64,000 nt of DNA, from the NCBI RefSeq assembly GCF_003918875.1, contig NW_025765392.1, positions 1,116,001-1,180,000 of the forward strand, read 5' to 3'. Source of the stretch: Haliotis rubra. Lineage: Eukaryota. The translations under genes were made by a program, and so were the position numbers. How positions within the stretch are numbered: position 1 is the stretch's first letter; every line of letters begins with the position of its first letter. Below the pieces are notes generated by a model. That model saw only the letters and a program-made list of their open reading frames with translations. It was not told the DNA's origin and did not search any database. Shown piece by piece: positions 1-64,000 of this stretch.

Positions 1-2677
1 CATTGACCTTTCGAAAACTAAGTCTTTAAGTCATTGTTTGTTTCCTCGTTCAGTTGACAACAGCTTGAGAAATGTTGGCCTATTCTGATGGTATGTCTTT
101 GATTCACGGCTCCATGTTGCTCCCTGGCGTACTGTCCCGTGTTGCCTGATGACAATACTGTAGTTGTATGTTACCGCTCTTTCTCAGCTATCTCAGCTAT
201 GTCCACTGACCCAAGTCTCACCTGACAAGCACGTGGAATAAGGAAATGTGACAACCTATGGCATTTTCATCTTTGTGGTAAAGGTGTTACTTCGTGACAT
301 CTTCAAGGCCGTAAGAATTAACTACCTTTTATGTATGGAGATTTTATGGGCAATGTTTTTGTCTGAAGAATGCATTGATATGTGCGCGGTCAGACTGAAC
401 TGCGCCGTTAAGCTGGTGGTATTTTTAAGTTTTTATTTCCCGTTATGTTAATGAATGGGCCCACTAAACCACAGGTTTGACATTATTCTTTGTTGCTTTT
501 TTCTGTGTCTTGACCTTTGGTTATTTACGTGAGTGATCATCTGATTCTTTTGTTTCTCAAGAGCACATTCACTCTATTAAGTGGGATTACACATCCGTGT
601 AACTATAAGCGATGATGTACATCCGTGTCAGTAGACTGAAAATGTACTTCTCCATCTGTATGCTGGAAGGTGTGCTTCTGACTATACGATCTACTGTCAG
701 TATGGTAGACGATGTGCCCCGTGACCATATGACTGACATGTGCTCCTGTGTCTGTATGACTGACCATGTGCCCTCATGTCTTTTACTGGACACGTGCCCT
801 CATGTCTGTTTGGTACGGGGGTGGGGGTGGGGGGCACATCGTCTGTCAGTGTGTTTGCAAATGTTTCCTTGTGTGAGTATGGGTGTGATGATACACCATT
901 ACTTAGAGTCTGTGTCGATATCCTGCATATTAATCCGAGTATCCAGGTATATCCATGCCATGCCATGCCATGCAACGTCTCTACCCTGGTATTGGTGACA
1001 ATGTTGACGTTGGAGTAGCCAACGTTGGCATCAGTTATCACTTGATGTCTCTGGAGAATATGTTGTACCAGAGATTTGGGATCTGTTGAGGATAAACTAG
1101 TTTATTTGACAATTTTCGTCCTCCAGCCCGATTACCTTAAATTTCCCTATTAAAGTATGTTTATGTTTTCCTTACTGCACCTCTTAGCAAATTGACAGTG
1201 TCCATTATCATGGCATTCGTCGAAACGTTTTCACTGTTTAAAAAAAAAGACAATATAGAGATGCTGTTTTTCCAATACGACTTTTCAATTCAGTTTTTAG
1301 GTGTTACTTTGTGTTACACTGCCTGGCGTTTCGTATGTGAGGAACTCACTGACTGATCTGCTGGAGTCTGTATATTGTGCCTCAATTAGGTGTCCACATT
1401 AAACTGTGACATGCTATCCCAGTGGGTTACACTCAAACACCGACATTCTCATATCGCCAATAGTCAGACACACTTGCAATAGTCTTGTAGACGCGATTAC
1501 ATCAAGTTTCATCTCACACGCTAGGAGTAGAGACAGACAGCTGTAAGGTAAGGAATCAGAGCGCGACAGAATTGTTTAAATATGAGGTATCTCGAATACT
1601 GTAAGTATAGGCCAGGCGTGGGCTCGTTTTGTTTTATGAGCATCACCCATCATGTTCCATGACCAGTACCAGCGGGACGCCGCTCCACGCCTGCGTTGAT
1701 CGTTGATGATATATGATGCCACTTTAGTGAAACGTGGTCCACGCCAACACGTGTACTATTTTATCACGCTTGTTCAGATGTTCAGGGTTACTATTTAGCT
1801 TTTTTCATGCGTGAATGTGATATTGTTTTGGCACAAGAAGACAGGAAAGTGTACGTCATAATTGATAGTCGGTATACCACTAGATATCTGCCTTCTTTGG
1901 TCTGGTTTACTAAAACTGTATAATTACATTCTTATTCGTCTTCGTGATTAAACGATGTATGCTGTAAAGAGCATGTAGTAAAACAATATTTTGAAAGGGG
2001 ATACAAGAAAGTTTCAAAAGCTCTTTGACATTGAGGCTGTGCCTAGAAGGGAACGAGTTCAGCCAGGAAGAGACTCGCCTCCTTGTAAACCCCGCCCAGA
2101 GACCTATAATCATTGAATTGCTTCCGTGTACATGTATACATATGATCAAACTATGACAACATGAACCATGAATCATAATACATGTATTATATAAACACGG
2201 AAATACATGTGTATGCTAACACATGTCGTACAAAAGTGGGACAAACAGCATGTATTCTTGTTAAAATTTCAAACCAAAGCGTTCATGATATCACTTACAT
2301 GCACATTGGTAAAGGTGAGACGGGCTCTTTTCAAGTGTTGTAAATGCGTCAACGCGTTAAGAATTTATACCAATTCAACGTTTAGGTGGGATATTAAATT
2401 AGTTTTACTGGTAATTGATTGTAGGGACTGTGGGATATATAAAAGGTGACAAACTTGTGGGGGCGGAGGGGTGATAGCATAGCATGATACAGACCTACCA
2501 CCATCTCACCACGTATCCCCACCTCTATACTAGGTCACTAGGATCACCAGACCCTTGCAAATGTTGATCTATATTCCTCTGAATTCGGAAAAGCGACGGT
2601 TACATGACAACATCAAATATTATCCAAAATCACCTGGAAACAGTCTGTCAGATCTATTTGCCAGCTCTAGACTAAGA

Positions 2678-2843
2678 GTACTAGTGAGTGAGTATGTATG
2701 CCGCTTTTAGCAATATTCCAACAATATCACGGCTAGGGATCCAGAAATAAATGGACTTCACACAATGTATCCAAGTGGGGAATCGAACTCGAATCTCAGG
2801 CGTGACGAAGGAACGCTTTAACCACTAGGCTACCCCACCGACC
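2678..2843 (-). mobile_element. tRNA-derived SINE, family A (diverged)
   Basis: A/B boxes, (ACTC)n tail, TSD ctctagactaaga. Confidence 0.9.
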
Positions 2844-2989
2844 CTCTAGACTAAGAACACCACTGTCATAAATTGAGTGGGATATGATAGACCAGAGTTA
2901 AAGAAACCCGCAATCACTTGAATGGTAACTATGAGTCAAGATGAAACGTCTCACATCTACTCTGATGATAGATACCTATTGCAGAAACT

Positions 2990-3107
2990 TCAGTAGATTA
3001 ACGCTTAGTCTCTGAATATATATTATTTTAATAGTAACAAACAAACCCATTTAAATTGAAAAGGAGCCCCAGTGAGTTGGGAGATTCAGGGGAAATCTAG
3101 ACTTGCT
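2990..3107. repeat. Dispersed repeat with an inverted partner at about 5567-5710
   Basis: Shared tagtctctgaa, aaaggagcc and tctagacttgc blocks in opposite orientation. Confidence 0.5.
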
Positions 3108-4886
3108 TTATTTAGGGTTTCAGCATTACAAAGAGGGCTAGGCAGTAGGGAAAATAATGTGGTTCAGGGACTGTGAGACAGACTAAAACTTCAGCCGCTA
3201 ACGCTGTAGCTGTGTTGGTCTGTGGAGAGGGCATGACGTGACGGACAGGTGGTCCAGCCAATCGCTCGCTTACTGAGTCGGTCGCGACCATCTGTATGGT
3301 TGATATGACGCAATGAACAATCACAGCCCCCAGAAAGTCGTATTGAGTAAGAGCGGACTTCAGACAGGCAAAGGTTTTAGCCAGGAATGTGAGGCCGAAA
3401 TGCACTGTACAGCCTATATCTGAGGCCTGTTGTAATGGAATGTGTCTCGATCAAGTTGTGCGCTGCTGCTCCCGTGTGACGGGACTTATGTGAAAGCGTC
3501 ACGCACTGTTTGGGATACATCTTACGTCGTTCATTCCAATACGGATGTACTACAGCTTTTACTCTCAATCGTGAGTATCGTCAGACCACATGTCTGTCTC
3601 ATTCTCCCTCTTGTTCAATATACTTGCTGTTCTATCCTACTGAACATGAAGCAATTCTCCAACACTCTGTTGACAGTACGCATTACCAGATATAAATATA
3701 TGTCCATATATGTTTACCACTGTCTCGTGTCGACACAGATCTTGCCAGCTTAAATCCCAGTCGGCCTCAACTTTCCCTTTCTTTTTTCAATGTTCGGGTG
3801 AATCGGTTTTGTTTCACAGTTATGTGAATGTTCCAAAGTTTGTTCGAGCATTATCAAGAATTGTACTTATCTGATTACACGAGGATAGTCTAAACTATTG
3901 TTGTTCTCTTTTAAAGTTTTGACATTCCGTCGCACCTTCTTGAACAGAACCCCAACCCCGCACCCACGTTGAGTGGTAGTACGTTGTAAATGTATCACAT
4001 CACTTATCACAATAACTCAGCACAGTAAATATACTACTCAAAGAAACCAAACGCCCAATTATATCATATTTTACAGCCAGTCTGAAATGTCATAACATTA
4101 ACTCCAGTGGTGTAATTAGAGCCTGATGCTTCATTTTGGTTTCATATATCGCCTTAGATTGGAACCTGAGTTTCTAATATTCAATGTTTGTAATGTGTAA
4201 AAGCAACGTAGAGTAGTATTAGGACCGACGCACACCGTTTGCTTAACGTATCCGAGTAAATGTTGACTCGTGCAGCATTCAACACACGGGATGATGCGAC
4301 GAGTGTCAAGTGTTTGAGACGAAGAGGCCGGTAGCTTCAGACGTAACTCTGTTCTGAATCAGTGAGACAACAGCCTCTTGGACGGGGACATCTTGAGTAA
4401 CGAGGAGTTCTAAACGTGTTCACATCTGCATGAACCTCCATTAAATGACGCTTAAACACCAGTCCTGTATTGTCTGCAAGTCGTGATTTCACGTATAATA
4501 TCCGTCTGCATATGACCTTGTTTTGGTCTGGTGAGTATCAAGGCGGATACTTTTCACTGTCGACTGATCTTGTCGAAAAAAGCCTGATTATTTAATGTTC
4601 ATCTGTCAAAATTATGTCTGGAATTTAGCAGTGTTACGCTCAATGGATTCCTCTTGCGAGGTCATATTACAACACTCGTGCAAGGCATACCTTGCGATAC
4701 TTATCCGCGGGTCGTTTGGGGTCAGGCTTGCTTTGTTTTGCCTGTATGTCGGGTTGATCATGATCCGGGGTTAGCGTTATTTCTTCGGTTTTACTTTTGT
4801 GTCTCCTCAATTGAGGTTTTATTATTGTTGTTTTTTCCCCAGACACAGTAAAGACGATCTGAAGTGCAGACGGTTTCTTTCCGAAT

Positions 4887-4896
4887 ATGGGTCAAG
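4887..4896 (+). CDS. First coding exon (exon 4843-4896) of a myristoylated MARCKS/AKAP-like acidic protein gene; encodes M-G-Q plus 1 nt
   Basis: Acceptor ttttttccccAG at 4841-4842; ATG GGT CAA G followed by the consensus donor GTAAGT at 4897. Joins in frame to the next exon to give MGQVLSRKR. The acceptor implies an unidentified upstream non-coding exon. Confidence 0.7.
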
Positions 4897-5385
4897 GTAA
4901 GTCAGTCGACTAGGAATTGTCAGTCCACGTCTCCTGTATTGAAATGTCGGTTATGATGACGCAAAACCTTTTGAAATTCATTTTAAGTTCAAATGGTCTG
5001 ATATAGTACTCGACGTTTGATAGGGACAATCCGATATGAATATAAGTGGATACAAGTGTAAAACATTCATGTATCCATCACTCTCCTGAACGTTAACTTC
5101 CCTAAGCGGCATGTACATGTTATTTTGACGTACAAGAGATAGCTTGCTTTATAAGGGTGTAAGTAACTACAACCACACGTCGCACACGTTGTGCATGTCT
5201 TCAGATTTGTCTTCCATTTTTCTCAAACGTTGTTGAGTACAACCAAGTCTAATTCATGCTTTCTGTGTCTACTGACATGGGTAGCTTTTCTTTAAGTTTA
5301 TGTATTTCGTACAAGGTCATTTAGTTCATGTTTGTGTACAAGAAACAACATGAAGGCGAGAATTTATGGATGTCAACTTCTTTAT

Positions 5386-5463
5386 TTTGAGGGACACGAA
5401 TTTTCGGAGTATATTCTTACTCTGAAGAAGAAGAATATTCTCCGAAATGTCATGTCCCTCAAA
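5386..5463. repeat. 78-bp imperfect palindrome, possible Penelope-like terminal relic
   Basis: tttgagggaca..ttcggagtatattctt / aagaatattctccgaa..tgtccctcaaa. Confidence 0.5.
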
Positions 5464-5561
5464 GGGGGCGGTTGGGTAGCCTAACGGTTAAAGCGTTCGC
5501 TCGTCACGCGGAAGACCCGGGTTCGATTCCCCACATGGGTAAAGTGTGAAGCCAATTTCTG
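5464..5561 (+). mobile_element. SINE family A, 5' part only
   Basis: tRNA-like head with GGTTCGATTCC; no tail. Confidence 0.88.
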
Positions 5562-6354
5562 ATATGTGGCAAGTCTAGATGTCCACAGCTTCAATGAAGA
5601 AAGTCTCAGGGCTCCTTTGGCTCCTTTTCATTATATATATATATTTTTTATTATGAGCTTTTTCTCTGTGCAATATTTTCATTTCAGAGACTAGTTGTTA
5701 GTCTATACTTCGGTTATCAGTTCACACAGCTAAAACCGTAATCCGGCTTGTAGTCGAGAAAATGAATTTCGTTGAATATTTACATTCACACCAGTACCTA
5801 ATCACATCTAGACGGCTACTATATAAACACATTCACCTTTCAATTACACTTGGCTTAATCCGCCCCTTACGTATCTCTGTTTTCATAAGAGATATCATTT
5901 CACGGGTGTCAATTACGCTTAAACAAACACAGGCACTCTTAAGAGGGTTAACAAAATAACCACTAATTGTTAAGCAGCTTATCTGGCCACAAGTTGCTGA
6001 TTCGTTGCGGGTAGTCGGCTGTTCTGGTGGCGCCTGTGGCGATCGTTTCACAGCCTGAGGTCTATAATGCATCGTCTCAATGTTACTTATGCACGTGACG
6101 TGCAGCTTGACATAGATGCCATGGACGATAAAGGCGTCTTTGTTAGTTTTCCTTGTGGACGGTTTCCGTATGAAATTCTCAGTTCATTTTGAAAAGAAAT
6201 GAATACTGTTTTATTTTTGCGCTTTGAGCATGTTGTACATGGAAAACAGCGCATTACAAGCATGCTATTATTATTATTCTCCATCAATTTACTAAGGAAA
6301 AGTTAAGGACGGCCTATTTCTCTCATTACTATAGTTAATCGTAACACCACGCCA

Positions 6355-6522
6355 GACCCGTGAAAGTCCGGGTTAGAATATTGATCTTCAGTAACCCATG
6401 CTTGTCGTAAGAGGCGACTAACGGCACGGGTGGTCAGGCTCGCTGACTCGGTTGACACATGTCATCGGTTCCCAGTAGCTCAGATCGATGCTCATGCTGT
6501 TGATCACTGGATTGCCTGGTCA
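6355..6522 (+). mobile_element. SINE family B (Meta/MESC-like core), 3'-truncated
   Basis: gacccgtgaa..ccgggttagaa..cttgtcgtaagaggcgactaa core shared with the copies below; the domain name is from recall. Confidence 0.8.
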
Positions 6523-6711
6523 AGGACGGCGGCTACCGTTTCGTGCGTAGTGTATATTCATAGAGTTGCACATATCCAATATTGGAGAATAGGGTGAAAT
6601 ATTGGTCCTGTATTAGGAACGAATCATGTTACACTGTTACAATTATTTCTCCCAGACTGCACTGAACACAATCTAAAGGATCATATCAAAATCATTTCAC
6701 ACTTATTTCAG

Positions 6712-6873
6712 TTTTGTCCCGAAAACGGTCGGCTTCTGCCAACATTACAGCGCACAAAAGCGACGACGTGACGGCTAACAGCAATGGCGACGTCGTCAAA
6801 GCGGAGGCCAACGGTTCCGCAATCCAGTCGACGGGAATTGAATCAAAAGTAGAGGTGACAGAGACAGATGCAG
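6712..6873 (+). CDS. Coding exon 2 of the same gene (VLSRKRSASANITAHKSDDVTANSNGDVVKAEANGSAIQSTGIESKVEVTETDA)
   Basis: Acceptor ttatttcAG, donor CAG|GTAGCA; 162 nt, phase 1-1, open frame; GC-richer than the flanks. Confidence 0.72.
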
Positions 6874-7459
6874 GTAGCATTACATTTTCTTGACTAAAAC
6901 TATTAATACTTTTAACCTTATTTTCTCATGACCACAACCGAAATAATATTTTGCATATAAGTACATTGTAGCCAAGGACATTGGTTAAAATGTTGACATG
7001 CCAACATAGATCATTCTTAGAATTCCCGGTGGGTAGTCTTGTTGTTGAAGACTTGGGTTTGATTCTTGAAATGGGTACATCCTGTGAAACCCATTTATAG
7101 CCTCCCCCGACGTCATGTTGCTTAAATATTTCTAAAAGGGCCGTAAAAGCATACCCACCTACTCGTAATATTCCACGCCTTGATATTGATGGACTATTTC
7201 TAAAGGCCACGTGAGAGGACACTTGCTCGAAAAGCGATCTCCGTTTAAGGGTCAGGACACTAGGGTACGGTATTACATGTCGTTATCAGTCATGCACGAA
7301 GTGTAATGGAAGTCGACGGGCGATTGTTTGATTTTTTTCATGTTTTTCAAATGTTTTCGTTTCTGAAAGTCGAAATGTTAGTTTCTTTTGTGTCCAGGTA
7401 AGAGCCACAGGGCAGCTATTGGCCGTGTAGTATGCTTTCTTGTTTCCGGTACCCTCAAA

Positions 7460-7609
7460 GGGCGTTGGGCTAACCTAATGTTTTAAACGTCCGCTCGTCA
7501 TGCTGAAGACCCGGGTTCGATTCCCATATGGGTACAATGTGTAAAGCCTATTTCTGGTGTCTCCCGCCGTGATATTGCTGTAATATTGCTAAAAGCGGCG
7601 TAAAACCAT
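7460..7609 (+). mobile_element. SINE family A (diverged)
   Basis: Matches the other copies over its full length. Confidence 0.88.
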
Positions 7610-8660
7610 ATCCGGTAACTCACAGGCACGCTCAAGAAACGCTTGCCTGCACAACAATTTGCGACACAATAGACATGTAACCGTTTATTCCCGTATTTTT
7701 ATTTTGAGGAAGAAAATGTATTACAAATTCACTTCATCTTTAAAACGTATACACTATTTCCCTTACGCCACCCATAATCATCGGCTACTTGTGAAACAAA
7801 GGCGTCCACGTATCGATTGTTCAGGATCTAAAATTTTCAGAGCTTTTGAAGAACTTTCCTGTTACTTTGACACGACCAGGAACTCTATCAACTAGTCACG
7901 TTTAGCCTACCTGTTGACCAGGAAACTCTTTTAAATTACGTAGTCTTTCACTAGCCAGTGCAATAGTTTGTCGTTCATGACTATATATGTTTGCGTAACA
8001 AAACTGCAATGTTTGTTATGTTTTGAACGCTGCACTAATCGTGAATACAAGATCAGATTTGTTTAGTATAGTTTAACAAATACACACTTGCAGGTCGGTC
8101 ATGTGATTTGTGAATTTTGTTACCTGAATATTACATACACCTGATATATTTCCTTGAGCAGTTTGCGTCCATTACACGCAACATACACGTACTCGTCATT
8201 CGTGACATACTGCTGGCAGTTTTGACACATGTCGTTGTGCCTGTACCAATCGTCATATCCCCCAAACACGCCTGTCATCCCTCCAGCAACATTCCAATCG
8301 ACTGTAGATATCACCTGATGAAAGACATTCACATCGGCAATAAATACCCCCACCTAGCATGGGGGCATGATGGCGGAACATCTTAATGCTGGGGAGAGTG
8401 GAAAGTATATGTCAGAATAACACCGCAGGAAAAAGAACATATACCCCTTTTAATACTCTATTCTGAGAGGATGACATACATACTCGATTTGCGTTGAGAA
8501 TGTACCAACTGACGCATAACAAAATACGAAATTAACTTGGGCCTTGTCTCCGTGCGAAAATAATAATTAGTCGCAATCATATTGCGATGTTGCCACGAGA
8601 TGTGTCGTTCCTCCGAGATTTCAGAATCTCCCGCACCATCTGCTGATTGAACTCATGTAA

Positions 8661-8825
8661 CTAACTGACTGAGTTTGGTTTTACGCCGCTTTTAGCAATA
8701 TTCCAGCAACATCACGGCGGGGACACCAGAAATGGGCTTCACACATTGTACCCATGTGGGGATTCGAACCCGGGTCTTCGGCGTGACGAGCGAACGCTTT
8801 AACCACTAGGCTACCCCACCGCCCC
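8661..8825 (-). mobile_element. SINE family A
   Basis: Full length, TSD gaactcatgtaa. Confidence 0.95.
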
Positions 8826-9071
8826 GAACTCATGTAAAATTGTCACAGATAGGATTAAATCGGTTACAACTATGATCAGTAGCTCCCGGGAATATGAGGT
8901 GAGGAGGAATGGGTTTGAGATTATTGGTCTAATGCAGCTTTGTCTAACCTACGTGCATGCACTGTATATACATAAACACGTGTCCAGTGGGTATGTATCT
9001 ATTTGTGTCTGCATATGTATCTGTACTAGTCCGGACTACTGCATGTTTATAGCACAAGTTCATTGAGATAC

Positions 9072-9228
9072 GGGCCGGTGGGGTAGTCTAGCGGTTAAAG
9101 CGTTCGCTCGTAACGCCGAAGACCCGGGTTCGAATTCCCACAAGGGTACTATGTGTGAAGCCCATTTCTGGTGTCCCCCGCCGTGATATTGCTGGGATAT
9201 TGCTAAAAGCGGCGTAAAACCAAACTCA
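9072..9228 (+). mobile_element. SINE family A
   Basis: Full length, near-perfect TSD ttcattgag(a/t)tac. Confidence 0.93.
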
Positions 9229-9278
9229 TTCATTGAGTTACATAGTAACACAACGAAGACCCAATTTACAACGCAGAC

Positions 9279-9437
9279 CCAATTTACTGACTCCAAACCG
9301 CCCATTTCCTGTTTCATCCCCTCAATGCCGAGCGCCAGACAGGGAAACAACAAGTACCACGCTTTAACGGCTTTTGGTATCACGTAACTGGGAATCAAAC
9401 CCACCAGTCAGACGGTGTATCCACTACACCACAGGGG
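9279..9437 (-). mobile_element. 5' part of a family C-related SINE
   Basis: Reverse complement has a tRNA-like head and ccctgtctggcgctcggcattg..ggagtcagta, as in 44845-45147. Confidence 0.65.
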
Positions 9438-9523
9438 ACTTAAGACAATATGAACATCAACATAACCAGTTTACCGAGACGATAAGGCCACGTTATCGTA
9501 TTCATCGCACTTGTTTACATTTT

Positions 9524-9583
9524 CCGCCGCCATATAGCTGAGATATTGCTGAGTGCGGCGTAAAACTAAACTCACTCACTCAC
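9524..9583 (+). mobile_element. SINE family B, 3' tail only
   Basis: Hairpin plus (ACTC)n tail between TSDs tgtttacatttt. Confidence 0.85.
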
Positions 9584-9771
9584 TGTTTACATTTTGATCA
9601 GACAGTTCCATTAAAACTATAACTTGACCCCTGAAACATGTAACTTGAGAAATCTGTAACAATCACATTTCCCGAATATAGTTATTACTTAAATGTAAGG
9701 CGGGTTTATTTAATTTATTTTCCTCCTCTGAATCTGTACGGGGTATACTAAACTGTCAAATCTTCTCGTAG

Positions 9772-9915
9772 CACCAGTTAAAGAGAAGAAGAAGAGGAGA
9801 AGATTCTTCTTTAGCCTCAAGCGCACACGTCCGGGAAGCGGGCGAAAAAAGAAGGCGAAGAAAGACCGAAATGGGCAAGTCAACGCAGACACCTCCGGCA
9901 ACAGCAGCAAGAGTG
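9772..9915 (+). CDS. Coding exon 3: polybasic/Phe effector-like segment (APVKEKKKRRRFFFSLKRTRPGSGRKKKAKKDRNGQVNADTSGNSSKS)
   Basis: Acceptor tcttctcgtAG, donor GTG|GTAATA; 144 nt, phase 1-1, open in the frame set by exons 1-2. Confidence 0.75.
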
Positions 9916-10220
9916 GTAATAGAATCAGTACGTTCTGTAGAATAGCCTTTGGTGGTAGAACAAGGACATTCTGTAGAATAGCCTTTGGTGGTAGAACAAG
10001 GACGTTCTGTAGAATAGCTTTTGGTGGTAGAACAAGCTAGGAAGTTCTGTAGACTAGTTGGTGGTAATAGAACCAATACGTTCTGTAGAATAATCGGTCA
10101 TGGTTGAACAAGGACGTTCTGTGGACTGGGTGTTGTAGCAGAACCAGTCCGTCCTGTAGAGTGGTGGCGGTAGAACAAGTACGTTTTGTAGACAAGCCAT
10201 TGGTGGTAGTAGTGGAATCG
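9912..10220. repeat. Intronic minisatellite, about 36-bp unit
   Basis: Repeated gttctgtagaatagcctttggtggtagaacaaggac-like units, degenerating distally. Confidence 0.85.
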
Positions 10221-11054
10221 GTAAACTGCATTTTTCTGCAATAATTTGTTACAGCACCTAGCACCGTATCCCGCGCCCCTAATATCAAATACAGTTACCC
10301 ATATTTCCGTAAATATCAACATTCCCGTGTTGACTATGTCAACTCGTATGTTAGTTTTATCTTTGACCAAAGATAATAATATGCGAATGATGACGTCTTG
10401 TCAAGTAAAACATAGACCAAGTATGCAAGTCTGCAAGCGCTGAATGGGACGCTTGTCTCGTAAATGTAGTCATGTGTGTCCTGCGGGCAATAGGGCTCCA
10501 CCGGACAATGGACACGGTACGCTGTTATCAGATTCATCGGCTTACCGACTCAATGAGTTATGCGAGTCATGTACAGAGTTGAATATATAACGACCCATTG
10601 TTGTTGACTGCACAACTGACGTCGAGACATATCTGCTTCCACAAACCCAGTCTTATTCTCAGTATTATGTTTCAGGTTTGTTTATGGACGAGTTTCAGAT
10701 ACCGGAAGATGATGGTATTGATTCAGTCAGCCTGTCCTCAAACGGTAAGGTCAATATCAGTCGTCAATGATTGCAGTATATTGTTTGGTACCTTGAACAA
10801 CATCGATGGCAGTCGAATCGTATTCTAATGAAAAAGATTGTTATCAACAAGATATGTAGAGCGATTTTCTGTATCATTAACATTTGTCTGAAGTTGTAAT
10901 ACATAAACATGAGACCGAACAACCCATACGTAAAATAGTGTGTGTTTACTCAAACTTTGATAAACACAAACTTTGATATAGCGCAAAATTATTGAAGTGA
11001 ATTACTAGTATTACAAGTATATATGCCAACAGTAGTACCTTCACATGCTGCTTA

Positions 11055-11224
11055 GGGCGGTGGGGGTAGCCTAGTGGTTACGGCGTTCGCTCGTCTCGCC
11101 GAAGACCCGGGTTCGATTCCCCACATGGGTACAATGTGTAAAGCCCATTTCTGGAGTCCCCCGCCGTGATATTGCTGGAATATTGCTAAAAGCGGCGTAA
11201 AACTAAACTCACTCACTCACTCAC
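11055..11224 (+). mobile_element. SINE family A
   Basis: Full length, (ACTC)n tail, TSD tcacatgctgctta. Confidence 0.95.
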
Positions 11225-11416
11225 TCACATGCTGCTTATTTGATAAAAAAATCCACAAATATATCCCAGAAGCATAGTTCAGGGCAATAATACAATATGA
11301 CCACGGACGTTGGCCGCTGCCGGACGTGGCCTGATGTAGTTCTAAACAAATGCAGAATAAGCTTTGTTAGTAAATCACAAGGCATGATCTCATTTCGTTC
11401 ATTTATTTCCATTCAG

Positions 11417-14400
11417 AAGAGAAAGATAACAAGAAGAGGAAAGATAGTGGTGTTGCCATCAGGCGAAGCAAGCGAAACTCCAACAGTAAAAATGGAAAGA
11501 AAAAGAAAAAGAAGTCGGAGAAGAAGAAGGAAGAAAAGTCCAAGAAGAAGAAAAATTCCAAAGATGAGGGCAAGAGCAACGTTGTCGTGGCTGCTGCTGA
11601 CGGATCCTTGAACATCAGCAAGAGTGTAGAACCACTCCACGAATCTGTTGAAGCTGCCACAGATGAAGCTAAAGTATTAGCGTTGTCGGAGGAGAATGGT
11701 ACCCAGGTTCTGACATCAGACAATGCCGTTGAGGAAGATTTGGTAGCGGCTGTGACAGCTGTAATGGATTCCAACGTGTCTGAAGGTAAGATGGAAGCTG
11801 AACCATCAGCAGAAGAAATTGTAGCACCGACGACGGCTACAGAAGTGGCATCAGCTCCTTCTACTGAAAAGGTGTCGGTCACGGAAGAGGGACGAGAACG
11901 AGCTCTCAAAACCATTGTTGAAAGTTCTGCACAGGAAGAGATAATTCAGTCCGTCGAGGCGACAGTGCAAGAAGCTGCACCTAGCACAGAAACATCTGAC
12001 GGAGTCGCACCTTCATCTTCAGTAGCCGAGGTTGACCAACAGCCTGTTAGTCCTGTCGTATCAAACGCTGGTGACAATGGTGTCTTGAAGCGTGTGTCAC
12101 TGGGACCAAGACTAAAAACAGCAATTTTGAAGAAATATAGCGGTGCTGGAGATGCACCACCGGAGACCAGAGTTACTTTGACTAAACCCAAAATTGTGGA
12201 AGTAACTGATCTAGTGCCTCCTCCCAGGAAAAACAGACCTCGACGCACACTGTCGCAGACGGCGAGCACTACTTCTAGCAGTGATCTTAACACTAGTAGC
12301 AGTCTAAGTCCGTCTTCACCTCAGACGGATGATGACACAACAGTTGTTCCGGAAAAATCGGATGTGGGATCAGTTGTTGCACAAACACTCCAGGCAAGCA
12401 GTGATCTAAAAACTAACGTCAGTAGCGACGTAGATCCTTCAGCATCCACCATGGACAAGGGCAAGGACACTGAAGTTTCCTCATCAGAAAGGTTGGATGT
12501 GGGATCAGTTGTTGCACAGACACTTCTGTCCAGCTGTGATCTGAATACGAACGCCAGTAGCGACGTAGATCCTTCAGCATCCACCATGGACAAGGGCAAG
12601 GACACTGAAGTTTCCTCATCAGAAAGGTTGGATGTGGGATCAGTTGTTGCACAGACACTTCTGTCCAGCTGTGATCTGAATACGAACGCCAGTAGCGATG
12701 TAGATCCTTCAGCATCCACCATAGACAAGGGCAAGGACACTGAAGTTTCCTCATCAGAAAGGTTGGATGTGGAATCAGTTGTTGCACAAACACTCCTCTC
12801 CAGCTATGATCTGAATACGAACGCCAGTAGCGACGTAGATCCTTCAGCATCCACCATGGACAAGGACAAGGACACTGAAGTTTCCTCATCAGAAAGGTTG
12901 GATGTGGAATCAGTTGTTGCACAAACACTCCTCTCCAGCTGTGATCTGAATACGAACGCCAGTAGCGACGTAGATCCGTCAGCATCCACCATAGACAAGG
13001 ACAAGGACACCACCGTTACCTCGTTAGAACAGTTGGATGGAGAATCAATTGTTGCACAAACGGTCGAGGCCAGTGATCTGAACACTAACGTCAGTAGCGA
13101 CATAGATTCATCAGCAACTGCTACAGACAAGGATACAGCTAACACCGTTGAGAAGTCTGGCATTGAACCAACTGTTGAACAGGAACTCCAGTCCAGCAGT
13201 GAATGCAGTAGCCACGTTGATCCTCCTTCACTTAGGGCAGATGAGGATATACAAGGTATTTCCCAAGGAAAGACAGAATCAGGCTTGACCTCAACGGTCG
13301 TCAATATCGTCGAATCCCAAATTACTTCAGCCCCTGACATTGAGGTAACAGGTGGCGATGGGAGTACAGTTAATGTTGCTCTTGGGTCGGTTCTCAATGC
13401 AGATACTCAGTGTGTGATAACCGAAACTGTGTTAGCTCCTCTTGAAGCATCAGTTACTCTTGTAGAGAACGAGGATGAATCTCCTGTTAAAGCCATTCCG
13501 CTCTCTGATGCAGAATATAGAGATGGAGCTGGTTCAGAAGTCGTACCTAGCACGACACTTGCTGACCAGACTGAGACAGCTGTCGATGATATGGGGACAA
13601 ACACAGCTTCACTCTGCTTTGAGCCAACTCCAAAAGAAGAGCCTTCAGTAGATACAAGTGTAACAGAGCAAGTAACATCTCGAGAGCGCGCAGAGGTTGT
13701 GGAAGAAAGTGTGGCGTCCCAGTCGGAAGGTATGGTTGAAAGTGTACAACCAGATGCTCTTAAAGAAGAGTGTATTTTAAATGATATTGAGATTTACGTC
13801 GAACCTACGAAAACATTTGAGACTGAACCCGAAAAGCCAGATACAAACACTGAACCAGTTATCGTGATAGAGAGGATTCACACTGAACCTTATTACGGAC
13901 CTCTTCCTGGCAGTGAGGATGGTCAAAATGATGACACTGGGAGTGACGGTGTGGCGGACGTCACTGATGCAACCAAACAGAAATTCTCCCGCGAGACTGG
14001 AGAGGTTTGCAAAGAATGTGTTTGTGAGGATGAAGTTCCAATGAATGCAGATGAAGAAATTGCTGAAGTTACGGAAGTAGACGAAGTCGCTATAGTTGTC
14101 GAGAAAGTCATGAAAGTATCATCAGAGACTGAATCAGCCCTAAGTGATCATCAGTGCGTTAGTGCGACTGCTGAAACGCCCACTGAAGAGAGGCAAGAGG
14201 AAAGTTCGACAAATAAGGACAGTACTGGTCTGCACGCGGAAGACCATGACGAAAGCTCCAGCACAACAACCGACAGTACGATTGTTGACGAGGATGAACA
14301 CGACAGGACTATTGTTGAAGAAAAGAACGTAGCTAAAGAACCTGAAAACGAACACGCTTCAAATGAACGCAAACCTGCAATATGCAATGGTGACTCTAAT

Positions 14401-14680
14401 GGACTCACTCATGAGAGTGGCAGTGATTCTAGCTCCAGTGTGACAACTGAAACCTCCCGAGGTCAGGAGGAATGTACAGACACTGCTGTCGCCCATGAAG
14501 GCGACAGGAAAGTTGTGGTAGACTGTAACGATGAGCATATTGAGACATTGGTTGGCAAAGTTAATAGTGAGCACGATTCTTCAAGCCAGAGCGACAGAGA
14601 TCTGAGTGACAATAATAACAGTAAAATCATCATCTCGTCAGAACAAGAGAATATCATTGAGACCATCCAGAAAGTATCGG
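11417..14680 (+). CDS. Large coding exon 4 (1088 codons): Lys-rich start, then acidic Ser/Thr/Glu/Asp-rich, probably disordered region with a 45-aa repeat
   Basis: Acceptor tttccattcAG at 11415-11416, donor G|GTAAGT at 14681; 3264 nt, phase 1-1. Contains the 1035-aa ORF of the track, whose GTG start is not a real start. Confidence 0.88.
12361..13135 (+). repeat. Coding tandem repeat, 135 bp / 45 aa, 5 units plus a degenerate sixth
   Basis: Units start at 12361, 12496, 12631, 12766, 12901 and 13036 (DVGSVVAQTLLSSCDLNTNASSDVDPSASTMDKGKDTEVSSSERL). Confidence 0.95.
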
Positions 14681-15414
14681 GTAAGTGGCTGTAGTTTTGT
14701 CTTGAGTTTTATTATGATTTGTGTATTTCTCTTAAGGTAGATACAAATAATCGCGTGTTTTAACCGGGAATTAAATATTGATTCTGATGCAGTTAATAGC
14801 TGTTGCAGTAAAGGTAAAGGAGTGACGCTTTTGTAAGATCATGATTATTTAAGGTCTTGACTATGCAAGGTTATGATTGTAAAGCTGTCACATCATTCCT
14901 TTACAGTGACTTGTCTCATCTATGTCATCTTAGGCTATTGTCAAACTCCCCAGGGATTATACATTTAGGGATCCTTTCTATAGTATGCATCGCCATGACT
15001 TCAGGTAAAACTGACAGTCTACCAAACCACGAATACCGCTGGCCGAACCCCTTTTGCCATTGTACTAACAATTATACGACATGGATTCAACTTGTCAGCT
15101 TCATCATTGTGTGACGACTAGCTTTCACAAGCTGGTTTGGGGAATCAGTGTTGAGGGTAACAGGTGACTGTTTTTAGTTAGTAAAAATCTTTAAGCCCAT
15201 CGTGGAACACCCTAGGGTACGGATGCTTAAGATGCACAAGCTTTGAAATTAATAAAACGTAGGTGACATAAACTCTTTAGGATCATACACATGACTAGCC
15301 TTGGGTTTCTCTCATTTTTGTATACGTCCACTACAATCTACATTCCCTTTATTCTTTTCATCAGTATGTCGAGTCCAGAAAGTCGACATTTATATTTATG
15401 TAATGTTTGTGATA

Positions 15415-16414
15415 TACCGCTCAAAGTGTGCTTAGGATCACCGTTTTTAAGGTTGTGTGCATCTGTTGAAATAGCCAAAGATAATACTGAGTGAAGATAT
15501 GTTTTATGAACACAAATCTCTTAACATGTACAAGACAATCCAAACAAACAACCTGTAATCAATGATAAGTTAGATCAATACTCAGTCAAATTCAGAGTAT
15601 TTGATTCAGACATAAACTTAATAAAATCAAGAAAACCAAATCATTGTCACCTTCCCGGCAAATTCTCAGTAGCGTGTATGTAATACACGGGATGCGATCG
15701 CAGCCTGATACTGTCGTCTCTTGCTCCCATTAAGTGTCTGGATGGTTACATGGGAAACTGTTCCATTCTTCAGTAAGAGCATTGGCGAGTTTCTAGAGTT
15801 GCCGGAAGGAAAGCGCGTCGTGAGAGTCAGAGTACAAAAGTTAACGCCACTGGCGTTTGTGAGTATGGTGGCAGTCAGTAGCTGATGCTGCAAACACGTG
15901 TGTGGTGGAACGCTGTCGACCACCTGCAAGTCGCTGATTCAAGCGTCTTGTACCGATTCCATGTCTTTCTGATCACTCTTAGGGTGACACCAAAGATGTT
16001 TGCAACGTGAAGGTGTGTTGACATAGTTTCAACAACGCCTATGTATATGCCTAATATGCCGTTGGTCCGTCGACGTCTTTGACGCGGGGGTCGGGGTGGG
16101 GTAATAAGGGCTTCAGTTGTTGCCGTCTTCAGTAGCAAATGCTCTCTGAAAATGACATGCAACGATTCTGTCATGACATCATGCTCATGACAGCATGCCT
16201 CTCCGTTCACCACATCACAGGGGGGTGGGGGTAGGGGGGGTTACCCAATCATTTCGCCCCGGAATATTTCAATCTTCATGTGTTGAAGGTTTTCATATTA
16301 TAAAACGTGATCCTTAGCAAACTTTAAAACGTGATCCTTAGCAAACTTTAAAACGTGATCCTTAGCAAAATTTAAATATTATAAAACGTGATCCTTAGCA
16401 AAATTTGAATAGTA
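15415..16414 (-). mobile_element. Internally deleted Tc1-like DNA transposon
   Basis: Imperfect 27-bp TIRs (taccgctcaaagtgtgcttaggatcac / gtgatccttagcaaaatttgaatagta) flanked by TA; transposase relics VANIFGV..IRKTWNRY and C-terminal HTRY*. Confidence 0.75.
16301..16406. repeat. Four tandem copies of a 24-bp unit derived from the Tc1 TIR
   Basis: taaaacgtgatccttagcaaa at 16301, 16325, 16349 and 16382. Confidence 0.9.
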
Positions 16415-17819
16415 TAATTCATCTGCATGCATTGTCGGGATAAACCCTTTTCAAAGAATACTGTTAAGATCAAAATGGCTGTGAAAGGGGCTGTAAAATT
16501 ACCATTTCATCATTCATCACTCATTGTAAACGTCACATAAGAGTTAATCGTCAAGAATGACGATTCTGTAACATGCAGTGATACTTCACAGGGAGGTGTT
16601 GTATAAATGTCTAACCACAAAATGTCAACAACGTCGAGTTGAGAAGGCTATTGCCACAAATATATTTTGGAGGGTGTGTCTGCATTACATGCACACCGTC
16701 AGGTCCTATTCAGTGCTTGATATATCATATGTAACTATTTTTGGTATCATGGCTTACGCTTTTTCACTTTTATAGTTAGCAATTCAGTAACACGTTCTTC
16801 CATTTAAAAATGTTTAGACGAGGACATAGAATAATAGCAGTTGTCTTCTCCACAAAGTAAATCCCAAATGGTTGTGGGATCCCATTTCCATGTAACGACG
16901 TAAGCCGAGCAGCGGGACATGATATAGCCGTGCCCTGTAAACATTATCTGGATTAATGTGGAGGGGTCAGCATGTCAGACCAAGACGGATTTCAAACAAA
17001 ACATCTCGGCTCCTGGTCTTAAGTAGGCTGTAAATATACACCAGTGACATGGGGGAGATTGTAATTTCTAGATTTATTACATCGAACCTCTTCTAAACCA
17101 TAACACGGGAGTAAATGACATTCCAGTGTACTTGTCTAACAAAAGTACCCACTGACGATACGACTGGCTATTTTAAGATGATAAAAAGTGGGGCCGTTGC
17201 GTAGGTTTATTGGGTTACTGGGTTAACTGGTTTGAGAGCTCAATGAAATGTCGAGATATGATGTTAGAAGCAAGCCGTATTTTGCACAGATGACACGATA
17301 GTGGACTGTGCCCACCTACATTGTTAGTTGGGCACTAGTTCTGATGCAAACAATACTCAACAGCAAATGTAGATGATGCGAAATTACTTTGTTGGTAGAG
17401 CAGAACTCCATACGACACCACACACGAAGACCTGATAGTCAATGTTTATCAATCCAGAAAGGCTGAAATGGCTTCAGAATATGATCCCGAAGAGATTTCG
17501 TCTTTATTGCGTTATGTTTCTTAATAGCCGAACAGATTGTGAAACGAGGTGTCACAGTGTGATTTAGATTATTTTATGCTACCTTACCGTATGGAATTAC
17601 CGCTGATTTGCCGGGGACAGATAAAACTTCACCACATGTGATAGTAGTAGTTTTGATCTTTCGATGATACTTAAAATAATTTTAAGTGTATTTATATCCC
17701 ATGGAGATAAGGTGAAACTGGTCTGACTTGAATGTTTCCGATTGCGATTTTATACAGTAGTGATGCATTATGTTGGGTTAGGTGTCGTGACACTCGGTAC
17801 ATGCATCATTAAACTATAC

Positions 17820-18030
17820 GGTCCATGGTCCCTAGTATGGTGATCAAAGTTAACATATTTTAGATTTTCATACTAGTTTTACAATTATATCTTTGACATT
17901 CTAGCTATTTTTACTGTCCTTCGCTGACAGGTTTCTAATATTTACCATGATTTATTATGAAATTATATCTTGTATTTAGTCACGATATGGCTGAAAGATT
18001 GCAGATGTGACTTAAAATCATAACTCACTC
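17820..18030 (+). mobile_element. 5'-truncated 3' end of the I/Nimb-type LINE
   Basis: Homologous to the reverse complement of 58150-58420, including the terminal hairpin and ACTC tail. Confidence 0.8.
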
Positions 18031-18078
18031 TCTAAATAAACGATGCGGTAATGTGTCCATGGTGTTCTGTACCAAGTC

Positions 18079-18244
18079 GGGGGCGATAGGGTAGCCTAGT
18101 GGTTAAAGCGTTCGTTCATCACGCCGAGAACCCGGGTTCGATTCTCTACATGGGAACAATATGTGAAACCCATTCTAGTGTCCCCCGCCGTGATATTGCT
18201 GGAATTTGTTCTAAAAGCGGCGTAAAGTCAACTCACTCACTCAC
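18079..18244 (+). mobile_element. SINE family A
   Basis: Full length, somewhat diverged. Confidence 0.9.
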
Positions 18245-19904
18245 GCACCAAATCGTGTGCATCACGTACATGGAAACTGGGAATTCGTGAATGACGGTTA
18301 CTTCTACAGTTTCTTCTATAGGTTATATGCGTTAATCATGCCATTTCCCAAATATTTGTGATTGTGTTCATAGTTTCAACAACCCGTACAGTGTACTACT
18401 GTGCCGTGAAGATGAACGCTATTTCGGTAGTTAATCCCACCATGGACAGACAGTCACGTTTTGTGTGATCGCCCCTGCTTAACTGTTTCCCCCTGAACAA
18501 TGTACAGTGGACGTGACGAAGTGGGTGTTACCACGTCCAGGAGATGAAATATATCCTTATCTCTCTGGAAGACAAGCCTAATGCATTGCCAGATTCGCCC
18601 TTTGTGCTACAGGAGAAATTCCTCTTTTTACGCATGCCTTCTGCTGACCTCTCAGCTCTTACACAGACGTAAACACACTTTGCCCTGTAAGGTGTATACG
18701 TGATCACGATGCGTACCCCAGTGATGTTCAGGACAATTCATCCATGAACAGTTTATATATGTTTTCAAATTATGTTACCCACTCTTGTTTAACAGTTGTT
18801 TGATCAAGGCCTTGATACAGCTTTCAAAACGTATGGTAGACTTCTGGATGGCATTTCTAAATTTTATTCGTCAATGACGAACATTTTGTGAGATTTGATC
18901 TGGATTTTAGGTGTTATAAATGAATTTCCTGTGATTTTTGTTTGTGATCAACTTTGCATCAGGTTGTTACGGGTCCAGCAAGATATAATCGTTTCCCGAA
19001 CACCCGGTGTACGCACCAGTTGCAAGTCGCTCATAGGTACCTGCTTGTCCTTTTGTAATACACCCGGCTTTGGGGATAGTTTTTTTGCCATCGTTTCGTT
19101 GTATTTATTCCAGAGAATACACGTAGATTAGCTTGAATAACCACGGACCCCCTTCAAGAGTACATGCTGAGTGTCAAACACTTGAAACCATGGACATATA
19201 TAAACCTACATCAGAGGCAATGCCATAGTATTGGTGCATTCTCAGATCTGAAATCAGTCCTGCGGGCTGTGTTGCAGATTTTACAGACGCCTCGGTCGGT
19301 TAAAAATTGAATGCAAAAACAGCGCTTCATTGAATTCTCAGACCGATGACATCTGCTTTCATGGCGTGGTATCAGCAGATAATCGGTCCAATAATTGTTT
19401 TACAATAACACAAAATGTGATGGCATTGTTATAAATGTATAAGTCCTGCATCGCTTCGGGCCTTTCCGACACTAAGCTGAAACACCTTTAAATACTGACC
19501 AAAGCGGCGTTTACTGCAACCCACTCACTGATGGTGTAGTTACTACTAGTTAGTTTCATTCGTTTATGAACAGAGGGATATGATAAGAAAGCGTGTATAC
19601 AACTGTAATATGACAGTCTACGCGTGCTTTTTTCAACCAGAAGGCTGCGTTATATTTTTCTCATCTAATATGGCCCACCCCTCAGCATTGTTCTTCATTA
19701 GGTCAAAGATAAGAACCTGTGTTAAACACCTGGCTTCAGGCGACCACAAATAGCGCAAGCTATGAGCATGAATGGGGCATGTCAACATGTATTGCATTTG
19801 TTCTTGTTGCGGACCCTTCCTAATGGTCATGGAGTGCAGACCGAATGTTACCCCTACGCTTGTTTGCTTTTGACTTTTTGTACAACTGAATCACATTGTT
19901 ACAG

Positions 19905-19975
19905 ATCCCGTGAACCTAGTCTTGTCCGATAATTACACGTCAACTGCAGCTGCCGAGACGGTGGCTGGGGAGTGA
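19905..19975 (+). CDS. Probable terminal coding exon (DPVNLVLSDNYTSTAAAETVAGE*)
   Basis: T-rich tract and ttgttacAG acceptor; a phase-1 join gives an acidic, Ala/Thr-rich end and TGA at 19973-19975. An alternative acceptor exists at 20971-20972. Confidence 0.5.
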
Positions 19976-21546
19976 AGTCGACGCATCTACTGTCACGTGA
20001 CCACACAAACAGGCAGCAGGGGACCCTCCATCTACAGGGAGGAGAGACAAGATGGGGTGGACAACGGAGGGAAATATCGCCTGCGGATATGCTGAGCGCA
20101 TACATATTTCACAACAGCGCCTAGTGTTTAAAATAACACGCATTTAGGCCGAGGAAAGCATAAGATATACATGTATTTGTTATACAGCCACGGTGCTGGT
20201 ACTGCTATTTACAAACGGCCACTGATGTTGAGTTCCATCTCCGATAGATATATACCTAATTGCGTGTATGGGCGTGTGTGTGCACGCCCATGTGTTCGTC
20301 AGATGTAGAGTTCACATGAAGCTCTGTATAGTGCTCATTCACGACGACGGTGGCCAGATGAGGACTTCCATCATTGTACATGTTAACGTGCGGTTATATG
20401 GATCCCAAATCCTGTGATCCGAAACTTGCAATTTTCTATATGTAAACGTAATATGAACAATCGTTCCAATGTGCAAATTATTATTTATGAATAACGTATT
20501 TAATACCAAAGAGATTTTGTAGCCTGCAATATGTTTTGATATGTTATATTTCGTGTTGTTAAATGAAACGGTTGTGTATTGGAAACTTAAGTTCCAAAAC
20601 TGAATGGATAGTCTTCAAATTTCAGATGAAGCTGAAAGGAGAACATATTCCAATTAATGAAACAATACATCTAGCTACTGCATGTTTTTTCCTGCATGCT
20701 GAGTACGACACATGTATATGGAATATACGTTTTATACCATGGTATGTTTAATATACATAATCATATCTACCACCGAATACTTAGGGTCAATGTACGTCAC
20801 CATGTTCTAGTACAGCACCTCAGTAACCTCAGTGATGGGATTCAGTATACACGCATATATAACAAGGTAACTCGGTTGTGATAAAATTAAATAACGCCAA
20901 GAACACCGAACAATCTGTCCAAGTTTCACCTACATGTGAATAAACTTGTTTTTTCTTTGTTCCTCCCGACAGCCTCAGCCCGCGATGGATCAGATGTGAA
21001 TGTGTCAAGTAATAGTGTAATTTTATTGTTTACACTGCGGAAATACTTAAGGTTCATTTGAATATTTTCTTTTCCTAAAGGCAGCTAAGTCTACAAGCTT
21101 ATACACTCAATGAGCATTTTCCGAACATCACTCTTCATGTAACGACTTGTAGCTAGGTCGTGGGGTTGCAATTCTAACCAAAATTAATAGCAATATTGTT
21201 TTCCATGTGCGACGATGTTGTTAGCACTCCCACCGGTATATCTAACGTGGCTTGGCGAAATTCATCCATATATCTATATCATGTACTCAATGGTATAATT
21301 TTGCTACATTCCATATTTGCTACCACGAACTCGAGAAGGGAGATAACCACTGTCATTATTCCTGCCTAGAGAACACATTACGGGTCCACAAAGCATTATC
21401 ACGATACTCGAATACTACTTAACGAAATACCAGGTTCGATTATTTGTTATATGTATATTATTATTATTATTGTACATACTATGTATATTAATCGATCATG
21501 TTTACATCGATTATTATTATATTTTGTTAACGATAAAATATATTGG

Positions 21547-21552
21547 AATAAA
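21547..21552 (+). promoter_or_regulatory. Candidate polyadenylation signal of the + strand gene
   Basis: AATAAA at the end of an AT-rich stretch about 1.6 kb after the proposed stop; not unique. Confidence 0.25.
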
Positions 21553-21641
21553 ATAATGTAAGCAAAGTTTGCCTTGATACTTGTCTGTGCAGTTGACTCG
21601 AGAAACGTCGCCGAAGCATATCATTTACTAAAGCTCTTAAG

Positions 21642-21853
21642 TGAGTGAGTGAGTTCAGGTTTTTTTACGCCGCACTCAGCAATATTCCAGCTATATGGCG
21701 GCAGTCTGTAAATAATCTAGTCTGGACCAGACAATCCAGTGATCAACAGCATGAACATCGATCTACGCAACTGGGAACCGATGACATGTGTCAACCAAGT
21801 CAGCGAGCCTGACCAACCGATCCCGTTAGTCGCCCCGGATCTTCACGGGTTCG
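21642..21853 (-). mobile_element. SINE family B with internal deletion
   Basis: TSD aaagctcttaag, (ACTC)n tail. Confidence 0.9.
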
Positions 21854-23185
21854 AAAGCTCTTAAGGTCATTATACTGTTGAATGATTTCGATAGCTGCAC
21901 AGGGATGTAAATTAGGCTGCAACCGTCAGTTACACATGGTTCAAGTGGTCTGAGTATAGTAACACTTCCATGATCATCATTACATTGTGTATGCTACTCG
22001 GGATTGAATTCATTCAGTAACAAACCACATGAAATATAACTTCATGCACGATGCTCACCCTCATTGTCATTGAGTAAAACATGGGATAAAGATGAGCTCT
22101 TGGAAAAGAACCCTACCTTGTGGTTAAACACCCCATGTTCATTGACTTTAGACATGACCACTTTACTGACTATAAAATACTATTGTCATACAGTACAAAA
22201 CTTATTAGAATTTGTTGGACATAAACTGAGATAGTATGAGTTCGTCCGATGGTATACATGCATCATTCTTGTACACCGAAAACACCTGAAAATACCGAGA
22301 TTGGTAACTCCAAATGTGGGGCATGTGTCTTTATAGTTAAGCATATGGGTCCTCACCTTTATGAAAGCAGGCCTGATTGCTGTCTGTGAAATAATGTGAA
22401 AAGGTATTTGAAAATAAACATCAGCTTTCAAGCAAAACTTTATTACCATAAGTCGACCAAACCATGTGTGCTGCCGGAGAGATGCTGGACTCAAACACAG
22501 TGCCATGAATCACGCCATCTTGACTCAAATGGATCGTTGAGGACGTTGCATCACCGTCCACCTTTCCCCAAACACTAACTTTGACCACTATTTGATACAA
22601 GTGATTAATACACATATCCACATGGTGAATGTGGAATCGAACACCAGACCCATGAACCCTGCTTATGCGCTTACGCTTGCGTCACCAAACGACCACTGTT
22701 AACGGACGTGGCGCTGCCCTGCGGGAAGAATAGGATAGAATGAGCCAAGCTGACATTTGACGTTTGATAAGGAGTATGTCTCGCCGTATTGTCTTAAAGC
22801 GGATTTATACGGTTTTAATGAGTGTGATGGACATCAAACCGCTTAATTGTCTTCTGACTTTCAATGACTAATGCAAATCACAATCAGATATCCCTGTTAC
22901 ACTCTTTCTGTAAACTATTTATCCCATTGAAGATATAAAATATCAATAGTTATATCAAAATCCCCTTATTGTTCAGTAGTATATTACCATCTAACTGGAA
23001 TAACTTTAGAACGGCAGTTTGTACCAGGTGACATAGAGATGACCAAATCAATGGAGGGTATAGAGCGACATCATTTCAACTCGGTAGCTTTTGATTGCTT
23101 TACAATGGGGTGTATTGACGTAAGGCCGCAATTCTTCTATTCGTGAGTTACTGCAACTTCATCACCTATTGTTCTGCAGAAAGAC

Positions 23186-23351
23186 GGGGCGGTGGGGTAG
23201 CCTAATGGTAAAAGCGTTGGCTCGTCACGCCGAAGACCCGGGTTCGAATCCCCACATGGGTACAATATGTGAAGCCCATTTCTGGTGTCCCCCGCCGTGA
23301 TGTTGCTGGAATATTGCTAAAAGCGGCGTAAAACCAAACTCAGTCAGTCAG
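23186..23351 (+). mobile_element. SINE family A, (CAGT)n-tail subfamily
   Basis: TSD tctgcagaaagac. Confidence 0.95.
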
Positions 23352-23614
23352 TCTGCAGAAAGACACCCCATGTGGACAGAGCTAAATTACATTTTACCCC
23401 GGACAGTGTTTGTACTCTGGAAAGTGAAAATCATAATTGATTTCCGTTACCTTTCCATACAGCCTACGAAAGTGTTAGCGTAATTGAGAGAAAGAATCAC
23501 AAAATATGAAACCGTATCGTATTGACTCAACAAACACTACATCAAAGAGCTATGTTAACATAAAGGGTTGATATTCACTTATAATTGTACCATATTGTTA
23601 CTTCTGTCACTGCT

Positions 23615-23672
23615 TCTAGTTACGATATGGCTGAAATATTGCCGATGTGACTTTAAATCTTAACTCACTCAC
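23615..23672 (+). mobile_element. 58-bp extreme 3' end of the I/Nimb-type LINE
   Basis: Hairpin and (ACTC)n tail between TSDs tctgtcactgct. Confidence 0.85.
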
Positions 23673-24196
23673 TCTGTCACTGCTACAACAGTAAACAGAG
23701 CGGCGACACCGGGTGTTCGCGAAAGTGTGCTGTGCAAACCACCACACACCGACCCCAAACACGTAAAATTAGGCTCACACTAGAAACTATTGTGATCTCT
23801 GGGGTGTCAAATTTGGTAATGGCCACTTCCAAAGAGTTGGTGACCTTTTCTAAGGCCTTGAATAACGTATCCGTACCCTTTTGGCAACTGTTGTCTGGTG
23901 TTCTTTGATTGTCTTCACGCAGGAAGGTCCTCGGTTCTGCCTCAAACTTTGTGCACTTCAGATTAGCGTCAGTTAGAGTGAATTAGAAACCATACCAACA
24001 GACAAAGAGGACAGAATCAAAATGTAAACATCCCCTGTGCTCACCACAGCACCCCTAAGAACTAGCAGTCAAGTAGGCTGCGCATTGACTTTGTGAGAAT
24101 AGCCTACTGGTGTTAACCGGATATATTTATTTCGTAACTAATCGACACAGCTAACTGGTCAATTTTAGATTGATAGTGGTTGTTTTGTCAAATATA

Positions 24197-25863
24197 TACT
24201 AAGCAGCAAAAGAAACGTCAGTTTGGAATTTTCCTTCCCAGAAACGGATACCTGTAAACTAACTCATTTAATGTTTTGATTGAATATTTTTGACAACATC
24301 TCCAACTTTACCTGAGCAAAGACATTCCTTCTCAGACTCAGAATGGAACCCAGGAAATGGTATCAAAAACACAACCTGATCTCGGAGATGGTACGGTGTT
24401 CTCCATGTTTTTCATGCAACTCATGCTGCACGAGCTGTTCACAAGGACCAGCCCTATAAAATGCACCCCCAAACCTGGTTGAAACATTCACATTACAACG
24501 TCAGCAGGATGCCGCGACTCATGACAGCTCAGAGGATCCAGGGGGCGGTGGGGGTAGCCTAGTGGTTAAAGCGTTGGCTCGTCACGCCGAAGACCCGGGT
24601 TCGACTCCCCACATGGGTACAATATGTGAAGCCCATTTCTGGTGTCCCCTGCCTTGATGTTGCTGGAATATTGCTAAAAGCGGCGTAAAACCAAACTCAG
24701 TCAGTCAGTCAGTCAGAGGAACCAGGCTCTAGGAAGACATGAAGCTGGCCACACTGCACAAGCCGTTGCCAATCACTTCCAGGTCAACGTTCGGACCATC
24801 TACAGGCTGCAGCAACGTTTCCGGGCCACCAACACCACAAATGATCGAGCCCGTACTGGCAGACCAAGGGTGATCAGAAGACGACAAGACCGCCATGTTG
24901 TGCGACAGCATGTACAGAATCCCTTCATGCAGGCATCCGAAACAGCACGCAGACAGTGGGAACACACGGAACCAATCAGTACTGATACAGTACGCCGACG
25001 TCTCAACAGCGGGAAACTCCATTGCCATAGACCTTACTGTGGACCTATCCTCATCCCTCGTCATCGGTGTGAACGTCTACAGTTTGCCCTACCAAAACAC
25101 CAAAACTGGCGATACAGGCAATGGAAAACTGTTCTGTCCACAGATGAGAGTCGGTACTGCGTATCAACTGCAGATGGCAGAACAAGAATATGGCGACGAC
25201 GTGGCCAGCGTTACTCAGACCAATGTGTTATGGAAAGAGACTCATGGGGAGGTGCAAGCATCATGGTATGGGGTGGAATAGGCCTGAACCAGAGAGTGGG
25301 TCCTGTGGTGTTCCAGAACCTTGGTCCAGGGAGAGGAGACGGCATTTCGCATGTCACCGGAACAACATTTTCCAGCATGATAACACCCGGGCCCATACTG
25401 CCAGGGCTACACGGGACTTCCTACAGCGGAACGGTGTCAACATTATGCAGTGGCCAGCTCTTAGTCCTGATGTAAACCCAATTGAACACCTTTGGGATGA
25501 AATTCAGAGGAGACTGAATAATGTCATACCAAGGCCGAACACAGCCGATTTATTGCGCCAGGCCTTTCTCAGAGTGTGGTTCAAGGTGCCAATAGCCTTC
25601 ATCAATCGATTGGTGCACTCCATGCAAAGACGCTGTGCTGCAGTTATTGCCGCTCGTGGTGGTCACACTAGACACTGAAGTCAAGGGTCTGAATGGACTG
25701 CAAACGTTCACGTAATGTCTTTGAATCGAGTTATTTATTGATATGTCAAGATATTGAACACAAAAACTGTTTTTGATCCGGTTATTATGTCCATTTCTGT
25801 AATGATTTGATTACTGTGCCCATCTAATTTTGAATTCGTACTGACGTTTTACTGCTGATTATA
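24197..25863 (+). mobile_element. Tc1/mariner DD34E transposon, defective (transposase 24509-25678)
   Basis: MPRL..GRPR N-terminus, STDESR, VWGGI, QHDN-x-SPDVNPIEHLW with 34 residues between D and E, GHTRH*; degenerate TIRs. Broken by a SINE and by a frameshift/deletion near 25345. Confidence 0.92.
24541..24712 (+). mobile_element. SINE family A, inserted in a Tc1 transposase ORF
   Basis: TSD tcagagga(t/a)cca; (CAGT)n tail. Confidence 0.95.
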
Positions 25864-25885
25864 TTAACGAAGAACACACAGACCT

Positions 25886-26100
25886 GTGAGTTTAGTTTAA
25901 CGCCGCACTACGCAATATTCCAGCTATATGGCGGCGGTCTGTAAACAATCGAGTCTAGACCAGACTATCCAGTGACCAACATCATAAGCATTGATCTACG
26001 CAATTGGGATACCAGTCAGCGAGCCTGATGACCCGATCCCGTTGGTCGCCTCTCACGACAATCATGGGTTACTGAAGATCAATTCTAACCCCACAGGGTC
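25886..26100 (-). mobile_element. SINE family B
   Basis: Reverse-complement match; near-perfect TSD cacag(a/t)cctgtga. Confidence 0.88.
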
Positions 26101-28620
26101 CACAGTCCTGTGATATTTCACCTCAAACTGGATATTGGTTTAGGATATATTTTTGAATTACACATCACCATTCCGCATACAGAGTGACTGAGTTATTGTA
26201 AAACCCTGAATAGTTTGAAGGGAAAATCGTAGTTCCTAAGATGAACATACACAGGGCAAATTAAAGTGAGACATTTTGTGATTTCGTGTGAAACGTTACA
26301 TTTGGGTCATTTTGGCTACTTTGAGGCTTAGTAATATAAGCTGACTAATTGACTTCCATCTGAGGTTGTCTACTCCTCCGACACGTGCAGATCTACACGC
26401 AAGCAGCATCACCAACACCGACAGCGTCATCTTCCTACGCCAACGTTGACGTCCCTGAGCGGCACCTCTTGAAAAACATACTGCATTCCACGTTTGATAG
26501 TTGAGACTGTGTAGAGAGAGACCAGTTTAGCAGTTGTGTTTGAACAGTCCGGGTGAATGATTCCTAAAAATAAATATACTCAACAATTCAAAGGGTATTG
26601 AGCTTTGATAAAACATTAACACAATGTGGCTCTTATTTGTCCTGTACTCACGGATATCAAGGTATTTCTACGCTAATGGAACTTCATCATTCACGCATAA
26701 TGCATTTACTCACGAAATCGAATTCGTGTACACATCGATATTGATTGTTATATTGGATCATAGCCTCTGTCATTGATTATTGATATATCATACATTCACT
26801 TGTAACGTAAGGAATGCGGTTTGTTATATCGGCCATCGATAATGCTTTCAACCGGTTACGTGAAACATACTGTTTATAAATTGTGTTCGCCACTGCAGTA
26901 CGAACATCCCGAAAGAGTTTAAAATCGACTAACATTTTTCTCCCCATAAACAAATGAATAACGGTTTATAGATCTTGTTCGTTTATGCAACTCTTACGGT
27001 GGCATTGTGTATGCTCTGTTTGGGCATTTCAAGCTTTGGGCACTATAGATTACAGATTATTTCAGTGTCATGGGTATTGGCAATTCATTCTGATCGTTGA
27101 AAGTGGTACAGGAAACTTATTATTGTATATAACACCGTACATAATATATGCCACGTGGTCTCCGTTATAGAGTGAATATTGTGTAACGCCGCGGACTGTT
27201 CAGTTCTTGCTGTATGACGTAAGTCTGCAGATAACTGACGACATGCATGGCAGATGACACCGAGAGGGTACTTTATTGCACTCGGTGTTCTGAATATCTT
27301 TATGAGATAATTCTGGTTATTTGAAACAGGTAAGTTGTGTAACCAAACAAGGTTATTCAAATATAGTGACTTAATAATGCCGAACTGTCTGTGGCCACCT
27401 CGTACTACATTCAAAAATGTCAACCAAACAAAACATTAGGTTTGTGGATAATCAAAATTCAATTTCTGTGTCCTGGGGATTAGTATTATATATCAATTGA
27501 ATATTTTTAATCGTTTATTTTCATCTATAAAGTAGTCGTGACAGAGTTATCTCCCTTCTGTTTTGTTTACATCCGGCATTGTCTGCTAGATCTGTCATCA
27601 TGGCTCACACTGTTTCCCCGTCCTGTGTGTATTAAATAAATCAAGGATTTTTTTGTAATTTTTGTATTTTTGGGTAATGTTTTGTACAATGTTTTGTTAT
27701 CTCTATATTTACAATGTAAACAGCTGTCGTCAATAACCGGATTTTACGACAATCACATGACCACCATCGCATGTAAAACCCGCTTTTGATAGTAAAGATC
27801 TACTGTCCCGGAGTCTACAGCTGATCCTGCAGTATTCAGAGTAATTGTCTTGACACACCTTTACAGGTACCCACTATACAACTCCGTTAATTAGGATAAC
27901 ACATTTGAATTGCATTTGTGGGAATGGTTCTTATATAAAACGTATTGCATATATTATAATTTGGCAACAAACAACCCGGAATAATGCCTCGCTTGTCATA
28001 TATTCGTTTCTTATGCTGTTGCTTCAAATATATAACTGTTACCATGATACGAGTATTAGAAGCTACCATATCCACTCAACACAATTGAAGTTGATGGAAG
28101 GAGGTTTCTGGAAGACATCTAGAGCAGGATGCATTGTTTGAGTTGCACATGTTATTGTTTACTGTTTCCCTTTGAAACATTACGGAAACGAATGTCAACT
28201 GTTACTGATAATATGTGCAATTTAGCAAATCCTCTGTTTTGAGCTATCACCTGGTGTTATCAGTGATTATAGTTATTGCTTCATAAACTATTTTACATCT
28301 ATTTTGCCCTTTACACCAAATATAATCTGTTTTCTGAGGACAGTCAAAACTGGATTTCCTTTGCACTGATGTCTGTATATTTGTGTGAGTCGCTTTCGCA
28401 AGGTGAGCCTTCCTGATCAACTATGTGATCTTGAAAATAATATGTAACTGTGATAGTGGATGAGACGTCTTTGAAGAAGTCTTGATCCCCCTGAGAGACT
28501 GATGCAATGAGTTTCGGCCTGCATGTAGCAGTCCGTGGAGGGAGTATAGACTTATTACCGCCATAATTCTGATTGATTTCCCCGTAACATATACATGGTG
28601 GCATGTCAGCATGAATCAAG

Positions 28621-28788
28621 TCAGTGAGTGAGTGAGTTGGGTTTTACGCCGCTTTTAGCAATATTACAGCAATATCACGGCGGGGGACACCAGAAATGGG
28701 CTTCACACATTGTACCCATGTAGGGAATCGAACCCGGGTCTTTGGCGAGATGAGCGAACGCCTTAACTACTAAGTTACCCCTGCACCC
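28621..28788 (-). mobile_element. SINE family A
   Basis: Reverse-complement match to the other copies. Confidence 0.9.
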
Positions 28789-30289
28789 ATCATGCTGAAT
28801 CAAGGCTGTGAGGAGAATCTGTGGGGTGTGCTCCACGTCACCAACGTTAGCAATGAGCTATCATTTAGATTGTAAACGGTTCACATTAAATAATGTGTGG
28901 GTATTATAGAATCACTAACTACGACAGACCATTTGCGAGGATGTCTTTGTGCAGTCTGGTTTAATGATCCCACATACATCAGAGGTAGTAAGTGATTACA
29001 TGCTTATTTAGCTTTGACACTAAATTAACACTCCGAAGCTATAATCTGCCTTTCCATTAACGCCAACACAAACGATAGTTCATGTTCCTATTTTGAAAGT
29101 ACCAAAACATGGTCTCAATCAATGACATTTGAAACTGTACTCAATCACCCTACTGAGTCATTTACCTAATGGCGGGTATTGCGAAAATTCATCACCACTC
29201 TTTGTCATCTTTTTGTCTTCTGGTTATTGGCATTTGCACTTAAACAAGTATTTTTCTGAAGAAATGGAATGTAATCCCGCGTGTATAGATCCATATTACA
29301 ATTTACACTGAATAATCTCCCCGTGGTCAATAATATTCTCCTCCATGTATGTCAGTGTAAACATAATTACCCATGCAAGCACACACATAGAGAAAGTATG
29401 TTGTCTTTAACACGATTAAAACATGCCATGGCATAGCAACCCGCACCAACAATAATTACATAATTAGTCAGTGCATTGTAATTGGAGAATGACATGATAT
29501 AGATGTAAACTCATTAACTCCGGTAGGCCTATTTCCAGATACTGCATCTGCAACCTGGCTCCAGCTGTGCCCAGTTCATATGTTAGTTCAACCTTGAGAA
29601 GCACTGCTACAAGCGATTGCATGAATAAATGCTATGTCTCATTAAGCTATATCTACACAACAAACATGTAAAGGTTCATTGTGAAGAAACAGTTTTTCAG
29701 ACCTGATATAAGGACATAAAAAAAGGATGTGGCATAGTGCAAACACCGATGTTGCCTGTCTGACTAATATGACCTACTGCTCATTTTCAGAACTAAACTA
29801 GAGATGATCTGTATTGAGAAGCTATTTTATCTAAGAAAGGGATTGCTATGTTATCACTCTATCCTTATGAAACATAAGGGGGTTAGCGTGCATATTTTTT
29901 GCGATTCGCAAACTTGTTAAATTCCGGTACAAATTTACACTTTACCATGCAATCTCCCTGATAGTCGTTTTGCATAAACGCTACCAAATAGTATTTTACA
30001 GTGTTCCACAATCAGATGACACCAAACAATTCTACGAGTCATGGGAACTGAACAAAGGAGTGAACATGTGAACACGTCAACTCAGGGTCGACTCAGGGCC
30101 CAGACATACTCGGTCTCTGTTGTATTCAATTTGGAAAAGTCCAGATGTTTATTTTAAACATTTAAAATATTTACTGAGGTCTTAAATGCTGTAATCCTGG
30201 TCACAGAAACTAGCAGAATCAGTTATATGAATTCCGGAAAATCTTAAGAGAAAAACATTTTCAATTGTACCTCTAAACTTTTAAAACAG

Positions 30290-30356
30290 CAGTATTGAAA
30301 TGTATGGCACTTACGACTATCGTAGCGCTAAGAGAGCTTCGAAAATCTAGGCCCAG
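30290..30356. mobile_element. Probable terminus of a non-autonomous DNA transposon (MITE)
   Basis: cttacgactatcgtagcgctaagagagcttcgaaaatctaggcccag resembles common MITE ends (from recall); the partner end is not clear. Confidence 0.4.
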
Positions 30357-31503
30357 GGCGTTTAGATATAGCATACAGGATTCAATGCTTTCAACCAATG
30401 AAATTATTTATTCACTCTTATGCATACACAGCTTATACACAGTGTTAATTTTTAGAGTGATGGTGGTGGTTGCACTAAATGCGTAAAAAGAAAGAATTAA
30501 CAGAATTACGCTTCTTCACTGACATGCTTTATGAAAGTATTTTCCTAAATTACGCATTTAGACGAGTTTCCATGTGCGTGATGAGTAGTGCGCAGTGCGT
30601 AAACAATTCTTGATACTGAAATAGTAAAAGCTGTTGCCATGCACTCATGCTGGGTGCAGCGTAGTGCGTGACTTTGCTTACGCTCAAAAACGTGTTCGAA
30701 TACGCATCACGCAGTTATATGAGAATTTATTGAAACACTTTGTTTCACAGTAACTAAGGAAAATGCAATAGGCCAGATACGTAACAAGCTGTAATACATA
30801 CAGGATGAACGTATGTGCACTCATGAATGTTCAAACACTTCGGGTACGAGTCATTTCTAAGTTGAATTAAATTATTAACCACGAAAGTCAGAATTCAGTG
30901 TCAAACCAGCGAACAACAAAGACATGTTTTACAGTGATCAATTGTGTTCTAGAATTGGATAGGTTTAGACATTTAAAATTCACGGCAAAATATTTACCAT
31001 GGCCGTACACTTTTGAATAACAGTAAAAGTTGAATGACAGTAGAATGATGATTGGCGTAGGAAACAAAACAGCAGTTGTAATAGCAATGAAGTAATATTT
31101 ATGTTCCCCAAGTAGCAACAGTGGTCAAGCGTCCATACTGGATATCCAGGGTGGAAGAATTGTCTAAACACAACCACTGGTCTTGATGTAATGTGAGAGG
31201 ACAGGAGCAAGCATGTGCCCCTTGTTTTATGTATATAGAACAAATCTTTTTCAGAACATTTTGTAACATACTGGATGTGACTACACCGGACACATTGAAT
31301 GTGGCGTGATTTTTCAATCACGGAACAGTGTTTCACGTGTATTACATTGTGTCTTTTGACATTCAGTATATAGACTGTAATATTTAGACTGTGAGTTCTG
31401 GAAGGTACTTCAAGCGCGTCAACCGCATGGGCGTTTTCTGCTTAATCTAGTCCAGAACATGTTGGAATATTCAACAACAGTTACACTATATATAGAAGTG
31501 CGC

Positions 31504-31865
31504 TTTGCCTCTAGCATCTCACATTTCATCTCACCGGCGTTACAAGAAGACCAGGAGTCGTGTGACTGTTGCAGCCTGGTGAATAGTACCACTATTGTCT
31601 GCAGACAACGCTCTTCTGTTATACTGATTCAGGGTTTGCAACTCTATTTTAAACTTCCAGTGTCACTCACTCACTCTACAAAGCCTCTCGCATCTCACAT
31701 TTCATCTCACGTTACAAGAAGACCAGAAGTCGTGTGACGATCGCTTGGATTCTCAGCTTATGTCTATTGTAGAAGTTTGACGACTGTTGCAGCCAGGTGA
31801 ATAGCACCACCATTGCTGCTGTCAACGCTTTTCTTGTGTACTGCTTCTGCATTTTCAACTCTGTT
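31504..31865. repeat. Local imperfect tandem duplication (about 180 bp)
   Basis: gcatctcacatttcatctcac..ttacaagaagaccag..gactgttgcagcc occurs twice. Confidence 0.8.
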
Positions 31866-32068
31866 TTGCATTATGTTTCTGTTATTCCTTTGTAGTGGTT
31901 TGTATTGATTTGTAAACTTGGTAAATTTTAGAATACAATTGTTAATTGCATCGAATTCATTTGCATTTTGTTTGTTTCACACCAAGTTCTTTTGCTGAAA
32001 ACATTCCAGTTAAATTATAGATTCAACTTGGCAATCAACACGTAACAACATCAATGCTGTTCTTCCTC

Positions 32069-32235
32069 GGGGCGGTGGGGTAGCCAAGTGGTTAAAGCGT
32101 TGGCTCGTCACGCCGAAGACCCGGGTTCGAATCCCCACATGGGTACAATGTGTGAAGCCCATTTCTGGTGTCCCCCCGCCCTGATGTTGCTGGAATATTG
32201 CTAAAAGCGGCGTAAAACCAAACTCAGTCAGTCAG
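32069..32235 (+). mobile_element. SINE family A, (CAGT)n-tail subfamily
   Basis: TSD tcttcctc. Confidence 0.95.
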
Positions 32236-32583
32236 TCTTCCTCATTCCTCTTGCATTCATGTCTAAATAGAGAGAAGTAGCACACCACTGCACTCTACTG
32301 AATCGTCACTTATACACTGTAGTACAAATACAATACTTTTGTCAAATGTAACACTGCCACATACGATTGTTGAATTTCATTTGTGGGGCGTTCTCCGTGC
32401 CTGAATTCAGAATATTGTCGCAGATTCGGAGGAAATAGGTGTTATCAAAGTGGTGTCTAAACCACAGGTACAGACTGTCAGAAACTGTCCCATCTCTCAC
32501 GATCACAATGCATACATGGGCAAACAACTCTAATGGTACTATTATTAAAACAAGTATGCAAATCGCCATTCGCTTCCTCCGTT

Positions 32584-32817
32584 AGCTTCCGGGTTAGATT
32601 TGTTATTAAGTAACCCATGCTTGTCGTGAGAGGCTACTAACGGGATCGGATGGTCAGGCTTGCTGAGTTGGTTGACACATGTCATCGTATCCCAATTGCG
32701 TAGATCAATGCTCATGCTGTTGATCACTGGATTCCCTAGTCCAGACTCGATTATTTACAGGCCGCCGCCCTGTAGCGGGAATATTGCTGAGTGCGGCGTA
32801 AAACTAAACTCACTCAC
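32584..32817 (+). mobile_element. SINE family B
   Basis: TSD tcctccgtt, (ACTC)n tail. Confidence 0.9.
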
Positions 32818-33089
32818 TCCTCCGTTGACTACGGTTCAACTATATTTGTGAAAGCAAATGATACTATTTAATAACTGTTTAATCATTTCAGGAAAAGTTA
32901 GTTACAGAGTATACGACATGCAGCAAATGATAAACTGAAACATTTGAAGTGTCTAATGAAATTCTAAATGTTTTCAGTTATTGCTTCTCCGGGAGGAGTG
33001 ACAGCCGCAAGGTGACACTCATCAAGTAGTTTAATTCAAATTCCTGTTCTGTTAATCTGTAGATAAGGTCTCAATATATCACTGTACGA

Positions 33090-33425
33090 CTGGTTGGCCC
33101 GTGGGGGACTGTTACAACGTCGGATGGCTGTGTCGCTGTACAGACAATGATGACGTTTCCGGGGGCCCATGTGCAAGACGTCCACGCGCCAAAACGCCAA
33201 GAAAGATGAACACGAGTGGCCCAGGTTCAAGGCTGCAGTAACCACAACTCAGACTCTCACAGGACCTTGTCGTATCCACCGCAACACAGTCAGGGATCGC
33301 TAACGTCATTGCGAGATACGATTACGTCGTACCGACAAATGACCTATCTTGACGCAACGTATCGGGGAAATTGTCAAAGGTTGTGCCTAAATCATGTCCG
33401 TCAAGCTCGGTTGTGGTGGATGTTG
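33090..33425 (+). mobile_element. Degenerate Tc1 relic co-duplicated with the receptor unit (paralogs near 37770-38330, 48630-48900, 53170-53940)
   Basis: GRPRAGRP-type and RHYGLRPRRP relics in the 53125-53475 ORFs; nucleotide homology among the copies. Confidence 0.7.
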
Positions 33426-33516
33426 CTTCAAAATACCCTTGAATGTTAATTCAGTACAACAGTTACAGATAGTTTGAGACTTTATCATACTGGCAGAAAG
33501 TCATGAGAAGATTCCT

Positions 33517-34746
33517 TTATTGTGTTATATGGACGAGGAATCCCACAGACACAACCATCCAAAGAACCGTGAATATAACCATACACAGAGAGTCAGCAGT
33601 TACACAGTACCCAACAGAAATACTCCGACCTTCCAGAACCTTTCCAGTTGGATTCCCACTGCCGGCCGAACCATTGGTTTTGGAATCCAGATGAACCTGG
33701 TCCATGACCCTGCGTCTACTTCCTGGAAATGGTACGGAGCAAAAACGCGGTATCATGAACAATGCCGATTGTGGATTTTTCTTGTTGACCTTCGCAGGAT
33801 CTTTCATGACGATGAAGATGGTGGTGACCACGGACAGAACGCTGATTCCAAGGAGACACGTTAGATACAGGGTGACCATTGGGATGTTGTCGGACGATTT
33901 GGGAAGTAGTTCACTCACGATGCTCATGAATACAGTCAGAGCGAGAAGGCACGTGATGGCATACGAAACCTTCTCGCCACAGTCACACGGAAGTGAGAAG
34001 ACGAATATGTTGAGAAATGAAAGCACCACCACAGGAAGTATTACATTGAGGACAAAGAACATCGGACGCCTTTCAAGATCAATCGCAACGTAAAGGAATG
34101 AGAACCTTGATTCTACAACAAATCTTTCAGTAGTGTATGCTCTGGAAGCTGAAAGAATCCATTCTCCATTTTCTGTGTACTCTTGGGTGTTTGCAGTAAT
34201 CAGTGATGAAACCATTTGCAGCCCGTTTGAATCATAGCTGACGGGTAGAAATCGGAACTGGCATGTCTGAACATCAAATGGAAATAACGTCAGATCTAAC
34301 TTGCAGTCAGTAACAAAGTTTGCCCCAGGTAACCAAGTTACTCTGCCGTCGCTGTAAACTGTAATGGAGGATGTCTCGTCTTTGAAGACATCCCGATCCT
34401 CAACAGACACTGGTACGATGAGTTTCGGTCTCCATATGTCAGTCAGTGGAGGATGTATAGACTTTATGCCGCTATAATCCTCAGGATTCCAGGTGAGAAA
34501 CTCGTCCCGCCATGTTAGATTCATCCACATGTTGCTGTGGAGGATCTGTCTGACCTGGTCTACTTCAGTTATGGCCACCAAGTTGAATCTGCTGTGAACG
34601 TCAACATGTTGACTCTGGTTGTATACTGGTCTGATTTTAGTGCTGTAGTTTCCAAACATGTCGCTATACAGTCTCTTCATCCCCTCAATACTGCCTGCTG
34701 CAGATCTACACAGGGCCAACAGCACCAGCACATACAGGAGCTTCAT
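33517..34746 (-). CDS. nAChR-like Cys-loop ligand-gated ion channel subunit with intronless CDS, copy A (409 aa, non-alpha type)
   Basis: Signal peptide MKLLYVLVLLALCRSAAG, WxD, IWRP, Cys-loop CKLDLTLFPFDVQTC, ENGEW, four TM segments, M1-M2 linker PCDCGEK. ATG at 34746; the track's longer start is a GTG. Confidence 0.95.
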   Translation of the reverse strand: MKLLYVLVLLALCRSAAGSIEGMKRLYSDMFGNYSTKIRPVYNQSQHVDVHSRFNLVAITEVDQVRQILHSNMWMNLTWRDEFLTWNPEDYSGIKSIHPPLTDIWRPKLIVPVSVEDRDVFKDETSSITVYSDGRVTWLPGANFVTDCKLDLTLFPFDVQTCQFRFLPVSYDSNGLQMVSSLITANTQEYTENGEWILSASRAYTTERFVVESRFSFLYVAIDLERRPMFFVLNVILPVVVLSFLNIFVFSLPCDCGEKVSYAITCLLALTVFMSIVSELLPKSSDNIPMVTLYLTCLLGISVLSVVTTIFIVMKDPAKVNKKNPQSALFMIPRFCSVPFPGSRRRVMDQVHLDSKTNGSAGSGNPTGKVLEGRSISVGYCVTADSLCMVIFTVLWMVVSVGFLVHITQ

Positions 34747-34769
34747 CTTCCTGTGTCCCCTTTGAATGT

Positions 34770-34802
34770 AATGAGGCACTGATCCTCACAGTTTTATTAA
34801 AT
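34770..34802 (-). promoter_or_regulatory. Candidate core promoter (TATA-like plus Inr-like) of receptor copy A
   Basis: ATTTAATAAAA about 29 nt upstream of TCATT, 26 nt before the ATG; a similar arrangement is present upstream of the paralogs. Confidence 0.4.
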
Positions 34803-36517
34803 CCTATCTACATTTCAAGTTTGTTAGCTTGCTGGCGTTAGAAAACCACCAGACACGTGAGAATAATTTGTTCAGTCTTGGTGGGTGATTGAACAAACAA
34901 GACAGATAGCCAAACAAATCAATGGCCATTAAACGCTTCGGCTTTTGTCATTCAGCAAGCTATGTTGATAATTAGACGGATATTCCAGCACTAATGGAAC
35001 CTAAGCATCCCTGCACAATGCTTTTTCTCACGACATTGAATTAATGACATTGTTTACACATCGATACTGACGGATATAAAGGCTAGCATTATCCTTACAG
35101 GGATTACCAATACTTGATACGTTCCGAATTTGTAACACTGTGTATGAAATATGTTATAGGGTACAACGTTATGGTTTCGTCAGTTGTCCTCGTGAACAAC
35201 ATCATTTATCAACTGATGTTGCTGTCGTACAAACATCTCAAGTAAGTTGCTAACCAACAAACGTTTCATCTCAAGATTATGTCAATAAATCTTTATATTG
35301 TATATAGATAGTTGATATCCATCGGAGTACAGAAATGGCTGTCCAATTCAGGTCAAGTAAAGTTCTTACTGTTGACCCCAGTTATGGAGCGAATGTTTGT
35401 CTATGTGATGCATAGGTAAGTCTATCTGAATCACTGCAACACAGAGCCAGCAAATCGTACCGTCGGGCACAAGGACTTCATCATACAGATAATACATTGT
35501 ATCCATGCAATCCTCTCATAACCTTTGTATATTCTGAGGATTGCATGGATACAATGACATTGTATTATGCACCCCCAAACTATACTGGTAACTACGAAAA
35601 TTCCACGGCAAAATTGATAATGATGTTACACACATATTTCATTGTGCTTAATTGTGCGCCATAGCAACGTGTATTTTCGTTGAGCTGTCACATTGATTTA
35701 CTGATACTGCAGATCGACGGAAGAAGGTATCTTTATCCAACACTACAGGAGGTTGAGTTTGCCCTCAAGAAGGTTGTCATATAGTTTCAAACCATGAATG
35801 ACTACGTAACCATTTTGTAACGGTAAGCAAAGCATATCACCATAGGCAGTCAAACGTCCTGTGGACGTGATTGACAAACCATGGACAAACCATCACCTTC
35901 CAATACATACACGTGTTTCTCTATTTTGGCATCTCGTATTGTGTTTAAAAAAATGGATGTATTAGTTGTTTACACAGATACGGTGAGAACACGCCCTTTT
36001 TGACACAATTTATATCCACGTTGCATTATTGTCTTAACGTAAAGAGATTTATGATAAGAAACTGTATACTGCCCACAAGAGGAAAATGTGAAAACAGGGA
36101 ATCACTATCAATATAAATATATACTAACGGGAAAGGTAACAGTGCATAAAATGAAAAAGCATCAAATCTATTTGAAAAGTATAAAAATAACTCTACATAA
36201 ACATGCAGCAAGGCCCTTTGCATGAAAGTTGATTTCACGTATGGTGCGTGGCACTTGTACTTTGTGCATGATGTAATTACTCGCTTTTTGCATGCTTTTT
36301 GACGCCTGAAGTTCACACACCTGATATTAAGAAATGAGGAACAGTTTATTGTTCTCTAACCTATGAATGTTGTGGAAAACTTGGTAATTTCAACCTAAAC
36401 TGGGATTCGAACCCACGCCCTCAGAGTCAGGCCCCTAATCGCCAGCACACAAAAGTACTAGAATCTGTGCTTTACTAAGAAAGTGTAATCCCAAATATAA
36501 GATAAGTTACATTTGAC

Positions 36518-37433
36518 ATTTGGATCTGAAATATGGGGTTTTCAGCGTATTGATTGTATTGAGAGAGTGCATCTTTTAGCCTGTAAAAAGTACCTCAATG
36601 TAAGCTCAAAGACACCTAACTGCATGGTATATGGCGAATGTGGCAGATTTCCTTTGTATATCAATTCTCACATAAGATGTTTAAAATATTGGTTTAAGGT
36701 TCTAAATATGCACGAACAACGTCTGCCAAAATTAGCTTACAATATGCTTTTAAATCTGGATAATTTGGGAAAACACACTTGGGTAACCGATATCAGAAAT
36801 TTATTATTTTCTCACGGTTTCGGTTTCGTATGGTTGAGCCAAACAATTGGCGATGTGAACTGGTTTATTAATGAATTTCGTGTTAGATCAATAGATATGT
36901 TCAATCAAGAATGGAAATCCACCCTAGATTCAAGCTCACGATATGAATATTACAGGACCTTTAAAAAGTTACTCCAGCCAGAAAAATACTTATCAATAAT
37001 TACAACATATAGTTTAAGAACAATGTTCGTAAAGTATCGTTTAGGTTTGTTATCTTTAATGATTAATGAGGGTAGAAAAACCTCTGTCCAGAAAGAACGT
37101 CGATATTGTCCTTTATGTAACGTTGGAATAGAAAATGAATTCATTTTACCCTGATATGTCCTTGTTTTCACGAATTAAGACAGAAATATATACCGCACCA
37201 TCTTCTTGCAAAGCAGCCCCATTATGCATATGTATCTTTGTTACAAACCAATAATGAAAATATTCTTGCTCAATTGTCCTCATATATAAAATATGCATTA
37301 GCTAAAAGAGATCTTCTTATAAAGCGAATTGTATACCCTTAAATATATATGTAAATATCCAGAATATTCCTTTATCACTGTAACTCTCATGTATATGGGC
37401 CGGAGGCCTTTCATACAATAAACATCTTTTGAC
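36518..37433 (+). mobile_element. 5'-truncated non-LTR retrotransposon (RTE-X-like ORF2 C-terminus plus 3' UTR)
   Basis: GSEIWG..IERVH..VYGECGRFPL..CPLC motifs, AATAAA, flanking tttgac; the empty site is seen in the paralogous unit near 48330. Confidence 0.85.
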
Positions 37434-38505
37434 TTTGACCACTTTCTATATGGCATAGTCTAATCACCATAAATCATGTTATTATCTCTTTGCATTAAAA
37501 ACATGGCATGGCATCAAATAATGCACAGTTAGTTTATTCCAGTGGTACGTATTGAAACTACGGGTTCACAAATACAGACTTAACCTCAGGAATTAGAAAA
37601 ATGAATCGAACATTTGCCCATGCTTCATTTGGAATGGGCAAGTGTAACACAATTATGGATCTTGATAAATTGCATGGAGCTCATGAATGTCTGAAACTGT
37701 CGTCGTTTTAAGTAGGTGGACTGATTGATGTTTGATCGTTCTGAAAGTTACACGGGTAATGAACCACATCATTCCACGACTCACGACTGGATGTCCCAAC
37801 GTCAGGTGGCTGTGTCACTGTACAGATGTTTACAAAACAATGATGACGTTGCCGAACGGCCACGTGCACGACGTCGGCTCGTCACAACGCCAAGAAAGAT
37901 GAATACGGGTGACACATCTCAGGCCAAGGTTCAAGACTGCAGTGACCACTACTCAGACTACCCCAGAACTTCCACGTATCTGCTGCAAACGAGATAAGCG
38001 CCTATAGTTGAGTCAAAATCATGACTATCAACCTTGGTTGTGGTGGGCGTTGTTTCTACAGAAGTGTCCGTTTTTAACGTTGGCTGTAATGACGCACGTG
38101 GTGTGATCTAGAGTGATCCGATTTTCGGACCACTAACAATTCCGTTTCTTCAACGTTATGGCAACATGATAATGCCCGCTAGAGTTACAATGGTGAATCG
38201 TCAACCGCAAAAAAGTTTTAGTACTGTCTTGTCGTGCAAATCAACTATCTCTCTCCACTCTATAGAGCAGGTGTGCGATGAAATGGCTCCCTCTCTACGT
38301 GCCCAATCCGCCGTTCATGATTTGGCGGCATGAGTCATAGACATGAAAGATGCTGTTCTGCCGTCTTCGAATAATCACAAGATCCACAGATTAAATATTT
38401 CATTATTACATTTTTAAATAGTGAAATAATTCTAACAATCAACAGCTTCGTTTAGTATATGATGATCCAGAATATACTTGAATGATAATTCAATACAGAT
38501 ATATT

Positions 38506-39729
38506 TTATTGTGTTGTCTTGACGAGGAATCCCACAGACACAACCATCCAAAGAACCGTGAATATAACCATACACAGAGAGTCAGCAGTTACACAGTACC
38601 CAACAGAAATACTCTGACCTTCTAGAACCTTTCCAATTCCATTTCCATTGCCAGCCGAACCATCGGTTTTACAATCCAGTTGAACCTGGTCCATGATCCT
38701 GCGTCTACTTCCTGGTAAGGAGCAAAAACGAGGAATCACAAATAATGGTGACTGTGGGATTTTCTTGTTGACCTTCGAAGGATCTTTCATGACGATGAAG
38801 ATGGTGGCGACCACGGACAGAACGCTGATACCGAGGAGACACGTTAGATACAGGGTGACCATTGGGATGTTGTCAGATGATTTAGGAAGTATTTCACTCA
38901 CGATGCTCATGAATACAGTCAGAGAGAGAAGGCACGTGATGGCATACGAAACCTTCTCGCCACAGTCACACGGAAGCAAGAAGACGAATATGTTGAGAAA
39001 TGAAAGCACAACAACAGGTATTATTACATTGAGGACAAAGAACATCGGTCGCCTTTCAAGATCAATGTCAACGTAAAGGAATGAGAATGTGGTATCTTCA
39101 AAGGTTCTTTCAGTAGTGTATGCTCTGGAAGCTGAAACACCCCATTCTCCATTTTCTGTGTACCCTTGGGTGTCTGCGCTGACGCGTGATGAAACCATCT
39201 TCAGCTTATTTGAATCATAGCTGACGGGTAGAAATCGGAACTGGCATGTCTGAACATCAAATGGAAATAAAGTCAGATCTAACTTGCAGTCAGTAACAAA
39301 GTTTGCCCCAGGTAACCAAGTTACTCTGCCGTCGCTGTTAACTGTAATGGAGGATGTCTCGTCTTTGAAGACATCCCGATCCTCAACAGACACTGGTACG
39401 TTGAGTTTCGGTCTCCATATGTCAGTCAGTGGAGGGTGTATAGACTTTATGCCGCTATAATCCTCAGGATTCCAGGTGAGAAACTCGTCCCGCCATGTTA
39501 GATTCATCCACACGTTGCTGTGGAGGATCTGTCTGACCTGGTCTACTTCAGTTATGGCCACCAAGTTGAATCTGCTGTGAACGTCAACATGTTGACTCTG
39601 GTTGTATACTGGTCTGATTTTAGTGCTGTAGTTTCCAAACAGGTCACTGCACAGTTTCTTCATCCCCTCAATACTGCCTGTTGCAGATCTACACAAAGCC
39701 AACAGCACCAACACATACAGGAGCTTCAT
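38506..39729 (-). CDS. nAChR-like Cys-loop channel subunit with intronless CDS, copy B (407 aa)
   Basis: Intact ORF, close paralog of copy A with the same motifs. Confidence 0.95.
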   Translation of the reverse strand: MKLLYVLVLLALCRSATGSIEGMKKLCSDLFGNYSTKIRPVYNQSQHVDVHSRFNLVAITEVDQVRQILHSNVWMNLTWRDEFLTWNPEDYSGIKSIHPPLTDIWRPKLNVPVSVEDRDVFKDETSSITVNSDGRVTWLPGANFVTDCKLDLTLFPFDVQTCQFRFLPVSYDSNKLKMVSSRVSADTQGYTENGEWGVSASRAYTTERTFEDTTFSFLYVDIDLERRPMFFVLNVIIPVVVLSFLNIFVFLLPCDCGEKVSYAITCLLSLTVFMSIVSEILPKSSDNIPMVTLYLTCLLGISVLSVVATIFIVMKDPSKVNKKIPQSPLFVIPRFCSLPGSRRRIMDQVQLDCKTDGSAGNGNGIGKVLEGQSISVGYCVTADSLCMVIFTVLWMVVSVGFLVKTTQ

Positions 39730-41354
39730 CTTCCTGTGTCCCCTTTGAATGTAATGAGGCACTGATCCTCACAGTTTTATTAAATCCTATCTACATTTCC
39801 AGTTTGTTAGCTTGCTGGCGTTAGAAAACCACCAGACACGTGAGAATAATTTGTTCAGTCTTGATGGGTGATTGAACAAACAAGACAGATAGCCAAACAA
39901 ATCAATGGCCATTAAACGCTTCGGCTTTTGTCATTCGGCAAGCTATGTTGATAATTAGACGGATATTCCAGCACTAATGGAACCTAAGTATCCCTGCACA
40001 ATGCTGTTTCTCACGACATTGAATTAATGGCATTGTTTACACATCGATACTGACGGATATAAAGGATAGCATCATCCTTACAGGGATTACCAATACTTGA
40101 TACGTTCCGAATTTGTAACACTGTGTATGCAATATGTTATAGGGTACAACGTTATGGTTTCGTCAGTTGTCCTCGTGAACAACATTATTTCTCAACTGAT
40201 GTTGCTGTTGTACAAACATCTCAAGTGAGTTGCTAACCAACAAACGTTTCATCTCAAGACAGAGTGAGTAATCTGTCAATTTCATTGTATTGTACATAGA
40301 TAGTTTGATATCCAACAGAGTACAGAACTGGTTGTCCAGTTCAGGTCAAGTAAAGTTCTTACTGTTGACCCCAGTTATGGAGCGAATGTTTGTCTATGTG
40401 ATGCACAGGTAAGTCTATCTGCATCACTGCAACACAGAGCCAGCACATCGTACCGTCGGGCACAAGGACTCCATCATACAGATAATACATTGTATCCATG
40501 CAATTCTCTCATACCCTTTGTATCCTCTGAGGATTGCATGGATACAATGACATTGTATTATGCACCCCAAACTATACTGGTAACTACGAAAATTCCACGG
40601 CAAAATTGATAATGATGTTACATACATATTTCATTGTGCTTAATTGTCCGCCATAGCAACGTGTATTTTCGTTGAGCTGTCACATTGATTTACTGATACT
40701 GCAGATCGACGGAAGAAGGTATTTTTATCCAACACTACAGGAGGATGGGTTTGCCCTCAAGGTGGTTGTCATATAGTTTCAAACCATGAATGACTACGAA
40801 ACCACAAGGCAGCGTCAAGGTAACCATTTTGTAATGGTAAGCACAGAATATCACCTGTGGACGTGATTGACAAACCATGGACACCACAAATGGCTCCATA
40901 ATCACATTAACAATCACAAACATTTCAGTTGGCCAATAAATAGCAAAGCACGTACACATGTCTAGGCGTGACCTATTCGATATATTCGTGTGTTCCAGAT
41001 GTTTCACAGCATGTATATTCTTAAGGGTGAACAATGGCATAATACACAATTATGTCGGTAAATGTATCACTCTGGACCCTTAAAAACTGGGATATTTTGT
41101 GGATAAACAACTGGTATTTTGTTAATAGTCTAAAACATATGTGTCTGCCTCTGTGTGTGCGTGTTTGTTTGGGCTATGTATTAACGAGCACCATCAAACA
41201 ATCAAATGGTTGAACCATTGCGATGAAAATATCTACACATGATGAATGATAAGATAAAGGTTTACGTTTCAGCCTCAAACACAACACAAAGTGTTCAGTC
41301 ACTGCAAATGTTGCTTAGATCCACTTGTGATTTTTGCTAATTGCCAAATGTTGT

Positions 41355-41433
41355 TGCAGTCTCTTCATCCCCTCATTACTGCTGCTGCAGATCTCCACAG
41401 GGCCAACAGCACAAGAACATACAGGAGCTTCAT
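41355..41433 (-). pseudogene. 5' fragment (signal-peptide region) of a further receptor copy, with upstream flank to about 41660
   Basis: Reads MKLLYVLVLLALWRSAA, then frameshifts and truncates; upstream sequence is homologous to that of the other copies. Confidence 0.85.
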
Positions 41434-42477
41434 CTTCCTTCGTCGCCTTGATAGTAATACGGCACTAATGAGCAGCTATTTATTAAATACGATCTACAGT
41501 TTCCGTTGGAGAATCGTCACACATGTGAGAACAATTTGTTCAGTCTTGGCGGACAAACAAGACAAACAGACAAACTATTAAATGGCCGTCGAGCTTTAAT
41601 GCATCCATTAAACGATTTGGCTTTTGTCATTCAGCAAGCTATGTTGACAATTGGACCGGTATTTGTTATTGCTTGTCAAGGGGCACTTACTGCCACAAGG
41701 TTACACTCATCAATTCCAAGAGATGAACTAAGTCAATATCTTTTCTTGTCTCTTAATATGCAAATGAGGTCTAGATGATGGACATTTATTTCCTTTGAAC
41801 TGAAGGAGATCAGTTAACATTAATATATCCACCTTTCACCATTTAGAACAATACAAACGTGTGATTATCTAGTTAACAATTACAAATGAAGCAAACTCAG
41901 TCTGGTATGGGTTGAACAATATCTTTTTGGCTGCCTGAGGGTTTATCATCACCTTCCAATACATACACGTGTTTCTCTATTTTGGCATCTCGTATTGTGT
42001 TTAAAACAACGGATGTATTTGTTGTTTACACAGACATGGTGAGAAGACGCCCTTTTTGACACAATTTACATCCATGTTGCATTATTGTCTTAACGTAAAG
42101 AGATTTATGATTAGAAACTGTATACTGCCCACAAAAGGCAAATGTGAAAACAGGGAATCAGTATAGATAAAAACATATACTAACGGGAAAGGTAACAGTG
42201 CATAAAATGAAAAAGCATCAAATCTATTTGAAAAGTATAAAGCCTCAGGACCGGCCGACCAAGCGGGACGTCACATCAACAACCAAGACAACCATATTCG
42301 GCTGACCCATCTCAAGAATCGATTCCAGATTGTCAGTTTGGGATGCAGCACATCTCATGGTCGGACACAACTTGTCATTGTCAATGGCAATCATTGGTCC
42401 CCATGTGTGTGGCGAAAAGATTCAGATTCTATACTGAAAGCCATTGAAAACGCAATTTTCACACTAATTTCAACATA

Positions 42478-42880
42478 TATATAAACCTAACTGGCAAGAT
42501 ATGTTTGCGGAACATCTGTGAATGAACGTCTGTGAATAATTTCCCATCTGAAAATGTCAAGGTCAACAACAACATCAGTGACGCAACAACGACATAAAAC
42601 AAAGGAGGGGTCAATTTGCAAAGTCAATATCGTGTGTCAACCGTGCGCTGCAAGACATGCTCGCAGTCTTTGGGGCATTGAAAGACACACACATTTCTGG
42701 GAACAGCTGTTGATGGTCTGCAGCCTCCTGATGGTCTGTGGTCTGATCATGACACCACCCAAAACGATCATGTTCAAAGACACAGTTTGGCGCAAGTCTT
42801 TCTCCTTTACGTCGATAAATCTGTTGACGTCCATCTGCAAAGGGATAAGTTAAACCTGGATTCATCTACGTTCAGGCCGT
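42478..42880 (-). mobile_element. Tc1 transposase fragment
   Basis: DESRFNL and RRKGERLAPNCVFEHDRFG motifs on the minus strand. Confidence 0.65.
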
Positions 42881-43214
42881 CCGGCATACGACCCATCCTG
42901 ACGCAACATTGTCGAGAAAATTGCCTAAAGTTATTGCCAAAATCATGACGTTCGTGGCTTGTATAACATAGGCTAAGACCTTCCACAAGGACATTCCGCA
43001 CTGCCATCTCCGTATGATCTTAATATCCACTGATCAAAGTGTGCATGGTAACCTTTTCATTGCTGTTATTCTTTTAAATCGAGAAAGAATTTTAAGAAAG
43101 AACAGCCTCGTTTAGTAGTATATATGGTAATCCATCAGGATATTTCTGAATGATTATTAAGTACAACAATTTAAGACTTTACCATACCTGGCAGAAAGTT
43201 ATGAGAAGGTTGTT

Positions 43215-44452
43215 TTACTGTGTTATCTGGACGAGGAATCCCACAGACACAACCATCCAAAGAACCGTGAATATAACCACAGAGAGTCAGCAGTTACAAT
43301 AGCACTCACAGAAATACTTTGACCTTCTAGGAACCTTAATCCAATTCCATTTCCATTGCCAGCTTCAAACCAATGGTTTTAGAATCCAGTTGAACCTGGC
43401 CCATGATCCTGCCCACTTCCTGGAAATGGTAAGGGAGCAAAAACGAGGAATCACAAAATAATGGTGACTGTGGGATTTTCTTGTTGACCTCGCAGGATCT
43501 TTCATGACGATGAGGATGGTGGCGACCACGGACAGAACGCTGATACCGAGGAGACATATGTGATACAGGGTGACAATTGGGATGTTGTCGGATGATTTAG
43601 GAAGTAGTTCACCTAATGATGCTCATGAATACAGTCAGAGCGAGAAGGCACGTGATGGCATACGAAACCTTCTCGCCACAGTCACACGGAAGAAGAAGAC
43701 GAATATGTTGAGAAATGAAAGCACAACAACAGGTATTATTACGTGAGGACAAAGCACATCGGTCGCCTTTCAAGGTCAATGTCAACGTAAAGGATAGAGA
43801 AGAAGGTGGAATCTACGAAGGTTCTTTCAGTAGTGTATGCTCTGGAAGCTGGAAAGAATCCATTCTCCATTTTCTGTGTACTCTTGCGTGTTTGCGCTGA
43901 TGAATGATGAAACCATCTTCAGCTTATTTGAATCATGGCTCGACAGGTAGAAATCGGAACTGGCATGTCCGAACATCAAATGGAAATAAAGTCAGATCTA
44001 ATTTGCAGTCAGTAACAAAGGCTTGCCCCAGGAAACCAAATTACTATACCGTCGCTGTTAACTGTAATAGAGGATGTCTCTCGTCTTTGAAGACATCCCG
44101 ATCCTCAACAGACACTGGTACGTTGAGTTTCGGTCTCCATATGTCAGTCAGTGGAGGGTTTATAGACTTTATGCCGCTATAATCCTCAGGATTCCAGGTG
44201 AGAAACTCGTCCCGCCATGTTAGATTCATCCACACGTTGCTGTGGAGGATCTGTCTGACCTGGTCTATTTCAGTTATGGCCACCAAGTTGAATCTGCTGT
44301 GAACGTCAACATGTTGACTCTGGTTGTATACTGGTCTGATCTTAGAGCTGTAGTTTCCAAACAGGTCGCTGTACAGTCTCTTCATCGCCTCAATACTGCC
44401 TGCTGCAGATCTACATTGCGGCCAACAGCACCAGCACATACAGGAGCTTCAT
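43215..44452 (-). pseudogene. Full-length receptor copy C with many small frameshifting indels (pseudogene or poorly polished sequence)
   Basis: Collinear with the paralogs from ATG (44452) to TAA (43215); track ORFs 44044-44439 and 43336-43557 are fragments of it. Confidence 0.85.
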
Positions 44453-44844
44453 CGTCCTGGTTCCCTTTGAAGACGTAATGGGGAAATGATACGCATATTT
44501 GTATTAAATACTATCTACATTGCCAGTAGCTTGCTGGCGTTGGAGAACCACCACCAAATGAAAACAATTTGTTCAGTCTTAGTGGATGACTGAACAAACA
44601 AGTCAGATGGCCAAAGTAATCAATGGCCATTAAACGCTTTGACTTTTGTCATTCAGCAAGCTATGGTGACAAATAGACCGATATTTCAGCACTAATGGAA
44701 CCTAATGTTCCATGCACAATGCTTTGTCTCACGAAACTTAGTAAACGGCATTGTTTACACATCGATACCACCAATACTTAACGCGTTTCAAATTTGTAAC
44801 ACTGTGTATGCAATAAGGTATTGGGTACAAAGTTATAGTTTCGT

Positions 44845-45147
44845 AGACCGCCGGTGTAGTGGTTAAGAGCGTCCGCCCGCAGAGTGGAAGGTCGCGGGTT
44901 CCCTGCCTGGCGCTCGGCATTAATGGGTACAACAAGGACTGTTCGAATCGGAGTCAGTATAATGTGTCTGAGTGGGGTATTCATGCTTCACTGCGTCATG
45001 GTATCTCAGTGGGCTAGCACTATAAAACCAGCTTAAGTCTGGGCTAGTACAAGCAGCCGCGCATACATACACGCATGCACGTCGTCATATGAGCGAAATA
45101 TTCTCAAGCACGACGTAAAACCCAATTTCACCTCACCTGACCTCACC
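44845..45147 (+). mobile_element. tRNA-derived SINE family C (V-domain-like)
   Basis: tRNA-like head, ccctgcctggcgctcggcatt..gtcagtataatgtg core, (CACCT)n tail, TSD tatagtttcgt; the empty site is visible in paralogous flanks near 35170 and 40155. Confidence 0.88.
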
Positions 45148-45676
45148 TATAGTTTCGTCAATCGTCTACGTGAACAGCATTACTTCTTCATTGATGTTGC
45201 ACAAGCGTCATAAGTGCGTTGCTAACCAGCAAACATTTCATGTCGAGACAGAGTGAGTGATCTGCCAATAAATCATTGTATCGTATAGACATAGGCTTAA
45301 TATCGATCATATCATACTTTGACGTTGGAGTACAGAACCGGCTGTCCAATCCCGGTCCAGTACCGTACTTACTGTTGGCCAGACAGCAGGTCCCAGTTAT
45401 GGAGCGAATGTTGTTTTATCTGATGCACAGGCGTGTCTATCTGTATCACTGCAACTCTGAGCCTGGCAATTCATACAGTCGGGCACAAAGACTCCATCAT
45501 ACAGATAAGACATTGTGTCCATGCAATCCTCCTTACTCGCTTCTCACAATCGTGTGGTAGTGGTCACTTTCCACCCCAAAACTGATGGGTTTGCCCTCAA
45601 GGTGGTAATCATTTAGTTTCAAGCCATGAATGACTACGAAAACACAAGGCCCAGCGTCAAGGTAACCATTTGTAAC

Positions 45677-45753
45677 ATTCGTCCTGCCATGTTAAGTTCA
45701 TCAACACGTCGCTGTCACCTGGTCTACTTCAGTTGTGGCCGCCAAGTTCAATC
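45677..45753 (-). pseudogene. Short internally deleted receptor fragment (LNLAATTEVDQV / SDVLMNLTWQDE)
   Basis: Reverse complement matches the FNLVAITEVDQV and SNVLMNLTWRDE coding segments of the paralogs. Confidence 0.7.
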
Positions 45754-45811
45754 CAACTCTACTTTAGGAGTTTGCCCTCACGGTGGTAGTGATTCAGTTT
45801 CAATGTAGTTA

Positions 45812-46476
45812 TGCAGTATGTGTATGTTTACGTATACGTGTATATGTGTACGTGTCCGTGTATGTGTATGTGTGTACGTGTATATGTGTATGTGTACGTG
45901 TATGTGTACGTGTACGTGTATATGTGTACGTGCTTATTTACATGTATGTGTACGTATACGTGTATGTGTATATACGTGTATATGTGTATGTGTATACGTG
46001 TATGTGTATGTGTATGTGTATGTGCGATGTGTATGTGTACGTGTATATGTGCATGTGTATGTGTGTATGTGTGCGTTTACATGTATGTGCACGTATATGT
46101 GTATGTGTGTATGTGTATATAATACGTGTATGTGTATGTGTATATGTGTATATGTGTATTATGTATGTGCATGTGTACGTGTACGTGTATGTATGTACGT
46201 GTACGTGTATATGTGCATGTGTATGTGTATGTGTACGTGTACGTATATGTGTATGTGTACGTGTATATGTGTACCTGTACGTGTATATGTGTACGTGATT
46301 ATGTGTATGGATGTGTACGTGTACGTGTATATGTGTACGTGTTGTACGTGATATATGTGTACGTGTATGTATGTATACGTGTACGTGTATATGTGTACGT
46401 GTGTATATGTGTAGGTGTATATGTGTACGTCTACGTGTATGTACATTTATGTGTTAGTGTATGTGTATGTGTGTGT
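45812..46476. repeat. Compound purine-pyrimidine microsatellite (TGTA/TACG/TGTG)
   Basis: About 660 bp of nearly uninterrupted RY alternation. Confidence 0.97.
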
Positions 46477-47935
46477 TTTGGTTAACAATATGTTTCTCTT
46501 CACTGTTCTTGAAAACAAACTCTTTACTCAAGCATTGAACCCAGAAGGCTATTTATCAACTAAAGCACCATCAAACAATGAAGTGGTTGATCCTTTGCGG
46601 TGAAGAAAACACCAATAAGCAGTAATACAATACAAAGTTTTCAGTCGTTAGAAATGATCGTTAGAGTCACTTGTGAGTTTTTCGCATGCGTCAAAACAGA
46701 ATCTGGTATCACGTATCGTTTTGTCATCATAATATAAAAATCCTTTTGAACTGAACCCTAAAATAACACTTTGATGATTTTTTAAACCAGTACATTTCAG
46801 AAAATGCCAGTTTTAGCGTATACGACATGCAGTAAATGATAAACTGAAGCATTTGAAGTGTATAATGAATTTCTAAACGTTATCAATTATTGCTTGACTG
46901 CCGCAAGTTACACTCATCAAATCCAAGAGATGAACTAAGTCAATATCTTTTGTTTTCTCTTAATATGCAGATAAGGTCCAGGGTGATGGACATTTATTTT
47001 CTTTGAACTGAAGGAAATCAGTTATTATTGATATTCACCTTTCACCTTTTAGAACAATACAAACGTGAAATTGTCTAGTTTCCATAACAACTGAAGCAAA
47101 CTTAGCCTGGTATGGATTGAACAATGTGCTTTGGGCTGCCAGAGGGTTTGTCATTACCTTCCAATACATACACGTATTTCTCTAGTTTGGCATCTCGTAT
47201 TGTGTTAAAAACCGGATGTATTAGTTGTTTACCCAGATACAGTGAGAACACGCACTTTTTACACAATTTATATCTACTTTCCATTATTGTCTTAATACAA
47301 AGAGATTTATGAATAAAAACTTTTATACTGCCTACGATAGTGTAAATGTGCAAATAGAGTATCACTATATATATAACTATATACTCTAACGGGAAAAAGA
47401 AACAGTGCATAATATCAAATTGCATAACAGCTATTTGAAAGTACAAAAATAACCCTAAATAAACATGCAGCAAGGCATTTTCATGTCACGTATTGTGCGT
47501 GGCACGTGTACTTTAAAAATTGAAGAACAGTTGATTCTTCTCTAGCCTCTGAATGTTGTGGAAAACATGTTAATTTCAACCTAAACTACGCTTACGGACT
47601 CTGCGTCTTTGCGCCGTGGGTATGCTGGGAATGGACTGACCCAAAATGAAGTGGCCAGACATTTTAGTGTCCAACGAAACACGACGTCATCTCTATGTAT
47701 ACGCTTTTCTTCATATTGGGAATACGAGAGAGATTTGCCTCGGACCGGCCGTCCAAGCGGGACGTCACATCAACAACCAAGACAACCATATTCGGCTGAC
47801 CCATCTCAAGAATCGATTCCAGATTGTCAGTTTGGGGATGCAGCACATCTCATGGTCGGACACAACTTGTCATTGTCAATGGAAATCATTGGTCCTCATG
47901 TGCAGCCGAAAAGATTCAGATTCTATTTCTTTTTT

Positions 47936-48320
47936 GGGGTTGAGTCCCATCCGAGTCCCAACCCACGCCCTCAGAGTCAAGCACCTGATCGCCAGCACAC
48001 ACTGTACTGGAATCTTTACTTTACTTTACTAAGTGTACTAATCCCAAATATAACATATGTTATATAAGACAACTTTCTAAATGGCATTGTGTAATCGTAG
48101 CATAGAGAGGTACACAAAGTCCGCAGTCAAGAATACTTGTTGTTCGACTTAAATTTTTGTGGAAGTCGCGGTGGCTGAGCATGTTAGGCGGCTGACTGTG
48201 TGTGATGGCGATTATTTGCCTGACTCTGAAGGTGTGGGTTAGATTCACGGATGGGACTCAACTCAACAAAAGTACTAGAATATGTACTTTACTAAGAAAG
48301 TGTAGTCCCAAATATAACAC
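47936..48320. repeat. Two oppositely oriented tRNA-like repeat segments, each followed on the + strand by an AT-rich motif; partial copy at 36400-36500
   Basis: 47936-48003 is the reverse complement of part of 48164-48262; the gtact.gaat..tactttactaag..cccaaatataa motif occurs three times. Confidence 0.6.
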
Positions 48321-49122
48321 AAGTTACATTTGACCATTTTCTATATGGCATTGTTTAATCACCACAGATCATGTTATTATCTCTTTGCAATAAAAACATG
48401 GCATTGCATCAAATAACGCACAGTTAGTTTATTCCAGTAGTATATATTGAAACTACGGGTTCACAAATACAGATGTAACCTCAGTAATTAGAGAAATGAA
48501 TCAAACATTTGTCCATGCTTCATTTGCGTGGAGCTCATGAATGTCTAAAACTGCCGTCGTTTTAAGTAGGTGGACTGATTCATGTTTGATCGTTCTGATA
48601 GTTACACAGGTAATGAACCACATCATTCCACGACTCACGACAGGATGTCCCAACGTCAGGTGGCTGTGTCACTGTACAAACAATACAATAATCACGTTGC
48701 CTTGCGGCCACTCACACCATCCCAGAACTTCGACGTATCTACCGCAACACAGCCAGGAACGACCTACGTCAATAGGGGTTACGACCAGGTCGTCCGGCAT
48801 ACGACCTATCCTGACGCAAAATCGTCGAGAAAATTGCCTTAAGTTGTGCCAAAATCATCACGCTCGTGGATTGCATAACATCGGCTAAGACCTTCCACAA
48901 GGGACATGCTGCTCTGCCATCTCCGTATGATCTTAATATCCACTGATCAAAGTGTGCATGGTAACCTTTCATTGCTGTTATTCTTTCAAATCGAGAATGA
49001 ATTTTAACAATGATCAGCCTCGTTTAGTATATATGGTAATCCATTAGGATATTTCTGAATGATTATTAAGTACAACAATTTAAGACTTTACCATACTGGC
49101 AGAAAGTCATGAGAAGGTTGTT

Positions 49123-50352
49123 TTACTGTGTTATCTGGACGAAGAATCCTAAAGACACAGCCATCCAAAGAACCGTGAATATAACCATACACAGAGAGTC
49201 AGCAGTTACACAGTACCCACCAGAACTACTCCGACCTTCCAGAAGCTTTCCAGTTGGATTCCCACTGCCGGCCAAACCATTGGTTTTAGAATCCAGTTGA
49301 ACCTGGTCCATGATCCTGCGTCTACTTCCTGGAAATGGTAAGGAGCAAAACAGAGGAATCACAAATAATGGTGACTGTGGGGTTTTCTTGTTGGCCTTCG
49401 CAGGATCTTTCATGACGATGAGGATGGTGGCGACCACGGACAGAACGCTGATACCGAGGAGACACGTTAGATACAATGTGACCATTGGGATGTTGTCGGA
49501 CGATTTTGGAAGTAGCCCACTCACGATGCTCATGAATACAGTCAGAGCGAGAAGGCACGTGATGGCATACGAAACTTTCTCGCCACAGTCACACGGAAGT
49601 GAGAAGACGAATATGTTGAGAAATGAAAGCACAACAACAGGTATTATTACATTGAGGACAAAAAACATCGGTCGCCTTTCAAGATCAATGTCAACGTAAA
49701 AGAAAGAGAAGGTTGAATCTACGAAGGTTCTTTCAGTAGTGTATGCTCTGGAAGCTGAAAGAATCCATTCTCCATTTTCTGTGTACGCTTGGGTGCCTGC
49801 GCTGATGAGTGTTGAAACCATCTTCAGCTCATTTGAAAAATAGCTGACGGGTAGAAATCGGAACTGGCATGTCTGATCATCAAATGGAAATAATGTCAGA
49901 TCGAGCTTGCAGTCAGTTGCAAAGTTTGCTCCAGGTAACCAAGTTACTCTGCCTTCGCTGTTAACTGTAATGGCGGATGTCTCGTCTTTGAAGACATCCC
50001 GATCCTCAAGAGACACTGGTACGATGAGTTTCGGTCTCCATATGTCAGTCAGTGGAGGGTGTATAAACTTTATGCCATTATAGTCCTCAGGTTTCCAGGT
50101 TAGAAACTCGTCCCGCCATGTTAGATTCATCAACACGTAGCTATGTAAGATCTGTCTGACCTGGTCTACTTCAGTTATGGCCACCAAGTTAAATCGGCTG
50201 TGAACGTCAACATGTTGACTCTGGTTGTATACTGGTCTCATTTTAGTGCTGTAGTTTCCAAACATGTCGCTGTATAGCCTCTTAATCGCCTCAATACTGC
50301 CTGCTGCAGATCTACACATAGCCAACAGCACCAGCACATACAGGAGCTTCAT
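49123..50352 (-). CDS. nAChR-like Cys-loop channel subunit with intronless CDS, copy D (409 aa)
   Basis: Intact ORF with signal peptide, Cys-loop CKLDLTLFPFDDQTC, GEK and 4 TM segments. Confidence 0.95.
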   Translation of the reverse strand: MKLLYVLVLLAMCRSAAGSIEAIKRLYSDMFGNYSTKMRPVYNQSQHVDVHSRFNLVAITEVDQVRQILHSYVLMNLTWRDEFLTWKPEDYNGIKFIHPPLTDIWRPKLIVPVSLEDRDVFKDETSAITVNSEGRVTWLPGANFATDCKLDLTLFPFDDQTCQFRFLPVSYFSNELKMVSTLISAGTQAYTENGEWILSASRAYTTERTFVDSTFSFFYVDIDLERRPMFFVLNVIIPVVVLSFLNIFVFSLPCDCGEKVSYAITCLLALTVFMSIVSGLLPKSSDNIPMVTLYLTCLLGISVLSVVATILIVMKDPAKANKKTPQSPLFVIPLFCSLPFPGSRRRIMDQVQLDSKTNGLAGSGNPTGKLLEGRSSSGGYCVTADSLCMVIFTVLWMAVSLGFFVQITQ

Positions 50353-52116
50353 CTTCCTTCGTCCCCTTTGAATGCAATGAGGTGCTGATCCCCAGCTGTT
50401 TATTGAAAACTATCTACATTACGAATGAGACCAATTTGTTTGGTCCTGGTATATGATTGGACAAACAGGACAGAAAGCCAAACTGTTCAATAGCCATCGA
50501 GCTTCCACATGTCCATCAAACGCTTTCGCCTTTGTCGCTCAGTTATGTTGACATTTAAGCCAATATTCAATGGAACCGCATCGTGCACGCACAATCCTTT
50601 TTTGCACGAAATTGAATTAATGTATTCTCTTAAAACACATAATTTCTTAATTGTTGTTGCTGTTGTAAACTGTCCTAAGGGACTGGGAAACGAACAAACA
50701 GTTCAAGACAGAGGGATTGCTCTGTCAATCAACCATTGTATTGTATTTGCATAGTTAGTATCGATCACGTTATACTCCGATTGATTGAGTAGTGAACCGG
50801 CTGTCCAATTCCGGTCAAATAGCAAACTTACTGTTAGCCAGAAAGTAGGCCTCATTTATGTAGTGAATGTAGTTTTACGTGATGCACAGGCGTTTCTATC
50901 TGTATCACTGCGATTCCGTGCCTGGCAATCCTACTTCACAGCTCGAAGACTCCATCATGCAGACAATACTCTGTAGCCATGAGATCCTCTTACATCCGCG
51001 TGATACTTGTCACTTACTACCCTACACCTACATTGTAAAATGATAAGATATTACATAACATTTTGTTATATTTGATTTTGTGCCATAACAACAATACTTT
51101 CGTTGCTCTATCACATTGATTTACTGACACTGCAGATCAACAACAAGAGCTATTTTTTACCCAACTCTACAAGAGGATGAGTTGGCCCTCAAGGCAGGCG
51201 CAAGTTTCAAAACAGAATCTGGCATCACATACGGTTTGTCATCACAATAAAACACCATTGAAAACTGTACCCTAAAATAACTGGATCCTTTTTATGTATA
51301 ACAGTACATTTCAGGAAATGCCACTTTTAGAGTATACGACATGGAGCAAATGATAAACTGAAGCATTTGAAGTGTCTAATGAACTAAGTCAGTATGTTTT
51401 TCTTTTCTCTTAATATGCAGATAAGGTCTAGATGATGGGCATTTATTTCCTTTTAACTGAAGGAATCAGTTATTATTAACATTCACCTTTCACCTTTTAG
51501 AACAATACAAACATGAGATGGTCTAGTTTCCGTAACAACTGAAGAACCCTCAGCCTGGTATGGGTTGAACGATGTGTTTTTGGCTGCCAGAGGGTTTGTC
51601 ATCACCTTCCAATACATACACATGTTTCTCTAGTTTGGCATCTCGTACTATGTGCAGAAACAGGATGAATTAGTTGTTTACACAGATATGGTAAGAAGAT
51701 GTCCTTCATGACAGAATTACATCCACATCGCAGTATAGCCATAGTGCAAAGATATTTTTGAATAAAATCTTCATACTGCCCACAATAGGTAAATGTGCAA
51801 ACAGGGAATCACTATATTTAAGTATATACTCTAACGGGAAAAAGTAACAGTGCATAATATCAAATTATATAAAAGCTATTTGAAAAGTATAAAGATATCC
51901 CTAAATAAAAATGCAGCAAGGCAGTTTGCATGAAATTTGATGTCACATATCGTGGGTGGCACGTGTACTTTGTGCACAACGAACTTACTCACATCTTGCA
52001 TGCTTTTGACTCCTGAAGTTCACACACCTGATATTGCAAATTGAATTCAAATTGGTTGATAATTTTCTAGCCTCTGAATGTTGAGGAAAACTTCAACCTA
52101 TACTGCGCGTACTGTC

Positions 52117-52743
52117 ATGCCTCGGCTTACAGAAAGTCAGCGTCTCCGCGCCGTGGGTATGTTGGAGAATGGTCTGGTCCAAAATGAAGTGGCCAGACAT
52201 TTTAGTATTCAACAAAACACGACATCATCTCTGAGATATTGTCAGTATAATGGGAACACGACAGATTTGCCTCGGACCGGCCATCCACGCGGGACGTCAC
52301 ATCAGCAAGACAACCACATTCGACTGACCCATCTAAAGAATCGATTCCAGACTGTCAGTTTGGGAATGCAGCACATCTCATGGTCGGACACAACTTGTCA
52401 TTGTCAATGGCAATCTGCGATACAGGGATGTACTCATTGGGCCTCATGTACAGCCGTTCATTCAAAGACAGAGACGTAACTTCACGCTTCAACAAAACAA
52501 AATTCCCGAACACATGTCGCTCGTGTTTTGACTGAACGTTTGGTACTTTCATGGAGCCGTCTCCTAACGAGCATGCTTGAGATGAAATGGAGCGAGGTTT
52601 ACGTCAAGCCTAGAAATGACGTCAGCTGAATTGGGACACGTGTTGGTTCAAACATAGAATATCATTTCCCAAGGTGAGTGTGGGTTATGCATCGTCATTG
52701 TCAAGGCTGCATCAACGCCAATCGTGGACACACACGATGTTGA
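52117..52743 (+). mobile_element. Second Tc1 transposase relic (paralogs near 47590-47900 and 42245-42400)
   Basis: MPRLTESQRLRAVGMLENG..EVARHF..PRTGHPR..QDNHIR and terminal GHTRC*. Confidence 0.8.
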
Positions 52744-53169
52744 ATTTGTGACTTGACTTCTGACACCACATCTCTTCAAAGGCGTTTTACGATGTCTAGA
52801 GTCAAATCATGCAGATTTCGATATTATCTTGTCAAAAGTTAAACACTGGTTAAGGAAAACACTACAAATGATGTAATTATCTTTTTGCATTAAAAATGAC
52901 ATGAAATCCAATAATGCAAAATTACTTTATTCCAGTAGTATATATTGAAACTGTGTTCCCAAACACAGATGTAGCCACAGTAATTAGTATAAAGTATCAA
53001 ACATTTGCACGTGTTACATTTGGAATGGGCAAGTCTAAACACGTTTGTGAAAAGCATCTCGATAAATTGCGTGGAGCTCATAAATGTCTAAAACTGCCGT
53101 CGTTCTACGAAGGTAACTTGATTCATGTTTGATCATTCTAAAATTACACAGGTAATGAACCACATCATT

Positions 53170-53940
53170 CCACGACTCACGACTGGATGTGCCAACGTCA
53201 GGTGGCTGTGTCACTGTACAGACGTTTTCAAAACAATAATGACGTTGCCGGTCGCCCACGTGCAGGACGTCCACACGTCACAACGCCAAGAAAGAACAAT
53301 ACGGGTGTCCCATCTCCGGCCAAGGTTCCAGACTGCAGTGACCACTACTCAGACCATCCTAGGACTTCGGCGGAACGCAGCCAGGAACCACTTACGTCAT
53401 TACGGGTTACGACCACGTCGTCCCGTACTTACAGCCTGTCCTGACGCAACGTCATTGAGAAAATTGCCAAGTTAAGCCAAAATCATGACTGTCAACCTCG
53501 GTTGTGGTGGACGTTGTTTCTACAGAAGTGTCCGTATTTATCATTTCCCATAATGACGAATGCCAACGTGTTTCCAGACGTGGTGTGGACTATATAGATT
53601 GATCCGATTTTCGAACCACTATTCTATTTTGTCAACGTTACGACAAACCTTTTGAGATTTCGACCGGATAATGCTTGTCCTGACAGGCCTAGTGTTACTT
53701 TTGCTTTTCCTGAACCGCACAATATTTACGTAATGTCTTTGCCTGCAAATGTTCCGGATCTCATCCCTATAGAGAATGTGAGGGATGAAATGTAGCTATG
53801 TTTACACCATACCAAATCCGCAAGATAACGTTCGTGGATCGCATATAATATGGTAAGCCCTTTCTCAGGCTTCCGTGACCATTTGATAGACACTATGCGC
53901 CGTCGATGTACGACTGCACTGTATGTTGGACATACCCCAA
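53170..53940 (+). mobile_element. Most complete copy of the co-duplicated Tc1 relic
   Basis: QRQVAVSLYRRFQ..GRPRAGRP, then PDLIPIENVRDE-like and GHT-like remnants. Confidence 0.75.
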
Positions 53941-54227
53941 ATTTGTGAGATTGTTGTTTGATCCCTGCCCCGCATTAGGACGTATTTCATGGACATGAAA
54001 CATGCTGTTCTGCCATCTTTGTATAATGTTAATATCCGTTGATCAAAGTGTGCATTGTAACTTTTCATTGCTGTTATGTTTCCAAATCTAGAAAGAATAT
54101 AAAAAATGAATAGCTTTGTTTAGTATATGATGATCCATCAGGATATTCTTGAACTGTTACTTAAGTACAACTGTTACAGGTAGTTTAAGGCTTTACTATA
54201 TTGGCACAAAGTCATGAGAAAATTCCT

Positions 54228-55439
54228 TTATTGTGCTATCTGGATGAGGAATCCCACAGAAACAACCATCCAGAGAATTGTGAATATAACCATACACAGA
54301 GAGGCAGCAGTTTGACTTTGACCTTCTAGAACCTTTCCAGTTGGATTCCCATTGCCAGCCGAACCATCGGTTTTAGAATCCAGTTGAACCTGGTCCATGA
54401 TCCTGCGTCTACTTCCTGGAAATCGAAAGGAGCAAAAACGAGGAATTACAAACAATGGCGATTGCGGGATTTTCTTGTTGGCCTTCGCAGGATCTTTCAT
54501 GACGATGAGGATGGTGGCGACCACGGACAGAACGCTGATACCGAGGAGACACGTTAGATACAGGGTGACAATTGGGATGTTGTCGGATGATTTTGGAAGT
54601 AGGTCACTGACGACACTCATGAATACAGTCAGAGCGAGAAGGCACGTGATGGCATACGAAACTTTCTCGCCACAGTCACGCGGAAGTGAGAAGACGAATA
54701 CGTTGAGAAATGAAAGCACAACAACAGGTATTATTACATTGAGGACAAAGAACATCGGTCGCCTTTCAAGGTCAATGTCAACGTAAAGGAAAGAGTAAGT
54801 GGAATCTACGAAGGTTCTTTCAGTAATGTATGCTCTGGAAGCTGAAATACTCCGTTCTCCGTTTTCTGTGTACGCTTGGGTGTTGGCACTAACCAGCGAT
54901 GAAACCATCTTCGGCTCATTTGAATCATAGCTGACAGGTAGAAGCTGGTACTAGCATGTCTGAACATCAAATGGAAATAAAGTCAGATCTAACTTGCAGT
55001 CAGTTGCAAAGTTTGCCCCAGGAAACCAAGTTACTCTGCTGTCGCTGTAAACTGTAACAGAGGCTGTCTCGTCTTTGAAGACATCCCGATCCTCAACAGG
55101 CACTGGTACGATGAGTTTCGGTCTCCAAATGTCAGTCAGTGGAGGGTGCATAAACTTTATGCCGCTATAATCCTCAGGTTTCCAGGTGAGAAACTCGTCC
55201 CGCCATGTTATATTCATCAACACGTTGCTATGGAGAATCTGTCTGATCTGGTCTACTTCAGTTATGGCCACCAAGTTGAATCTGCTGTGAACGTCAACAT
55301 GCTGACTCTGGTTGTATACTGGTCTGATTTTAGTGTTGTAGTTTCCAAACAGGTCGCTGTACAGTCTCTTCATCGCCTCAATACTGCCTGCTGCAGATCT
55401 ACACAGGGCCAACAGCATCAGCACATGCAGGAGCTTCAA
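54228..55439 (-). pseudogene. Receptor copy E with one in-frame TAG (54951-54953) directly after the Cys-loop
   Basis: Track ORFs 54951-55439 and 54228-54908 are in the same frame; CAG(Q) is changed to TAG. Also ENGEW>ENGER, PCDC>PRDC and a short deletion before M4. Confidence 0.9.
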
Positions 55440-56319
55440 ATTTTTGTCGTCTGTGATGGTAATGAGGCACTGATCAGCAGCTATATATTAAATACGTTCC
55501 ACATTTTCCGTAGGAGAACCACCACACACGTGAGAACAATTGTTCAGTATGGATGTTTGGATAAACAAAACAGATAGCCAAACTATTTAATCGCCACCGA
55601 GCTTCATTTCATCCATCAAACACTTTTGCTTTTGTCATTCAGCAAGCTATCTTGACAATTAGACCGATATCCACGCACAATGCTTTCCCTCACGAAACTG
55701 AATTAATGGCATTGTTTACACATCAATATTGACGGTTATATAGAACAGAATTATCCTTACCCGAATTACCAATACTCGATACGTTTTGAAGTTTAACATT
55801 GTGCCTGCTATAAGATATAAGGTACAAAGTTATGTTTTTGTCTTCGTGAAACACTATTTCTCTTAACTGCTGTTGCTGTTGTAGAAACGTCTAAAGTGAG
55901 TTGGAAACCGACAAACATTTCATCTCCAGATAGATGGAGTGCTCTGTCAATTAATCATTTGATTGTATTTACATAGTAAATATCGATCACATTATACTCT
56001 GACTGCATGAATATGGAAACGGCTGTCCAATCCGCTCACCGTGCTTACTGTTGGCCAGACAGTAGGCCTCATGGAGCGTATGTTGTTTAACGTGGTGCAC
56101 TGGCGTTTCTATCTGTATCATTGCAATTCCAACCCTGACAAATCGTACAGTCGGGCACGATGCTTCCACCATACAGGCAATACAATGCCCCATACAAACG
56201 TGTATTTTCGTTGCGCTATCACATTGACTGACTGAAACTGCAGATCAACAGCAGAAGGTATTTTTATCCAACTCTACAGGAGGAAGAGTAGGCCCTCAAG
56301 GTGGTAGTCATTCAGTTTC

Positions 56320-56569
56320 NNNNNNNNNNNNNNNNNNNNNNNNNNNNNNNNNNNNNNNNNNNNNNNNNNNNNNNNNNNNNNNNNNNNNNNNNNNNNNNNN
56401 NNNNNNNNNNNNNNNNNNNNNNNNNNNNNNNNNNNNNNNNNNNNNNNNNNNNNNNNNNNNNNNNNNNNNNNNNNNNNNNNNNNNNNNNNNNNNNNNNNNN
56501 NNNNNNNNNNNNNNNNNNNNNNNNNNNNNNNNNNNNNNNNNNNNNNNNNNNNNNNNNNNNNNNNNNNNN
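56320..56569. other. Assembly gap (250 N)
   Basis: Run of N. Confidence 1.
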
Positions 56570-56789
56570 TTTTCTCCGCTGTTCTTGACCACAAACTGTT
56601 TAACCCAAGCTGTATCAAACAGGCTATTTATCAACTAAGCACCATCAAACAATGAAATGGTTGATCCCTTATGATGAAAGAAATGACTATAATCAGCAAC
56701 TTTTCAGCCTCAAATACAATGAAAAGTTTTCAGTCATTACAAATGACCGTCCGATCCACTTGCAATATGCTCTTGCTTTAGTAATATTA

Positions 56790-58145
56790 TAGTAGTTTGT
56801 CAACTCTTGCTGGACAACTTCAAGACTCAATTGTCTTTATTGAAATACGATTTAAAAATGAGGTCTTTTATCACAAGAATTATAGCATTTAAAGGGTCAT
56901 TGTTTTTAGTAGGAAATCCCAAAATAACATTTTCTTTATTGAAAGATTTTCTAGTTTCTGCGACATTATTTATCCAATGTTGAATATCTGTCCATAAAAA
57001 GTTGACATGTTTACAATACCAGAATAGGTGGCTGATATCACAATCTAATTCTTTACATTTAGTGCACACTGGGGACTGTTTATATCCCATCTTGAAGAGA
57101 TATTTTTCAACAGGAAGGACTCTATTTATCACTCTGTACTTGAGCCACCATAATAACCTAATAATACGTTATAGAAGTGTTTTGATCCCTCTACACCCAA
57201 TTTGATATGACAGATATTATATGGTAAAATCGGCTGACATAATGGCAAAGCCCTTTCTTCAACATGTTTGTTCAAATTAACCTTCAAAGCATTTCTAAGT
57301 CCATAAAAAAATAGTGTTTTGCATTTAATATTATACATATTTCTGACTGACTGAGTTTAGTTTAACGCCGCTTTTAGCAATATTCCAGCAATATCACAGC
57401 GGGGGACACCAGAAATGGGCTTAACACAGTGTGCCCATGTGGGGAATCGAACCCGGGTCTTCGGCGTGACGAGCCAACGCTTTAACCACTGGGATTACAC
57501 CTCCCGCAAGAAGAACATCTTTCCAAAATGTATTACTAATTTTTGATAATACATAATCTTTAATATACACTGCATCCATTTCAAAAATGTTACTGGGTAT
57601 GACATTTGATTCATAGAGAAAGGTAACATAACTATTTTGTAAATTCAAAATTCTTTTAGCCCAAGAAGGTTTTTGAGCATATATATAATCTGTTATACTA
57701 GGAACTTTAATACCACCATCTGGAATATTGCAAATAATTCTTTCCCTTTTAATTTTGTCTGGTTTATCATTCCATATAAATTGGAAACATTTTGCCTGAA
57801 AGTTATTAATAATAGCATTTCCTGGGGTTGGTATCTTTGCAAAAAGATGATTTAGTTTTGGTATCAACATGGATTTTAATATAGTATTTCTTCCCAGAGG
57901 TGTTAAAATTCTACACTTCCATAGTCTCAATAGGTTATCTATCTCTTTAAATTTCACTTCATAATTATCATGTATCATATTTTCTAAAGATACATCGAAG
58001 TGAATGCCGAGCAGTTTAAAGGATTCCGCCCAAACTGCTTTGCAATTTTTGCATATTTTCAGTCTACTGCGGTTTTTTTATTCAATCCAAATCAACCTAT
58101 TTGTCTTATCGATATTTACTTTCAGTCCCGAGAACCTAGCGAAAA
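56790..58145 (-). mobile_element. L1/Tx1-like LINE ORF2 3' remnant
   Basis: WKCRILTPLGR..LIPKLNHLF..FIWNDK..DGGIKVP and C-terminal CTKC..HLFWYC knuckle; interrupted by a SINE and cut by the Nimb-type LINE. Confidence 0.8.
57343..57505 (-). mobile_element. SINE family A inserted in an L1/Tx1-like remnant
   Basis: Reverse-complement match; interrupts the LINE ORF2 remnant. Confidence 0.9.
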
Positions 58146-58147
58146 GG

Positions 58148-61100
58148 GTGAGTGAGTGAGTGAGTTAATATTTAACGTCACATCGGCAATATTTCAGCCA
58201 TATCGTGACGAGAACAGTTGACATTTAAATAGAATATATATACAGAGATTATAAAAACCTGCCGACGAAGGACAGTAAAACAACTAGAATATCACAGATA
58301 TACATGTAAAACTAGTAATTAAATCTAAAACATTTTAACTTTAGGGGACATCACAATATAAAAATAGGCAATAGATCGCCAACAACTGAAGGTAGATGAC
58401 CATACTAGGAACCATGGGGACTTATATTACTTTTGCTACCTGTATGGACCCTAGCTGGATTTACACCATCCCTTCAGCCATTGACGACAGAAGAGAAATC
58501 TAGCCATAAATTAAAAGCACACATATTCTACGATTAAAAACCTGGTACACTTAAATTGACTAAATGGACAATAATTTTACAATACTTCAACCCCCGTTGA
58601 GGGTACAGCCACTAACAATCTCAGTTACTAATTCAAACTACCAATAATAAAATATATATCTATTTACAAATCACTTAACAAATCTAATTCTTTTAAAAAT
58701 GCAATAATTAAATGAGAACTAACATTAAAAAGATCCTTCATAGTGTTTACTTTGAAATAATTATCCCTTGTGATGGTATATTCAATGCAGTCAAGCAAGA
58801 CATGCTTGACTGTGATTCTTTCACACAAGGGATGCAAAACGGAGGATCTTCGCTTTAAGCAAATATTCATGGGTATACCTTGTATGGCCAATGCGACATC
58901 GCCGCATAATGACCTCTTCAAATCTGGACTGACAACCCAAGTAGGTGTAACCAATGTAGGGTTTTATTGCATGTAATTTATTAACACCTACTTGGGTGTC
59001 CCACTTCTTCTGCATCAGATCACGGATGTAGGTTCTAATGCTAGCTTTGTAATCAGAGTATGGAATAAGAAGTGGTGTCACAGATTTGTTGAGTGCTGCC
59101 TTAGCAGCAAGATCGGCCATTGTATTCCCGGAAATGCCAACGTGGCTGGGTAACCAACAAAAGACGATGTCGCATTGGCCAGTAGCAAGCTCATTATACA
59201 ATTCAATAATGTCTAATAAAAGTGGATGTTTACAAGAAATATTTTTAATAGCCTGAAGACACGAAAGAGAATCAGAAAAGATAATGTATTGTTTATATTT
59301 ACGGTGTTTATTTATATATTTAAGAGCTGTTAATATGGCGTTAGCTTCTGCTGTGAAAATAGAGCTGTTATTTGGTAGTCGAGAAGATATTGTTTTGGCC
59401 ACCGCGCCACCATCCTTGGATCCATCTGTAAATAAGGATTTGTAGGTATTATACTTTAGTTTTAATTGATTATAGTCTTGTTTATATTGTAAGTCATTAG
59501 TTTCAGATTTTTTGTCAGAGTTAGGTCAACTTCAGGCCTAACCAGTTGCCAAGGAGGAGAAGAAAGAAGACGAGAAGGAGATATATTCTCCAGCTCAATG
59601 CCGGCAGCAGACAGGAATGGCTTAATTCTGTGCCCAAGAGGCGGAACAAGAGAAGGTTTTTTGTTGTATAAATCCTCATAGAGGGGATGAAAGACACAGT
59701 TATATGCAGGGTTAGACTCATTAGAATATAGTTTTGTAATATATTGTAAAGATAATTTTCTACGGCGTTGTGCAAGAGATGGCTCATCTGCCTCGACGTA
59801 GAGACTGTCAACAGGAGAAGTTCGAAAGGACCCAAGACAAAGTCTCAGACCTTGGTGGTGGACAGAATCAAGTAGTTTTAGATTGCTTTTGCAGGCTCCA
59901 CCATATACGATGGAGCCATAATCAAGTTTCGAGCGGACCAATGATCGATATAGGTGGAGGAGGGTAGTTTGATCCCCTTCCCACTTTGAGTTGGAAACAA
60001 CTTTCAACAAGTCAAGTGCCTTCAGGCATTTAGTTTTTAGGGATTTAATATGCGGAAGAAAGGTTAAATGGGAGTCAAAACTTAAACCCAAGAACTTGGC
60101 CTCCTTCACAACTTTGATGGGTGTGCCATTTAAAGATAGTTCAGGGTCTTTATGCGGTTTGTATTTACGGCAGAAATGTATACAATTAGTTTTGGATTTC
60201 GAAAATTTAAAGCCGTTTTCCAGACACCATTTATTTATCTTGTTTAAACACAATTGCAGTTGTCGTTCGATAGTATGCATATTTTTACCACGACAAGACA
60301 TATAAAAATCATCCACAAAAAGTGATCCATCTATTGAATCATTTAAAACCTTGGATAAACTGTTGATCTTGATACTAAACAATGTGACAGACAAAATACT
60401 GCCTTGTGGGACACCCTGATCCTGATTGTAATGATCAGACAGGGTAGATCCCACGCGGACTTGAAATTGTCTAGCAATAAATTGAGGCAAACGGCCTCGC
60501 AATCCGAAGCCATGTAAATCTTTTAAAATTCCATATTTCCACGTAGTGTCATCGTCCTTCTCAAGATTAAAAAAGATAGACACAGCGTGTTGTTTATTAA
60601 TGAGTGCGTTTTTAACAAATGATTCCAAACGCACTAGGTGATCGACAGTACTTCTGTTTTTGCGGAAACCACATTGTATATCTGTTATAAGGTTATTAGT
60701 TTCCAAGTACCAAACAAGTCGATTATTAATCATGCGTTCCATGGTTTTGCAAACACAGCTAGTCAGTGAAATAGGTCGGTAATTTGACGGATCTGTATGA
60801 TCACGTCCTGGTTTAGGTATTGGTACAACTATAGCGTCCCGCCATGAGGAAGGGAATTCCCCTGACGTCCAAATATCATCAAAAATATGTAATAGCGTTT
60901 CTAAACATGATTCCGGTAAGTGCTTCAGGAGTTGATAATGTATGTTATCAGCTCCTGCAGCAGTATCGTGAGCTTGATCAAGAGCAGTATGGAGTTCATG
61001 AATAGAAAATGTTTCATTATAATCTTCCCCATTATCTGAATGGAAATTAATAGTTTTCTTTTCTTCTTGTTTTTGATATTGTAGGAATTTAGGCACATAA

Positions 61101-64000
61101 TTAGAAGAGGAAGAGTGTTTAGCAAGAGTTTCACCCAGTTTATTTGCAATATCTGATTTATCAGTAAGTAATTGATCTCAATGTTTAAGATGATGGACAC
61201 TAGATTTAGTACCTTTACCTTTAATTTTCTGTACCATGTTCCAAACCTTGGACATGGGCGTTCGAGAATTTATTTTGGATACATAATTTTGCCAACATTG
61301 ACGTTTATTCTGCTTAAAGGTACGCCTTTAGCATGTAAAATTGTGTCATGGGACCCTCTATTATCGCGGTAGTTAATGTTGTCTCCATCGGGATTATGAA
61401 CGGCTACTGACATTTAGCATGTTTTATATATTTTCAGTTGACTGATGTATAATCTTCATTTCTGTCACAAATAATGTGACACATGGTCGCAACTCGTTTA
61501 ATACCATTGCGGCAATCCCGATTGTCTCGTTTGACCCGGAAATTGAAGCAACTCTCTATTATCGCGGTATTGCTATTGTCTTACTATGGCACGCGGTACA
61601 AGCAGATGACACTGTGAAATGTTTACTAAGACAAGTAACGAATCTAAATAGTTTGATCATTAAAAAATATTTAGGAATTTCATTCACATTAGTAATATCA
61701 TCATGTTTTTAACCCAAACATCAGAAACTTCTATTCATTTGGATACAAGGTAACAATAACGTTACAAAATATTGTTTTTCCGGCTTAAAACGTACCATAC
61801 AAGTTGCTGCCGTGTGCAGAGTGAAGTTGCATAATACGTCACTTCCTGTTATATTTTTAGCACGGAAAATAAGCAAATGACCTTATAGTTGTCGCAGGAT
61901 TGCTCTTGATGAAGAAAGTTTTGATTCATGCTAGATGTAATGGCAGCAGGGGTCATACTAGTTTCAAAATGTTCTAGAACTTACTGAAAAGATGAATGCT
62001 TTAATATTTCTCCGATTACACATAACATTCAAATGAAATAGATGACTTTTTGAAGAGCGATGAATATATATTTTACGTAATTTGCATATGTAAACAGCCG
62101 ATGCGGGGCGTGGTGTTTCTGCTTTCCCGATGTTTTCGCGTGCCGCGATAATAGAGAGTCCCAATATGCACCATAGGATGGCGACGGAAATAATGTTCAG
62201 CTTTTTTCCTTGCCTTCCTAGCTTGCTTGCATTCATCGTTGAACCATGGTTTCCGAATATGTGGAACCACAGAGGACTTTGGTATACAATCGTCAGCTAT
62301 GATATTCAGTTCATAAGAAAAGTCTTTTATAGGATCAGGAACATCTATAAAAAGTTCAGGTTTAAGTTTGGCAGAACAGAGAGTGTTATATAAAGGCCAG
62401 TTAGCCTTTGTAAAATTCCATCTTGATGATGGAGGAACATCAGATGGGTTTACAGGTTTTAGTATTGTGGGAAAATGGTCACTACCACAGAGGTCGTCGC
62501 CATGACTGACCATTCAAACTCATTCAATAGGTTAGAATCAGTAATTGACAAATCAAGAGCTGAATACGTTCCTGTGCCAGGGTGTAAATATGTGTTTGAA
62601 CAATCATTATATATGTATAAATCATTGTTTGAAATAAACTCCTCAAGTATTTTACCTTTAGCGTGTAGAGTTGTACCACCCCAGAGTGGGTTGTGGCCAT
62701 TAAAATCACCCATAATAATACAGGGTTTCGGAAGTTGATTGTAAAGTGTTTGAATATCAGCCTGTTGAAGAGCTGAAGATGGCGGGATATACAGCGAACA
62801 GAGAGTTAAAGCAACGTGCAGAGTAATGCGTACTGCAACGGCTTGAAGATTAGTTTTAAGCAAAACAGGGCTTTGGAGTACATTATGCAATACAAGGATA
62901 GAAGATCGTCCCGTAGCCCTATCACCCGGGGGAGAAAAAGAATGATATGCATTGAACTGACGTAAACTGAAATTATCTGTCTGCTTTAGATATGTTTCTT
63001 GCAGACAGAATGCTGATCGACTAAAGTCCTGGACCAATAGTTGTAAGTCGTTAAAGTTGGTCTTCAGTCCTCGACAATTCCACTGTATAATATTGTTTAG
63101 GTAAGCTATCTTTTGGGTGGAATGATCGGGGATCTACCCCGTACCTTTTTAGAGGGCGACATGCTATGTGCCCGTGGCTCGATGTTTTCAGCCACAACCA
63201 TTCTTTCCAGAGATCCAAACTTATTAAATAGTTGGATCTGATTATCTGACCCCTTTGAAATTCTATCACTTAGATGTCCTTTCGAAGATTCAGTTCTTGC
63301 TTTGGTTTGTTTCATATTTCTGTGAGACTTTTGGTTTTTTTGTGCTGGTTATTGATTCACGGTGAGAGACAATGATTGGTCTTGTGATAGAGTCTGTATG
63401 TCAGAAAGTGAATCCGATGTTTGAGTTGATTGTTCATTTGAGTATATTTGAGGTGCTTCAGAGTTCAACCAAGTCAAATCTGTCCGGCAATCTATAGATG
63501 ACTTTGTTGTTTTTTTCAGGGGCTATCTGAACGATAGACGCATATGTTCCTGTGCCTTCCCGAGATTGAACAAGTTTCTTTGCATCAGAGAAACTGATGT
63601 TTCTGGAAAATTTTATTTTATTTATTTCCATCTGTTGTTTCCAGATAGGACAGTCTTTGGAGTATGACGGGTGACTCCCTGAACAATTGGTACATTTTTT
63701 AACATCATTGTGACAGTCTTCCGTTGTGTGAGTTTGCTCACTGCAGTGAGCACATGTGACAGATCGTGTACACGTATTGACGCCATGGCCATATTTTGGG
63801 CATTTGAAACACCTCAGCGGGTTGGGAATATAAGTGTCAACTTTGATATTGCAGTAACCTGCTTTAATTGTTGTTGGGGCAGTCGGTGTTGAAAATGAAA
63901 AAAGGTATGTATTAGTAGGTTGTGTTTGTGAGTTCTTTCGTGTGGAGAACCGTTTAACATACAGAACACCTTGATCTCGCATCTCAAACACTATTTCAGC
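58148..64000 (-). mobile_element. I/Nimb-clade LINE, near full length but frameshifted; continues beyond the window
   Basis: ORF1 with three CCHC-type knuckles (PNPLRCFKC.., 63458-63991); ORF2 with APE (IIQWNCRGL, LQET, GDFNGH, SDHFP), RT (YRPISL, GVPQGSILS, LFVDD) and RNase H (SIFTAE, SDSLS, WLPSHVGISGN..AD); 3' hairpin and (ACTC)n tail. Confidence 0.93.
61350..62162. mobile_element. Non-coding TIR element (MITE-like, 813 bp) nested in LINE ORF2
   Basis: TIRs gggaccctctattatcgcggta / tgccgcgataatagagagtccc; LINE ORF2 resumes on both sides. Confidence 0.85.

Follow-up and report, generated by a model that had tools for sequence, protein, structure and literature searches.

The closest described counterparts of the protein analysed here are MARCKS, AKAP12 (gravin, SSeCKS), Drosophila Akap200 and the proteins with BASP1/CAP-23 or Src-type N-termini. 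The effector block of MARCKS contains five Phe and four Ser residues, AKAP12 constitutes a vertebrate family, and the BASP1/CAP-23 and Src-type N-termini read MGGKLSKKKK and MGSSKSKPK. For a stretch of 64,000 nucleotides from Haliotis rubra (the window), an initial annotation had proposed a hidden spliced gene encoding a protein of the MARCKS/AKAP12/Akap200 design. The locus is a real gene expressed as spliced RNA, but it is hidden only relative to the ORF track, as RefSeq already annotates it under the name 'serine-rich adhesin for platelets-like'. In our view, this gene probably represents, in H. rubra, an uncharacterised family that extends across the gastropods and consists of large, disordered intracellular proteins with a constant N-terminal membrane-attachment module.

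The five exons proposed earlier (4887-4896, 6712-6873, 9772-9915, 11417-14680 and 19905-19975) all have GT..AG borders and, when joined, yield a single open frame of 1216 aa, in which the reported MGQVLSRKR, TANSNGDVVKAEANGS and KEKKKRRRFFFSLKRTRPGSGRKKKAKK are all present. The chain is thus correct as far as these exons go, but it missed a 69-nt coding exon at 10676-10744 (acceptor tttcag/GT, donor G/gtaagg) encoding the peptide GLFMDEFQIPEDDGIDSVSLSSN. The six-exon CDS that includes this exon translates into exactly the 1239 aa of RefSeq isoform X2. The exons are as follows:

4843-4896, plus strand: ATG exon; 5′UTR at 4843-4886 and ATG at 4887, coding for M-G-Q and the first base of V4; donor CAAG/gtaagt
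6712-6873, plus strand: coding exon with the remainder of the myristoylation motif (VLSRKRSAS) and NGDVVKAEANG (6783-6815), joined by contigs to 9772
9772-9915, plus strand: coding exon with the polybasic effector-like block KEKKKRRRFFFSLKRTRPGSGRKKKAKK (9780-9863)
10676-10744, plus strand: 69-nt coding exon, (G)LFMDEFQIPEDDGIDSVSLSSN, required for the exact match to RefSeq X2
11417-14680, plus strand: large coding exon with the second Lys-rich block, the candidate helix, island 2, the tandem repeats and the predicted disordered acidic tail
19905-19975, plus strand: last coding exon, DPVNLVLSDNYTSTAAAETVAGE; stop TGA at 19973-19975, then 3′UTR

Three contig sets (X1, X3 and X7) act as cDNA: they show no depth at all in unique intron bins, for which the genomic run X5 gives about 18-24. 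Junction 6873/9772 is confirmed by one contig from each set (X1 record 1, X3 record 8 and X7 record 29, coming from two studies), in which 6710-6871 and 9770-9917 are adjacent, the exact splice point being ambiguous by 2 nt (AG). In these contigs exon 3 reaches 9917 and hence reads GT after 9915, which is what one expects if the next exon starts at 10676 (GT...) rather than at 11417 (AA...); the transcripts do not show the direct junction 9915/11417. The same contigs, together with the AG carry-over at 6710-6711 and the RefSeq model, indirectly back junction 4896/6712. The remaining junctions (9915/10676, 10744/11417 and 14680/19905) depend on the identity to RefSeq and on the C-terminus, which RefSeq X2 and X3 have in common and which three other Haliotis species conserve. 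In isoform X3, the third coding exon ends at an alternative donor, 9927/gtacgt, which adds the residues GNRI. At the 5′ end, the X1 and X3 contigs have about 52 nt within the 4700-4899 bin, with a limit near 4842/4843; therefore, the ATG exon spans 4843-4896 and follows the acceptor ttttttccccag/ACACAG. At least one additional non-coding exon lies further upstream, outside 4300-4842. The start codon, which retains Gly2, has an in-frame TGA upstream (4860-4862) and the context AATATGG; in an independent full-length caenogastropod mRNA contig, the start codon likewise follows an in-frame stop and lies in a good context.

The encoded protein is rich in Ser, Glu, Val, Thr and Asp, and its charge is distributed very unevenly. 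Residues 1-190 have a net charge of +23 and a pI of 10.2, and the following ~1050 residues (191-1239) a net charge of −146 and a pI of 4.05. The second Lys-rich block and the roughly 1000 acidic residues noticed at the outset are both there. The acidic remainder is predicted to be disordered: in the AlphaFold2 model, the mean pLDDT is 31.7, 1195 of 1200 residues score below 50, and just two short helices are predicted. Four features of the large exon deserve to be listed:

11422-11577, plus strand: second polybasic, Lys-rich block, residues 131-182, containing RRSKRNS and KKKKKKSEKKKEEKSKKKK
11725-11781, plus strand: helix predicted by AlphaFold2, AVEEDLVAAVTAVMDSNVS, residues 232-250, invariant in four Haliotis species
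12079-12255, plus strand: island 2, residues 350-408, the family signature, GVLKRVSLGPRLKTAILKKYSG...RVTLTKPKIVEV..PPPRKNRPRRTLS
12360-13116, plus strand: 135-bp (45-aa) coding tandem repeat, 5.6 copies, 92% match

The second Lys-rich block carries a charge of +10 to +15 per 40 aa and is near-invariant in four Haliotis species; other gastropods have a K-rich block with an RRGS/NGSQKK core. Island 2 consists of a basic amphipathic helix, whose segment PRLKTAILKKY has the top pLDDT in the whole AlphaFold2 model, and a Pro/Arg-rich motif (PPPRKxRPRR). In the 45-aa repeat, both unit and copy number vary among isoforms and Haliotis species. Such repeats and the Ser/Thr/Asp/Glu-rich composition, along with the RefSeq names 'serine-rich adhesin for platelets-like', 'PGA55-like' and 'mucin-22-like', might suggest a secreted or surface adhesin, mucin or shell-matrix protein. 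However, residues 1-25 show no hydrophobic N-terminus or signal peptide (mean KD −0.53, with charges from position 7 on), no membrane-spanning segment was found (maximum KD(19) of 1.25), and the conserved N-terminus is a lipidation-type motif of cytosolic proteins. Moreover, no confident match to a secreted family stands behind these names; 'adhesin', 'PGA55', 'mucin', 'titin' and 'futsch', as used by RefSeq for family members, are compositional. We regard this reading as barely credible and close to refuted.

The suggested search of other molluscs did uncover orthologues, and an exhaustive profile search found them in gastropods only, with all four major clades (Vetigastropoda, Neomphaliones, Caenogastropoda and Heterobranchia) represented. 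The island 2 profile produced 19 matches at E<=1e-10, every named one being a gastropod. Family members range from 0.9 to 2.2 kaa. No motifs other than the N-terminal module and island 2 occur in all clades, the rest being clade-specific; this points to the N-terminal module as the core function. The module comprises MGxxxS[KR][KR], NGD..ANG, a polybasic block of +11 to +14 around F-x-F-S-L-K-R, and LFxEE..IPEDD..V.LS. Over 11 N-termini, M1, G2, S6, N28, G29, N37, K61, K63, F71, S72, L73, R75 and G79 are invariant or near-invariant, and N28, G29 and N37 of the NGDVVKAEANG segment are invariant in the family. In Haliotis, Gly2, Ser6 and the basic residues 7-9 fit the N-myristoylation pattern PROSITE PS00008, consistent with the putative myristoylation site proposed earlier. 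This pattern, albeit a permissive one, fits 11 of 13 full-length gastropod N-termini, and also two more after mis-called starts are fixed; a paralogue-B clade (Babylonia B and Nucella, MGN.(G/T)LGGSKRQS) keeps Gly2 without matching it. The F-S/T-L-K/R-R core of the polybasic block is invariant in about 15 species of the four clades. The 25-aa window around it has a net charge of +11 to +14 in all species checked except for a truncated Elysia chlorotica model; large hydrophobic residues (F, W, Y, L, I, M) and Ser/Thr each occur 3-6 times in it. The Haliotis block KKKRRRFFFSLKRTRPGSGRKKKAKK has +14 and three Phe. The originally described combination of a Phe/Ser polybasic block and an acidic, presumably disordered chain is thereby borne out. 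The exon at 10676-10744 contributes an acidic/hydrophobic motif, LFxEE..IPEDD.(K)IE(T)V.LS, conserved from Haliotis to Aplysia. Judging from sequence, the conservation of the N-terminal module within a fast-evolving chain is the strongest argument that it is likely functional.

How might such a protein work? In the membrane-switch explanation that we favour, the initiator Met would be removed and Gly2 of MGQVLSRKR N-myristoylated. The myristate would work together with basic residues 7-9 and the polybasic/aromatic block some 60 residues downstream, anchoring the protein to the plasma membrane at its acidic inner leaflet and possibly sequestering PI(4,5)P2 there. Control by PKC or calmodulin is proposed: the block would be neutralised, and the protein released, once Ser72/Thr76, conserved within F-S-L-K-R-T, are phosphorylated or Ca2+/calmodulin binds, a myristoyl-electrostatic switch as in MARCKS, Akap200 and AKAP12. 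The ~1050-residue acidic tail could offer docking sites, as could the further short motifs that are conserved (LFxEE..IPEDD..V.LS, the island with its basic helix and PPPRKxRPRR, and the second Lys-rich block); combined with membrane attachment, this would make the protein a membrane-tethered scaffold.

Polybasic blocks could equally be nuclear localisation signals or cytoskeleton or nucleic-acid binders. Two Lys/Arg-rich blocks preceding a very long Ser/Glu/Asp-rich disordered tail would suit a nucleolin/Nopp140-like acidic chaperone or scaffold in the nucleus, with nuclear/nucleolar localisation signals and an incidental Gly2 motif; according to one report, the MARCKS effector domain itself can serve as a nuclear localisation signal (PMC4607481). 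This is unlikely, though, given that M1-G2-x-x-x-S6-[KR][KR] is invariant in more than 15 species of four clades in an otherwise fast-diverging chain, and that the conserved Phe/Leu and Ser/Thr (F-x-F-S-L-K-R) are typical of membrane/calmodulin effector domains, unlike plain localisation signals. It is similarly improbable that we are dealing with a cytoskeletal protein of the MAP1B/futsch type, whose KKEE-like Lys-rich block binds microtubules or actin and for which membrane attachment is secondary. The Littorina orthologue is named 'microtubule-associated protein futsch-like' in RefSeq, there are Lys/Glu-rich stretches such as KKKEEKSKKKK and, in apogastropods, a conserved basic coiled segment (SPAQLKALEKE...KKRLKE), and actin is also bound by MARCKS-type effector domains (PMC5831198). 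Yet no Pfam MAP domain was detected, family members also go by the names adhesin, PGA55, titin and mucin, and the conserved Gly2 motif is left unexplained. A cytoskeletal role and the membrane switch are compatible.

The protein might also, or mainly, be an AKAP, in which an amphipathic helix docks the PKA regulatory-subunit dimer and the myristoyl/polybasic module targets PKA to the membrane, an arrangement found in Akap200-L and AKAP12. Caenogastropod and heterobranch orthologues have a common gap-free helix, L-x-x-[MVLIF]-A-x-x-[IVLM]-V-...-A-Q (for example, LDAMASSIVAETMDIAQKRL, LQKVATEVVVRVQKVAQEK and LQELAREVVTRVQQAAQLE). The sole PDB match of a 13-helix profile is the kinase-binding peptide of D-AKAP2/AKAP10 (3im4_C) in the expected register (KIAKMIVSDVMQQAQ), but at a non-significant E=0.77, and the island 2 profile, run as a control, matched TamA by chance just as 'well'. 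Single helices searched alone had no PDB match, and Pfam RII_binding_1 (PF10522) did not match either. A loose AKAP regular expression fires often in the Ala/Val/Glu-rich chains of the family, and the helix precedes island 2 in heterobranchs but follows it in caenogastropods. In Haliotis, residues 232-245 (AVEEDLVAAVTAVM), invariant in four species, belong to one of the two predicted helices; this helix (232-250) is amphipathic, yet fits the AKAP pattern only loosely. The helix profile found nothing above chance in Haliotis, residues 232-250 included, or in Gigantopelta (best ungapped score −7.8 versus a shuffled maximum averaging −6.1). Anchoring of PKA thus strikes us as doubtful.

Returning to the membrane switch, how does the family relate to known proteins? 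The initial annotation left open an analogue or a remote homologue; on sequence grounds, the design is like that of MARCKS, and the protein appears to be an analogue, not a demonstrable homologue, of MARCKS/AKAP12. PF02063 (MARCKS), searched against 11 N-termini, gave no match at E<=10, nor did PF03832 (WSK) or PF10522. Among sequences of 102-324 aa, a profile of the N-terminus retrieved nothing but gastropod fragments, MARCKS not being among the matches. Function is therefore not transferable by homology. Points in common with MARCKS and MARCKSL1 are the myristoylation of Gly2 and the natively unfolded state of an acidic chain (both predicted in the gastropod proteins), an effector block that is polybasic and carries Phe and PKC-type Ser and, roughly at the MH2 position between the Gly2 motif and the block, a conserved Asn/Gly-containing segment, whose MH2-like reading goes no further than the conserved NG...N. 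The gastropod proteins differ in being four to six times longer and Ser/Glu/Val/Thr/Asp-rich rather than Ala-rich, and the Haliotis block has three Phe and two to three Ser/Thr. AKAP12 likewise has a myristoylated N-terminus and several polybasic membrane-binding blocks, a very long acidic disordered scaffold of >1000 residues and PKC-substrate logic (in Haliotis, lipidation, membrane binding, disorder and PKC control are predicted or proposed), and a kinase-anchoring helix far from the N-terminus, for which apogastropod orthologues offer candidates; sequence similarity to AKAP12 was not found, PF03832 and PF10522 included, and the present family was detected in gastropods only. Akap200 (DAKAP200, long and short isoforms), as described in PMC5831198 and in the Li/Rossi 1999 papers cited there, resembles the family in its N-terminal Met-Gly...Ser-Lys myristoylation motif, a single polybasic Phe/Ser MARCKS-like block in the first ~150 residues, a long acidic low-complexity remainder, splicing variants near the N-terminal module and an RII-type helix, a candidate for which occurs in apogastropod orthologues. 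Judged by that description, Akap200 has no detectable sequence homology to the gastropod proteins, which are larger, add LFxEE..IPEDD..V.LS and island 2 with its basic helix and PPPRKxRPRR, and in Haliotis lack a detectable RII-type helix. Finally, BASP1/CAP-23 and Src-type N-termini share the Gly2 motif directly before Lys/Arg (here MGQVLSRKR), and BASP1 also the acidic disordered chain. However, the basic cluster right at the N-terminus is all that these proteins rely on, whereas the gastropod proteins possess a separate, far stronger polybasic/aromatic block 60-110 residues downstream, on a much longer chain.

The gene, at 4843..19975 on the forward strand, had been described in the initial annotation as hidden, which it is not: RefSeq already carries it, under the name 'serine-rich adhesin for platelets-like'. 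When the large exon was used as query, a word-indexed protein search found its isoforms, X2 of 1239 aa and X3 of 1200 aa, and the same kind of search found orthologues in H. asinina, H. rufescens and H. cracherodii. The five exons proposed from the sequence all have GT..AG borders and, when joined, give one open frame of 1216 aa that includes the peptides quoted at the time. Most of the proposed junctions hold, though an exon between exon 3 and the large exon was overlooked. At this point the RefSeq proteins have 23 extra residues, GLFMDEFQIPEDDGIDSVSLSSN, which are encoded in the window as follows:

10676-10744, forward strand: missed coding exon of 69 nt; acceptor tttcag/GT, donor G/gtaagg; encodes GLFMDEFQIPEDDGIDSVSLSSN

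Translation of the six-exon CDS in the window reproduces isoform X2 letter for letter (residue numbers below are those of X2), and isoform X3 is spliced from another donor, at 9927 (9927/gtacgt). The ATG, in the context AATATGG, is preceded by an in-frame TGA at 4860-4862. A 36-bp tandem repeat of about five copies (9913-10122) begins at the exon-3 donor, and the donor of isoform X3 lies at the edge of this repeat.

Splicing could be followed over 4300-10299 by comparing four public sequencing runs, X1, X3, X5 and X7 (run X3 is not to be confused with isoform X3). Every intron bin of X5 has a depth of about 18-24, so this run behaves as genomic DNA; in X1, X3 and X7 the depth is zero in unique intron bins, and these runs therefore behave as cDNA. 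In three contigs from two studies (X1 record 1, X3 record 8 and X7 record 29), 6710-6871 and 9770-9917 occupy adjacent record positions, so that the proposed junction 6873/9772 is seen in cDNA, apart from an ambiguity of 2 nt (AG). Beyond 9915, the contigs' exon-3 pieces run on for two letters (GT), which fits the missed exon (GT TTG TTT...) and not 11417 (AAGAG...) as in the proposed junction 9915/11417. Within the 4700-4899 bin, contigs of X1 and X3 account for about 52 nt and stop near 4842/4843, which places the ATG exon at 4843-4896, with a good acceptor in front, and junction 4896/6712 is supported indirectly. Further 5′ contig sequence of about 185-214 nt is not found in 4300-4842, implying that the promoter and one or more non-coding first exons lie further upstream, possibly beyond the window. 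Junctions 9915/10676, 10744/11417 and 14680/19905 are probable from the exact RefSeq match and cross-species conservation.

The introns are dense in very high-copy repeats (5300-5700, 6300-6700, 7300-7700, 8500-8900, 9100-9300 and 9500-9700). Summed contig depth in the repeat bins is thousands-fold that in unique bins, in DNA and cDNA runs alike, with many rearranged joints. A stretch at about 5470-5545 is tRNA-derived in appearance (SINE-like); ARAGORN called no tRNA on this intronic repeat. Elsewhere in the window there is an N run at 56320-56569.

A word search with residues 1-230 added one distant relative, a 'futsch-like' protein of 1514 aa from Littorina saxatilis, and the matches of the word-indexed searches with the large exon and with residues 1-230 comprised only Haliotis proteins and this one Littorina protein. 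BLASTP between Littorina and Haliotis gave 3e-15 and 1e-11. The regions in common are the N-terminus, the polybasic block, LFxEE..IPEDD and a segment that we call island 2 (GVLRKIELGPRLRTAILRK...PPPRKQRPRRP), corresponding to residues 350-408 and made up of a basic helix and PPPRKxRPRR. An exhaustive HMMER search of 1.84 billion representatives with an island-2 profile gave 28 matches at E<=1e-3, 19 of these at E<=1e-10. The true members are 0.75-2.2 kaa long, apart from one 131-aa fragment; the remaining matches were set aside as unrelated repeat proteins. All named members are gastropod: Gigantopelta, Littorina, Batillaria, Pomacea, Babylonia (two paralogues), Nucella, Aplysia, three Elysia species and Plakobranchus, with a Lymnaea member added by an N-terminal profile search. 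No member was detected outside Gastropoda, either by the exhaustive island-2 search or by the word-indexed search with the N-terminal profile (proteins of 102-324 aa), which returned gastropod fragments only. The labels that family members bear in databases ('titin homolog', 'mucin-22-like', 'PGA55-like', 'hypothetical', as well as adhesin, futsch and 'uncharacterized') are compositional. Neogastropods have two paralogues (P0008 and P0009 in Babylonia areolata, P0011 in Nucella lapillus). The Elysia chlorotica gene is split over two adjacent models, EGW08_013473/013474 (P0044 and P0014), and one Pomacea canaliculata model (P0037) has a spurious N-terminal extension.

Since the relatives were retrieved via island 2, their N-termini constitute an independent test of the myristoylated, polybasic N-terminus proposed for the Haliotis protein. 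Invariant in 11 aligned N-termini are M1, G2, S6, N28, G29, N37, K61, K63, F71, L73, R75, G79, N91 and G92, and near-invariant are S10, S72 and V123. The Haliotis start, MGQVLSRKR, matches the PROSITE N-myristoylation pattern G-{EDRKHPFYW}-x(2)-[STAGCN]-{P}, and at the level of this pattern the proposal holds for most of the family: 11 of 13 full-length proteins keep it at the N-terminus, and two more, which show it internally, fit once their starts are corrected. One of these two is a full-length caenogastropod mRNA contig (P0010/L001:368-388), in which the first ATG, with an in-frame stop upstream, opens MGQKSSKRQS; the 'MTRLVN' start of its protein is spurious, a GTG having been called as the start codon. 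Paralogue B (Babylonia B, Nucella) begins MGN(M/V)(G/T)LGGSKRQS, with Gly2 kept and the pattern broken; in Babylonia B an internal Met4 would bring it back.

The polybasic block of Haliotis (about residues 61-88) has a net charge of +14 in 25 aa, three Phe, and S72/T76 in the family-conserved F-S-L-K-R-T. When 25-aa windows containing hydrophobic residues are ranked over the first 260 residues, this same block comes out best in all species checked, the truncated Elysia chlorotica model excepted, with a net charge of +11 to +14 and the core [RK]-F-x-F-[ST]-L-[KR]-R-[ST]-x-x-S-G-[KR]. Conserved in the family too are the NG...N residues of the segment that had been compared with the MH2 region of MARCKS. 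Haliotis and Gigantopelta have only the N-terminal module and island 2 in common with the other clades. Both this anatomy and its conservation are directly observed. As judged by eye, LFxEE..IPEDD does not fit an FFAT, clathrin-box or B56 LxxIxE motif, nor does PPPRKxRPRR fit an SH3 or EVH1 ligand. The N-terminal module profile had no match in the PDB, and an ESM Atlas feature search with Haliotis 1-230 and Plakobranchus 1-330 returned nothing usable.

The chain as a whole is sharply polarized in charge: residues 1-190 have a pI of 10.2 and a net charge of +23, and residues 191-1239 a pI of 4.05 and a net charge of -146, in a protein of 14% Ser, 11% Glu, 10% Val and 8% Ala. There is no hydrophobic N-terminus that could serve as a signal peptide (residues 1-25 have a mean KD of -0.53), nor any window of TM grade (maximal KD(19) 1.25). 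The secreted adhesin or mucin that the database names suggest is in conflict with the lack of a signal peptide. AlphaFold2, run on isoform X3 with a six-sequence alignment, gave a mean pLDDT of 31.7, with 1195 of 1200 residues below 50, and predicted only two helices, 232-245 (AVEEDLVAAVTAVM) and 359-369 (PRLKTAILKKY, in island 2). A 45-aa coding unit is repeated 5.6 times at 12360-13116; its number and form vary among Haliotis species, isoforms X2 and X3 differ by one unit, and in H. rufescens and H. cracherodii another, longer unit takes its place. The sole Pfam match above cutoff, TrpBP (PF02081), is spurious: it falls in the 45-aa repeats, and no single stretch passes on the full-length protein.

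The best-supported reading of these features is a myristoyl-electrostatic switch, which also applies to MARCKS and AKAP12. Myristate on Gly2, the adjoining basic residues and the polybasic, aromatic block would together keep the protein at the acidic inner leaflet of the membrane. Phosphorylation of the conserved Ser/Thr of the block, or binding of Ca2+/calmodulin, would release it, and the acidic disordered tail with its conserved short motifs may offer docking sites.

Additional motifs, shared or clade-specific, occur in caenogastropods and heterobranchs: SPTLVSTASIVL, a C-terminal TI(D/E)AYLKLQ and a basic coiled segment. Heterobranchs have a second effector-like block, VPKRLSSLFHKK, KK(I/M)KVPK(R/K)LSS(L/W)F(H/S)KK(D/E)KQP(K/R) (e.g. 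P0017:640-651 and P0013:775-786), located after a long Lys/Glu coiled segment; it is reminiscent in form of the AKAP12 WSK motifs and the Akap200 site, with no Pfam match. With up to 1-3 substitutions allowed, according to the motif, none of SPTLVSTASIVL, TI(D/E)AYLKLQ, RCNGSH, QQFNKNYYDI, VPKRLSSLFHKK and SPAQLKALEKE occurs in Haliotis. Caenogastropod and heterobranch orthologues also have in common an amphipathic helix that aligns without gaps, L-x-x-[MVLIF]-A-x-x-[IVLM]-V-...-A-Q, whose position relative to island 2 differs between the two clades. Examples of this helix, and the loosely fitting candidate of Haliotis, are:

Aplysia: LEAMASSIVAESVNLAQKRL
Littorina: LQELAREVVTRVQQAAQ
Haliotis: residues 232-250

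Of all PDB entries, a profile of 13 such helices matched one only, the helix through which D-AKAP2/AKAP10 binds its kinase; the register is as expected, but E=0.77, and a control profile, that of island 2, gave a chance PDB match of equal strength, its matches being chance-level ones to TamA only. Single helix segments had no match in the PDB, and Pfam RII_binding_1 (PF10522) gave none. In Haliotis and Gigantopelta, neither hmmsearch nor an ungapped profile scan against shuffles found the helix above chance; Haliotis has only the predicted helix at 232-245, a loose fit to the amphipathic helix by which AKAPs bind the docking/dimerisation domain of the R subunit. Each 45-aa unit contains LDVESVVAQTLLSS, loosely like the helix of the other clades (S-[VI]-V-A-[QE]-T), but out of register and with no predicted helix. 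We regard PKA anchoring by the caenogastropod and heterobranch proteins as a lead; anchoring by the abalone protein is unlikely, or at least undetected. It is a rather doubtful proposition, taken as a whole, that gastropods would have in this family their counterpart of Akap200/AKAP12, a switch scaffold also anchoring PKA through the L-x-x-M-A-x-x-V-V...AQ helix in caenogastropods and heterobranchs, Aplysia and Lymnaea among them, with a design either of independent origin or so far diverged from the proteins of insects and vertebrates as to be unrecognizable, and with the helix lost or replaced in the abalone/Gigantopelta lineage. Were it true, the membrane position of PKA would be under PKC or Ca2+/calmodulin control, and the protein would be a candidate membrane AKAP for molluscan PKA/PKC-dependent synaptic plasticity.

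A testable function can now be put forward for a gastropod-wide family so far named by composition alone. Aplysia and Lymnaea are classic systems of PKC- and PKA-dependent plasticity, and a conserved myristoyl/polybasic scaffold, possibly an AKAP as well, is an obvious candidate for study in them; the papers searched on Aplysia or mollusc AKAP and MARCKS contained neither a MARCKS-type mollusc protein nor any account of the present family. The abalone and sea hare lineages separated several hundred million years ago, and the family is a clean case of short linear motifs that stay fixed from one to the other in a disordered chain that otherwise turns over.

The likeness to MARCKS and AKAP12 noted at the outset stands as regards design, which is predicted from sequence throughout Gastropoda, but not as regards demonstrable homology. 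With hmmscan at E<=10, where HMMER filters may drop very weak matches, neither PF02063 (MARCKS, with MH1, MH2 and effector domain) nor PF03832 (WSK, the calmodulin/PKC-site motifs of AKAP12/gravin) matched the full-length Haliotis and Littorina proteins, their N-termini or the 11 family N-termini, and Pfam scans of the exon translations, these full-length proteins, the 11 N-termini and the 13 helix segments yielded nothing relevant. MARCKS is a small (about 200-330 aa), Ala-rich protein, whereas the Haliotis protein has 1239 aa and 8% Ala, and the polybasic block resembles in composition the MARCKS effector domain, which has Phe and PKC-type Ser and binds acidic lipids and calmodulin. Akap200 is likened on design; the exhaustive island-2 search gave gastropod proteins only. 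Membership in any of these families is not supported; the protein nevertheless probably works like MARCKS, Akap200 and AKAP12. It is a new, gastropod-wide instance of a known protein design, one that recurs without detectable sequence homology.

Follow-up and report, generated by a model that had tools for sequence, protein, structure and literature searches.

Organization of the array

The window, that is, the whole stretch of 64,000 nucleotides analyzed, belongs to Haliotis rubra (contig C502:1116001-1180000), and the probable gastropod host proposed in the earlier note was therefore correct. Between 33.5 and 55.4 kb, its minus strand carries five head-to-tail units of ~5 kb each, with one uninterrupted reading frame per unit similar to the subunits of nicotinic acetylcholine receptors (nAChRs). 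The copies were mapped by tblastn and blastn searches of the window with copy 3 as the query, together with the list of open reading frames (ORFs). Five full-length copies were found, three of them intact (409, 407, and 409 aa) and two broken, as well as three short fragments, two inside the interval 33517-55439 and the third at 28.4 kb. The previous count of seven or more same-strand copies or fragments, three of them intact, was obtained again in 33517-55439 by tblastn, blastn and the ORF list, and the uninterrupted, compact coding regions described in tandem on one strand correspond to single ORFs of 407-409 aa.

All of the features described here lie on the minus strand. Copy 1 (33517-34746) is an intact single-exon gene encoding an nAChR-like subunit of 409 aa, recognized from the ORF list and the Pfam ligand-binding (LBD) and transmembrane (TM) domains. 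It was 88% identical to copy 3 by tblastn, retains the loop D Trp and has Glu at position 20' of M2. Copy 2 (38506-39729), also an intact single-exon gene (407 aa; ORF list, tblastn and Pfam), has a 6-nt in-frame deletion within the intracellular loop. The intact single-exon copy 3 (49123-50352; 409 aa, P0001), supported by the ORF list, Pfam and an AF2 model, has Leu in place of the loop D Trp and Gly at 20' of M2. The tblastn match of copy 4 (43218-44421), which is full-length and broken, was split among frames. With respect to copy 3 it showed ~19 indels of 1-4 nt at 91.6% DNA identity, and seven stops were counted in a search of the genome contigs; either this copy is a pseudogene or the indels are partly assembly errors. 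Copy 5 (54228-55439) was classified as a pseudogene from the ORF list, tblastn and the alignment to copy 3: its ATG is changed to TTG, codon 163 is a TAG, 18 nt are deleted in frame before TM4 and the invariant Trp196 is replaced by Arg. An assembly gap, seen as a run of N, is located at 56320-56569.

Regarding the fragments, the one at 41358-41652 comprises the upstream flank plus the first ~25 codons (blastn to 50276-50556, 71% identity), and the one at 45679-45753 covers roughly codons 53-82 (blastn to 50108-50195, 77% identity). The third (28445-28571), outside the interval 33517-55439, corresponds to roughly codons 89-130, with 55% identity over 42 aa by tblastn and 77% identity by blastn.

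The units recur with a period of 4.7-5.9 kb, and their flanks and segments of the spacers are conserved between units by blastn. Flanks and spacers conserved at such a regular period are far beyond chance and indicate tandem duplication at the DNA level. The 5' flank (50353-50622 in the copy 3 unit) was copied with every unit at 85-91% identity (blastn) and contains an AT-rich, TATA-like element ~45-50 nt before the ATG; it is a putative promoter.

Protein architecture and binding-site residues

The three intact copies matched the Pfam domains Neur_chan_LBD (E 1e-42 to 1e-47) and Neur_chan_memb (E 1e-15 to 1e-20), and their ORFs span from the signal peptide to TM4, with a short intracellular loop of ~65 aa. 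In the AF2 model of copy 3 (pLDDT 82.8), a beta-sandwich is followed by TM1-3, a disordered loop (322-378) and TM4, and the VIA-align comparison of this model gave a Z of 30 to the muscle nAChR and the alpha7 nAChR. The best matches of the sequence search against the PDB were human alpha3 and alpha7 (E about 1e-54). The intact copies of the window have a Cys-x13-Cys loop with the FPFD motif, and their M2 starts with GEK (Glu at -1') and has Leu at 9'. By these domains and motifs, the proteins are complete Cys-loop subunits of the nAChR-like cationic branch, with a cation-type pore. An anion channel was ruled out, as M2 begins with GEK and not with a PAR-type motif. The residue of the 20' ring differs among copies, being either Glu or Gly.

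On the principal face of the acetylcholine (ACh) site, the alignment showed Pro in place of Tyr93 in loop A and Val in place of Trp149 in loop B. The vicinal Cys-Cys of loop C is absent and both Tyr188 and Tyr195 are changed to Phe, so two aromatic residues remain in this loop. Copies 1 and 2, like most members of the family, have the loop D Trp; several intact paralogues carry Leu or Met at this position. With the two loop C aromatics and the loop D Trp in most copies, a part as complementary subunits in an ACh site is possible. The RefSeq name of these genes, "alpha-3-like," was also considered and rejected, since the hallmarks of an alpha subunit (the Cys-Cys pair of loop C, Tyr in loop A and Trp in loop B) are all gone, which makes the "alpha" label of the annotation misleading. 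The description of the family as non-cholinergic was thus borne out as far as these are non-alpha subunits that have lost the principal-face ACh residues, and the residue changes suggest gating by something other than ACh.

Phylogeny, origin and copy number

In the trees, the genes formed a Haliotis-only family with 100% support, placed within a gastropod clade of 96% support, with species-specific expansions and groupings among the Haliotis species. This topology excluded a set of orthologues of a conserved beta-type subunit, one of the outcomes that the earlier note had named as refuting its own proposal. Intact orthologues and paralogues were found in four Haliotis species; the H. asinina genes are single-exon and in tandem, and their gene calls have the length of the CDS.

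The nearest relatives were all gastropod proteins. The one from Babylonia is encoded by 7 coding exons, and those from Biomphalaria and one from Aplysia by 6 or more, with intron positions in common near residues 82, 125, 165, 263, and 322. These multi-exon relatives with common intron positions support a history in which the abalone lineage first lost the introns and then duplicated the gene in tandem. Traces of retroposition were also sought: within 1.5 kb downstream of the copies, neither an A-run of at least 8 nor an AATAAA or ATTAAA at a conserved position was detected, and no target-site duplication was left at them. As neither a poly(A) remnant nor a conserved poly(A) signal was seen, the one feature pointing to retroposition is the absence of introns. 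The proposed history of retroposition and later tandem amplification is supported for the intron loss and the amplification, and the retroposition step itself left no poly(A) trace.

The units of the window are the start of a 110 kb cluster (C502:1149520-1258927) whose 12 loci all share the minus strand; 7 of the copies are intact and about 5 are broken. Moreover, the same H. rubra genome has many other clusters, in which at least about 90 more nAChR-like loci with an intact single frame were found, a count that is a lower bound, and every sampled member among them lacks the same alpha-subunit residues. The features offered as special are thus common to about 90 or more other loci and do not single out the array of the window, and they had been published for molluscs (PMC6896357). 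On present evidence, the array is an ordinary instance of an already published pattern.

Selection and expression

Selection was analyzed with regional and loop-wise Nei-Gojobori estimates, pooled over pairs of the seven intact paralogues. The mean pairwise dN/dS was 0.34 (0.10 in TM1-3 and 0.19 in M2), with dS of 0.13-0.27, and the intact copies are under purifying selection. Values were below 0.5 everywhere except in the short TM4 tail, whose 0.95, obtained with a very low dS, was treated as noise or gene conversion. Within the ectodomain, variability was highest in loops F and C (entropy 0.85 vs 0.46, p=0.002), and loops D, A, E, and B were conserved within the family. Loops C and F are variable across Cys-loop receptors in general. 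No diversifying selection was seen on the pocket loops in this low-power pairwise comparison of 7 paralogues, in which loop F had a dN/dS of 0.30 and loop C one of 0.34; both together gave 0.32, the same as the 0.32 of the rest of the ectodomain.

In the search of sequencing runs, no run recorded as RNA contained the gene, a result that does not show silence. Two runs with the gene (X1 and X2) covered coding and spacer DNA alike, which identifies them as genomic DNA runs, and gave short contigs with a huge depth on repeats; another run (X3) matched repeats only. The protein clusters searched held no full-length, transcript-derived member of the family, and nothing specific was found in the literature on the expression of these genes in tentacles or chemosensory tissue of abalone.

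Comparison with known receptors

Intronless, tandem expansions of nAChR genes have been described in molluscs, for which retroposition followed by tandem duplication was proposed (Jiao et al., 2019, BMC Genomics, PMC6896357). The abalone array resembles them in its single-exon genes on the same strand in tandem, its lineage-specific expansion, its pseudogene by-products and its Pfam LBD and TM domains. That study stressed bivalves, with fewer copies in gastropods, in contrast to the at least about 90 intact single-frame loci found here in abalone, and in the present clade the multi-exon relatives with common intron positions support the intron loss directly.

The cephalopod receptors CRT1 and CRB1 (van Giesen, 2020; Allard, 2023; Kang, 2023; PDB 9e6b and 8eiz) are likewise nAChR-derived, intronless and in tandem, and they also lost the canonical ACh site, with hydrophobic residues in the pocket and the cation architecture retained. 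However, their structure-based identity to copy 3 was 26% and 22% (Z of 23.3 and 22.9, respectively), compared with 31% and a Z of 30.3 for human alpha7, and neither was among the 60 best PDB sequence matches or the 50 best Foldseek matches. The abalone family is no closer to these receptors than to human alpha7 (31-33%), and the sequence and structure-based identities, together with the gastropod origin of all the nearest relatives, argue against membership in the cephalopod clade. In addition, the pocket loops of the abalone proteins show no excess of dN/dS.

Orphan nAChR-like receptors without the CC tip have also been reported in lophotrochozoans (PMC10338036). Among them, Alpo4 of the annelid Alvinella pompejana (PDB 8bx5) is one of an expanded group of orphans and likewise has no CC tip in loop C; it differs from the abalone proteins in its identity to them (24%, Z of 26.3) and its phylum. 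Vertebrate alpha3 and alpha7, which matched best in both sequence and structure (E about 1e-54; identity of 31-33%), have the Cys-loop, FPFD and a GEK-type M2 in common with the abalone copies, which in contrast are single-exon, lack YxCC, and have the loop A Pro, the loop B Val and the ~65 aa intracellular loop.

Proposed explanation and alternatives

The explanation preferred here, to which a probability of roughly 60% is given, is that the 110 kb cluster, seen so far only in Haliotis, consists of single-exon nicotinic-like subunit genes that arose by intron loss and unequal crossing-over, lost the ACh site and encode cation channels for another ligand. The ancestral gene was rich in introns and has stayed multi-exon in other gastropods; in abalone it is represented by an intronless form, which multiplied in ~5 kb units through unequal crossing-over. 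The cluster evolves by birth and death, with parallel expansions in other abalone species, and the family may be partly decaying, since two of the five full-length copies of the window are dead. The proteins retain the parts for folding, assembly and cation conduction (the signal peptide, the FPFD-containing Cys-loop, the four TM helices, and M2) and have lost the principal-face ACh site. We infer that they form homo- or heteropentameric cation channels, which, to judge by the pocket residues, may be gated by a non-acetylcholine ligand at a more hydrophobic inter-subunit pocket. Sensory, immune or stress, and developmental roles have been proposed for such molluscan expansions.

A chemical-sensing role for the array is plausible. 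Its more specific form, that the subunits are peripheral ionotropic contact chemoreceptors in tentacle, epipodium or larval sensory cells for food or settlement cues, convergent with the cephalopod chemotactile receptors, is considered unlikely. The set of features in common with the latter (intronless, in tandem, ACh site lost and cation pore retained; PMC11526382) fits it, as do the turnover of copy number between species, typical of environment-facing receptors, and the variable loops F and C, and a preprint proposes the same for divergent gastropod nAChR clades (PMC13174522). Nevertheless, the variability of these loops is general to the receptor class, and their dN/dS is the same as elsewhere in the ectodomain, whereas pocket sites of the octopus receptors are reported to be diversifying (PMC11526382). 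The identities of 26% and 22% against the 31-33% of alpha7 make the likeness convergent, if any; the same features occur in the about 90 or more other loci, the run search gave no RNA run with the gene, and the bivalve counterparts respond to immune or stress challenge and are expressed early in development (PMC6896357). An independent recruitment of this intronless family by abalone as ionotropic chemoreceptors, e.g., to detect food and settlement cues from algae or biofilms, in convergence with the cephalopod receptors, is rated as improbable.

It is similarly doubtful that these are beta-like or structural non-alpha subunits that co-assemble with canonical alpha subunits and tune ACh-gated receptors in neurons or muscle. 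Like beta subunits, they have no Cys-Cys in loop C, and most members including copies 1 and 2 keep the complementary-face Trp of loop D. The conservation of loops D, A, E, and B within the family also fits, and the Glu/Gly variation at 20' could tune conductance. Vertebrate beta subunits, however, retain the loop B Trp, which is gone from all the copies here, and several intact paralogues have replaced the loop D Trp by Leu or Met. The lack of 1:1 gastropod orthology and the fast copy turnover would be unusual for a core synaptic subunit, and non-alpha genes of this kind number more than 90 in one genome. Retrocopies that are decaying or silent in transcription and have no present function would account for the broken copies (two of the five in the window and about 5 of the 12 in the cluster) and for the lack of RNA evidence in the run search and the protein clusters, and unexpressed genes are commoner among intron-poor nAChRs (Jiao et al., PMC6896357). 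Seven full open frames at dS of 0.13-0.27 with dN/dS of 0.34 (0.10 in TM1-3), intact genes persisting in four Haliotis species and an upstream flank conserved between units make this very improbable.

Lacking the alpha-subunit hallmarks, the "alpha-3-like" genes are best regarded as orphan channels. With about a hundred genes of this kind, abalone reaches the scale known from bivalves, and the view that gastropods have few of them needs revision. Recruitment as chemoreceptors, if true, would mean that a large chemosensory repertoire lies unrecognized among the many orphan nAChR-like clusters of gastropods. The settlement and feeding cues of abalone are of commercial and ecological importance, and if any of the clusters were sensory, molluscs would offer a second, independent case in which neurotransmitter receptors became chemoreceptors.

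Layout of the Array

Three long open frames of nAChR-like genes were found on the minus strand of the window, corresponding to copy 1 (33517-34779), copy 2 (38506-39762) and copy 3 (49123-50352), which encode 409, 407 and 409 aa, respectively, from the first ATG. When the protein of copy 3 was used as the tblastn query, five full-length copies, two of them broken, and one fragment at 28.4 kb were detected in the window. Blastn of a 6 kb unit against the window revealed extra fragments at 41358-41652 and 45679-45753, oriented as the genes, and the flanks and several spacer segments were repeated along with the genes every 4.7-5.9 kb. This repeat is a tandem duplication at the DNA level. The ORF list, tblastn and blastn agreed with the earlier note, which had counted seven or more copies or fragments, three intact, with uninterrupted coding regions of about 405-409 codons in the full-length copies.

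The frame of copy 5 (54228-54908 and 54951-55439, minus strand) is cut by one stop, a TAG at codon 163; in addition, its start codon reads TTG, 18 nt are deleted in frame, and Trp196 is changed to Arg. Between copies 4 (43218-44421) and 3, about 19 indels of 1-4 nt each were counted, part of which could be assembly errors. An annotated H. rubra protein of 406 aa (P0013) carries the private substitutions of copy 5 and has no Cys-loop region, as though the gene model had passed over the in-frame stop. P0012, a RefSeq-derived model of 394 aa, similarly misses the beginning of the Cys-loop.

The array is adjoined by a non-LTR retrotransposon (57421-63991, minus strand), whose long open frames encode an endonuclease (62459-63037), a reverse transcriptase (59462-61096) and an RNase H (58821-59402). 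A run of 250 N (56320-56569), an assembly gap or masked stretch, lies just upstream of the unit of copy 5, and the longest spacer, between copies 4 and 3, contains a long imperfect TG/CA-rich microsatellite (45783-46351) that appears in the ORF list as Val-Tyr/Cys-Val repeats in several frames. Additionally, the plus strand carries a degraded Tc1/mariner-type transposase in two frames (24870-25678; HTH_Tnp_Tc3_2 and DDE_3) and an open frame of 1035 aa, acidic and rich in Ser/Thr/Asp, in which units of about 40 aa recur in tandem (11587-14694).

Protein Architecture and Binding-Site Residues

Ligand-binding and transmembrane domains were identified by Pfam, and the best solved relatives by sequence were human alpha3 and alpha7 (E about 1e-54). 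In the AlphaFold model (pLDDT 82.8), a beta-sandwich and TM1-3 are linked to TM4 by a disordered intracellular loop of some 57 residues, and structural alignment of the model with nAChR structures gave Z about 30. The protein retains the signal peptide, the FPFD-containing Cys-x13-Cys loop and an M2 of the cation type, which starts with GEK and carries Leu at 9'. Position 20' of M2, the ring residue, is Glu in some copies and Gly in others.

By contrast, the WxPD...Y motif of binding-site loop A is lost, with Tyr93 replaced by Pro; Trp149 of loop B is Val; and in loop C the Cys-Cys pair is gone and Tyr188 and Tyr195 are both Phe. The loop D Trp is present in copies 1 and 2, and copies 3 and 5 have Leu there instead. 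These losses do not single out the array, since the alpha-subunit hallmarks are equally missing from every sampled H. rubra cluster and from the gastropod relatives. In the orthologous pair P0017 (H. cracherodii) and P0016 (H. rufescens), the second Cys-loop cysteine is Phe (FPFDVQTF), a naturally "Cys-loop-less" member whose ORF is still intact in both species.

Family Size and Phylogeny

The subfamily extends beyond the window to position 1258927 of the same contig and totals 7 intact and about 5 broken loci, every one of them on the minus strand. RefSeq names these genes "neuronal acetylcholine receptor subunit alpha-3-like." Copy 3 has close relatives in H. asinina (82-84% identity) and in H. 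cracherodii and H. rufescens (65-71%). The search of the H. rubra genome yielded 103 matches at E < 1e-10 from 601 first-look candidates. At least about 90 further matches, a lower bound because 102 of the candidates were scored, were stop-free single frames of about 350-540 aa, 27-40% identical to the query and arranged in many clusters on other contigs (for example C669:1417501-1440862, C2160:11024-131780 and C2046:547562-663833), and all 18 matches fetched were complete single ORFs of 350-433 aa. The array is therefore one among many. This count is of bivalve-like scale, despite the statement that gastropods have fewer copies than bivalves in the molluscan nAChR expansions (Jiao et al.; PMC6896357).

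A wider tree was built with gastropod relatives, vertebrate subunits and further H. rubra clusters. It recovered the Haliotis family as a single clade (100% support) and grouped it, at 96% support, with proteins from Babylonia, Aplysia, Biomphalaria, Bulinus and Elysia, to the exclusion of the other abalone nAChR-like clusters. The Babylonia relative was 38-45% identical, depending on the alignment. In a tree of 24 Haliotis members, the H. rubra and H. asinina copies formed nearly species-specific groups, and H. cracherodii and H. rufescens had three lineages in common, one recently expanded. This pattern is one of birth-and-death evolution rather than of a conserved orthologue.

Intron Loss

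The H. asinina genes are also single-exon and in tandem, 8.4 kb apart. The Babylonia relative has 7 coding exons over 23 kb, the Biomphalaria relative is multi-exon, and of two Aplysia relatives one is single-exon and the other multi-exon. The introns of the three multi-exon genes coincide near residues 82, 125, 165, 263 and 322 of copy 3. These positions are common to both sister subclades, which indicates that the ancestor was rich in introns and that the abalone lineage lost all of them.

The earlier note had suggested retroposition followed by amplification. Intron loss followed by tandem duplication is supported; retroposition itself is inferred, because no poly(A) remnant survives at the copies. 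The multi-exon ancestral gene would have lost all its coding introns by retroposition, and the intronless form would then have been amplified in tandem. The intron loss fits this order of events, a route described for molluscan nAChRs by Jiao et al. (PMC6896357).

Selection

Among the 7 intact H. rubra copies, pairwise dN/dS was 0.27-0.50 (mean 0.34) at dS of 0.13-0.27, and the regional values were 0.10 (TM1-3), 0.32 (ectodomain) and 0.46 (intracellular loop). Rather than decaying neutrally, these channel-forming proteins are under purifying selection. Loops F and C were more variable than the other ectodomain positions in 15 Haliotis proteins (entropy 0.85 vs 0.46; one-sided Mann-Whitney p=0.002). 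Despite this variability, their dN/dS (0.30 and 0.34) matched the 0.32 of the other ectodomain positions, since dS is raised in these two loops as well. Diversifying selection directed at the pocket has been described in octopus chemotactile receptors (PMC11526382); the loop-wise dN/dS, a method of low power, gave no sign of it here. Between paralogues, dS fell at the ends of the coding regions in 33517-50352 to about half the mid-gene value (0.105 in signal-peptide codons and 0.090 in the TM4 tail, vs 0.2-0.3), which may reflect gene conversion at unit ends or mRNA constraint.

Relation to Cephalopod Chemotactile Receptors

Structure-based identity was higher to human alpha7 (31%) and beta2 (29%) than to octopus CRT1 (26%), the annelid orphan Alpo4 (24%) or squid CRB1 (22%). 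The Haliotis family thus has the feature set of the cephalopod receptors but not close kinship with them, so that any function in common would be convergent. A 2026 preprint describes a "CR-like" clade in gastropods and puts forward ionotropic chemosensation as a hypothesis (PMC13174522). The run search found no RNA run containing the gene, the two runs with it behaving as genomic DNA, and no full-length transcript-derived members were present in the protein clusters.

Overall, the analysis confirms what the earlier note observed and supports its structural and evolutionary reading, that of an intronless tandem array of nAChR-derived channels. The array is best described as a Haliotis-specific family of putative orphan, non-alpha cation-channel subunits, probably gated by a ligand other than acetylcholine, that arose through intron loss and tandem duplication, a route already known in molluscs.

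Follow-up and report, generated by a model that had tools for sequence, protein, structure and literature searches.

A tandem array of intronless nicotinic-type subunit genes

The window analysed here, a stretch of 64,000 nucleotides of Haliotis rubra contig NW_025765392.1 (positions 1,116,001 to 1,180,000 of the forward strand, assembly GCF_003918875.1), holds one part of a tandem array of single-exon open reading frames spaced 5–6 kb apart. Its features are listed below with the evidence on which each assignment is based.

28446..28571, minus strand: short relic, 42 residues from around loop A and 57% identical to copy A (tblastn, translation)
33517..34746, minus strand: copy A, intact intronless coding sequence, 409 residues plus stop (ORF, Pfam, AF2)
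33880..34530, minus strand: stretch of copy A encoding residues ~73–289 (arithmetic from the ATG at 34746, with alignments)
34747..35887, minus strand: upstream block of ~1.1 kb duplicated with the coding sequence, probably holding promoter and 5'UTR (comparison of A with B)
38506..39729, minus strand: copy B, intact coding sequence, 407 residues, loop D Trp, 20' Glu (ORF, tblastn, Pfam, alignment; P0003)
43218..44415 (about), minus strand: copy C, a pseudogene broken by internal stops and at least 8 frameshifts (tblastn matches split over three frames, three-frame translation)
49123..50352, minus strand: copy D, intact coding sequence, 409 residues, loop D Leu, 20' Gly (ORF, tblastn, Pfam, alignment; P0004)
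54231..55403, minus strand: copy E, pseudogene (translation)

Copy A lies within an uninterrupted minus-strand open reading frame at 33517–34779, of which the ATG at 34746 is the likely start, giving a protein of 409 residues that is identical to a database entry (P0001). Both channel domains are recognised by Pfam (Neur_chan_LBD, PF02931, E 2.5e-46; Neur_chan_memb, PF02932, E 1.4e-19), and the layout comprises a signal peptide, a ligand-binding domain, M1–M3, a short M3–M4 loop and M4, modelled by AF2 as a beta-sandwich followed by M1–M4 (pLDDT 78). The M3–M4 loop, already described as short in a preliminary description of this DNA, measures 69 residues and is predicted to be disordered, with no predicted MA helix. 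By its sequence, copy A is a Cys-loop pentameric ligand-gated channel subunit of the nicotinic-type cation branch, and the stretch at 33880–34530 extends from loop D (Trp74) to the M2–M3 Pro282, taking in the remaining binding loops (A, E, B, F, C), the Cys-loop and the first two membrane helices.

Copies A and B are 92.8% identical over 2.39 kb; their upstream sequences diverge by 0.063 (JC), less than the synonymous sites of the coding sequence (dS 0.143). Copy E has lost its start ATG, carries an in-frame stop just past the Cys-loop and a deletion before M4, and has substitutions at an invariant Trp (to Arg), a Cys (to Arg) and the M4 Asp (to Ala); the NCBI model of this copy (P0013) splices around the in-frame stop. 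In H. rubra as a whole the array extends over ~115 kb and comprises at least 10 copies, 7 of them intact and 3/10 defective. Copy A sits at ~1.15 Mb of the contig and further copies occur at 1.21–1.26 Mb, in a second subcluster that does not overlap with the window. Intronless tandem copies are also found in H. asinina and H. cracherodii, and one copy has been called in H. rufescens; intact copies are present in four Haliotis species, and the copies group by species group. Every Haliotis protein in the databases is a gene model derived from a genome. The array probably grows and decays through unequal duplication of a ~5 kb unit consisting of the coding sequence and its ~1.1 kb upstream block. 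An assembly gap (N run) lies at 56320–56569.

Binding-site residues and retained channel machinery

Residue equivalences were established by HMMER alignments to the solved alpha7 and alpha3 subunits and by four MAFFT alignments, all of which agreed. The position of alpha7 Tyr93 in loop A is occupied by Pro112 in copy A, that of Trp149 in loop B, which makes the cation-pi contact with ACh, by Val169, and those of the loop C tyrosines Tyr188 and Tyr195 by Val210 and Phe215, while the loop D residue Trp55 is retained as Trp74. The Cys-Cys tip of loop C is gone, leaving a gap of 2 residues in both the HMMER and MAFFT alignments, which agrees with the 2-residue turn that links beta9 (196–210) to beta10 (213–226) in the AF2 model. 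The preliminary description had read loop A as devoid of Tyr, loop B as carrying Val, and loop C as lacking Tyr-x-Cys-Cys and being about two residues shorter, and these readings are borne out; the alignments place Pro, Val and Val at the canonical aromatic positions of loop A, loop B and the first loop C tyrosine. The broader statement that the aromatic box is dismantled needs a qualification, for copy A still has its loop D Trp and, in place of the second loop C Tyr, a Phe.

Across the Haliotis clade the loop B residue is variously V, T, I, S or A. The loop A residue is Pro, or Thr in 2 sequences, and belongs to a strongly conserved Pro-containing motif that shows no drift. Of the loop C pair, Val and Phe in copy A, both members are Phe in most paralogs, so that an aromatic lining partly survives there. 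At loop D, copies D and E have Leu where A, B and C have Trp, as originally noted, and over the wider set the residue is Trp in 12/17 Haliotis proteins and Leu or Met in 5/17, one of the latter being the dead copy E. The residues that define an alpha-type agonist-binding face (the Cys-Cys pair, the loop B Trp, the loop A Tyr and the loop C Tyr pair) are therefore all missing from copy A, and Haliotis subunits would be unable to bind ACh in the canonical manner at their own principal face. Loss of principal-face residues combined with a kept loop D Trp is the pattern of a complementary face, as in the epsilon subunit, but this likeness is tempered by the Leu or Met at loop D in 5/17 proteins.

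The machinery for gating and cation conduction, in contrast to the binding face, is retained. Copy A keeps the C-x13-C spacing with FPFD, the pre-M1 Arg226, the GEK motif with -1' Glu258, the M2 residues 2' Ser, 6' Thr, 9' Leu and 13' Val, the M2–M3 Pro282 and the M4 Asp385, so that each of the elements reported earlier (C-x13-C with FPFD, pre-M1 Arg, GEK, 2' Ser, 6' Thr, 9' Leu, M2–M3 Pro and M4 Asp) is present on the alignment. The C-x13-C and FPFD core is found in copies A, B and D; in two Californian abalone orthologs the second Cys of the Cys-loop is Phe. The GEK filter with its -1' Glu and the 9' Leu gate are invariant in 17/17 Haliotis sequences.

The outer ring of the pore varies. The 20' residue is E, E, G and D in copies A, B, D and E, as first described, although one of these four states, the Asp, comes from a pseudogene and so belongs to a dead copy. 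A state-change count on the tree requires 6 or more Glu/Gly switches at the 20' ring, which is the most changeable of the 87 M1–M3 sites and uses two states only. It may fairly be inferred from these Glu and Gly classes that paralogs would differ in conductance or Ca2+ permeability.

Structural comparison of the copy A model (VIA-align, global scores) shows the same fold as human alpha7 and alpha3 (PDB 7KOO, 8UT1, 6PV7), the closest solved relatives (E ~1e-60), with alpha7 reaching Z 29.8 at 32% identity. Shared with these receptors are C-x13-C/FPFD, the pre-M1 Arg, GEK, 2'S, 6'T, 9'L, 13'V, 20'E, the M2–M3 Pro and the M4 Asp. Copy A departs from them in its loop A Pro, loop B Val, loop C Val at Tyr188 and deleted Cys-Cys, in having Ser rather than Leu at 16', in its 69-residue M3–M4 loop without an MA helix, and in being encoded by an intronless gene in a tandem array.

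Selection on the array and age of the loss

Pairwise Nei-Gojobori counts over 17 intact Haliotis coding sequences (135 pairs) gave a median dN/dS of 0.31, with all 135 pairs between 0.24 and 0.50, including species groups separated by dS >0.4. The codon model M0 returned an omega of 0.45 for the same 17 sequences, the ortholog pair from H. cracherodii and H. rufescens an omega of 0.40, and M1a placed 63% of sites at omega 0.13. The intact genes are maintained by purifying selection. By region, omega was 0.12 in M1, 0.08 in the M2–M3 loop, 0.08 in the Cys-loop and 0.17 in M3, compared with 0.57 in loop C, 0.53 in the intracellular loop and ~1 in M4. The tightest constraint falls on the pore, the Cys-loop, the M2–M3 loop and the pre-M1 segment, through which binding is coupled to gating; evolution is near-neutral in M4 and the intracellular loop, and within the ligand-binding domain loop C is held least tightly, with only 24% of its sites in the constrained class. 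M2a improved on M1a (2dlnL = 12.1) with no site at P > 0.95, in our own implementation of the site models, in which branch lengths and kappa were fixed from M0 and gene conversion was ignored. Evidence for positive selection in the pocket is only suggestive, and gene conversion among paralogs could inflate the signal.

On a FastTree phylogeny, which has long branches, the Haliotis clade is nested in a clade of 62 representative proteins with an SH-like support of 99. Within this larger clade the loop B Trp occurs in 0/62 proteins (Phe or Tyr in 3), the loop A Tyr in 1/62 and the Cys-Cys pair in 0/62, and loop D is often a residue other than Trp. All of its named members (19/19) are gastropods, from the genera Patella, Lottia, Aplysia, Elysia, Biomphalaria, Bulinus, Babylonia, Candidula and Haliotis. 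The Haliotis-specific subfamily sits on a long stem, and in an exhaustive HMMER search no representative beyond the Haliotis cluster exceeded 50% identity, the best of them reaching at most 44%. Judged from these alignments, the loss of principal-face ACh determinants is ancient and predates the abalone lineage. The loss had been presented as a feature of this locus, a view we reject, since the nearest relatives and every named gastropod relative examined share it. Being old and common to many snail genes, the loss makes this locus another case of a known kind.

Comparable systems have been described in other lophotrochozoans. The octopus receptor CRT1 and the squid receptor CRB1 are nAChR-derived, intronless and clustered, are ACh-insensitive and have a hydrophobic pocket (bioRxiv 10.1101/2025.03.03.641191; PMC10338036; PMC13174522). 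Their folds match copy A with Z 22.1–22.4 (PDB 9E6B for CRT1, 8EIZ for CRB1) at 24–26% identity, more distant than alpha7 at 32%. In being made up of intronless, clustered, nAChR-derived genes without ACh-binding residues the array resembles these chemotactile receptors, which is likeness rather than descent: there are no cephalopod proteins among the 19 named members of the surrounding clade, and the evidence leans against phylogenetic membership in the cephalopod receptor clade. The Alvinella pompejana subunit Alpo4 (PDB 8BX5) is likewise nAChR-like and without a Cys-Cys tip, and stayed an orphan after a wide ligand screen (PMC10338036); it matches copy A with Z 25.4 at 26% identity, and retains aromatics including the loop B Trp W159 (PMC10338036), whereas the abalone clade does not. 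Lineage-by-lineage expansions of intronless tandem nAChR genes have been documented in molluscs (Jiao et al. 2019, PMC6896357), and the MolluscaGenes survey reported divergent mollusc clades with substituted binding residues (PMC13174522). The array matches these reports in its intronless tandem genes, GEK-type pores and changed agonist-coordinating positions, with 0 mentions of Haliotis sequences by name in either study. The phenomenon has already been described for molluscs in general, and what is new here is the residue-level check, the finding that the loss is older than the abalone lineage, the comparison with non-alpha subunits showing equal losses, the 20' toggle and the selection analysis.

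Candidate functions of the array

We posit that copy A is a working gene of an intronless tandem array encoding cation channels that lack an ACh site and likely respond to another ligand, an explanation we consider reasonably probable. The subunits would assemble as cation channels, gated most likely by a non-ACh ligand in a pocket formed by Pro, Val, Phe and the loop D Trp. Most of the divergence among paralogs would lie in loops F and C and in the intracellular loop, and conductance or Ca2+ flux would depend on which of two outer-ring charge classes, 20' Glu or 20' Gly, a paralog belongs to. The preliminary description had proposed functional cation channels with a new ligand. Channel function is supported, indirectly, by the median dN/dS of 0.31, the omega of 0.45, the still lower values of the channel machinery and the invariant GEK motif; a new ligand is plausible but unproven, and is not compelled by the residue losses, because vertebrate epsilon and beta1, with equal losses, are part of ACh-gated heteromers.

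It is possible, though in our view unlikely, that the Haliotis proteins are themselves non-alpha subunits, complementary or structural in role, contributing to heteromers either a minus face (the loop D Trp with loops E and F) or a mere scaffolding position, and that an alpha-type abalone subunit provides the principal face of a channel still gated by ACh. Vertebrate epsilon and beta1 work in ACh-gated heteromers, and the muscle non-alpha subunits in general (epsilon, gamma, delta, beta1) are without the loop A Tyr, the loop B Trp and the Cys-Cys pair. More specifically, in epsilon (P0044) Glu replaces the loop A Tyr and Gln the loop B Trp, and the Cys-Cys is missing, while the loop D Trp is retained, as it is in 12/17 Haliotis proteins; in beta1 (P0037) the loop A and loop B positions are occupied by Ile and Tyr. 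Loop C, which would be a vestigial principal-face element in such a subunit, shows the weakest constraint in the ligand-binding domain (omega 0.57), and a muscle non-alpha chain (9awk_B, Z 29.8) ties with alpha7 as a top structural match, the muscle non-alpha subunits as a group scoring Z 29.5–29.8 at only ~25% identity. These vertebrate subunits, however, differ in their long intracellular loop, which contains an MA helix, and are fixed heteromeric partners encoded by single-copy, intron-rich genes; obligate partners in a fixed synaptic receptor would not usually show species-specific tandem amplification with pseudogene turnover. Further points against a complementary role are that 5/17 proteins (one being the dead copy E) have Leu or Met instead of the loop D Trp, that loop D is often not Trp in the 62-member clade, and that loop A is kept as a Pro-containing motif instead of drifting.

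Another alternative is that the array consists of silent or decaying retrogene copies whose intact frames reflect only recent duplication and gene conversion, which we regard as highly improbable. A run search found no RNA runs matching the stretch: the three best-matching runs, mapped across 33400–39399, also cover intergenic DNA, which identifies them as DNA runs, and an RNA run matched a repeat only. Decay would also fit the 3/10 broken copies in H. rubra, the omega of ~1 in M4 and the observation that intron-poor mollusc nAChRs are more often unexpressed (Jiao et al., PMC6896357). It is opposed by a dN/dS of 0.24–0.50 in 135/135 pairs, including groups with dS >0.4, by omega values of 0.08–0.17 in the pore and coupling elements, by intact copies in four species, by the omega of 0.40 in the H. 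cracherodii/H. rufescens pair and by the 63% of sites that M1a places at omega 0.13. Gating by protons, metal ions or lipid, or a constitutive leak, is very unlikely as well. Such gating occurs in some divergent pentameric channels, among them the zinc-activated channel (ZAC) and pH-gated bacterial homologues, and the copy A fold is common to ZAC (8wge, Z 22.6; 8yx6, Z 25.6), GLIC and sTeLIC; the partly aliphatic pocket and shortened loop C would also be in keeping with it. Likeness to ZAC, GLIC and sTeLIC is nevertheless below that to nAChRs, no specific metal- or proton-sensing motif was found in the sequences, and no test result favours this mode of gating over an organic ligand.

Our preferred explanation, cation channels with a likely non-ACh ligand, can be taken one step further, albeit tentatively and with considerable doubt: the Trp-less, Cys-Cys-less clade may represent a family of ionotropic chemoreceptors independent of the cephalopod chemotactile receptors, of which the abalone array would be a recently amplified branch. 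Differences in loop F and loop C would then set the ligand range, and the recurrent 20' Glu/Gly switch would yield two conductance or Ca2+-flux classes from one family. If the channels are gated by a non-ACh signal, the finding in octopus that nicotinic receptors became environmental sensors would reach the gastropods, a far larger group, and settlement and feeding cues carry economic weight in abalone. The array also amounts to a natural experiment: its seven intact paralogs have an almost invariant pore, and what sets them apart is a single charged ring position together with loops F and C.

Tandem copies in the H. rubra array

The window is part of contig QXJH01000145.1 (blacklip abalone, Haliotis rubra). 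A tblastn search of it with copy A, of which 33880-34530 covers residues about 73-289 (loop D Trp through M2-M3 Pro), located five copies of a single-exon gene and one relic, all on the minus strand at 28.4-55.4 kb.

Gene copies found in the window by tblastn with copy A
28446-28571, minus: relic, 42 residues
33520-34779, minus: copy A, uninterrupted ORF, 409 residues from ATG
38509-39762, minus: copy B, uninterrupted ORF, 407 residues from ATG
43218-44415, minus: copy C, pseudogene, at least 8 frame changes needed for reading
49126-50382, minus: copy D, uninterrupted ORF, 409 residues from ATG
54231-55403, minus: copy E, pseudogene, ATG gone and in-frame stop

Copies A, B and D all match the Pfam ligand-binding and membrane domains of neurotransmitter-gated channels; C and E are pseudogenes. 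In copy E, which lacks the ATG, the in-frame stop falls directly after the Cys-loop, the otherwise invariant loop F Trp is Arg and the M4 Asp is Ala. Its public protein model (P0013) conceals the stop with an invented intron, and P0012, a model from a Haliotis locus outside the window (L009:12725-13956), is spliced round a frameshift, so that defective copies appear as intact proteins.

Copy A sits at about 1.15 Mb on this contig and five further copies at 1.21-1.26 Mb (four intact, one frameshifted and spliced round in its public model), giving H. rubra at least 10 copies across about 115 kb, 7 of them intact. Each repeat unit measures about 5 kb, of which about 1.1 kb lies 5' of the ATG. This upstream block differs between A and B (34747-35887 versus 39730-40883) by a JC distance of 0.063, below the coding-sequence synonymous dS of 0.143, while on the 3' side similarity ends at the stop codon; the upstream likeness could mean that a promoter or 5'UTR has been conserved there, or that gene conversion acted locally.

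An old loss at the ACh site with retained channel motifs

The preliminary description held that copy A has lost the aromatic box for ACh while keeping its gating and cation-pore motifs, and proposed functional cation channels with a new ligand and paralog-specific conductance or Ca2+ permeability. The observation is confirmed and the interpretation partly supported; the genes are real and constrained. Residue equivalences come from aligning copy A with solved alpha7 and alpha3 in HMMER and from four independent MAFFT alignments, with concordant results.

Binding-site residues of alpha7 and their equivalents in copy A (HMMER and MAFFT alignments)
Loop A Tyr93: Pro112
Loop B Trp149: Val169
Loop C Tyr188: Val210
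Loop C Cys-Cys: absent, 2-residue gap
Loop C Tyr195: Phe215
Loop D Trp55: Trp74, kept

The absence of the loop A Tyr and the Val in place of the loop B Trp are borne out against both alpha7 and alpha3, as is a loop C without Cys-Cys and about 2 residues shorter; in an AF2 model (pLDDT 78) the beta9-beta10 link is predicted to be a two-residue turn, which fits the shortened loop. Part of the aromatic lining survives, since most paralogs have Phe in place of each of the two loop C Tyr. At loop D, copies A, B and C have Trp and copies D and E have Leu, as described, and every motif listed as retained was found (C-x13-C with FPFD, pre-M1 Arg, GEK with -1' Glu, 2' Ser, 6' Thr, 9' Leu, M2-M3 Pro and M4 Asp). 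The M3-M4 loop of copy A is indeed short, at 69 residues, and is predicted to be disordered.

In an exhaustive HMMER search, 1.84 billion representatives yielded 13,026 relatives; the sole one above 50% identity is the Haliotis cluster itself, and the best of the others reach at most 44%. On a tree of 138 proteins the Haliotis clade (SH-like support 100, stem 0.75) is nested in a clade of 62 representatives (support 99). None of the 62 has the loop B Trp (Phe or Tyr stands there in three) or Cys-Cys, and one has the loop A Tyr. All 19 representatives named to organism are gastropods, from Patella, Lottia, Aplysia, Elysia, Biomphalaria, Bulinus, Babylonia and Candidula, with further Haliotis genes. 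The loss is thus old and shared across a large gene clade, and a locus-specific dismantling of the ACh site is rejected. Intronless tandem nAChR expansions are known in molluscs (PMC6896357), as are mollusc clades combining GEK-type pores with substituted agonist-coordinating positions (PMC13174522). The locus is a further member of a kind of system already known.

True nicotinic subunits are closest to the abalone protein in modelled fold and in sequence: alpha7 (32% identity) and a muscle non-alpha chain both reach Z 29.8; Alpo4 gives Z 25.4, squid CRB1 Z 22.4 and octopus CRT1 Z 22.1, the last two at 24-26% identity. Cephalopods are known for nAChR-derived sensory receptors; these are like the abalone genes in gene structure and ACh-site loss but, as far as tested, probably not in descent.

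Constraint and candidate functions

Across 135 pairs from 17 intact coding sequences dN/dS is 0.24-0.50 (median 0.31), and a one-ratio codon model gives 0.45. The channel machinery has the lowest regional values (M2-M3 loop 0.08, Cys-loop 0.08, M1 0.12, M3 0.17, M2 0.27); loop A is at 0.26, the intracellular loop 0.53, loop C 0.57, M4 about 1.0 and beta9 1.2. The sequences are not under neutral drift, and the pore and the parts coupling binding to gating are kept best, a constraint consistent with the functional cation channels proposed earlier. A site-class comparison of M2a with M1a, in our own implementation with fixed branch lengths, gave 2dlnL = 12.1 and put 4.7% of sites at omega 2.1. 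The candidate sites lie at 183 and 189 in loop F, at 213 in loop C and at 172 beside loop B, as well as in the intracellular loop, none exceeding a posterior of 0.95. Since loops F and C are also the loosest parts of channels in this family generally, and the statistic can be inflated by gene conversion, we take this only as a hint of possible positive selection.

The reported 20' residues (Glu in A and B, Gly in D, Asp in E) were recovered, but the Asp is that of dead copy E; the position is Glu or Gly only, within an almost invariant M1-M3. With at least six changes on the tree, a count that poor resolution and gene conversion may inflate, it changes more often than any other of the 87 M1-M3 sites and ranks among the top 15 of all 409. 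Given the established role of charged rings in nicotinic pores, where a residue change should alter conductance and perhaps Ca2+ flux, it is reasonable that Glu or Gly here would confer paralog-specific conductance, perhaps Ca2+ flux.

The missing principal ACh-site residues do not by themselves prove the proposed new ligand: vertebrate epsilon and beta1, aligned as a control, also lack the loop A Tyr, loop B Trp and Cys-Cys, and they act in ACh-gated heteromers, contributing the complementary face. A similar role for the abalone proteins, as complementary subunits of ACh-gated heteromers, is a real though unlikely prospect. The loop D Trp is missing in 5 of 17 proteins (one being dead copy E), amplification is species-specific with pseudogene turnover, and the Pro-containing loop A is firmly conserved, traits more in keeping with a receptor family of rapid turnover than with a fixed synaptic partner. 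Other gating modes seem very improbable, and so, against the dN/dS range and the especially low values of the channel machinery, does decay of the array. Gating by a ligand other than ACh is, on balance, the probable reading. One search of sequencing runs found no RNA run that contains 33880-34530, the runs containing it also covering intergenic DNA, and the database proteins of the Haliotis clade are all genome-derived models.

Other abalones and flanking DNA

H. asinina and H. cracherodii likewise carry intronless copies in tandem, and in H. rufescens one called copy was seen. On a nucleotide tree copies cluster by species or species group, with one clear ortholog pair, from H. cracherodii and H. 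rufescens. In this pair (P0016 and P0017; L010:10001-11212 and L003:10001-11218) the second Cys of the Cys-loop is Phe, so the signature disulfide cannot form; interspecies dN/dS is nevertheless 0.40. Three near-identical 412-residue copies of H. cracherodii (L002:3986-17245), at an exact spacing of about 6 kb and dS 0.025-0.036, indicate very recent tandem amplification or homogenisation.

In H. rubra, the interval from copy A to copy B contains a very high-copy repeat (36400-36600). Its summed contig depth in DNA runs is >100,000, it shows many variable joints, to 37434, and it overlaps a 213-residue ORF (36513-37154, plus) with no Pfam match. A 250-N run (assembly gap or mask) occupies 56320-56569, just past copy E. 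Mobile-element remains stand on the array flanks.

24870-25475, plus: ORF, 201 residues, Tc3-type transposase HTH domain (E 7.6e-09)
59462-61096, minus: reverse-transcriptase ORF, 544 residues, RVT_1 (E 4.9e-30)

A 1035-residue acidic ORF rich in Ser, Asp and Glu (11587-14694, plus) contains internal repeats of about 40 residues.
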